A DNA stretch of 64,000 nt, from positions 6,264,001 through 6,328,000 of the forward strand of contig CM075996.1 in NCBI GenBank assembly GCA_038087875.1. Direction: 5' to 3'. The DNA comes from Malacoraja senta (Eukaryota). Shown here in pieces: positions 1 to 64,000 of this stretch. The notes beneath the pieces were generated by a model. The model saw nothing but the letters and a program-made list of their open reading frames with translations. It was not told where the DNA came from and searched no databases. Each line of letters begins with the position of its first letter. The stretch's first letter is position 1. A program made the position numbers and the translations under genes.

Positions 1-148
1 GCTCGCACCGAAGATAGACACAAAGTGCTGGATTAACTCAGCGGGACTGAGTCCGGACCGAAGAAGGGTCTCGACCCGGAACGTTACCCATTCCTTCTCA
101 CCAGAAATGCTGCCTGTCCTGTTGAGTTACTCCAGCATTTTCTGAGAA

Positions 149-268
149 TGATGTATATTCGATGCAAGGTGTAGCTGAAAAACTGCAGTGAAAGTGATGC
201 ATATTTGATGCACATTGTAGCTGGAAAATTGCAGTGAAAGTGATGCATATTTGATGCAAGTTGTAGTT
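149..268. repeat. 46-bp tandem repeat, ~2.6 copies
   Basis: TGATG(C/T)ATATT recurs at 149, 195, 241. Confidence 0.85.
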
Positions 269-872
269 TCAGCTCAGTTTAGTTTATTGTCACGTGTACC
301 GAGGTACAGTGAAAAGCTTTTGTTGCATACTAACCAGTCAGCGGAAAGACAACACATGATTACAGTCGAGACATCCACATCCACAGATCTGTTGGAGTAG
401 AGATTTGAAAGAGTGGAGCGTTTGTAATGTGTGATTGCAGATCCACCTGTGATGAGCATGTAAAGAGCAGCCTGGGCTGGGCACCACCATTAGAGTACGT
501 ACTACAATATAATGAGAGACCAGATTTGGACGCTGATGTTACTGCAGATTTACAACTAATTCAAAACCTGAACTAGATCAGTGCCGATCAGCCCCATTTC
601 AGCCGCCAGGTAATAGCATTGTAGGATTTAATTCCACTTAATGGATTTGACTAATCGTCTTGCTGAGCTCCCCAACCACTGCCACAGGAGCACGTGTCCA
701 CTATGGATTCTGGTTTCATTATCAGCAGCAAACTCATGTGGACAGTCACACGTGGTAAACGATGCTTCAGTCACTGCCATCAGCTCTCCTTTGGAAGGCG
801 AGATCCCACTTACGTAGAAACAGAGAGCATTGGAAACACCCAGCATCTGCGGAGAGAGAAACAGAGTCAATA

Positions 873-1190
873 TTAGTTTAGTTTAGAGACTCAGCGCGGA
901 AACAGGCCCTTCGGCCCACCGAGTCCGCGCCGACCAGCGATCCCCGCATACCAACACTATCCTACACACGCTGGGGACAATTTACATTTATACCAAGCCA
1001 ATTAACCTACAAACCTGTACGTCTTTGGAGTGTGGGAGGGAAACCAAAGATCTTGGAGAAAACCCACGTAGATCACGGGGAGAGTGTACAAACTCCGTAC
1101 AGACAGCACCCATAGTCGGGATCGAACCCGGGTCTCTGGCGCTGTAAGCGCTGTAAGACCACAACTCTACCGCTGCGCCACCGTGCCACC
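873..1190 (-). mobile_element. HE1-like tRNA-derived V-SINE, full length
   Basis: Minus-strand A box GGTGGCGCAGCGG, B box GGTTCGATCCC, V-domain-like core, CR1-like tail with (ctaaa)n. Confidence 0.9.
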
Positions 1191-2471
1191 CAACAAACTA
1201 CAAACGCAGCTCTGTAAGACTTTGGTTAGGCCAATATCATTTGGAGTATTGTGCTCTGTTCTGGAAGGACGTTGAGGCTTGGGAGAGGTTGCAGAAGGGG
1301 GTTGCCAGGTCACTGGAGCTGTGAGGGAGCAGCACTACCTGATGCACCACTGTGCCGCCCAGCGGAGGGGTCTTCAGTTGAATTAATTTGTCTCCACAGG
1401 GTCTGAGCTCAGTGGGAACCACTCTGTGGCAACTTACATCTTACATGGTGTCAGAGAGACACAGCATGGAAACAGGCCCTTCGACCCATCGAGTTCGTCC
1501 TACAACAATTCCATTTAATTCTCCCCATTTCTCATCAACATCTCCCCAGATTCTACCAGCCACATACATTCTAAATTATTCTTAAATTGTGACCCCTTGT
1601 TCTGGACTCCCCCCAACATCGGGAATATTATTCCTGCATCTAGCCTGTCCAATCCTTTAAGAATGTTATATGTTTCTATAAGATTCCCTCCCATCCTTCT
1701 CAATTCCAGTGAATTTCAGGCCGAGACTCTTCTTCAGACTGAGAGTCAAGGGGAAAGGGAAATGAGAGATATAGACGGTGATGTAGAGAGATATAGAACA
1801 AATGAATGAAAGATATGCAAAAAAGTAATGATGATAAAGAAAACAGGCATTATTTGCTGTGGACTAGGTGTGAATCTGGAGGAATGCGTTTTCACACTGC
1901 TAATACGGATAGTGTTTAATTGTCATATGTACCAGCAATGGAACAATGAAAATACATACAGCAGCACAATAGGCCTGTAGACAATATAATATCAATACCA
2001 ATATCAGTTTTATTCGTCACTTGCACATAAAGTGCAAGTGAAATGAATTTGCCAGCAGCGGTACAATGAAAAAAAGAACACACAAAAACACAATAAGAAT
2101 TTAACACAAACATCCACCACTAATTCATCACTGTGGTGGAAGGCACAAAAATTGGACAACACCCCTGGACAACACATAATAAACAAAATAAAATCAATAA
2201 ATTAATAACCACAATACTAGTGCAAAAATGCCAACACAGAGTGCTGGAGGAACTCAGTGGGCCAGGCAGCATCTGTGGAGAGAAATGAACAGGCGATCCT
2301 TCAGGTTGGGATCCTTCTTCAGACTGATGGTCCTGCAATGTCACTGTTCATTCCCACCATAGACATGAGGCATCCCTGAAGTACTGCCGGTGGTGGGGCT
2401 GCGATTCTGACTGTTGCCACAGGAGGCAGGGTAGAGCAGGACCGCTGCTCCCCCCCCCCCCCTTGTCGCCG

Positions 2472-2672
2472 ACCAGCAGTTCCCGGCGTTGCCACGCAAG
2501 GCGTGGCGAGACGCCGGCCTGCAGTTCCCGGCGTTGCCACGGGAGGCGCGGCGAGCGCTCGCCTGCAGTTCCCGGCGTTGCCGTGGGAGGCGCGGCGAGC
2601 GTTCGCCTGCAGTTCCCGGCGTTGCCGTGGGAGGCGCGGCGAGCGCTCGCCTGCAGTTCCTGGCGTCGCCAC
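2472..2672. repeat. GC-rich 44-bp tandem repeat, ~4.5 copies, in the promoter
   Basis: GCAGTTCC cores at 2476, 2521, 2565, 2609, 2653; unit approximately CCTGCAGTTCCCGGCGTTGCCRYGGGAGGCGCGGCGAGCGCTCG. Confidence 0.95.
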
Positions 2673-2679
2673 TGGCGTC

Positions 2680-2762
2680 GCCGCCGCTCACTCTCCGCCG
2701 AGCCACCGCCATTTTGTGACCGTGTCTCCGCCGTGGCCCCCGGATCCGGCTTCTCTCGCACG
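2680..2762 (+). other. Probable non-coding first exon (5' end approximate)
   Basis: Lies in the CpG island, contains the YY1 motif and ends at a perfect GTAAGT donor; no ATG. The link to the exon at 51674 is inferred. Confidence 0.6.
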
Positions 2763-4181
2763 GTAAGTCCCGCCACCGTCTTCCGTGGCCCGGTTCCTCC
2801 GCGGTTTGGACGGCGGGCCGCGCTGGCCGTCCTCCCGTGGTAGTTCCGGGGTGCTTTGCCGGTGGGCTGGCAGTGGGGGCGAACCAGATTGGGCTCGGGA
2901 GCAGCAGGAGCGGAGAGCCCGAGGCTGTGCGGCCTGGCTCCGGTAGGGGCTGGAGAAAGGCCGAGGCCTGGTCCCCAGGCCCGGCAATTGCCTGCGATCT
3001 CTGGTGGTCCGTGATCCAGAGACCCAGGGCTTAAATTTCTCCCCGGGTGCCAACAGGATGTCGCCCCCGGAAAGGTTCCCTCAGATTTGGGGGGAGCACC
3101 GTTACCATGGGCAACGGCTGTGAAGGTACCACTGTACCATGTCACTAATGCCTCGGTGCAACTAGAGAGCTAAGGCAGGTAAACATTGGGTGCAAAGGAG
3201 AGACTCGGGCTCCAAAGGGATGTGAGCACATTCTTACTACATCTCTGTCCATTGCTTCTGTGGACGAAGCCTGGATGCCAAGGCATCTGGGGGAAGCAGA
3301 GTTATTTTAACCACAAGTAAGAAAGAGGAACTGGGACGTGCAAAGAGTACACAGGATCCACTCTGAGGATCTTTGTGCATTTATTGCATTCAGGCTGATT
3401 GTTTTGGTGCAAGTGATTCTAGTGAGAGAGAATGTTGCACATGTTAAGCATCTGGAGAGATCACAAAGAATTTCAAGGGAAATTACTTACTTTCTACCAT
3501 ACAGCTCTTGTTGTATTTCTGGGAGTCCAAACATGTCACAATGTGGTGCATTTGCTACATGTGGCACCAGTGTTACTTTCAGAGTAACTTACAAACTTAA
3601 CAGAGTAATTTGTTAGCATCGGTAACTTGCACTCTAATTGTCCTCTGTGTGTTTTGGAAAGAGAACATGAGCATAACTTGCTTCAATAAAATTAACTGGT
3701 ACAAGTGTTTGCAAACAGGTCTACTACACAGGGCAGGCCTTAGCAGCAACAATAGACAAAACATTGCTCAATGCTGCTCATCATTCACTCGTACTCCCTC
3801 TCCTTTTACAGTGTGCAGATCAATGTTACCTCTGGCTCTCGTCGAGTACCGACGAAGGAAGTTCACACTCGAACCCCCGATTGTGGGCAGCAGCTTTTGT
3901 TGGCAGTTCAGTAACAACACTTTCCACTTGTTTTGAAATAACACCAATGTTTTGCTTGCGGTTTTGTCAGATTTCCACATGCAAAGGTTGGTTCTATAAT
4001 GCACAACCATCTGAGACTTAGAATTAATGGACTGAGCCCACAATTCTTGAGGCCGAGAAGAGGTGGTGTGAGCAGGTGAGTGCTGAGCCTCGCCACTAAA
4101 ATTGACAACACTTTGACCTATGTACCAGTGGTGTAAACACTAATGGTGGCATCTGTGTGAGAGCAGTCATGTAAATGTAAA

Positions 4182-4336
4182 TAAACACAAAATGCTGGAG
4201 TAACTCAGCGGGACAGGCAGCATCTCTGGAGAGAAGGAATCAGTGACGTTTCGGGTCAAGACCCGAAACGTCACCCATTCCTTCCATCCAGAGATTACTC
4301 TTCGGTGTAAACCAGCATCTACAGTTCCTTCCTACA
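4182..4336. mobile_element. PLE-derived inverted mini-element
   Basis: Centre gtgacgtttcgggtcaagacccgaaacgtcac; TSD catgtaa(a/t)tgtaaa at 4168 and 4337. Confidence 0.85.
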
Positions 4337-4624
4337 CATGTAATTGTAAAGGTTCCCTCAGATTTGGGGGGATCACCGTTATCAAGGGCAACGGCAGTGA
4401 AGGTACCACTGTACAATCTCACTAATGTGTCTGTGCTGCCGTGCGTCAAGATATCTAAGGCAGGGAAACATGGGCAATAGATACCATCATGACTGGGATA
4501 TAGCATTATTGCTACTGTTCAGTAACCAAGATAATGAATTTCTTAGCACCATTCCCTTATTGTTTTATTGAATATACCTTAGAATAGTGACTGCTTACTC
4601 AGTTGTCATGATATCCTAGTAGTA

Positions 4625-5050
4625 GGCCCCTCTTGGTCATGACTGACCATGGGTGATGCATCCTGGTCGGATGCAAGGCTGGGCAATGTCATATGGAGGA
4701 CAGGCTGTTGCCCATGCTGCACGCCCCCCTCTCCACGTCGCTGATCGATCCAAAGGAACAGCAGGGCCGTTACAGTTTAGCACCAGCGCCGTCGCAGGAG
4801 CTGCCGGAGCGAGGTTGTAGACAACGACGAACTGCCTTAAGGGCTCCGACTCCGGATTTTTTTTAGGTTTACTCCTGGAGCCTTTTCCATGACTGGATAT
4901 GGCCACAAGGCAGTGGAGGTTTTAAATCAGAGTTTCCCCTCTCCTAGATGGACTGCCTTCCCAGGCTGACAAGCCCCATTTGCCAAAGACTCGTGGGGGC
5001 GGGTGCGTCTACCTTCCCATGCAGGTCTATAGCACCTGCCCACTGCCCTA
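4625..5050 (-). mobile_element. Probable RTE-derived short non-autonomous element
   Basis: Sharp GC/CpG-rich block in AT-rich flanks. Minus-strand ctgggaaggcagtccatctag..aaactctgatttaaaacc resembles RTE 5' UTR sequences (from memory). Confidence 0.45.
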
Positions 5051-5219
5051 CAGGGCATGGTATCCTACAGAATAGATTTCATAAAGACTTCGGAGGAATT
5101 AATTACATGAATTAAGAATGGAATTTTTCAGTGTTTATTTTGTGGCTCAGTTTGGAGATATTTCTCTTTCTTAAAAATATTCAACAAAATTAGTTAACTT
5201 GGCTTACATACGTTAAGTT

Positions 5220-6700
5220 ATACATAATCAGCAGTGGTGGACCACAGGGATTGGTGCTAAAAGCCTTTCTGTTTATATATATATATATATATATATTTAA
5301 TTACCTATATGAATGTTGGAAGCATGATTAGTAAGTTTGGAGGTAGCACAAAAATCAACGACGTTGTTCGCAGTGGGGAATCTCATGCGACAGGACGATA
5401 TTGATCAGTTGGCAAATTTAACAAATCAAAGGTAGATTGAATTTAATCACGATAAGTGCGGGTGATGGCACTTAGCATGTGGAATAAAGGTAGAACATAC
5501 ACCATGAATAGTGGATCCTAGGAAGTATCAAGGAACAGATTGGCCTTGGTGTACAGAGTCCATATATCCCTAAAGGTAGCAGAATATGCTGGTAAGGTGA
5601 TGTAGAAACAAGGGACTACAGAGCACTACAGGTTGGGGTGGCACAGTGTTGCTGCCTCTCAACGCCAGAGATCCGGGATCGATCCTGACTATGGGTGCTG
5701 TCTGTACAGAGTTTGCATTTCCCTGTGGAGCTTGCATTTTCTCTGGGTGTTTTGTGTTCCTCCCACATTCCAATGACTTGTAGGTTAATTGGCTTCTGTA
5801 AATTGTTCCCAATGTGTAGGATAGAACTAATGTTTGGGAGATCATTGTTCGCGTGGAATCGGTGGGCCGAAAAGCCTGTTTCCATGCTGTATCTCTAAAC
5901 TGAACTTAAAAAAAGCTGATTTACATAAGAAAACACAACGTGCCTGAGTAACTCAACGGGTCTTGCAGTATCCCTGGAGAATATGGATAGCTGACATTTC
6001 GGGTCTGGACCCTTCTTCAGGGTCCCAATCCGAAACGTCATCTATCCGTTCTCCAGAAATGCTGCCTGACCCACTTAGTTACTCCAGCATTTTGTGTCTT
6101 TAATAAGGTGGTGAAGTGGGTACATGGAAGCTTGTTCCCATTTTAGCAATTAGCTGGGACATAGAATATAAGAGCATGGAGGTCATGGTGCAACCTTGTA
6201 AAATGTCGGTTTGGCTACCAGCTTGAGTATTGTGTGCAGTTCTGCTCGCCATTCAGTGATTGCAGTGGAGTGTGCAGAGTAGATTTTCCGGAATGTTGCA
6301 CGGGACAGAATCTTTCAGTTAATGAGGGGAGACTGGGTAGACCGGTTTTGGAATTTTTGGAATCGAGGAGAGACCTGATAGAGGTATAAATGAATTGTGA
6401 GAATTGTTTCTAAATAACAGAGACAACTAAAATCAGAGAGCATGGGTGTAAGGTGAGAAGTAAGATGATTTGAGGGACCTGAAGATTTTTTTAATCACCT
6501 GGAGGATGGTTAGAATTTGGAACATTGCTGTATGATGGGGGCAGGTACCCTGACAACATTTAAGATCTGTCTGGATGCGCTCGAGTTGTGAATGCCTAGA
6601 AGGCTATGGACCAAATGGTGGTAAATTAGATTCATATAAATGAGTGATCATCAGCACGGATATATTGGGCGGAAGGGCCTGTGTGCATTGTATGACAGTA
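5220..6700 (+). mobile_element. Old CR1 fragment with nested SINE and PLE mini-element
   Basis: gagtattgtgtgcagttctg (EYCVQF) and the 3' UTR signature gggcggaagggcctg. Confidence 0.75.
5635..5905 (+). mobile_element. HE1-like V-SINE inserted in a CR1 fragment
   Basis: Same family as 873-1190, opposite orientation. Confidence 0.85.
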
Positions 6701-6849
6701 TAATTCGAACTGTTCGTTATGAGTGCTGTGTTGACACCTTTTCCATATAGAGTTAGTAAGATAGGGGTTTACATACTTGCACATGTTCCACATCATCCTC
6801 CAATCTTTCTTTCCGTTTTATTCTTCCCTCATAGAACATGCTAGTGTTG

Positions 6850-7470
6850 GGTTATTATTGTCAGATATACTGAGAAACAGTGAAAAGATTTGTTTGCATG
6901 CTATCCTGTCAAATTATACTATACATGAGTACAATCAAGCCATATACAAGTACAACAGGCAGTGCAAAGTGAAAAATACCAGAGTGCAGAATATGGTGGT
7001 ACAGCGTAATGCAGTTACAGAGAAAGTGCAGATTAAAAAGAAAAGTGGCCAGGTCTGCAATGAGGTAGGATGGAAGATCGGTTCTACACCCTTAGATTAC
7101 GGGAAGACCGTTCAGTGATCTAATAACAGCGGGGAAGAAGCTGTGTCTGAATCTGGTGATATATGCGTTCCAGTTTTTGTACCTTCTAGCCGACAGGAGA
7201 GGGGAGAAGAGGGAATGACTGTGGTGAAAGTGATTATGTTGGCTGCTTTCCCGAGGCTGGTGAAGTGCAGATATAGTCGATGGTGGGGAGTCTGGTCAGT
7301 GTGATTGACTGGGCATCATCTACAACTTGAGCAGAGCTGTTGCCTAACCAAGCTGCGATGCATCCTGATAGGATGCTTTCGACAGTACCTCTATAGAAGT
7401 TGGTAAGAACCATTGGAGACATGCTGTAGTTCCTTTGTCTCTGAAGAGAATAGAGGCGTTGGTGCATTTT
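6850..7470 (-). mobile_element. Rex1/Babar-clade LINE 3' fragment
   Basis: QRLYSLQRQRNYSMSPMVLTNFYRGTVESILSGCIAAWLGNSSAQ; tgacaataa-type tail. Confidence 0.75.
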
Positions 7471-8215
7471 CTTGGCCACAAATGGGATGCCCAACTGGAT
7501 TGTCATGTATCTCAGGGCTTTCATCATTTGCTATGCTTGCAACATATCACAAAATTGTTTTCAAAAACCTCTGGCAAATATTTGTTGTCAAGTTGGTATG
7601 CAATGGTAGATTTCTTGTTGCTGGAGCTTCTTGTGGAAAAGAAAGCAATAGAGTGAGTCCCAATTCAGTGCTTAATTCATTGTGGTTCCTGCTCACTCAA
7701 AATTATGAGTAGCATCCCCTTCTTGATGCTTTCTTTTCCTTTTAGTTACAGTTCAGTTGATATCTGTGCAGCTCTTGAAGTTGAGATTGTATTTTTTAAG
7801 TTTTGTTTGTAATGCATTGATTTATTCTGGAAACCCTACAGGTGGTTTTGATGGTGACCACAGAAATTCCAAATCTGCAATATTACCAGTCTAATTCAGC
7901 CTCTCCTTAATATTATTACCACAAGATCTTCATTTTTTCCTCTCTCATATTTATGCGTATCTTGTTTTTCGTCCCATTTTTGTCTGAGCTTGCACACTGT
8001 CCTTTTTCCACCACCATCAGCCCATCCTTGAGACGCGTGGGATTGGTTTGTATATTATGAGTTCTAAAAGCCATATGCAGAATTCTGAAGGCGTAACGTA
8101 AATTCTGCATGGCACGCAAATTTATCAGCAAAAATAAATAAATAATCACTTTGCCAAAACCCCCTCTGAGATCATGAAGCCCGCTTTCATAAATTAAAGT
8201 TTGTTCTTTACACCC

Positions 8216-8531
8216 AGTTTAGTTTAGTTCAGAGATACAGTGTGGAAACAGGCCCCGTCGGCCCACCGAGTCCGCACCGACCAGTGATCCCCGCAAATTA
8301 ATACTATCCTACACACACTGGGGACAATTTACACATACACCAAGCCAATTAACCTACATACCTGTACATCTTTGGAGTGTGGGAGGAAACCAAAGATCTC
8401 GGAGAAAACCCACGCGGTCACGGGGGGAACGTGCAAACTCCGTACTGACAATAGTCGGGATGGAACCCGGGTCTCCAGCACTGCAAGGGCTGTAAGGCAG
8501 CAATTCTACCGCTGCGCCACCGTGACCGCCC
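8216..8531 (-). mobile_element. HE1-like V-SINE
   Basis: Colinear with 873-1190. Confidence 0.9.
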
Positions 8532-9115
8532 AGTGATGGTGGCTGTGCTTTTCTGTGAGCTTTGTTTACACAAATAGCAAGTACAAGCTGGGACAGTGCA
8601 GCATTTTATTCCACTGTTTGCATGCCTCGTCACCTTCCGTTCAGCCAACAATGAACCAATCTACATTTCCTTGGACATCGTCTGCTTTAATCTGTCTTTT
8701 TCACACCTTACCCTTCCATATCTCTAGTTTCCCTATCCCCTGACTCAGTTTGAGGAAGGTCTTGACCTGAAACCTCACCAAGAAATGCTGCCTGTCCTGC
8801 TGAGTTACTCCAACTCAGTGTCTACAGTGCAGCAGTTGGGTTAGGGAGGAGGATTTTCTTTGCCCCTTTATTTATTGGTTACAATAAAAAAAACTCATGC
8901 CCTCTACTCACCAGAAAAAAACCTAGATTCAATCCTAGTTTTGTACTTAGTTAGTTAATAAAATGGAGCTCTGATTATCTACGTTTTATTGTTCTCTGTG
9001 GTATAATTATCAGTGGTTTACAAGTTTACAAAATAATCCTGGGTAATATATATTGCAGAACTAACACTTAGTGTAGGAAATGATCTGTTCATTTATTTCA
9101 TTGCTGCGTGAAGGA

Positions 9116-9428
9116 TTTTACTTTACTTTGGACTTTAGAGATGCGGACACAGGCCCTTGTTTGTCTGAGCCCAGTGAGTCTGCGCAGACCAGCGATCACC
9201 CCATACACTAACACTATACTACACACTAGGGATAATTTTACAATTTTTACCAGAGCCAATAAACTTACAAACCTGTAGGCTCTTTGAAGCTTGTGAGGAA
9301 ACCGTAACACCCAAAGGAAACCGTAACACCCAAAGGGAGAATGTACAAACTCCGGACAGATAGCACCCATCGTCAGAATTGAACCTGGGTCTCTGGCGCT
9401 GTAAGGCAGAAACTCTACCACTGTGCAC
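9116..9428 (-). mobile_element. HE1-like V-SINE
   Basis: Colinear, with a small internal duplication ggaaaccgtaacacccaaagg. Confidence 0.85.
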
Positions 9429-10630
9429 TGTTTTTTTTATAAAACTATTTTGTCTTTCAAGTAGTGAAAACAGTATAATTTCAGGGCAGAAGTGAACTTT
9501 TATGAGGTTGGGAAAGATAGTTTCATCAATGAGCTTTTTTTCATTCCACTGTCTTGTTATACTTGATACTGAGCTTTGTTTCTAAGGCAATCTCATGGAA
9601 TCAAAGGGGATTTACTTCCACTCTGGTGTTATGGATTCTAAGATGGCAAATCGTGCATTGCAAGAGGCCTAGATTGTTCTTTAGATGGGGTAGGTGGATG
9701 GACAGCTTGTGATGTAGTCAGCTAGTTCCGCCACTTACGCAGGGCTTCTATGTGCTCTGGATGTATGGCCTCAAGGTTCTCAATATCATCCTAAATGCTC
9801 CTTCTCCACTTTGAGTGGTCATAGGTTAGAGGCTCCCAAGAGTCCGTTGTATTTCTTTGAGGAGGCTTTAAGAATAATCCTTGAATTTATTTTCCTCAAT
9901 CCACCTCATAATCACTCCCAGTGACAGAACTTGGAATAGGGGTCTGGTGTTAGGCACGCAAAGGACGTGACCGATATCAACTAGGGCCTTAATGCTGTGA
10001 AATTTGACCTGGGAGAAGTCACTGTTCTTGGTTCGCTTATTCTTCCAATGAATTTGGTAGATTCTGCCGAGGCAGGTTTGGCGGTGTTTTTACTACTTGT
10101 TACATAGTGAGAAGAGGTCTTGAATGATGCAGCTGTATGGTAGTGTTCCTGTTAAGAACAAGGGGGCTGGCTATGGAAGAGTAGGAGAGAGAGGGTATAT
10201 GGAGGTGTGGAACATGAGAAAGGGGAGGTCCTGAATGGAAGGAAGGACAGAGTGAAGAAGGTTAGAGGGAAAGGCAAATGAGATGATGTTGGGGATAATG
10301 AGTCTGAGGAGGGAGTGGATTAGGGGAAGGGTCTGGACTGAAGAGAGTGTGGGGGAAAGATCAAATGAGCTTGTGCTTTTTAATCTGTGCGCGAGGTCAG
10401 TGTGGAATGTGAGCATTTGTGTGTGAATACATGTTAAGTAAGTGCAGCAGAATTTGGTTTCTATATGAGTTGCCATATTATCAATAGCTCATTCTGCCAA
10501 AAGTGTTGTAACTGATGTACAACGGTCACCCCAAATTATGAAAGAGCAACCAGGTGGATCTTGAACGACTCGACGTGAATTCAAGACCTGAAACATCAGG
10601 ACCTCATGGACAGACTGAAGTGATAGACTA

Positions 10631-11059
10631 AGTTGAGAACAAGCGTAGGCTTGGCGATCATTTCGCCGAACACCTCCGCTCGATCCGCATTAACCAACCT
10701 GATCTCCCGGTGGCTCAGCACTTCAACTCCCTCCCATTCCGAATCCGACCTCTCTGTCCTGGGCCTCCTCCATGGCCACAGTGAGCCGGAAATTGGAGGA
10801 GCAGCACCTCATATTCCTCCGCTTGGGCAGTCTGCACCCTAGCGGCATAAACATTGAATTCTCCAATTTCCGGTAGCCCTTGCTGTCTCCTCCCCCTCTC
10901 AGCTCTCCCTCAGCCCTCGGGCTCCTCCTCTTCCTTTTTCCTTTCTTCTCCCCACCCTACATCAGTCTGAAGAAGGGTTTCGGCCCGAAACGTTGCCTAT
11001 TTCCTTCGCTCCATAGATGCTGCTGCACCCGCTGAGTTTCTCCAGCACTTTTGTCTACC
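10631..11059 (+). mobile_element. Penelope-like 3' fragment with hammerhead motif
   Basis: Matches the 3' part of the element at 17982-19109; perfect 14-bp TSD gaagtgatagacta at 10617 and 11060. Confidence 0.9.
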
Positions 11060-13569
11060 GAAGTGATAGACTAGATTATTACCCTTTATCATAACCTGAC
11101 AACTTGGATACTCCATTGTTGACATGAATGCCCTGAGTGAGACATGGCACAAGAAAAGACCAGTTCAGAAAGCAAGGTGGCAGTACACCTGGAAGGGCAA
11201 GTCGGAAGATGAATACCATCTTCTCGAAGAAACAAGGAACTGTAGGTGCCGGTTTCCCAAGGAAAAACATCTTGAAGTCAGCTTTATTTTCATTAGTGAG
11301 TTATTCTGGTCCTCCGCGATTGCTGCCGTGGCATAGGCAAATTTCTCATAAGAGGTCTGCAGGATAGAAAAGCCACATCAAGGGTGTTCTCAGTGTCTGC
11401 TTGGAGAAATGTAGCATCTTCACTGCTTCTGACGAATTCCTGACCATACCACTCAAGAGCATTCAGGAGGTGCTATGTATCTCAAGACTTGACAGTAGGA
11501 GCTTGGGGAGGCCAAGTGAAAACAGTGAAAGGAAAGTGCAGCATCTCCACCAACTATCTCACCCGCTCTAGCAAGCTCCACGGTTGCAAATTTGCAATGT
11601 TTGCACTCCTCAGTCACCACAGGAGGTAATGGATGCAAGTCCCTGGTCATCCTAGTCCCAGATGGCCTGCTTGTAATGAGCGTAGTAAAAATGATCTGTG
11701 GATGTTAATTGATATTTATATACTGAAGGTCATATCTGTTGATGGGAGCTATGATAAGCAGCAGTGTTGAGTGCAGAACATATGCTGAGTGCCCATATTT
11801 AATTACAAGATTTAAAAACTGGCAGGATCTGGTAATTGGCGTTCTGAATAACAGCAACTTTATACGATTGGAGATGTGATTCCTGGCCACGTATGTTGAG
11901 GACAATGGATAATTGGTTGATGATGAGAACGATGAAACTAAGCAGCGAGATTGAGAACGAGGGAAATTATAGGGAACAAATTAGAAATGAAGGAAAAAGT
12001 GGAAATGAAAACACTGGTGCTTGGTTGACTGAGATACAGGTTCTATGCTTATGAGTATCAAGGTTGTCTCTAAGTTTATGAATGTAAAAGCCACTAAAGC
12101 TGTCCTTGCAATGGTCATGCTTGGTGAATCCTTGTTGAATCCTTCATTAAAGGAGATTGGTTGCTGCTGGATAGTTTAACCTTGCGGGGGGCTTCTATCT
12201 TTTGTAATTAACTTTAGATCAGGATTCACCTAGATTATTTTGCATTTGAGCAACCTCACATAGTTAGCTCAGATCAAAATTGAGAAGAGTTATAGCTCCT
12301 ACTATGGGAATACTCTACATTAACTTTGGAATTAATAGAAAGAAGTATTCTTTAAAATTATTATTTGCATATGTTGTGATAATGTATGGAAAGTATGGGT
12401 TTTGATCTGAAGAATCTGTCTTGACTTTTCCTCTGCCTTTCCAACTCCATCACCAAGTCATCTTATTGTTCAGATGTGGTATTATTACCCAAATCCTCAT
12501 TTATCAATATTTGGGAACTGCAGGTAGACACACAATTCTGGAGTAACTCAGCGGGACAGGCAGCATCTCTGAATAGAAGGAATGGGTATTGGAACTGCAG
12601 TAGGATTGATCACAATCACTGCTCATAATATTGAGTAAAGTTTTGTACCCAAACAATGCACAGAGTAGGAAAACATTGGATTATAAAGTAGTTTTAATCT
12701 ATTCTATAATCCAAATAGGTAATATTTAGAGATTCTGTGTAAGTATTTTATTTTCCGATTACACCAAGAATGTATTTAAACTCTCAGATCCCCAAAAGAA
12801 TAGCAGTAATATCTGTCGATACAAACTACAAATGCTGGAATCTCGAACAAAAAAACAAAGTGCTGGAGGGACACAGCGGGTCAGGCAGCATCTGTGGAGG
12901 TAAATGGACAGCTGATGTTTTGGATCGAGCCCCTTCTTCAGACTGATGGAGTAGAGGGGAGAAAGCTGTTTTCCATCAGTCTGAAGAATAGTCCTGACCT
13001 GAAATGTTTCTCCATTTGCCTCCATAGATGTTGTTTAACCCACTGAGTTCTTCTAGCACTTTGTTTTGCAGTAATGTTGTCATTGCAGATAGTGAATTGA
13101 TATAATATTGTTGCCAATTACAGTGTAGGAGATCCTCCAATATAAAAAACCCGATATGCACCTTGCTATGTGGAAACTCCTGACCAAAATATTTATTGGA
13201 TTTAACTCATTATCTTTAATTATTTATTTTTAATTTCTGACTTCAATTTCCTTAGACCCCAGTTTCCCTCTTAACAATTTTAACCCCACTGAGTTTGAAC
13301 GATAAGCTTGTAAAGCATGCACTTTGCAAACTAGCAGTCAAGGCCATAAGGATAAGGAAAGGAAGATACTTGAATGACGTATGTGGTGGCCAGTTTCATG
13401 CTCTGCTGATATCATTCACATTGTACATTTATGTGGCACAGTTAGTATAAAAAGTGCCAAGATGCTTCATCAAGGTGTACTCTCAAACGGAGGGGTTTTA
13501 GAGCTATGTTTATGGTGACTTAGTGGTCAAGTTATTGGACTTCTACTCAAAATTATTATGGAACTTGGA

Positions 13570-14230
13570 GCATTATAAGCACAGGAACATCAACCCATGG
13601 GCTCATCGGCCCACCATGTTTGTGCAACCAAGCTGAACTATTCCCATCTGCCTGCACACGGTCGGTATACCTCTGTTCCCGGCCTGCTTGTGGATCTGTC
13701 TAAATGCCCCTTAAATGTTATTCTATTTGCTTCTGCCATCACCCTTGGCAAAATATTCCAGGCACCTGGTACTGTTTAAAAAAAACTTTCTTCACAAATC
13801 TCCTTTAAACTTTCTCCCTCTCACAGTAAACTTATGTCCTCTGGCATTTGATATTTCTCCCCTGAGAAATATCAAATACCTCATCTACCTCATCTATGCC
13901 TCATACGTTTCTAGACTTCTATCGGGCCCTCAGCCTCTGTTGCTCCAGTGAAAATAATCTTGAATTTTTCCAACCTCTCCTTGTAGCTAATTTATTTCAA
14001 TCCAGGCAAAAAGTCCTGGTAAACCTCTTCTGCACCCTCTCCATTGCTACCACATCCTTCCTATGCAGTGGTGACTTATACTGCACACAATACTCCAAAT
14101 GTGCCCTAACGAAAGCTTGTACAGCTGCAACACCACGTCCCAGTTTTTATACTCAGTGCTCTAACCAATGAAGGCATGCATGCCATATGTCTTCTTTACC
14201 TCCGATTACCACCGATCACCACCCTATCAA
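13570..14230 (-). mobile_element. CR1 3' fragment
   Basis: ctgcacacaatactccaaatgtgccctaac is the reverse complement of the VRxHLEYCVQ motif. Confidence 0.75.
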
Positions 14231-15490
14231 TTCTGCTGATTGAACTGCATTTTGATGCAATGAACAATATGTTTTTTGCATAATCTTTGCTGTTGTCAGT
14301 TATTCACTGTTTCACTCCATAAACAATTGGTATTCTTGATATTCTTCTTGGTGTAATAGGACAATAGGACAATAAAATACTAATTGCAGTAAGAAACACC
14401 ATTACTGTATGTTCCTGAGCTTCATTACAAAATTTGAACAGCTTCCCTGTTGAAGGCCACTATTTTGTTTCCTCAGGATGTCTATAGAACCTTACAGTTA
14501 ACCTTTTCTACCACTTCCTGTTGGACTACTGCAATCTTCTTGTGGTTGGTAAATGCACAAAAAAAATATCAAGGCCCTTGGTTAAAGAGAAACATTTAAA
14601 ATACTGAGGTAGGAAGTAAATGGAGGCAACAGAATACCATGATCATAGTTAAACATGGTTTTAATATCAGCGGATCACTAAATGTCCCTAGATTCAGCGA
14701 TTGTTATGTTTGGTTGGAAAATAGTCAATGTAATTTCTTTCATTTCAAAAGAGAGGGAGACGGAAACAGGAAATGGCAGGCCACTTGGCCTAACATCTGC
14801 CATAGGAAATATTAGAGCATGTTGTTAAAGACATTGCAGCAGGGCACAGTAAAAAATCAAGATCATCAGGTAAAGTCAACATAGTTTTGTGAGAGGAATA
14901 TCATATGTGACAATTTATTGGAGTTAGTTGAATAAGTAACGTACTGTAGTTAAAGTGAACTAGGTTGGTATACTATGGCTTTGAAGAAGACATTCAGTAA
15001 GGTGTTGCATCAAAAATTATTGCAGAAAATAAATGGTCATTATTTACGTGGAGGCATGTTGGTGTGGATGAAGGATTGGCTGCTAGCAGGAAACAAGAGA
15101 TTAGACAAATGTACATCACTTTTTTTCTGGTTGGCAAGAAGCCAGATATCATGATCCACATTGGTACTAACTCCACAGGTTACAAAAAGGATGAAGTCCT
15201 GCAGCATAAATTCGGGATATTTAGGTCACAGATTAAAAAGCAGTATCTCGATGGTTGTAATCTTTGTCTTAATTCTGATAAGTATAGAATAGGAGAATAA
15301 ATCAAATGAATGTGTGCCACAGGGAAGGCTTTAGATTTTCAGATCACTTAGACATTAAGTAAGATGGCTCCTGTACAAATAGACCAGGTTGCACCTAAAC
15401 CAGAGTCAAGGAGGTTTTCCATGGTTTTGGCAGTGTGGTTTAAAACTATTCAGGCAATGGAATGGGACACAGAGTGGATGTACAATTTAT

Positions 15491-15528
15491 GGGGGGGGGG
15501 GGGGGGGGGGGTGGGGGGGGGGGGGGGG
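15491..15528. repeat. Poly-G tract (38 nt, one T)
   Basis: Direct observation. Confidence 0.95.
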
Positions 15529-17981
15529 TACAAGTACAATGTAAGAGTGAAGAGTGTTTTATTTTCATATGTCCAGAAATAGAAAAAATAAATTCTTACT
15601 TGCAGCAAAAAAAGGACACCAAGTTTAGGAGTTACTCGGTGGGCCAGACAGCACCTCTGGAGAACAGGGATGGGTGACATTTTGGGTTGGGACCCTTCTT
15701 CAGTTAGATACTTATTTACTTATCTTAGTACCTGTAGCACAACAGGTTTGTAAACACAGCACTTAATGGATAACCCAACAAACAAAAAAGTTTAATAAAT
15801 AAAATATCCAATATAATGCAAAAACAAAATAAAGTCCAAAGTCGCTAGTGCAGCCCAGGCAGTTAGTTGGAGTTTGTTTTGTTCAATAGCGTGGGTATAA
15901 CCTGTTCTTGAACATAGTCAGAGAAGGAAAACCAAGTCAGTCAAGCAGGCTATAGTTATGGGAGGATCTGCATCCATTTTATTTTATTTTTATTTTTATT
16001 TTTATTTATTTATTCCGAACAAGTAAAGACATTAAAGACATTAATATTAACAAAATCGAAATTATCAAACAATTGGACATTGCAATCAACATTTACAAAT
16101 GAGAAGAACAAAATCAAGGTTCCAATGTCCAACTCTGAGTCTGTACAAGCTCGAAAAGGAGTGAGAAGAAGAATAACTTATTAAATCTCACCCCTTTTCC
16201 CCAACACTTCTATCATATTTAAAAATCAATTCCTTACTAATAATAATACTGCCCTAGGCAATTTCCCATAATACCTACAGACACATATATACATACAACT
16301 ATTATGTACATACAATCTTCATATTTGAAGTACCCAAACATAAGTGAACAATAGTAAACAAGATAAACATCAACAATAGTAACAAGATAAACATCAACGA
16401 TAGTAAACAAGATAAACATCAACCCCCACTTGTCAACCATCCCCTCCATCCCTGTACCCCTTGAGAATTATTTTTTTATATATCATTTTAAAATGCAAGA
16501 AGTCTGACTAATAAGGCAAATGAATTCAGCAGTAATATATATTCCAATGTTCCATCACAGAGGTTGAAAGAAGGGAACCTGAAACCTGACAACACGTCGG
16601 TTCAGGGTACAGAATCTTCAGGCAGGGAAAAGGGGTGGTGAGGAACGTAATGTAAAAGAGGAAGTGACATTGCAATATTGAGTAAGGAATCAATTACTGT
16701 GGTAATGAGGAAGGGGACACTAGAAGATTCATATTAGTCCATATGGATAGAACTTGGGAACAAGAAAGGGACTGCTCACATTGCAGAAGGTATTCTACAG
16801 CCTCTTGGCAGGCAGTAGCGAATAGAGGAGCAGAAATGCAGACATCATCAAGAGGTTCGAGCATAATAGGACTACAGTGGTGGTGGATGCCATCGTCCTC
16901 AATATTATCTGTGATTACTTTAGTGTGAGAAGTCTAGTGGGGTTGGAATGTTCAGTGTGTCCAGGAGAGATTTCAGAACCAGTACTTAATCATAGATTAT
17001 ACAGTACAGAAACAATTTGATGTGTCGTTGTGAGATTCAATTCCACTACAATAGCGGGGGGAAGTTAACTTCAAGGTATGAAGTGATACCTGCAGACACC
17101 GGCTTACTGTTACCTCTGTCATTTCTACAACATCATCATCATGTTAACTCCTTGTTCAGGCACCACATTGTGAATGAAATTCTATCTAGTCTGTTTATCT
17201 CTGCTTGTACATCAGAGTTAATCTTAGTTGCCTGCTCTTTATGTCAAATAAAAGCTTACTAAGGCACCATGTTTTTGAAGTAAAACATTGTGTTATCGTG
17301 CAGATTGATGGTTCATCAGAGTCTTCTTGATTATAAAGCACCCACGGGTACTATAAAAAAGACATTCACTTGGGCTGTCAACTGCTTGGGAACCTGGATC
17401 AAGCCCCTGCCTTCTGTTGATGCTCCCACATCAATGAAAGATTGATCTCATTCCTGCATGGTATGGTGTGTAGTGAACCATTGTGGTAATGTGCAGAAGC
17501 TGCCTGTGAGGGTTAATATTGAATGACCTGTGATAAGCAGTGTGGCTACTTAATACTAAGATATGGATCTCAGGGCTGGCATGGTGATTTTCGGCTGTTG
17601 TTAGGGACTAGCAGTGGTCAGGATCAAACTCAAGTCCCTGGAGCAGTGAGGAAACAGAACTACCTGCTGCACCACAGTGCCCTAGAGCATTAAATATTGT
17701 ATTAGGATGACACTCCTATTTCCTTAACCATCATAATTGACAACTTCTTTATGGTCATTTGTATAGTTTTCGTGCAGTTTTAATGATTGGTTCAAATCCA
17801 ATAAACTTTTTCAGATTGTCCGAAGCTAAGCTTTAAGATCTTGGCAGACAAAGTAGTGAGGTGTTATTGCGTTTGTATGTTTGCAAGAGGGACATACAGA
17901 TGACAGTTTCCACCTTTAGCCTAATTTTACTGAAGTAACCCTAAGCCTGGTCATTTTTACCCAGTATCACTGCAATAATAA

Positions 17982-19109
17982 AAGGTAGACAAATAGTCCA
18001 CTATAAACCCACTGACTCCCATGGCTATCTAGACTACTATTCTTCCCACCCTGCTTCCTGTAAGGACTCCATCCCCTACTCCCAATTCCTCCGTCTACGC
18101 CGCATCTGCTCCCAGGATGAGGTGTTCCACACCAGGGCATCGGAAATGTCCTAATTCTTCAGGGAACGGGGGTTCCCCTCCCCTACTATAGATGAGGCTC
18201 GCACCAGGGTCTCTTCCATACCCCGTAACACTGCTCTCTCTCCCCATCCCCCCACTCGCAACAAGGGCAGAGTCCCCCTAGTCCTCACCTTTCACCCCAC
18301 TAGCCGTCACATACAACAAATAGTCCTCCGACAGTTTTGCCACCTCCAACGTGACCCCACCACTCGCCACATCTTCCCATCTCCCCCCCCCCTGTCTGCT
18401 TTCCACAAAGACCGCTCCCTCCATAACTCCCTTGTCAATTCTTCCCTTCCCTCCCGCACCACCCCCTCCCCGGGCACTTTCCCTTGCAACCACAAGAGAT
18501 GCTACACTTGTCGCTTTACTTCCCCCCTCGACTCCATTCAAGGACCCAAGCAGTCGTTCCAGGTGCGACAGAGGTTCACCTGCATCTCCTCCAACCTCAT
18601 CTATTGCATCCGCTGCTCTAGATGTCAGCTGATCTACGTCGGTGAGACCAAGCGTAGGCTTGGCGATCGTTTCGCCGAACACCACCGCTCGGTCCGCATT
18701 AACCAACCTGACCTCCCGGTGGCTCAGCACTTCAACTCCCCCTCCCATTCTGTATCCGACCTCTCTGTCCTGGGCCTCCTCCATGGCCAGAGTGAGCAAC
18801 ACCGGAAATTGGAGGAACAGCACCTCATATTCCGCTTGGGTAATCTGCATCCTAGTGGCATAAACATTGAATTCTCCCAATTCCGTTAGCCCTTGCTGTC
18901 TCCTCCCCTTCTTAACTCTCCCTCAGCCCTCGGGCTCCTCCTCCTTTTTCCTTTCTTCTCCCCGCCCCCCCATCCCCCATCAGTCTGAAGAAGGGTTTCG
19001 GCCCGAAACGTCGCCTATTTCCTTCGCTCCATAGATGCTGCTGCACCCGCTGAGTTTCTCCAGCACTTTTGTCTACCTTCAATTTTCCAGCATCTGCAGT
19101 TCCTTCTTA
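17982..19109 (+). mobile_element. Penelope-like element, 5' truncated (RT C-terminus, GIY-YIG endonuclease, pLTR with hammerhead motif)
   Basis: YKPTDSHGYLDYYSSHPASCKDSIPYSQFLRLRRICS then FTCISSNLIYCIRCSRCQLIYVGETKRRLGDRFAEH. In-frame stop present. 16-bp TSD atcactg(c/g)aataataa at 17966 and 19110. Short inverted end ggtagacaaa at the 5' junction. Confidence 0.92.
18982..19016 (+). ncRNA. Minimal type I hammerhead ribozyme motif (representative copy)
   Basis: CUGAAGA-A-GGGU(UUCG)GCCC-GAAA-C-GUC: both core boxes, stem II hairpin, palindromic ACGU in place of stem III. Stem I pairing is weak. Confidence 0.7.
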
Positions 19110-20633
19110 ATCACTGGAATAATAACTTTGTTATTATTGAAATTTATGGCTCACCTAATAACTTTGCTATTTCAATTACAACATTGTAAAATGGAGATGT
19201 GAATTGACAATAACTTGTTCCGACATACTGTTCTCCATTACTGGCATGAGTTGATCAGGCCAAATGTACAACATCCATTGAGTTGCAAACTCGGGAACAC
19301 CTCTCTCGCATGTTGGTCCTTGGTTTGCATTACTGAACCAGCCCAAGATGTCTTTTTATATACCCTTATAAGTTTGTTCAAGCCTCCGAGCATGATCTTG
19401 TTCACATGTCCATCATTATCAACCTTAGTCTTTTTATTTGTAAATTCAGAGTTTGAATTGTGAAGCACATACCTCCCTCCTAATTTATTCACATTCTACT
19501 CATCTTGTTTAGTTATGCTGTGTGTATCCAAATATTGTTTTTCTGCTAATACAAACCTTCTTGCCTGTCTGTTCTCCATTATTTTGTAGCCTTAAGATAA
19601 TTCCAAATGTCTTTGCCTCCCTTGAATATGAGATGTTATTTGTGGAAATCTGTTTGAAGCTTCTATCTATGCCTTCTTTGTTTGCTCATACTTCATCGTG
19701 TGTCTGTGACCTTCATTCTTGGTTCTGCTTTTCCCTATTACATCTTTTATAACTATACCTAATCGGTTCCCAGCCTGCTTGACCAACAAAGCTCACATCT
19801 ATCTGACTTAGTTGAATCCTAAACTGAAGCCCCCTCTGCTATATTTCCCCTTTGATTATGCAAACTTTTTTTCGGCTTAAATGATATGTGGTGTATTTGC
19901 TTCTAATGCAGACAATTTTACACAAAATTTGACTAAATAAATATTTCAAATAACTGATTAATAAAGCCTCTATCACTCTATGCTAGGTATATCCTTAATA
20001 CACATGCACAATGTAAAGCTATGAGTGGATTTGTACATTGCTCCTTAACCAGTTCCATAAACCACCCCATGAGGTGTTTTTATACCCTTTATTTTTGTTC
20101 TGACTTCTTGAATCCATTGTACGGAGACACTTTGTGGAATCACTCTTGGATTTCATTTAGATGTTCAGGTGAAGTGTGTAGAAGTGGCCTCATGGTTTAA
20201 AATATTGACTTAGTTCAGCTTTGATAATTTTCAAAATGTTGATAACCATGATTGACTGAGTGTGAATATTAATCAGTTTCCTTTGTCCTAATTTTACAAT
20301 GACTTGTTTCATATAGGTATTCTTCCATATAGTTATGTCTTTCATGTTGCAGTAGTAGGAGATGTCCTGTGCCCTTTATATGCTACCCTTGAGATGGTGA
20401 TGTGCATTGGTCAGATTCATTGGTATAACTAACTATAAAGTCTCTAAGTCCACATAGAGATCACGACTTTAGCATAGATAGGATATGATGTGCATATTTT
20501 GGCTTAAATTTGCTTTGATTAGCAGTCTGTTCCTCTCCATGGCAAATATGGTTACATCGTGATTTCCATGCTTTACCTTGTATTATCCCAGTCATTTGAG
20601 CTTCTGTCACCTGATCACCTTGCTGATCAGGAA

Positions 20634-20733
20634 CCATAATCATAGTCCTCATATGATCCAACTTTCTACATATCCCATATTAAACCCATAATTATAGTCC
20701 TCATATGATCCAACTTTCTACATATCCCATATC
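20634..20733. repeat. 52-bp tandem duplication
   Basis: atagtcctcatatgatccaactttctacatatcccatat occurs twice. Confidence 0.9.
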
Positions 20734-21059
20734 CCACATTAGGTGCCATCCTATGTATACATTTATCTTTAGATTAGTTATGCTGCACTTTCTTAACCTA
20801 ACTCAGAGCTTTCCTTCAATTTAATTTTCAATTTCTTTGTCACTTGCACTACTATCTCATTCCCACATAACATTTGATACTGCTTTCTATTACTCTTCTT
20901 CTGTCTTAACAATGTTGTTAATTGTTTCAACATGTCCTTCTATTGCTTTTACCATCAGTTCACTTATATTTAACAAAGTCAATTACTTAGCTGATTATTG
21001 ATTATAACAGTATACCCAGCTACAATGCTCATTACTTATTATTTTTGTGACTGTTATAA

Positions 21060-21230
21060 CTCTGAAGAAGTGTCTCAACCCGAAACGTCACCCGGGTCTG
21101 AAGATGGGCCTCGACCCGAAACGTCACCCATTCCTTCTCTCCAAAGATGCTGCCTGCCCCGCTGAGTTACTCCAGTTTTTTGTGTCTATCTTCGGTTTAA
21201 ACCAGCATCTGCAGTTCCTTCCTACACATA
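21060..21230 (+). mobile_element. PLE pLTR-end insertion with two head-to-tail hammerhead motifs
   Basis: ctgaagaagtgtctcaacccgaaacgtcaccc followed directly by gggtctgaagatgggcctcgacccgaaacgtcaccc. Confidence 0.8.
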
Positions 21231-22639
21231 ACTCCATACTTGCTAGTTCTTTGACCGTTTCCCCAATTGTCATTCTTATACTTCACCTACAACATTGCTA
21301 ATAGGATGGACACCAACATTAATTGTAGTAGGTCTAATCATAATGCAGGGATGTACAGTGTATTAATATGTATCCCCTTTTTTTGTGTGCCCGGCCCTCT
21401 CTTCTCTTTTTATATTCACAGAAAAATTAGGCCCATGCCAATTGATTGATGCACGCTGCTTCTTTTGTGATTGCCCTTTTCCATACCTAGTTTTATTCCC
21501 TGTAAATGCACATCTCCATGCACCTTAATCCAATTAGTTTTATGCTAATAGTTATCACTAAAGAGTTGTTATGATGGGGATGAGCTCTGGGTTTATCAGC
21601 CTCTCAGAAGTGCCTACTTAACTGAAATTTCATAACCGCACTGGAGGAAACAGTCAACGTAAATTATGTCCTTGGCTAAATCTTGTTTGACTATGTTTAT
21701 AAAGGACTTTTACTGTGCAGAGTCTTCGAATCTCAGCTTGTGTTTTTCCTAATTGCTTTAAACAAAGGTCCCATCATCTCCAATCTCCTATAGCCAGATC
21801 AGTAATTCTCTCTGATATAGAGTGCATGGTGCAATTTGCTTTTCTTTCCAAGGCAATGCCTTCCACTCTTAAGGGGATATCCTTGGTATGGTGTATTGAT
21901 TATGACAGGTTTGATTTATCAACCAAATATCATGCATCATAAATGACACAATTCTGGGCTGTACCATTTCGATTTTCCTTGGAGGGTCTTTCTTTCTAGC
22001 TGAACCAAAAATAGAATTACCATAACACTTTGATAATTTGGTATTTGACTGTTCGGAAATCCTAATACTTCGGCATCTGGCTTACTTGGTAGTACACTAA
22101 GTCTTTATTGTCTGCGAACTGTGTAGTTGCTAGGTTGGCCGTATATTACTGGGTGTGTGGGCCAAGTGTGCAGCCAGAACTGGGGTTGGAATGTGTGTAG
22201 ATTTGTGGTCAGAACGGGGTCCAGAACGTGGGTTTGAAGTGGGGTCCGGAAGCTTGCATGTTTCAGCTTATTTTGATAAGCCGGAATTTACAAAATGGAA
22301 ACTCACCAAATTCACTGGAATTCTTTGTTAACTACTGGATAACATATTTAAAAGAGAGTGAAATAGAATTATATTTGGGTGACAGGAGTTAGAATAGTTT
22401 ATTCCAATAGTTTAGAAAATCTGCTTGTCCAACATCACCTTGATAATAATAATAATAATAAATTTTATTTATGGGCGCCTTTCAACACATTTGCTATAAT
22501 AGGTGTTGCAGTATAAACTAATAGCTACTAAAATACCTTAATTTTATGAAAATCTTGCAGGGAAAATTAACATTATTATTGCAAGGCTGGAACCCTCTCG
22601 TCCTCAACCCCCTTTTGTCCTCATGGACACAATTAAGGC

Positions 22640-23152
22640 ACAGTTTTGGTCTCCTAATTTGAGGAAGGACATCCTTGTGATTGAGGCAGTGCAGCGTAGG
22701 TTCACGAGATTGATCCCTGGGATGGCGGGACTGTCATATGAGGAAAGATTGAAAAGGCTTGTCTTCACTGGAGTTTAGAAGGATGAGGGGGAATCTTATA
22801 GAAACATATGAAATTATAAAAGGACTGGACAAGCTAGATGCAGGAAAAATGTTCCCCATGTTGGGCGAGTCCAGAACCAGGGGCCACAGTCTTAGAATAA
22901 AGGGATTTAAGACTGAGGTGAGAAAAAAACGTTTTCACCCAGAGAGTTGTGAATTTGTGGAATTCCCTGCTACAGAGGGCAGTGGAGGCCAAATCACTGG
23001 ATGGATTTAAGAGAGAGTTAAATAGAGCTCATGGGGCTAGTGGAATCAAGGGATATGGGGAGAAGGGGACGATCAGCCATGATCACAATGAATGGCGGTG
23101 CTGGCTCGAAGGGCCGAATGGCCTCCTCCTGCACCTATTTTCTATGTTTCTA
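22640..23152 (+). mobile_element. CR1-clade LINE 3' fragment (young subfamily)
   Basis: SLEFRRMRGNLIETYEIIKGLDKLDAGKMFPMLGESRTRGHSLRI; tttctatg tail. Confidence 0.9.
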
Positions 23153-24657
23153 ATTTTTTTTATAACACGATTTTCTATAACACGAGGTTTCTTAGGAACG
23201 TAACTGTCATGTTATTGCAGAACTATCTGCATGTTACATTGTTTAATGGAGTATCATTGCAAACGAGTCATTAGAAGTAATTGCTTGCCAATTTCTATGA
23301 TCCCCCATGGTTAAAGTAATAGTCGTGTTCTTCAGAGACAATGATGACTGATTACAATGGTGACTGATTAAAGGTAACTGGATGTCTTCCATACTGTTTA
23401 AATCAAATACATCTTTTTTCTCTGCTTGTCAGTTTCCAAAATAACTTTTAAATAGTTCTCTAGTTTATGATCAAAATTGTGATATAACCAATCTTTAGCT
23501 ATTAGTTCAAAATTCCCTCCAGGTCTTAGTTTACCAAACTTAAACAAATCAACTAACTGAAAGTTAAAACAAAGAAATAACAGGTTCTGGTTGTAGGCAA
23601 AATTACTGAAGACAACTTGCAGACTTTGAGTCCTGAAAAGCGCTATATAAATAAAATCTATTATTATTATTATTATCTTTTAAAGAAATGCTCTCACAAA
23701 AACAAAATGGTCATGCAAATATTTGGATCGACTTACAAGTAAACTGAATTTCTACTCCCTATTTAACATGCACACACAATGAGTATTCTTCCTTGGATTC
23801 CAAGTCCTCTTTCATGCAAGTGCATTGGTAAATATGAGTAGCAAATGTGGGTTTATCGTGTTGATTGTGTGCCTGGGTTGTTCTTCATGGTGCCATAGGC
23901 AGACATGGAGTAGTTCTGGTGGTAGCTCAGGTGGGAACCTGTCCCATGGGTCATAATTGTCAACAGGGTATCTACCAGTTTTGAAATCTGCAGATTTGGC
24001 TGCATAATCCCAATTAATTCATCTGTTCTCTTCAACATTTCTCAATGCTCTATCACCGCAGATGCATAATATGCCTCTCTGGGCTGAAAGCTGACACGAA
24101 TATGCTGATTTCCTGTTGACATTAGCATGATCGGCTTTGTCATGTTGCACCTGTGCCTTTGGTTGCTACATTACCTTGAAGCTTTAGAAGACCGAGACAG
24201 TTTTGTTTAACCATTGTGTTTGATAATATAGCTTCCTTTTCTGTTTGTGTCTGAAACCCACGCATAGGCATAATTTGTCATGAGTGTGCGACTTTATTTT
24301 TTGCCCTTTTACTTTTTACTATTTAATTTTTCTTTTGTTAAATTTCTGTCTCACCATGGTCATTCTCCTTATGGGATTTCTCTCGAGCATGAGACAACTG
24401 CAGTAATCTTTATTAATTCTTACAACCTTTTTCCTTGCTGACCCTTGGCATCCTCCAAGTGCTGTGTTCTGATGATCCCTGAAGCCACTGAAGCAGTGCA
24501 CCACAGCAGCACCACTTCCTTCTTTGCTCATTATTCCCAATGTTAGCAACGGATTATCAGCAGCTTTCCAACATCATGTTCTGATTTTACTTGGCCATGT
24601 CCCTTTTAGCAAGTCCAACTCAGGATGGAATTGGTTCATTAGGACGACAATAATATT

Positions 24658-24848
24658 TTGTTTAGTTTAGAGATATAGCACGGAAACAGGCCCTTCGGCC
24701 CACCGAGTCCGCGCCAACCAGTGAACCCCATACACTAGCACAATGCTACACACTAAGGACAATTTTCACTGAAGCCAATTAACCTACAAACCTGTATGTC
24801 TTTGGAATGTGGGAGGAAACCGGAGTTTCCGGAGTAACTCCACGCGGA
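24658..24848 (-). mobile_element. HE1-like V-SINE, 5' truncated
   Basis: 3' two-thirds of the family. Confidence 0.85.
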
Positions 24849-25335
24849 GATTTATTGAAGAACAATGGACAGGCACTTAGAATTTGTCCCAATATTTCCT
24901 GTTGCTGACACTGAGTTCCAAACTTGGGATCTCTCGCATTTTGGTCTTAATTTCAAGTTATTGAACCAGCCAAATCCCCTGCAACATATATCACATTTAG
25001 TTCTTTGTCCACTCACTCATGTATTCAGGCCATACCCATTGTTATCAACCTTAGTCTATTGTGAATTTGAGTCTGAATTGTAAGACATGTATCTCCCTCC
25101 TTATTCACATCCCTCACATCATGTATAATTAATCTGGTGTCTATTCTGTTTTTTCATTACACAGGCCTTTTTGCATGTCTATTTATCTATTTTTAACCTT
25201 AAAATCATTCCTGGTCTTTGCCTCTCATATATTAGATGTTATTCATGACCATTGTTTGAAGCTACCGTCTATAGCCCTTTTGTTTATTCATACCTCATCA
25301 TTTTTCCAGTGTACCTGTGTGACCATTGTACTAGG

Positions 25336-25912
25336 TTCCTTCACTTGTCGCTTTACCTCCCACCTCGACTCCATTCAAGGACCCAAGCAGTCGTTCCAGG
25401 TGTGACAGAGGTTCACCTGCACCTCCTCCAACCTCATCTATTGCATTCGCTGCTCTAGATGTCAGCTGATCTACATCGGTCAGACCAAGCATAGGCTTGG
25501 TGATCGTTTCGCCGAACACCTCCGCTCGGTCTGCATTAACCAACCTGATCTCCCTGTGGCTCAGCATCTCAACTCCCCCTCCCATTCCGAATCCGACATT
25601 TCTGTCCTGGGCCTGCTCCATGGCCAGAGTCAGCACCACCGTAAATTGGAGGAGCAGCACCTCATATTCCACTTGGGCAGTTTGCACCCTAGCGGCATGA
25701 ACATTGACTTCTCCAATTTCCGGTAGCCCTTGTTGTCTCCTCCCCTTCTCAGCTCTCCCTCAGCCCTTTGGCTCCTCTTCCTTTCTCCTTTCTTCACCCC
25801 CCCCCCCATACATCAGTCTGAAGAAGGGTTTCGGCCCGAAATGTTGTCTATTTCCTTCGCTCCATAGATGCTGCTGCACCCGCTGAGTTTCTCCAGCACT
25901 TTTGTCTTCCTT
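25336..25912 (+). mobile_element. Penelope-like fragment (GIY-YIG region and pLTR)
   Basis: Close match to ~18505-19078. Confidence 0.9.
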
Positions 25913-27208
25913 CTCTTTCATACTACATCGTTCATTGCTGCACCTAATTAGTTCCTGGTCTGCTTAACTAATGAAGCTCACATATGGTTGATTTAGCTGA
26001 ATTCCTAAGTGAAAGCTATGTTTTAATGGTCCCTGCAATATTGCATTCTGGAGGCCCCAATTGCCACTGTCTCTAGTGCTGGTGTAGCCCATGATTCTCG
26101 TGTTCTGCAGTCCATTTTATACTGTTCCCCCAATGCACTAACCCGGTATCCCTGTGATGCCAGTTTATCTGTAATGTCTCAGTACTCCATGCTTTACACA
26201 ATATGATCGCACCCCTGCCAACTTGTAGCTCTGCAGCTTTAGCCTGCCAGTGTAATTGAAGACTCTTGTTAGCCAGTGTGACAGCAAGACTATCATTTAT
26301 TTGCTTTGGAGTTGCTTGTCGCCAACTTCTCACCTTTCCTTGTTCATGATAACCAGTGTTGCTGGTGTAAGGTTCAGCATTTTTATTCATTGTCTGTGCA
26401 GCCACCATTAGCCAGAATCTGCATGTGCAGCCAGAGCCTGTGTACTGCAAGTGCTGTCTTTTGCACCATTGGAGTTCCATGTATCAGTAGCATCTGTTAC
26501 CCGTATAGCTACCAGCCTGTTGCCAGCCAGTCTGACCCTAACCTAAGCCCAGATTCTCATTTTATAAAATATTGAACGTCATCCAAACCTGATGCATTCA
26601 TTCACGTACTGTCAGGCTTAAAATCAGGTATCCAGGCTGTACACTATGAACTCATCCTAAATGAGAAACGATGTAGAATCTACAGCCTGTTTTACATGTC
26701 CTCATACAAATCCTATATTGTTGCCTAATAGTTTTTTAAAGAGGAAATCGTTTAACACACAGTCTAACACACACCTATTGTTAACACACAATATTCTAGT
26801 GTTTTTGCCCGACTGCCCTATATTTTGAAATATTAAGTTTATCACTGACAAAAAATTATTTTAAGAATCTCTTTCAAATGCTATCAAATTTTGCAAGTTC
26901 ATGTTATGTACTGTCCATTTTTAAATTTAAAAAATTTGGTGTTTCATTATCACTTCTTATACTGCTTTAAACAGTTAATTCTGAACTCCGCAAACTGCTT
27001 GACAATAAGTGGACTATTCCTGGTTTTACACTCATTTCCAGCTTGGCAACACTGGCTCTGTTAAACAAAGTAAAAATTGGAGGAAGGGGCCTTGAGGTGT
27101 ATAAATGTTCATTTAACGTACATAAGATGTTCTGGAGGGCATCACAGCTCCTTGCGAAGCATTCAGTTCAGCATGTCCCACAGCAGGCCCAATCTGATTT
27201 GATTCAAG

Positions 27209-27428
27209 ATAGACAAAAATGCTGGAGAAACTCAGTGGGTGAGGCAGCATCTATGGAGCGAAGGAAAAAGGCAACGTTTCAGGTCGAAACCCTTCTTCAG
27301 TCTGAAGAAGGGTTTCGGCCCGAAAGGTTGCCTATTTCCTTCGCTCCATAGATGCTGCCTCACCCGCTGAGTTTCTCCAGCATTTTTGTCTACCTTCGAT
27401 TTTCCGGCATCTGCAATTCTTTCTTAAA
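27209..27428. mobile_element. Palindromic PLE-derived mini-element with back-to-back hammerhead motifs
   Basis: Same architecture as 33304-33523; TSD ctgatttgattcaag (27194) and cttatatgattcaag (27429). Confidence 0.9.
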
Positions 27429-27939
27429 CTTATATGATTCAAGCCTGCTGAATTATATTTTTCTATATATACGTCCCCTTAACTCGACACATAATAGCCA
27501 CATCCCATTATGTTCAAGTCAGGTCATTAGATTCTACGTATTATTCATCATTTCTGCAGCCCCTATCACCTGGGTACTTCTGCAGTCCTGCTAACCGTGG
27601 CTTCGTAATTCCCATTGTCCTGCTCTTTTGCATCACTTGTCACGCAACATATTTAAGGAGGCCTTGTGTCACTTTAATCCTGCTAGCTATTGTCTCTGCA
27701 GCTCCATCTACAGTGACCCAGTTCTTGATGCTCCTCTTATCTGGTATGCCCATAATTGTTATTACCTGACGTGCAAGCACTCCCTGCCACTGATGGCATG
27801 AGTGTCATTCCCCATTCCCTCTGCAGCCCCTACCCTCATAGCTATGCTCCCTTCAGCTTGTAGCTTAATATCTTTGCCTCTGTTACCTCTTTCATCACTT
27901 TAGTTCATTGTCATGGAAATCTAACTGTAAATAATCCTC

Positions 27940-28200
27940 ATCAACATCATCGTCGAAAACATTAGTGATGTAGTGGTGCTGGTTTCCGACGGGCACGGTG
28001 ACAGACGCACCACACATCTCTGTCCTCCATGCAGCTGGCAAGCTCCTCTTTTGTCTCTACACATGCGTCTTCCATCAACGTCTTCAGCTTTGTCTTGATC
28101 GGCCGTCCCGGGTCACGTCTTCCATGGGTGGGTTCCCACAGCACAACCTTGTTTGCTGGTCATTTCTGGGTGGCGGTGACCAGCGAGCCTCATCGTTCTC
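27940..28200 (-). mobile_element. RTE-like LINE 3' fragment
   Basis: LWEPTHGRRDPGRPIKT..LMEDAC..ELASCMEDRDVW; (gat)n-like tail. Confidence 0.65.
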
Positions 28201-28635
28201 CACCACCTGATCTTCTGTAAATAAACCAGCAATGTTTTTCGTTATAAAAGCAGAAAATGCTGGAATCAGCAGGTCGGGCAACATTTATGAAAAGAGAAAT
28301 AGAATTAACTTGTCAGGCCCAAGATGTTAACTCAGTTTCTCTCTCCACGGATGCTGGCTGACTTGTCGAATGTTCACAATGCTTTTTACCTTCCAACATC
28401 TACATTTTTTTTCATTTTCAATGGTTTTAGTGGTATGATCATCACCATTTGTGGAACATGAATAACACTGCATGGTATTGAGGAACGGAAATGATACACT
28501 TGCATAGAGTAGAAATAAGGAGCTGCATATGCGAAAAGGATACTTTTTGTAAGCCAGCATCTTGCATGTTACGCCGTGACTTGCTTTTTTTAATGGGAAG
28601 CCAATAATGATCCCGGCTTGCTCATTTACTCATTG

Positions 28636-28819
28636 GTAGACACAAAATACTGGAGTAACTCAGTGGGTGAGGCAGCATCTCTGGAGAGAAGAAATGGGTG
28701 ACGTTTCGACCCGAAACGCCACCCATTCCTTCTCTCCAGAGATGCTGCCTCATTCGCTGAGCTACTCCAGCATTTTGTGACTACCTTCGATTTAAACCAG
28801 CATCTGCAGTTCTTCCTTA
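28636..28819. mobile_element. Palindromic PLE-derived mini-element, folded back within the hammerhead stem
   Basis: Inverted arms around gtttcgacccgaaac; perfect 15-bp TSD ctcatttactcattg at 28621 and 28820. Confidence 0.9.
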
Positions 28820-29632
28820 CTCATTTACTCATTGCATGGATACAAAGCCATTCATCTGAAAATGCTAGGGCAGCTATCTGATGAATTTGATCTTGAAAAT
28901 GTCCTTTACATTTGTTTGAATTGAAACTCCATATTGATGTGTGGGAAAGAACTGCGTATGCTGGTTTAAATCGAAGATAAACATAAAATGCTGGAGTAAC
29001 TTAGCAGGACAGGCAGCATCGCTGGCGAGAAGGAATGGGGGACGTTTCGGGTCGAGACCCTTGTTCAGACCCTTCTCCATGTTGATGTTGTCCAGGATGT
29101 GTCTGATGTTTGCATTTTAGAATGGGGAAGCACTTGGATAAATGTGTAATTCAAACTGCCACAAGGGGAAACAAAATCAGAGCAGCAGCAGGCAACAGTC
29201 TCCTGAGCCTGCTCTGCCATTCAACAAGGTCATGGTGAAACTTCCATATCAAAAACTATTTTCTTATCCTATCCACATTTTGCTTGATTTCATGGACATC
29301 TACAAATTTATTGATCCCGGTGTTGAGCACAATCAGAGGCTAATGTTGTCAGTCCTCCAGGGTAAAGAAATTCAAGGATTCAACATCCTTTGAGTGATGA
29401 CATTTCTCCTCATTTTGGTCTCAAATGGCTTTTGGTGTAAACAGTGTGAGTGAATCAAAATGTGAACTAAATATTAAATGTGAACTAAATACTGGTTTAT
29501 TTTGGGATTATTTTGGAATATTATTTACTTGGTAGTAGGTAAGAACATAATTGTGGTAAATGTATAATTGGGTTAGAAGAGAGGTATCTGTATATTGGAA
29601 TTGCATATAACTGAGAGAATAGGGGTGAAGAG

Positions 29633-31582
29633 AGACACAAAGTGCTGGAGTAACTCAGTGAGACAGGCAGCATCTCTGGAGAGAAGGATTTTTTAAATTT
29701 CAAAATAGACTTTATTCATGTAATAATATACAATACAGGAACCGTGCAAAAAATTCATCTGACATTCTCAGAGGCTATCCAAACATTCAATACAGTTTAC
29801 ACAAATTACACAAATTTATCCCCCACCCTTGCCACTCATGTGGCCCACTGACCAAATAAGGCACCCTTCCCTAATTTTGAGGGGCATCTCCACCACACCC
29901 TGTCCTCCATGTCCAACAGCGCAAGGACCTTAGACTGTGGTCCTCCCCCACAGAGTCTAGGAGTTGGCTGCACCGAGCTTCAGTGTGTCCCTCAGTACTT
30001 ACTCCTGCAGTTTTTAGCGGGCCATTCGGCAACATTCCCGGATGGACATCTCGCTCCGCTGGGAGGTCAACAAAGCTCGGGCAGACCAAAGAGCGTCTTT
30101 CACCGAGTTGATGACCCTCCAGCAGCACTCGATGTCAGTCTCTGAATGCGTCCCTGGGAACAGTCCGTAAATCACAGAGTCCTCTGTGACAGAGCTGTTC
30201 GGAATAAATCGTGACAGGGACCCTTGCAAACCTCTCCAGGCTCGCTTTGCAAATCCACACTCTGCAAAGAGGTGGACAACCGTTTCCTCTCCATAGCAGC
30301 TGTCCCGAGGGCAGCGTGCGCTGGCAGTGAGGTTTCGACGGTGCAGGAAGGATCTGACTGGGAGGGCTCCCCTCACCACCAGCCAAGCCAGGTCTTGGTG
30401 CTTGTTGGTGAGTTCTGGCAATGAGGCATTTTGCCAGACAAACTGGGCAGTCTGCTCTGGGAACCACACCACAGGATCCATGGAGTCCTTTCCCTGCAGT
30501 GTCTGCAGGACGTTCCGTGCTGATCACTGCCTGATGGACTTGTGGTCAAAGGTGTTGGTCCGGAAGAACCTTTCCACAAGCGACAGATGGTGCGGCAATG
30601 TCCAGCTGACTGGCACATTGCGTGGCATCTGCCCAGGCCCATCCTTCGCAACACCGGGGACTGGTAGAACCTCAGCAGGTAGTGATACTTGGTGCCCACA
30701 TGCCTTGGCTCTATGCTCCGCCTGATGCAAGGAATGGGTGACGTTTTGGGTCGAGACCCTTCTTCAGACTAGTTTGGGGAAAAGGAAACGGGACATATAG
30801 ACGGTGATGTAGAGAGATATAGAACAAATGAATGAAAGATATGCAAAAAAGTAACGATGATAAAGGAAACAGGCCATTGTTTGCTGTTTGCTAGGTGAGA
30901 ACGGGAACCTGGTCCGACTTGGGTGGGGGATGGATGGAGAGAGCGGAAGTGTAGGGGTTACTTGAAGTTAGAGAAATCAATATTCATACCACTGGATTGT
31001 AAGCTGCCCAAGCGAAATATGAGATGCTGTTCCTCCAATTTGCGATTAGCCTCACTCTGACAATGGAGGAGGCCTAGGACAGAAAGGTCAGTGTGGGAAT
31101 GGGAGGGGAATTAAAGTGTTTGGCAACCCGGAGATCACGTAGGTTCAGGCAGACTGAGCGAAGGTGTTCAGCGAAATGATCGCCCAGTCTACACTTGGTC
31201 TCGCCAATGTATAGGAGTCTGCATCTTGAACAATAGATACAGTAGATGAGGTTGGAGGAGGTGGAAGTGAACCTCTGCCTAACCTGAAAGGACTGTCGGG
31301 GTCCCTGGACAGGGTGGAGGGAGGAGGTATAGGGACAGGTGTTGCATCTCCTGCGGTTGCAGGGGAAGGTACCTGGGGAGGGGGTGGTTTGGGTGGGAAG
31401 GGATGAGTTAACCAGGGAGTTGCGGAGGGAACGGTCTCTGCGGAAGGCGGATAGGGGTGGAGATGGGAAGATGTGACTGGTGGTGGGATCCCGTTGGAGG
31501 TGGCAAAAATGTCTGAGGATTATGTGTTGTATGTGACGGCTGATGGGGTGGAAGGTAAGGACTAGGGGGATTCTGTCCCTGT
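29633..31582 (-). mobile_element. Penelope-like element (second subfamily) interrupted by a Tx1 insertion
   Basis: Reverse-strand GIY-YIG region at ~30960-31300; terminal repeat split at gagaagga|atgggtgacg. Confidence 0.88.
29689..30728 (-). mobile_element. Tx1/L1-clade LINE 3' fragment (zf-RVT-like region, 3' UTR, polyA)
   Basis: KHQDLAWLVVRGALPVRSFLHRRNLTASARCPRDSCYGEETVVHLFAEC; AATAAA and A-tail on the minus strand near 29689-29718; 5-bp repeat aagga at both ends. Confidence 0.85.
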
Positions 31583-32672
31583 AAGGGTGTTATTATGTAC
31601 AGATTAATAAGGGGAGGTATGAAGACAAGTGGTGCACCGTGTTTGACAGAAAATGCTGTTTGAAATTTAGCGATGTCTTTTACAGTGAATCAGTTTGGTA
31701 TAGCAAACTCCTACTTTGAATGCTCTGTTTGATCAATCAAGCTAAAAGTGAGAATAAAATTGGCATTATGTGATTTCACCTCAGTCACTTTAGAATGTAG
31801 AATCTGTACATTTTAGTGAAATTAATGCATATTGACTTCCAGTAAATTTAATACTGGTTGTGATGTAGGGTGAGGATAAAAAACAGATAACAGGACCGAT
31901 AGAAGCAATAAAAGACAATGTTGGAGCAGATAGAAGTAAAGGTTACTTACTTGTGTTGTGGTTAATGAAGGCTTCTCTGTTTTTCACTGTGAGAGAAATT
32001 ACAAGCTCTCAGGAACAAATAAACATAAATTCAGGAGCAGCAAAGTTTTAAGCAAGTTTGTAGTTTAGTCCCTAATTATTTAATCCCCCCCCCCCCCCTT
32101 AACATGTTTGGTTACTTGAACAGTGCTTTGAAAGTGGAAAAATGGAGGATTTTGATTGTGACTAAGCTGATTAGTGTATTTGTGTGAGGCTTTGTTCCAG
32201 GAGTGGTGGTGGGTGGGGAAGAGGAGGGGCATCTGGCGGTGGCGAGGCCTTGTTTTCCTTTTTTATTCCAGCCTTCAAGTCTTTGTTGTAGGAACTGGCA
32301 GATAAGACTGAAGTCTGGTGGATGCGTTTGTTTTCAGTAAAGTTTCTTTTGGTGCTGTGTGGACACGGGGACTATCATTGCCCTGCTGCGTTAACTAAAG
32401 AGAGATTGATCTGTGATTAATCATGCGATTTAATGTGACTTCTAACATGAGTATTGTTGACAGAATCAATTGATGTAGCATTGTTGGTGCATCACAGTCG
32501 TGACAGATTAGCTTTGAAATGGATGTGTATCTTTTCAAAGCATAGAGCCAAGCGTCCCCCGCAAGGGGTGAAGCAGCTGCTTAGACTAGGAATAGTGATT
32601 GCACTACTGAAGCCTACTGAATAAACATGCTGCTGCTTATAATTTTCCTTTTCAATATTTTATATTGTACAG

Positions 32673-32711
32673 GAGGCCAGAGTTACTGTAGAGCCTGACA
32701 GAAGACATCAG
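32673..32711 (+). other. Candidate 39-nt internal 5' UTR or alternative exon
   Basis: U-rich tract ttttccttttcaatattttatattgtacag before it and CAG|gtgaga donor after it, in non-repetitive sequence. Confidence 0.4.
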
Positions 32712-33303
32712 GTGAGAACAGGACTGGATTCAGTTCTGTCATATCACATGTTTAATTAATATTGATATAAAAGGGAATAATGGCCAAAAGGTGGAAGGAC
32801 AGGCAAGTACCAGGATATCAGCTACATAGACATAAACAGGAAATGTAGGAAAGGACTGAGTTACTTAAATTCTGTGCATGCAGTATATCAGAATTCCAGG
32901 ACGTTACTGTGCATTCATCACATTCTAGAGATGTCTATGTGTATTCAATTAGATTAGAGCGAATGCAGAGTATTTGTTCAGAGTCTAGACTCTGTTCTAC
33001 ATTTGGTCCAATTCCAGAGTCAGTTTTGTATATTTGATAAGAGTCTGGAGATGTTCTGATTATAAATGGGTTTTAGAGAAAGTTTGAGCAAAACACAAAG
33101 CGCTGGAGGAACTTAGCGGGTCAGGCAGTATTAAAGCAAACCGTATTTTATGAGATAGCAGTGATAGCCCTCTATATCTGATAAGCAACCTAGAGATTGC
33201 TGCATTTTTATTTATTATGAAATAGTGCTGCACATTTGATATAAATCTGGAAATGGTGGCATCTATATAATCTGAATGTGGAGGCAATGCTGCACTTTTA
33301 GTT

Positions 33304-33523
33304 ACACAAAAATGCTGGAGAAACTCAGCGGGTGCAGCAGCATCTATGGAGCGAAGGAAATAGGCAACGTTTCGGGCCGAAACCCTTCTTCAGTCTGAAG
33401 AAGGGTTTTGGCCCGAAACGTTGCCTATTTCCTTCGCTCCATAGATGCTGCTGCACCCACTGAGTTTCTCCAGCATTTTTGTGTACCTTCGATTTTCCAG
33501 CATCTGCAGTTCCTTCTTTAACA
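33304..33523. mobile_element. Palindromic PLE-derived mini-element with back-to-back hammerhead motifs
   Basis: ~90-bp near-perfect inverted arms centred on cttcag-t-ctgaag, plus a ~35-bp tail; 14-bp TSD ctgcacttttagtt at 33290 and 33524. Confidence 0.93.
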
Positions 33524-33837
33524 CTGCACTTTTAGTTTGTTAGCTAAGACAACTGTGCATTGAATAGGATTCTGGAGAGAGCACTGCATATTTAACGAGA
33601 ATTTAGAGAGCACAATTTATTTAGACACATTCCAGGGTATCCAAATATTTTATCAGGGAGAGTATATTATTTTAGACATTTTGTAGAAAATAACTGTGAA
33701 TTTAATTCTAAGATGTGTATTTTTTCAGTTTCTAATGCTATTGTGCATTTAATCAGAATCTGGAAATGTGTATTTAATTAGATTGAGACAATGATGTATG
33801 TAATCGAATTCCAGATATGTTTCTGTGTATTTACAAG

Positions 33838-34131
33838 GTTTAGTTTAGTGTAGTTCAGAGATTCAGCCCTTCATCCCACCGAGTCCGCGCCGACCAGCAA
33901 TCCCCGTACACTAGCACTACACACTAGGGATAATTTACCACCAAAGCCAAATTAACCTATAAACCCGTACGTCTTTGGAGTGTGGGAGGAAACCGGAGCA
34001 CCTGGAGAAAACCTGTGCGGTCGCAGGGAGAACGTACAAACACCGTACAGACAGCACCCGTAGTCAGGATCGAACCTGGGTCTCTGGCCCTTTAAGGCAG
34101 CAACGTTACCACTGTGCCACTGTGCCGCCCA
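33838..34131 (-). mobile_element. HE1-like V-SINE
   Basis: Colinear with 873-1190. Confidence 0.9.
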
Positions 34132-35009
34132 CTTGTATTTAGTTAAATTCTAGCAATAATATTGCGTACACGATCAGTTGTAGAGATGCTGCTGTGTGCA
34201 TAGAACATTGCAGCACTGGCATATACAAGGCCCCCAGATGTGTGGACTACTCTCGCAGAAGCAGGCATCCCTGCTCATAGCATGCCTACTCGCTGACTGT
34301 GGAGTTTGCCATCTAGAGTCTAGGATCTCGACCTACTTGATCTGGTTCCAGAGGTAGCGCTGCATATTTAATAATTGTTAGCGAAGATGCTAGCAATTTG
34401 ATCGGAATCTAGAAATAGTTCTGTGTATTAATTTTTTTAATTTAACTTTGGAGAAGTTGCTGAATATTTAAAAATACATTGGAGAGATTGCAGTGCCTTC
34501 AATAAGGCACCCAAGAGGTTGAAGAGTCAGTGTTTTGAATTTACTTAGATTCCAGAAACATTATGTTGTATTGAAATGGATTATATAGATGGTGCTATGT
34601 GTAGAATGACATTCTGTGTTTCATTTAATTCTGGCAAAAGATTTCAGAACAGCGCATTTGTCAGTCAGTCCATTCAGTTCAGTTTATTGTCACGTGTACC
34701 GAGGTACAGTGAAAAGCTTTAGTAGTTTGCCAACCAGTCAGCAGAAAGACAATACATGATTACAATCGATCAATTTACGGTGTATAGATACACGATAAAT
34801 TCCAAGGATGTATTTTTATTTAATCAGAATCTAGAGATGGTGTTGTGTTTTTAATTGAATATTACATTGTTGATATGTATTTAGTTATAAAAATGATGCC
34901 ATACATTTAATGACATTTGGAAGTGGTGCTTTGTATTTAAACAGTTTCTAATGACAGTGCTTTTAACTGAATTTTAGAACAGTGCCCTATATTTAACCAA
35001 ATTCTAGAG

Positions 35010-36080
35010 AGTAGTACAGCACGGATACAGGACCTTAGGCCACCATTCCATGCTGACCATCGTGGTCTGTAGATCCCATTGATCATTATATGATCTGTAG
35101 TCTTTTACTCTATGCCGATTCTGGTGCTTGTCCAGTTCTTAAATCTTATGAGAGTACTTGTCTGCGCCACTTTTTCAGGTAGTGCATCCAGAGTGCAATT
35201 GCCCTGTAAGTAAACTAAACACATACTCAGATCCCCTCTAACTCCGAACCTTAAAACTATCCGATGTGGTTTTTGTTGTTGCTGTTTATCTTTTACTATA
35301 GTTTCTATTGTCCACTCTATCAATGCCTGTCATAATTTTGTATATTTGCATCAGGTCCCACTTCCGACTTCTCTGCTCAAAGGAAAACCAATCCAACCTA
35401 ACCAATTTTCATAACTGAAGTGTTCTAACCTGGAAAATCTTCTGCACATTCTCCAGAGGAATCACATTCTGTATAGTCTGGCGACCAAAACTGCACATAA
35501 TACTCCTGCTGTGGCCTGACTAGCACCTACATTCTATGCCGTGGGTAATAAGGAAGGCAAGCATCCCAAATGCCTTCTTCAACACTTTTAGGGATATGTT
35601 TACCTGTGCATAAAGGCCACTTTGTTCCTCAAAACTCCCTAAGATCCTACAATTCATGGTGTATATACTGCTCTTATGTATCTCCTCATACCTATCAGGA
35701 CACATCTGACATTGCTCTGCCCATTTTATTAGTTGATCATTATTGTTCTTTAGCCTTAAAGTATCCCCGTCACAAACAATAAACCTCCAATTTTCAGAAG
35801 AAGGGTCTCGACTCGAAACGTCGCCTATTCCTTCGCTCCATAGATGCTGCCTCACCTGCTGAGTTTCTCCAGCATTTTTGTCTACCTTCGATTTTTCCAA
35901 CATCTGCAGTTCCTTCCTAAACCACCAATTTTCATGTCATTTGCAAACTCATTAATCATATTGCCTGCATTAATATCCATTAACGATCCCTGTTGTGCTC
36001 CACTAGTCACAGGCTTCCAATTGCAAAACCAACTTTGCTCCATCACCCTCTGTCTCCTATTATCAAACCAACTTTACGTG
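35010..36080 (-). mobile_element. Old CR1 fragment
   Basis: Reverse-strand CR1 RT motifs (KAFGMLAFL..GIECR). Confidence 0.75.
35797..35918 (+). mobile_element. PLE pLTR-end insertion inside a CR1 fragment
   Basis: gaagaagggtctcgactcgaaacgtcgcc then tail; TSD aaacc(t/a)ccaattttca at 35781 and 35919. Confidence 0.85.
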
Positions 36081-36699
36081 TTATTTAAATCAGATTCTTG
36101 AGATGGTTCCATGTATTTCCAAAGATTCTGCTGTGTGTTTGATATGATTTTGGAAACAGTGCTAATGCTCTATCTGTTTTATGGCAACAGTTTTTTTTTA
36201 CAGGATTTTAGAACAATGCTCTACATTTAATTCGACTCTGGAAACAGCGCTGCTGTCTAATTAGATTCCTGAGAAGTTACTGTGCCTTTCCAAAGACAAT
36301 ATTATTTGATGTGATTCTGGAAATGGTGCACTGTGTTTAATCAGAATCTAGAACAGAGTTGTTATTTGATTTGATTCCAGCACCAATGTCACGTAATTAA
36401 TCAAGTTTCAGACATGCTGTTGTACATTTACCACCTTAGCACAATAACTCCCATCTTTTGGTTTGATGGATTGATTATAATTATTTATTATTATTATTAA
36501 CACTATACTTATGGGCGCCTTTCAAAGACTCTCAAGGACGCCTTACAAAATTTAATAAGCAGATTACAAAACATATAAGCAGAATAAAACAACAACAAAA
36601 AAAAATAGTAGGGACATCAACAAGACACAATTCAAAGAGAGAGCAGCGGCAGCTTAACGCGCCAGCGTTCACTCTCTCTTCCGGCAGCCATCTTGGAGA

Positions 36700-37340
36700 C
36701 AAAACAATCAAAACACCGTTTAACATTGAACATCCACCACAGTGACTCCTACACACTCCTCACTGTGGTGGAAGGCGAAATATAGTTTGTCCTTTCCCTT
36801 GATCTTCCGGGGTCGTGGGTCTCGAGCCCCCGTTGACGGGACGATCTTGATTCCCGTAGCCGGTGTTCGGGCCCTCCGCATCAAGGCACTCCACTCCCGC
36901 ATCGGGGGTGATGTCAGTTCCCCCGCGCCGGGCGAACGAACCGCTCGTCGGGGCAGGACGAGCCTTCCGCGGCGTTGGAGCTCCCGACCAGCCTCACCCC
37001 GAGACTGCGAGCCCTTGGTGATAAAGTCCGCTGTGGTCACGGTGGGAGCGATCCCAGGCCGATGTAAGTCCACGCCCCGCGGTGGGGCTCACGACAGTCC
37101 GAGGAGGCTTCCAGCTCCAGCGATGGTAGGCCGCAGAGCCCAGAGAATGTGATCCGAAAATTAATCACATCTCCGGGAAGGTAAGAACTTGAAAAAAGTT
37201 TCCCCCGAACCCCCCCCCCCCATAAAACATACCAGAAGAACATTAAAATGAACTTCTAACAGACTAAAAAATAACAAAAGCAATGAAAAGGCAACAGACT
37301 GCCGGTAGGGCTGCCATCTTCCCCCCGTGGCCACACCCCA
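36700..37340 (-). mobile_element. GC-rich non-coding retroelement (family shared with 45400-46105)
   Basis: Shared blocks catccaccacag..ctca..gtg.tggaagg, gaaaaagtttccccc, gc.gccat. Confidence 0.65.
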
Positions 37341-39239
37341 ACTCCTAATCTCCTTTCCTTTCTGTCTTTTCTTCCGATTCTATCCTTTCATTGCTGTGTG
37401 GCTGATCTAATTCTAGAGGCAGTGTTGTGTACTATTGTCCAATCTTATGTTATGCATAAATATCTTAGAAATGTAATTAGATGCCAGCATGTTCACACCA
37501 ACAGAGTAGCTGCCAGTTCTGGACAACATAGCCCTACTTATTTACTTATCCAGCATAACTTACAAGATAGGATCAACATCCCCACTTTCAAAGGCTTGGA
37601 AATCCACAACAGATGTACTTTAAATCGCACATATTATTTTTTGGAAAAAGCTGCTGACCTCCTTATTGTGAGTAAAAACCAAGTATCCATATGGAAGGAT
37701 CTGTGGGGCACATCCAGTACAATCATTAATATTTCACCATTGATCTTTCAGTATGAATCACTGGCTGCAACCCTCTTCAATTGAGCCACACGAGACTGCA
37801 GATGCTGGAATCTTGAGCAAAAAACAAACTTGGAAAACTCAGTGGATAAAGTCTGCTGAGCTCCTCACTTGGTCTCATCCAGACTATGGGCAATTTGCCG
37901 CATTCTCCACAGATGGAAAGCACTTGGTGATCTAAAACTTGATGCTGATTAAGTGACGCTAAAACAAGGAACACGATACCTCAACCTACCCATTAAAATC
38001 TGTTTTCTCCACTTGGCATTTTAGGAAGCAGTTGCTTGGATTGACTGTCTGGACATACATGTGTGTTGCATATGTGTAGGAAAGAACTGCAGATGCTGGT
38101 TTAAATCGAAGATAGACACAAAATGCTGTAGTAACTCAGCGGGACAGGCAGCATCTCTGGAGAGAAGGAATGGGTGCCATTTTGGGTCGAGACCCTTCTT
38201 CAGAATGAGGTTCTGTAGCATATCTTGCATTGTGAAAGAAGACGATCAAATTCCAGAAATACTGCTGTGTATTTAAACACATTGCTTTACAGTGCTGTGT
38301 AATTAATTCACAGACGATATTTGTTTAATTACCTTCCATGCATGGTGAAGTATTTTAACCGGTTCACAGGGACTAATTAAATTCTAGAGAAGGTGTTGTG
38401 GACTGGCTTCTGGAGATGCTGTGCAGGTAGTCAAATGGTTAAGATGCTTCTGTTAATCAATTAAACTCTAAAGTGAGTGGGATGTATTTGTTCTGTCCTT
38501 TGAGAGATAGATGTATACAGAATCAGGATTTTTGTGATCTTGCTCCATATTGAAGAAAGTTCGAGAGAAGATGGTGCATATTTGATCAGATTCCAAGGAT
38601 AGTGCTGAAGAATTAATCAGATTATGTGATGTATATAATTAGATTCCTGGGATGATTCAATCAAAATTGTAAAATGGTGCTCCTATTTAATCTGATTTTG
38701 AAGATAATATTATCTTTTATTAAATTCAGATTCCCGAGACATCACTGTGAATGTAATCATACTCTGGAGATGGTTCAATGTACTTGATCAGAAGAGGACC
38801 TGGTGGATGTACAGGCCATCCCAATGCCGTGGCTAGTCAGATGCCTTTCTCCCTTGCAGAATTAGCAAATATCAACCAAAAATCTGAGATGCAGAATAAA
38901 ATTTGCTGTCAAGGAATTTATTTGAAAACTTTTTTTTCAACTTGCGTTTTTCAACATATGAGCAGATGACACATCATGTTATAGAATATCACAAAATGGA
39001 ACATTAATATGGTTGGGGGGGGAGATGTCTGTACTTAGATTTCCAGAAGGCATTTCAAATAGTACCACGTCAAAGATTATGTTGAAAATAATGGTGTAGG
39101 TAGTAACATATTGGCATGGATCACATATTGACTTGAAGATTTGCTGGCTAAAAGAGAAACAAGAGTAGGCATAAATGGATCATCTTTAAGTTGGCATGAT
39201 ATAACAAGTGATGTGCCGCAGGAAGCTATGCACAATGTG

Positions 39240-39890
39240 TGACTGATTTAATTGTTGTCTGTGTCTATGTGGTCAGTTCCTTGTTGTCCGTGCCTGTGTG
39301 ATCATTTTCATTGTTGTCTGTGTCTGTGTGACCAGGTTCACTGTTGGTTGTGTGACCAGGTTCATTGCTGTCTGCGTGACCAGGTTCATTGTGGTCTGTG
39401 TGACCAGGTTCGTTGTGGTCTGTGTGACCAGGTTCATTGTGGTCTGTGTGACCAGGTTCGTTGTTGTCTGTGATCAGGTTAATTGTTGTCTGTGATCAGG
39501 TTAATTGTTGTCTGTGTGACCAGGTTAATTGTTGGCTGTGCCTGTGTGACCAAGTTCATTGTTGTCTGTGTGACCAGGTTCATTGCTGTCTGTGTGACCA
39601 GGTTCATTGTAGTCTGTGCTAGTGTGACCAGGATCATTGTTGGCTGTGTCTGTCTGACCAGGTTCATTGTTAACTGTCTGTGTGGTTTGTCTAGGAAGGA
39701 ACTGCAGATGCTGGTTTACACCGAAGATAGACACAAAATGCTGGAGTAACTCAGCAGGACAGGCAGCATCCCTGGAGAGAAGGAATGGCCATTCCTTCTA
39801 TCCCGAGATGCTGTGTGACCTGGTTTATTGGTGTTTGTGCGACCAGGTTCATTGTGGTCTGTGTGTGTGAGACCAGGTTCATTGTTGATG
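39240..39890. repeat. Young ~24-bp minisatellite TGTGTGACCAGGTTCATTGTTGTC
   Basis: About 20 units, some 22-30 bp; PLE tail fragment inserted at ~39692-39815. Confidence 0.95.
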
Positions 39891-39899
39891 GGTTCCTAT

Positions 39900-40455
39900 C
39901 TAAGCACGTTTGTTGTTGTTGGTGCCTAATTAATCAAATTTATTTTTGAAATTACACATGTAATTAGAATTATTATCGATAGTTTCTGTCTAAGTAGATA
40001 TGTTTTTGGTGGTGCCAGAACAAGCAGATAGATTAATGATAGATAGATTTATGTCAAATTAAATTAATGGATCAAGGGTGGATTTCTAAATAATGATGCG
40101 TCAAATCAGATTAATTGATGGAGTATACTGGACAATATTAATTGATAAATGTGCATATCTAATTGACGAGGATGTGTGTTAAATCAGATTAACTGATGAG
40201 GGTATTGGGTAAATCAGATTCATTAATGATCACGTGTGTGAAATCAGACTCATTGATGAGAATATGTGTCCGATCAGACTCTGATGAGAGTATATGTCAA
40301 ATTGGATTCATTGCTGCTTGTCTAATCAGATTCATTGGTATTACATGTTTCATAATTGAGGGGTGTTCCAAGCAGATTCCTTAACGATGCTGCATCTAAC
40401 TAGATTCATTGATAATGGTGCATGTCTAGTCAGATTCATCAATGATTCTTTGGTG
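39900..40455. repeat. Degenerate ~28-bp minisatellite (approximately TAATCAGATTCATTGATGAGGGTGTGTC)
   Basis: aatcagattc/attaattgatga recurs at regular spacing. Confidence 0.75.
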
Positions 40456-40574
40456 ATAACTATAGTGGAACCTTTGGGGCTCAAGGAGCAATGGCAAAGG
40501 AACAGAAACAGAGTGCTGATGAATGGTTGCTCCTTGGACTCACCTGTGTTCCATCTGCGATTGTTATCCCGAGC

Positions 40575-40960
40575 TCCCAGTTGCATATCCCTCCATAGCC
40601 TTCTCCACTGCCATGGTGAGACCCATTGCAAACTAGAGGAACAACTTGTCATATTCCACTTGGCTAATTTACATTCCAAACGTATCAACATTGGATTTTA
40701 CAGTTTTGGGCAACCTTCCCCACCTGTCAATTTTTCCCACTTTTGTCCCCTTTCCCATACTACCCTCCCCTCAGGCCACCCATCACACTTTTTTTATCTC
40801 CCCCCTCTTGTGTTTCCATGCACTTGCTGCACACGCACATTTTATCCACAGGCTCACCATCCTCCCAAATCTGGTTCTAGTTTTATCTGCCCCCCCCCCC
40901 CCCCCCCCTAATGTTCCCTTCCTTATTTATCAGATTCCAGCACTGGTGGCCTTTGTGTCC
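40575..40960 (+). mobile_element. Old, degraded Penelope-like 3' fragment
   Basis: LLHCHGETHCKLEEQLVIFHLANLHSKRINIGF resembles the GIY-YIG C-terminus of the younger copies. Confidence 0.7.
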
Positions 40961-41399
40961 CTGCTTACAAAGACAATTCCTGATTAGTGCGGGTGTCAGG
41001 GGTTATGGGGAGAAGGCAGGAGAATGAGGTTAGGAGGGAGAGATAGATCAGCCATGATTGAATGGCGGAGTAGACTTGATGGATCAAATGGCCTAATTTT
41101 GCTCCTATCACTTATGACCTTATGACCTAAAATTCAAAACGTTTCAAGAGCAAACGGACAACTAAGGAAATAATAGGGTCTATTTTGATGAGATAACAAG
41201 GAGGGTAAATGAGGCTAGTGTGTTTGGCGTAGTCTACAATGCAGCTTTGATGAGGTCCAAATGGTAGGCTGATCAGGAGGTTTGGAAAAATGGACTCAGT
41301 CGCTCGTTCCAAGTAATTGATATATTTGTGACACTGATTTCAATAGGATTCTACAGGTCCAAGTATTCAGTACTTTGCTGTTCGTAATACATTTTAATA

Positions 41400-42280
41400 A
41401 TTTGGATAAATGTTTTGGACATGACAAAGACATTTGTAGATAATACAAAAATAGTTGTTCATGGTTGATATTGAGGGGAAAAGATTTAAGATGTAAAAGG
41501 ATATCAATGAACTTGTCAGTTGGGCAGAAAAGTTACATTTGGAATTCCATCTAGAGAAATGTGAGTATACAGTAAACTGGAGGATACTGAGACGTGTGAA
41601 GGATAAGAGGAACTTTTGGATGTATATCCACAAATTCATAAATGTAGCAGAATAGATTATGGTGTGGTTAGGAAAACATACAAGATGCATTCCTTTATTT
41701 AGTCAAGATACAAAATGTAAAAGCAAGAATGTTAGGCGAAAATTATAGGCAACACTAATTAGATCATAACTTGAATTCTGATAAAGTGTTATGAACCTGA
41801 ACTGTTGATCATATTTCTGGCTTCTCGGGTGCTGTCGGACTTTCTAAGTATTTGCAGCACTTACAGTTTGTATTTCAGATTCTGTAGTTTTGGGGATTTT
41901 GTATACAATGGGCAGTTCTGATCAGCATCAGTGTAATTGTACCAAAGAGAACGCAGAGAAGATTAATACGAATTTTACCGGGACTGGCAAGATATAACTG
42001 AGGAAAACTTGGTTAGCCTGGGACAGAAGAGATTGAGGGGAGATTGAATTGAGGTGTTATTATGAGCAACCCAGATAAAAGGGAGGACTCATTTCCCTTT
42101 GTATATAGTTAAAAAACAAGAGGGCAAAGACTTAGATTAATTGATGGAAGAATTGGAAGAAAGACAATGTACATGGTGGTAGAGGGAGATATCCTCATGA
42201 TGGGTACATGGATGCTCACTTGAAGAGCTATGATACGCAGAGGCTTCGGACCTTATCTTGAAAGATGGTATTAAACTAGG
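41400..42280 (+). mobile_element. Very old CR1 fragment
   Basis: Degraded W..K....F..EKCE and downstream motifs. Confidence 0.6.
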
Positions 42281-42282
42281 TA

Positions 42283-42470
42283 TAGACACAAAATGCTGGA
42301 GTAACTCAGCGGGACAGGCAGCATCTCTGGAGACAAGGAATGGGTGATGTTTTGGGTCGAGACCCTTCAGACTTCAAACTTCTCTCCAGAGATGCTGCCT
42401 GTCTCGCTGAGTTACTCCAGCATTTTGTGTCTATCTTCGGTTTCAACCAGCATCTGTAGTTCCTTCCTAC
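42283..42470. mobile_element. PLE-derived inverted mini-element
   Basis: Inverted arms; TSD gtattaaact(a/g)ggta at 42268 and 42471. Confidence 0.85.
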
Positions 42471-42972
42471 GTATTAAACTGGGTACAATTTCTTCATCCA
42501 TGGTGGATATGTTCAGCCTGAGAGCAGGAGGAATCACAGAGGGGGTGTAGCTCTATGCTATGTACCTTTTATATCTCTTGTTTCCCTTTCCCCGGACTCT
42601 CAGTTTGAAGAAGGGTCTCGACTTCAGACGTCACCTATTCTATTTCTCCGGAGATGTTGCCTGAGCCGCTGAGTTACTCCAGCTTTTTGTATCTGTCTTC
42701 TGTTTAATCCACAACCTGAATACTGGAAATTACAATGTTAATACCAATGTCAGAACACCTTCACCAGCAGATAAAACTAGTAGCAGATAAAACTGGATAA
42801 ATCTATCATTTTTCAGTGAAAAGTTTGTATCACTTTCTAATTTATAAACTTCCTGTTTCTGATCTGTCCCTTGTGAACACTATGACAGATTCTGTTATTC
42901 CATCTTTGCCAGGAGATCTAAAATTCTATCATGTTTTTGTTAATTTGCTGTTTAAGTCTAAAAAGCAGATCT

Positions 42973-43800
42973 GTGTAGGAAAGAACTGCAGATGCTGGTT
43001 TACACCGAAGATAGACACAAAATGCTGGAGTAACTCAGCGGGACAGGCAGCATCTCTGGATAGAAGGAATGGGTGATGTTTTGGGTCGAGACCCTTCTGC
43101 AGTCAGTCAGGGGAGAGAGAGACACAGGGATAAAGAAGGGTAAGGTGTTGGAAAAAAGGAGATGATCAAGGAAAATGTAGAATAGATCATTGTTAACTAG
43201 GAGAAGGTGACAACGAAGCATACAGAGATGAAAATTAATCAGGGGGGCAGTCAGACTGGTCGGAGAACTAGGAAGGGGAGGGGATGGAGAGAAAGGGAAA
43301 GCAAAGGTTACTTGAAGTTAGAGAAGTCAATATTCATACCGCTGGGATGTAAGCTGCCCAAGCGAAATATGAGGTGGTGTTCCTCCAATTTGCGCTGGGC
43401 CTCACTCTGACAGTGGAGGAGGCCCAGGACAGAAAGGCCAGTATGGGAATGAAAGGGGGAGTTAAAGTGTTTAGCAATCGGGAGATCGGGTAGGTTTCGG
43501 TGGACTGAGCGGAGGTGTTCAGCGAAATGATTGTCGAGCCTGCGCTTGGTCTCACCGATATATAGGAGTCCACACCGGGAACAGCGGATACAGTAGATGA
43601 GGTTGGAGCAGGTGCAAGTGAACCTCTGCCTCACCTGAAAAGATTGTTGCGGTCCTTGGACGGAGTCGAGGGAGGAGGTATAGGGACAGATGTTGCAGGG
43701 GAAAGTACCTGGGGAGGCGATGGTTTGGGTGGGAAGGGACAATTTACACAGGGAGTTGCGGAGAGAACGGTCTCTGAGGTAAGCGGAAAAGAGTGGACCT
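42973..43800 (-). mobile_element. Penelope-like element fragment with open GIY-YIG reading frame (43308..43742)
   Basis: QRFTCTCSNLIYCIRCSRCGLLYIGETKRRLDNHFAEHLRSV; pLTR and tail at 42973-43105. Confidence 0.92.
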
Positions 43801-44564
43801 GGGAGGTGTGGAGGGTATGTGTTGGGTTATTCAGAAAGATTTCCATCACTGGCTACAATATAGTGTGTTGCAATATGGCCAGTTGCTCTGCTTTATTCAA
43901 GACAAATTCTTGTTTTCTCCTGTGCCAGAGTATGTTTCACTAAAGAAGTTGCTTTGTTGTGCCAATGCATGATGTGAATGGAGACATTGCCCCAGTTGCT
44001 TTGTCATCAAAAATAACTTTGTGTTCTGCAAGTATGGAAAATGGTGAAGGTAGTTTTGACAATAACAATTTTAATTTTCTAATCCCTCAAAAGTTTGACC
44101 TATGACTTGATATAAATCAATGGAAGTGCTTTGTAGTTAGAAAAGTTGTGAATAGAATTGTTGGTAAATAATCACACGCTTGACTTTGACCGGAGAAATG
44201 TTCATTGATGAATCAGCTATAAATTGTCAGGCCAATGACAGATGTCTGAATACATCCAACAACTACTTCCCTTTGTGCAACTTATCACACCATCTCCATA
44301 GTTTTTAATCTTAAATGTTAAACTAAACTATTTTCTGTTTGCTAAATTGATTACAATAGACCGCATGGTACCATATGAAGAAGAGGAAGTCTGATATGAT
44401 GTACTGGCCAACATTTCTCCCACAACTGTGCCACCATCTGATCAAAAGTCAAGATGTTTTATTGTCATATGTCCCGAAACAGAATGATAAAATTCTTACT
44501 TGCAGCAGCACAACAAACATGTAAACATAGTATGTTGTAAAACCATAATAAACAACAACAAAGT

Positions 44565-44700
44565 CCTATATATATATATATAGAGAGAGAGAGAGATTTA
44601 TATTATATGATAGAATATAATATAATATAAATTATATATAAACAATATATATATATATATAATATAATATAATATATATATAAACAATAAATAGACAATA
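44565..44700. repeat. (TA)n/(GA)n microsatellite and AT-rich low-complexity tract
   Basis: Direct observation. Confidence 0.9.
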
Positions 44701-45399
44701 ACAGGGCAAAAATAAAGTCTATATAGTTTGGAGCCTATTTGGAGGTTGTAGTGTTTAATAACCTGATGGTTGTAGGGAAGAAGCTGCTCCTGAATCTGGA
44801 TGTTACAGTTTTCAGACTGCTGTACCTTCTTCCTGATGGCAGGACTGCAATGAATACATGGCCAGAGTAGTGTGGGTCACTGATGATGCTGGCTGCCTTT
44901 TTGAGGTAGTGACTCCAGTTGATCCCTTCGATGGTGGGGAAGTCAGTACCCGTGATGGACTGTTTGCAATCATCTTAATTCCTGGAAAATCTCCACTTAT
45001 TCCCATTTCCCATAGTTTTATCACTATTTCACTTTTACACATTCCTATTGAATCTGATTCCACTATTCTTGGGAGGAAATTGTTCTAGATCACTGCAATT
45101 TACTGTGTAAAACAAAGTTTCCTTACGTGAGCCCTTGTTCTTTTGCCAATTGCTTTGAATCTATGACTTCTTGAAACAAGATGTCTTTATTTAATCTTAT
45201 CAAATTCATTTATTTAATCTATCAAAATCAGTGATCATTTTTGAATATTTCACCTGAATATTCACTTCACCGTCTCTTAGACAAGAACAGAACCAAAGTC
45301 ACAAATTTCTCTACATATCCAAATCCAAAATCCCTGGTAGCTTTTCAATAAATCTCTTCTGTACCATTCCAGGCATTGCCATCCTTATTAAAGTGTTCA

Positions 45400-46105
45400 A
45401 AGGTTCCAAAGGTCTTTTATTGTCACATGTACCAATTAAGGTACAGTGATATGTGAATTACCATACAGCCATGTGAAAAAAAAGCAACAAGACACACAAC
45501 TACATAAAAGTTAACATAAACATCCACCACAGCGGATTCCCCACATTCCTCACAGTGATGGAAGGTTAAAAAAATCCAGTCTTTTTCCTCTTTATTCTCC
45601 AGCAGTGGGGGCAGACGAACCACCCGTCAGAGCGATCGCAGCTCAAACTGCCGGCGGTCGAAGCTCCCACGTCGGGGCGATCTAAACTCCTGCGTCGGGG
45701 GGATCTAGACTCCCGTGGCTTGGAGTTCCCGAAGTCAGTCTCTGACGAGAGACCGCGGGCTCCGTGATATTAAGTCTGCAAGCACCCACGGTTGGAACTC
45801 TGAGGTCGATCCCTGGCAAAGGGATCGCGGGCTCCACGGTGTTAAAGTCCCGTAGGCACCCGCGGTGGAGCTCTCGAAGTCGGTCTCCAGCGAAGGCCGC
45901 CAACTCCTCGTTGTTAGGCTGCAGTGCGGATGGAGATACGATACGAAAAAAAATCGCATCTCCGTCGAGTTAAGAGATTAGAAAAAGTTTCCCCCTCCCC
46001 TCACATAAAACAAGCTAAAGAACACTAAAACCATACATTTAACAGGTACTATTAAAGCACAAAGAAGGAAAGGACAGACACACTGTTGGCGAGGCAGCCA
46101 TTGGT
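45400..46105 (-). mobile_element. GC-rich non-coding retroelement with a Rex1-like tgacaataaa tail
   Basis: Colinear with 36700-37340; tail repeats cctttg(g)aa. Confidence 0.65.
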
Positions 46106-46350
46106 ACTCAATGTTAAATAATATATACAGATTCTCGAATGCAGTGAGAAGGGTTAACATTGACTCATGGGATCAGTAAAATGAGTCAGTCTTAGCTCAT
46201 AAGGATCAAAGATTCACTTGAAAGGTAGTTTGTGGTGTATTTACCCACATGGAAATATAGATGTGATTTCTATTCCTAGACAGCACTTGATGAACTGAAT
46301 GTTGCATAATCCAATAACTAAATAAAAACCCTAGTTGTACTTAAAAATTG

Positions 46351-46632
46351 AGGTGGCACAGTGGCTCAGAGGTAGAGTTGCTGCTTTACATTGTCAGAGG
46401 CCTAGGTTCGATACTGACTACGGGTAATGTCTGTACAGACTTTGTATGTTCTCCCCGTGATCCCGTGGGTTTTCTTCGGGCGCTCCGGTTTCCTCACACA
46501 TTCCATAGATGTGCAGGTTTATAGGTTAATTGGCTCCTGTAAATTATCCCTAGTGTCTCGAGTAGAACTAGTGTACGGGTGATCGCTGGTCGGCGTGGAC
46601 TCGGTGGGCCAAAGGGCCTGCTCTAAACTAAA
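46351..46632 (+). mobile_element. HE1-like V-SINE
   Basis: ggtggcacagtggctcagaggtagag head and ggttcgatact B box. Confidence 0.9.
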
Positions 46633-46883
46633 TTCAAATCTGTTATGCCAAGTAATTCAGTTGAACCACACAGTGGGTGCTATCTCAGTATGCCCATTTG
46701 CAAAACCAGATGGAGGCATGAATAAGCTGGTTTTATGAAGCATATTAACCACTCTCAGATTTCAAATTTTCTTGCAAATGCAGAGAGGTTGTATAAAAGT
46801 AGAAATTTAGTTGAGGAGGCTCAGGTGATAACTTGTTTATATGATTCCATCTGAATGTCAAGGTTGATCACAACATATTAGGA

Positions 46884-46968
46884 TGTCAGTCTGAAGAAGG
46901 GTTTCGGCCCGAAACGTTGCCTATTTCCTTCGCTCCATAGATGCTGAGTTTCTCCAGCACTTTTGTCT
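46884..46968 (+). mobile_element. 85-bp hammerhead-containing PLE mini-insertion
   Basis: cagtctgaagaagggtttcggcccgaaacgttgcc; TSD aca(a/g)catattagga at 46870 and 46969. Confidence 0.85.
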
Positions 46969-47600
46969 ACAGCATATTAGGAGTTATCACAAGCTCTAAT
47001 GTAGCAATCTCCAGTTTTTAATGCATCATGGTAGAAATTGCAGAATTTGTGAGAGATTCAAATAAATTCCAGGGATCTCCAACGTATTTTTATGGTGTAG
47101 GGTCATAGTATTGTCAAAGAGTAGCTTAGAGCCAGAGTTCTAAATCTGTCTTTTATTGAATGTTCACTTACACCCACTGCCACAGCCTGCAATCTCTCTC
47201 TATTTATAATGTAACAAGTAGCCCATGTGGAATATCATTGTGGTTCAGTGATGGCAATCATATCTCTGTGCCTGAGCCTACAGGTTCCACACTTGGAAAC
47301 TCATTATTAACTTTTCTGGGAACATTTGGCAGGTCAGGCAACATCAGTGGAAAGGGAAATGGAGTTAGTATTTTAGGTCGAAGATACTTCTCAACCTGGA
47401 CTGGCACAGGTATCCTGTTCTGTTGATTCAAGTGGAATATTTTGAAGAGAATTAGGAAATACAATGATCAACATTTCTCTTTAGACTTTAGAGATACAAC
47501 AGGGAAACAGGCCCTTTGGTCGACCGTGTCTGTGCTGACTAGCGATCACCATGTACACTAGCACTATCCTACACATTAGGATCAATTTACAGAAGCCAGA

Positions 47601-48641
47601 ATCTCAAGGAGAGATAGCTGAATAGATAGGAAATTGGCTTCATGGAAGGAAGCAGAAGGTGATGGTGGAAGGTTGCTTCTCAGACTGGAGGCCTGTGATT
47701 AATGGTGCTGGGCCCGTTACGGTTTGTCATCTATATCAATGATTTGGATCAGAACATATATGACAAGATTAGCAAGTTGGCTAATGTTACAAAAGTGGGT
47801 GGTTTTGCAGATAGTGAAAAATTGTTGTGAGAAATTGCAGCAGGATCCTGATCGATTGGCCAGGTGGGCTGAGGAATGGTTAATGGAATTTAATACAAAG
47901 CAATGTGAGGTGTTGAATTTTGTGAGGTCTAACATAGGCAGGACCTACGCAGTGAATGGTAGGCCTCCGGGGAGTGTTGTAGGGCAGAGGGATCTAGGAA
48001 TACAGGTACACGGTTCCTTGAAAGTGGAGTGACAGGTAGATAGGATGGTCAAAAAGGCTTTTGGCACATTGTCCTTCATCAGTCGGAGTATTGAGTACAG
48101 ATGTTGGGAGGTCGTGTTGCAGTTGTATAAGATGTTGGTGAGATCACATTTAGAGTATTGTGTTCAGTTCTGGGCACCATATTATAGGAAAGATGTTGTC
48201 AAGCTGGAAAGGGTACAGAGAAGATTTACGAGGATATTGCCAGGACTAGAGGGTCTGAGCTATAGGCAAAGGTTGAGTAGGCTGGTACTCTATTCTTTGG
48301 AACGAAGGAGGATGAGGGGTGATCTTATAAAGATGTATAAAATCATGAGAGGAATAGATCCGGTAGATGCACAGAGTCTCTTGCACAGAATAGGGGAATC
48401 GAGGACCAGAGGACAGGATTGTGAAGGGGAAAATAATCTGAGGGGTACCTTTTTCACACAGAGGGTGGTGGGTGTATGGAACAAGCTGCCAGAGGACGTA
48501 GTTGAGGCTGGGACTATCCCAATGGATAGGACAAATATGGAGGGATATAGACCAAACGCGGGCAGGTGGGACTAGTGTAGCTGGCCGGTGTGGGCAATTT
48601 GGGCCAAAGGGCCTGTTTCCACGCTGTATCACTCTATGACT
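47601..48641 (+). mobile_element. CR1-clade (HER1-like) LINE 3' fragment, degraded RT
   Basis: LQQDPDRLARWAEEWLMEFNTKQCEVL and LYKMLVRSHLEYCVQFWAPYYRKDVVKLERVQRRFTR; ctctatga tail. Confidence 0.92.
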
Positions 48642-48643
48642 CT

Positions 48644-48823
48644 ATAATTAACCTACAAACCTGTGCGTCTTTGGAGCGTGGGAGGAAACCAGAGCACCCG
48701 GTGAAAACCCACGGGGTCACGGAGAACGTACAAACTCCATACAGGCAGCACCCGCAGTCAGCATTGAACCCGAGTCACTGGCGCTGTCAGGCAGCAACTT
48801 ACCGCGGCACCACTGTACCGCCC
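48644..48823 (-). mobile_element. HE1-like V-SINE 5' half; its 3' half is probably 47481-47600, on the other side of the CR1
   Basis: 47481-47600 ends at gaagcca and 48644 resumes at attaacctacaaac, which are adjacent in intact copies. Confidence 0.75.
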
Positions 48824-50349
48824 TTATTAATGAACATCTCATTGTTCTTAGAAAATCCATCTGCTTTTTAGAAGTTAGTCATTTATGTCTAAATGAAAAT
48901 TCCAGAGCATTTATAATGGCATGAAGTAATTGGAGATGACTTGAGGTGATGTAGTGAACCATGATTTTCTTTTCTGAATAATCGGTTGTAGCATGTCATA
49001 GTTTGGTGGTGTCCGTGTGGCAGTGTTGGTGATGGTGTTGTAGTCGGTTGGAATCTGTTCATGTTGCACGGTGTCAGACTATAGCATCTATGTTAGTGTG
49101 CTGGTTTCTGTTAGTTCTCTTACCGTGTGTTGAGTTGTTAAGGTACAGTTTGTTGAGTGTCTATAATCAGACAACAGTAGGTGCTTCATTGTGTCAGCTT
49201 GTGACGTCTAACAGCATGGGCTGCAATATCCATCCTGCCGTTTGCTGGCATCCTAACTGGAATGAATGGCTGCTATTTGCATTGCCTGGCAACATCTCAC
49301 CAATTGCATCAGATTTATGATGGAACTTTGTAGTCCCTCCTAATAGCAAGTCCCACACTGTTCGTACAGGGGATGAGATATTGTCCCTGTCTCTGTTGTT
49401 TCTTCCCCCCCACACACCTTCCCAAAAGAAAAGTCTGAAGAAAGGTCCCAATCCGAAAGTCATTTATTCATGTTCTCCAGGGATGCTACCTGATCCGCTG
49501 AGTTACTCCAGTACTTTGTGTCCTTTTCCCCTAAAAGAAAACTTTGTTTTCACATCATTGAGTGATACTTTACAGTTGTGCTGAATCTTTCATGTCTGAT
49601 TTTTCAAAAGCTGAAAACTACTTCAATTCAAAGTTGACTTTCCTTCATAATTCTGATTATGGCAGTAAGCACAGTCACATCCAGATCTTAAATAAATTAA
49701 TCCACTTTATAAAATGAATCCCATTGTAATTTTAAGAAGAATCATGTAGCTGGTAACCTAACTAATTCTAAGGTAGATTATGACATTTTGATTAGTATAT
49801 AATGGAGGTAAAGCAAACATCATTGGGAAATGCAATCTAAGAAAAAGTGTGCTGTTAAGAATTTATTCAATGTCATAGTTTTATGCTCTATCATAGTATA
49901 ACAAATCTATAATTGTCACCAAATTATTTTATCAATGTGAATTATTTTTTAAGTAGCATCTGTAAAGTCATCAAGTTAAATCATTTTTCAGATGGGGTCT
50001 GATTCTTAAAGAGTGTAGGGCTGACCAAGTGGCTGTATTACCTAGCCAATTCCATAGTGAGGTTGTCTTGGTCCTGCCATGACATTAGTTTATCCACCAT
50101 TTTCCCATTCTTGGCTTCGATAAGGGTTGAAATTGCCACTTAATGTTCAGTGTAATAAAGTGAATGAGAATAAAAGGTTGTAGGGGCTTCAATACAAATT
50201 GTCAGGAATTATTATTAGTTAGTGGTCTTTAGGTAAGAAATAAATATTGTGTTGTGCAAGGCTGCAGAAAAGTTGATCTGATGGGTCTGAGTGGAAAGAG
50301 GGAGCTCACCTTTGTGAACATGTCACCTCCTTTCTCTCCCGGATACTGT

Positions 50350-50830
50350 TCTTTTTTTTTCTTTTTTTCGAACTTTATTTCAAACAGATTAAAAAAAATA
50401 AAAAGCAAGTGTGAAACAGCATACAAAAAAAACAAAAAAAAACAAGAATATTTATAATATGTCATAAATGATATTTATAAATAAATGAATCGTATGTGTC
50501 CGAAAAGGAGCAGGAAGAAGCCAAAGCTTATTAATTCTTACCCCTTATTCAACTGCTTATAATTATCTTATACAAATTTAGCAGCTATAAACACCTATTT
50601 CCATATGTGCAACAAATTATTTACATTTATACACTAATCAAATATTTACAAAGCCATACAAAAAAAGAGAGAAACAAAAAGAAAAAAGAAAAAGAAAAAA
50701 ACCTCCTGTACTATACAGTATCTCTTAGTCATATATACTGTACAACCCATCACCCTATAATCACCCTTCCCAATACAATCAGTATAACAAATATCCCACT
50801 CAAAGTCACCTATCCTCATCCCAATATCCT
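50350..50830 (-). mobile_element. LINE 3' UTR fragment (L2/Crack-like); related copy at ~15980-16500
   Basis: Shared cgaaaaggag..gaagaag...cttatta..tct.acccc motif and T-rich tail on the + strand. Confidence 0.55.
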
Positions 50831-51673
50831 TTTTAAAAAGAGCTTTTGTACATCTTCATGGCATAGATGTTTTTATTAGGCACAGTCAGTGAATATATGT
50901 TGCCTTCTTCACTTCTAAAGTGAGCAATCCCCTAATGAATGGATGTAAGATTCTGCAGACGTTCATCCCAGGAGCCAGAAAGCAAAATAAAGTTTTCCCT
51001 ATGCCTTCACTCTAGTCGCAAACTGAGCCAGAGAATCCAATTGTGGGATCTCATTCACTGAGACCTCCTGTAGCCATGCAGTCTAGTTACATTGGACAAC
51101 CTTGGAGTGTTCATGTCTGATACCTGGAGTCACCAGCCAACATCAAAGCCAGGAACTCTTTTCTGGGAGTTTGTGTGGATGAACTGGTCACCATTTTGAA
51201 AAGCGATTCCATCTGTCCAGCCTGTAAAGAAGATAAATACCAGTAGCTAGCTCCTTGTTTCTACAATACCAACATATGCTGCGTGGATGATCTGACCCTT
51301 TGTCAGGCTGTTATAATGTGTCAAATTGTTGACATTAAAACAAAATTGGGTTGTAACACATCAAAGCATGCTAACCTGTTAGATTTTTGTTACACAGTGT
51401 CAGATTTTATTTGGATTACAGTGAATCGGGTTGTGACATCTTCCATGTAGCCAAGCAGTAGTGTCTCTGTTAAAAATGTCACACTGATTTAGGGCATATT
51501 AGGTTGAGGATCATTATAGTGTGTTGAGCTAAGGGTCAATTAGTGTGATGGAGTTATGTACCAGATTACATTTTTGACTGTTAGTTACCTGTTATGATTT
51601 TTCCTCTGTTTGATTGTGATGAATGTCGTTTATGATAATCTGTAGAGTTGCTAACTGTAACTCTCTCTTACAG

Positions 51674-51716
51674 CGCACTGGAGCATGGTTTTAAGGCACT
51701 GACTGATCGTTCAGTC

Positions 51717-51741
<25 letters not shown>
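51674..51741 (+). CDS. CNOT3: CNOT3-like exon with start codon (ATG 51717; MADKRKLQ + first base of G)
   Basis: Acceptor ctctctcttacag ends at 51673; Kozak gtcATGG; donor G|gtaaga at 51742. Confidence 0.95.
51685..51702 (+). promoter_or_regulatory. Upstream ORF (MVLRH*) in the 5' UTR part of the start-codon exon
   Basis: agcATGGTTTTAAGGCACTGA; A at -3 and G at +4; stop is 14 nt before the main ATG. Confidence 0.7.
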
Positions 51742-63375
<11,634 letters not shown>

Positions 63376-63719
63376 GTAGGAATAAGTGCTTTCATTCAGT
63401 TTACATGTTTATCTGGAACATATGTGCCTGTTATTGGATAATGTTGAGCATTTGTTTAATGCTTGTTACTGAAAAACCTGGTGCATACAACTTAAATTTT
63501 TGTTACTATGTATACTCAATTTCCTGCGAACACCCATGCAAACTTCTCGCTAACTCCTCAATTATATTACTAATAGTTGTGTTCTGCTACTCACATCCCA
63601 GCTACTGCGTGGTCTGAGTATGTCTCATATTCCTCTTGCCGTGTCACTCCGTATGCCCCTAGCATTCCTGTTTCTGTAATGTGTTGGGCAAGTCTCACTC
63701 CTGTTAACGGTTTACCGAA

Positions 63720-64000
63720 TAGAAACATAGAAAATAGGTGCAGGAGTAGGCCATTCGGCCCTTCGAGCCTGCACCGCCATTCAATATGCTCATGGCTGAT
63801 CATCCAACTCGGTATCCTGTACCTGCCTTCTCTCCATACCCACTGATCCCTTTAGCCACAAGGGCCACATCTAACTCCCTCTTAAATATAGCCAATGAAC
63901 TGGCCTCAACTACTTTCGGTGGCAGAGAATTCCACAGATTCACCACTCACTGTGTGAAAAAAAAAAATTCTCATCTCGGTCCTAAAAGACTTCCCCCTTA
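63720..64000 (-). mobile_element. Young CR1 3' end, running off the window
   Basis: Reverse complement of the 3' end of the 22640-23152 element. Confidence 0.88.

Follow-up and report, generated by a model that had tools for sequence, protein, structure and literature searches.

Dispersed minimal hammerhead motifs in Malacoraja senta as probable decaying end pieces of a Penelope-like element

Cervera and De la Pena 2014 reported, as their main finding, that minimal hammerhead motifs in Penelope-like elements (PLEs) are abundant across genomes, and the published consensus of minimal type I hammerheads gives helix I a range of 2–6 bp, including 2-bp cases. One supplementary file of a published minimal-hammerhead survey holds no shark or skate entries. 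Craig et al. 2021 (PMC8557442) give the CX2-5CxxC linker as common to Neptune and Nematis. In PAc (Poseidon, Anolis; Frangieh et al. 2024, PMC11167929), priming is internal, and hammerhead cutting is not required for insertion in vitro. Non-LTR retrozymes (bioRxiv 10.64898/2026.07.22.740005), which have been reported from one chondrichthyan as well, are non-coding repeats that derive from PLEs and carry type I hammerheads. A search of titles and abstract openings, which does not establish absence from print, returned no literature on these motifs in cartilaginous fish or on the strong-stop reading given below.

The window analysed here is a stretch of 64,000 nt from Malacoraja senta (contig CM075996.1, positions 6,264,001–6,328,000). 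A sequence-only reading had described about 25 dispersed hammerhead motifs in it, and all 23 sites that it listed, together with a site at 58, were found within about 30 nt of the positions given. Allowing up to seven mismatches to three window copies, 22 matches were obtained, compared with a mean of 0.03 (maximum 1) in 30 dinucleotide-type shuffles; the more decayed sites at 49435 and 42373 fall outside those 22 and were recovered by separate inspection. The motif in its strict form is, however, a minority of the sites, since the full core (CUGANGA, GAAA, and UH) is intact in only 11 of the 23. With the unlisted copy at 12981, 12 window copies have an intact core with the boxes in the type I order; 11 of them keep at least three of the four stem II pairs, and 8 additionally carry the palindromic ACGT. 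Past 49.5 kb, the window contains no further copy whose core can be recognised. Loose matches at 53381 and 54431 were rejected as motif, being coding exons of a Not3-domain gene. A scan of the window gave no match to the Rfam hammerhead families at gathering score, and the identification is therefore by published descriptor and not by Rfam.

As in published PLE minimal hammerheads, the copies combine CUGANGA and one extra base between 9 and 10.1 with a G10.1-C11.1 pair, GAAA-CG-UH, and no real helix III; their 5' flank is pyrimidine-rich, they are mostly solo, and some lie in opposite-strand pairs. Stem II is 4 bp long and stem I roughly 2 bp, which places them towards the lower end of the published lengths. 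The extra base after A9, the palindromic stem III, and the weak stem I that the sequence-only reading had named were all seen in motif copies.

The assignment to minimal type I hammerheads of Penelope pseudo-LTRs (pLTRs) also held, in that the published descriptor matches and the pLTRs of a near-full-length locus, L031, carry the motif. In this locus, two tandem pLTRs and a 3' pLTR (98% identical), each with the motif, flank the RT-EN ORF. The 968-aa open frame matched RVT_1 (E=6.5e-6) and GIY-YIG (E=1.2e-3), both below the Pfam cut-offs, and the N-terminal part of the protein lies in a second, overlapping frame. An upstream ATG frame is present in the L031 pLTR. In general, the motif lies 85–130 nt 3' of the stop codon of the RT/GIY-YIG element, a long ORF being followed by the motif in 18 of 20 long-ORF loci, and the Atlas neighbours at 0.98 carry RVT_1/GIY-YIG/HTH_animal. 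A single protein with RT and C-terminal GIY-YIG (at Pfam scores below curated cut-offs), tandem or inverted pLTRs, an optional 30–40 bp tail, and target duplication are all present, as in EN+ PLEs. The RT-EN linker of P0001 is CX4CxxC, which fits the CX2-5CxxC of Neptune, and on this one linker motif, rather than on an RT tree, the element may be of Neptune type. The RT, linker, and C-terminal GIY-YIG, as well as 5' truncation, partial tandems, an inverted pLTR, and the optional 30–40 bp tail, are shared with the Neptune-type EN+ PLEs in the part of PMC8557442 that describes them, whereas the strong truncation preference at the 5' edge of the hammerhead does not appear in that description.

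Several window copies retain coding sequence. A 5'-truncated PLE remnant with linker Zn-finger and GIY-YIG (18155–18889, plus strand) is an ORF with a Pfam GIY-YIG match at E=6e-4, below the cut-off, and has 150 scored relatives in the genome at 90–93% identity. Next to it lies a motif with core, stem II, and ACGT all intact (18985–19012, plus), in a module that runs to about 19110 and has the long 3' end with tail. The 3' fragment at 10634–11059 (plus) contains the endonuclease end, a pyrimidine tract, an intact motif (10967–10994), and the short 3' end. GIY-YIG remnants are found in the fragments at 25339–25913 (plus; motif 25818–25845 with intact core and lost stem III palindrome) and 42969–43826 (minus; broken motif 43075–43102). 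A further fragment at 30740–31589 (minus; motif 30740–30767, G12 lost) gave no Pfam match, and its endonuclease remnant was assigned by 76–82% DNA identity to other fragments.

Genome-wide, 167,009 core-intact motifs were counted against 773 for the reversed control, so the motif number is large (one per 11.6 kb); 56,799 of them also have stem II and ACGT. The palindromic ACGT (15.1–16.1) is found in 40 of 65 intact copies and in the majority lines of five of seven clusters, among them the four large clusters. Extrapolation from 371 matches in 1 Mb gives about 720,000 module copies, most without coding sequence. Published counts, made with a different, stricter descriptor, stand at about 4,000 for the coelacanth and 9,000 for X. 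tropicalis. The reservoir had been called poorly catalogued; the kind of motif is not new, because such abundance was already the main result of 2014, and the scale alone is larger than the published counts.

The large number of non-coding copies might suggest an independent, self-copying SINE-like or retrozyme family. This is very unlikely, because short and long copies have diagnostic sequences and both 3' ends in common, their 5' ends are ragged, and no short-unit tandem arrays occurred in the sample. The non-LTR retrozymes likewise derive from PLEs, lack coding sequence, and contain type I hammerheads, but they are head-to-tail arrays with a hammerhead per unit, whereas the copies here are solo or head-to-head. 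Intact hammerheads repeated head to tail were seen in no more than one window pair, the sole close same-strand tandem pair there (21062–21228, plus; motifs 21062–21089 and 21098–21125, 36 nt apart, cores intact, three of four stem II pairs each), and one same-strand pair less than 1 kb apart among 65 intact motifs in 1 Mb. The window tandem was rejected as a double hammerhead, as its predicted MFE structure takes another fold.

The sequence-only reading had gone on to propose a very large ribozyme reservoir. As a count this stands; as a store of working ribozymes, with many dispersed copies cutting host or repeat transcripts in trans or by long-range pairing, it is highly improbable. The motif numbers speak for it, cleavage by one PLE hammerhead in the presence of protein is on record, and the module is common in four contig sets from runs supposed, not proven, to be RNA, which carry no start, end, or strand information. 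On the other hand, in published assays monomers failed to cut and dimers cut poorly. Stem II pairing is kept to the extent that 94% of cells are paired, but all four pairs vary on one side only; among the 22 window copies no both-sided change was seen, for which the subfamilies may be too close. A covariation test gave nothing above chance in window copies, 380 of 500 shuffles reaching the same score. Stem I has 43% of cells paired over four positions, with 2 contiguous bp in 38 of 65 copies, at least 3 in 10, and at most 2 in 55. The predicted active dimer (−4.7 to −7.1 kcal/mol) compares with −20 to −29 kcal/mol for the best dimer, stem II pairing probability is near 0 in five of six folded copies, and the fold-back pairs into which genomic copies are often locked are predicted at −167 to −178 kcal/mol. 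These nearest-neighbour energies leave out tertiary contacts and proteins; as predicted, the active fold is disfavoured in genomic copies.

Decay points the same way. In 66 long copies, the catalytic G12 is kept in 66%, compared with 78% and 59% for non-catalytic CpG Gs, 87–93% for other core bases, and 81–87% for flanks, the non-CpG core being slightly better kept than the flanks. G12 thus decays like any CpG, and the genomic cores are without protection. Among four subfamily majority lines, on the other hand, no core base differs, whereas 16 of 64 downstream positions do (p=0.057), a hint that master elements may be under selection. The approximately 2-bp stem I, the lack of covariation, the disfavoured fold, the CpG-like decay of G12, and the rarity of same-strand partners leave a working reservoir unsupported, and the scattered copies are likely inactive passengers. 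We therefore consider, with a probability of roughly 80%, that the motifs are minimal type I hammerheads of the pLTR of an RT/GIY-YIG PLE and that the scattered copies are its decaying end pieces, which likely do not cut RNA.

Where the copies end gives insight into how they arose. With the core C3 as +1, there are two fixed 3' ends, at +92–96 and +124–132, and 58 of 65 family-A copies stop at +87–97 or +121–132. The 5' ends are spread across several bases rather than one: 160 of 357 sampled copies begin between −8 and +7, and 66 extend past −12. Counts of a young core sequence fall with 5' extension from 19,101 (+1) to 13,305 (−2), 10,265 (−4), and 9,068 (−6), so that 47% of young core copies continue upstream and roughly half the members of one young subfamily begin no more than 5 nt before the core.

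Short modules on the plus strand lie at 46886–46970 (solo, motif 46891–46918 intact, 10-bp duplication), 35793–35925 (solo with tail, motif 35795–35822, U4 lost, 10-bp duplication), 58–146 (broken core), 42564–42711 (with pyrimidine tract, core broken at 42605), and 49435–49531 (old, stem III one base short, first stem II pair lost). On the minus strand they lie at 2233–2322 (A15.1 lost), 15628–15703 (G12 lost), 28937–29068 (with tail, G8 lost), and 38070–38203 (with tail, broken core), besides a broken motif remnant at 1710–1737.

The cut site is not a preferred start. In the 357-copy sample, 10 alignment ends fell exactly on it, against a neighbour mean of 2.4 (Poisson p=2e-4), but by eye 4–5 of the 10 are internal deletions, between short repeats in stem II and just past the cut site. 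Genome-wide, no excess of 5' ends was found there, the drop in count across the site being 2.2% in the young subfamily compared with 2.4% for the preceding two bases; among the roughly 31,000 exact matches of a subfamily, no more than about 2.5% of insertions can have begun at this site. A class of 1–2% of copies starting at the cut site may exist. A tandem array on C1 that seemed to start there proved to be a 2–2.5 kb segmental repeat whose motif copy carries a mutated U16.1. The lack of excess starts at the cut site, together with about half the intact-core copies of the subfamily starting just before the core, favours uncut RNA as the template.

A different account of the 5' boundary is a splice acceptor, as in the D. 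virilis Penelope intron, whose published end is at helix I, with the stubs derived from spliced RNA. In long copies a pyrimidine tract is followed by CAG one base before the core, and in older subfamilies a GT overlaps the stop codon (16 of 53). That GT is, however, missing in 37 of 53 copies with the stop in place; an intron between stop codon and core was rejected because its donor is not kept in the youngest copies. In addition, exact target duplications of at least 8 nt (8 of 65 copies, junction at −3 to +1) abut the boundary with no upstream exon, and among the 15 joints listed of 37 no GT-AG joint ends there, a weak point since it comes from contigs only. We regard splicing as quite unlikely.

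The boundary might instead be set at the DNA or RT level, the endonuclease cutting its own near-palindrome TCAG-N-CTGA or the RT stalling on it. In the genome, 1,059 head-to-head junctions are centred exactly on this palindrome, and a second inversion class lies at the stem II palindrome. In vitro, PAc cleaves the DNA of its own pLTR, and palindromes at pLTR 5' ends have been published. In the window, head-to-head fold-back pairs lie at 27200–27443 (motifs 27273–27300, minus, and 27302–27329, plus; centre one base before the core; 9-bp target duplication) and 33290–33537 (33366–33393, minus, and 33395–33422, plus; 14-bp). The head-to-head pair at 28621–28834 is joined inside stem II without the CUGANGA box (15-bp), and that at 42268–42480 has broken cores (42346–42373, minus; 10-bp). 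The old inverted pair at 12803–13075 (12914–12941, minus, G12 lost; 12981–13008, plus, core intact, two of four stem II pairs) has an 8-bp duplication, and for that at 5931–6099 (5993–6020, minus, core intact) a duplication was looked for and not found; five of the six window inverted pairs thus have duplications of 8–15 bp, a point in favour of the end-piece reading given above. As to the boundary, however, of 129 short copies with stem II, 74 join plain flank and 55 an inverted partner, and short copies retain AGT far more often than TCAGT. A DNA- or RT-level boundary therefore seems rather unlikely to us.

We tentatively suggest, at slightly less than even odds, that the stubs are a fossil record, across the genome, of the Penelope cycle, combining two-site priming, run-off at a capped start at −2 (a strong-stop-like cDNA), twin priming that gives the inverted pLTR, and an uncut template. 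In the main reading itself, the RT would prime at one of two internal sites, as in PAc, and reverse-transcribe an uncut RNA as far as its 5' terminus, which is likely where transcription begins, in the TCAGT immediately preceding the core. Most copying events would stop there, leaving stubs of 95–130 bp. Head-to-head pairs would likely form through priming on both strands of the target, the two cDNA ends then joining by way of a near-palindrome, either that around the base preceding the core or that inside stem II. A hammerhead in a master element would act only as a dimer, likely aided by the element's protein. The two fixed 3' ends one tail apart and the lack of any sign of cut RNA as template are shared with PAc (PMC11167929). 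PAc, however, belongs to another clade, its ORF starts in stem II whereas the coding frame here starts well over 100 nt past the motif, and it is known from an in vitro assay, the present element from sequence alone.

PLE hammerheads have been retained throughout animals, although their cutting is dispensable for insertion in vitro (PMC11167929). The present counts do not demonstrate new chemistry or a host function. The motif number is far above the published counts compared, and a ribozyme search in a genome of this kind would be flooded with dead copies. The genome adds in vivo-scale counts on where PLE insertions start, and it provides a testable start site. If transcription starts at −2, the 5' arm of the hammerhead would be just 3 nt, and the ribozyme would stay inactive until remodelled by protein or by read-through RNA.

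A fuzzy scan of the window, seeded with three of its own copies and tolerating 7 mismatches, gave 22 matches at ≤7 mismatches, compared with 0.03 in shuffled sequences. In a window catalogue assembled with the downstream part plus the core, 27 of the 40 rows, which include reverse-strand echoes and core-less stubs of the pseudo-LTR (pLTR) end, lay within 9 mismatches. All 23 motif sites listed in the sequence-only reading were present in this catalogue, but the core was intact in only 11 of the 23. Twelve window copies kept all core bases; at least three of the four stem II pairs were retained in 11 of the 12, and the palindromic stem III, ACGT, was also kept in 8 of these 11. An Rfam search of the window gave no match. 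Stem II, which had been said to keep its pairing across subfamilies, was indeed 94% paired among 22 aligned window copies; a change on both sides of a pair was never seen, however, and the covariation score of these copies was equalled in 380 of 500 shuffles. Stem I was 43% paired over four positions in the same alignment. A Not3-domain gene (CNOT3-like, matched by PF04065 of Pfam above the cut-off) has two coding exons at 53363-53431 and 54383-54457 (plus strand); loose look-alikes of the motif within these exons are not hammerheads.

Another dispersed family, with units of about 300 bp and thus SINE-like in size, has ten copies in the window (869-1192, 5638-5909, 8216-8532, 9126-9431, 24652-24847, 33838-34147, 46335-46632, 47470-47598, 48646-48824, and 52844-53157). 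LINE-type remnants lie at 30014-30725 (minus strand; zf-RVT match at 30014-30523), 7234-7530 (minus strand; ALKBH8_N match over the same interval), and 47703-48575 (plus strand), the part at 48033-48575 being what we take to be CR1-like sequence, with no Pfam match. A GC-rich 44-nt tandem repeat (4.5 copies, 2476-2672) lies where the GC content of the window peaks, possibly a promoter region.

Genome-wide, the core boxes at this spacing gave 167,009 exact matches (773 for the reversed pattern used as the control), and the core with stem II and ACGT gave 56,799 (control, 0). In 100 evenly placed 10-kb stretches, the exact pattern occurred 27 times, in agreement with the 29 per Mb of the genome, a generic descriptor 65 times (2–5 in shuffles), and the downstream module 371 times, from which about 720,000 module copies genome-wide are extrapolated. 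Comparison of the 167,009 matches with the published counts of ~4,000 and ~9,000 per genome (PMC4209133) is rough, since the published descriptor also demands helix I.

Endonuclease remnants precede five window copies; GIY-YIG was matched below the Pfam cut-off in three of the five scanned remnants, and the other two gave no match. An older endonuclease-end remnant lies at 40360-40911 (plus strand), and no motif was found in the search behind it. A protein search of the animal's own genome (1.94 Gb) gave 111,320 first-look candidates, 150 of which were scored. In 18 of 20 long-open-frame loci taken from these, the motif lies ~100–200 nt past the end of the frame. The near full-length parent element, L031, consists of a truncated pLTR, a second pLTR, a body of ~4 kb, and a 3' pLTR (98% identical). 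Its 968-aa frame contains a CX4CxxC linker and GIY-YIG, together with the reverse transcriptase (RT) motifs DKG and YIDD. The parent linker appears to be of the Neptune/Nematis type, of which a CX4CxxC-type linker is a mark (PMC8557442). The element (L031:1337-5917) is nested within the 3' pLTR of an older Penelope-like element (PLE) copy, with a duplication of ~9 bp judged by eye; its coding region is divided between two overlapping frames, and a proline-rich N-terminal region of 27-, 42-, and 69–78-nt tandem repeats lies at L031:2400-3450.

These counts bear out the very large number of motifs that was proposed, but a reservoir of working ribozymes is not supported by the state of the copies. 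Among 66 long copies picked regardless of core state, the catalytic G12, which lies within a CpG, was kept in 66%, the two CpG Gs without a catalytic role in 78% and 59%, the other core bases in 87–93%, and the flanks in 81–87%; core conservation is close to plain decay. Grouping of 157 copies by downstream sequence gave seven clusters. Between the four clusters with at least 20 members, 0 of 11 core bases differed, compared with 16 of the 64 positions downstream (p = 0.057); two of the three small clusters have A at G12. The invariant core among the large clusters hints at selection, which would act in masters only. The predicted probability of stem II was ~0 in five of six folded copies, and the active dimer was predicted to lie 15–22 kcal/mol above the best dimer. 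Stem I was, as anticipated, weak, with ≤2 bp in 55 of the 65 intact motifs from the 10-kb stretches, and the same-strand neighbour distance among them was <1 kb in 1 of 11. Fold-back pairs, in which motifs are inverted head to head, would hide the motif within a duplex of ~95 bp.

Positions were numbered with core C3 as +1, the preceding base as 0, and H17 as +28, so that the cut would fall between +28 and +29. With 14 of the 371 module matches discarded at stretch edges, 357 were used for end analysis: the 5' alignment end fell between −8 and +7 in 160 and reached beyond −12 in 66. Consensus identity in 74 short, non-inverted copies was 60% at −2, 44% and 41% at −3 and −4, and then at background; 50 long copies still showed 76–82% where the short copies drop. 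The genome counts of one young core sequence fell with its start from 19,101 (+1) to 13,305 (−2), 10,265 (−4), and 9,068 (−6); inversions and variation between subfamilies account for part of the last drop. For starts near the cut site, the counts were 31,388 (+31), 30,638 (+29), 29,977 (+27), and 27,933 (+24), equivalent to losses of 2.2% on crossing the site, 2.4% over the two bases that precede it, and 6.8% over the next three bases. As a contrary signal, ten copies of the sample terminate at +29 (p = 2e-4); four or five of the ten are deletions by eye. Four loci (L159, L176, L086, and L175) carry short repeats of the module's first bases between the target duplication and the stub, as if RT repeatedly jumped back to the RNA 5' end.

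Two 3' end clusters ~35 nt apart cover 58 of the 65 copies of one group, family A, and a narrow search found an exact 8–21 nt duplication in 8 of the 65, the junction falling between −3 and +1. Five of the six inverted pairs in the window are single insertions with 8–15 bp duplications, and exact head-to-head junctions centred on position 0 number 1,059 genome-wide. A tandem array at G000:C1 ~3.87-4.04 Mb (L178) has units of 2–2.5 kb, about two dozen among those listed, each with one stub in which U16.1 is mutated; some units have a second stub on the opposite strand.

We infer that transcription starts in TCAGT, an initiator-like sequence. An Inr-like TCACT is carried by a rotifer pLTR (PMC3846280), and an internal TATA-less promoter was shown for D. 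virilis Penelope (PMC2377424). Run-off at a TCAGT start would give the stubs. In having two 3' ends, the copies resemble PAc, the Poseidon PLE of Anolis, with its tail and two internal sites at which RT starts (PMC11167929). Priming of both strands, as shown for PAc in the same source, may allow two self-complementary cDNA ends to join, giving inverted pairs.

In the published consensus, CUGANGAH and GAAA-N-NU-H are combined with a helix II closed by G-C and a 5' flank rich in U, and 2-bp helix I cases are included (PMC4209133, supplement file 2); that file has no entry for shark, skate, Leucoraja, or Callorhinchus. Cleavage was weak for dimers and absent for monomers (PMC4209133); a review (PMC6765202) recounts dimer cleavage by Lunse et al. 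The PAc hammerhead is described as cutting only with protein present, its core mutants inserting normally (PMC11167929), and retrozymes have been reported from one chondrichthyan (bioRxiv 10.64898/2026.07.22.740005). The hammerhead kind, the solo and opposite-strand copies, and the genome-wide spread are already published; the new contribution is the whole-genome counts at two boundaries, before the core and at the cut site.
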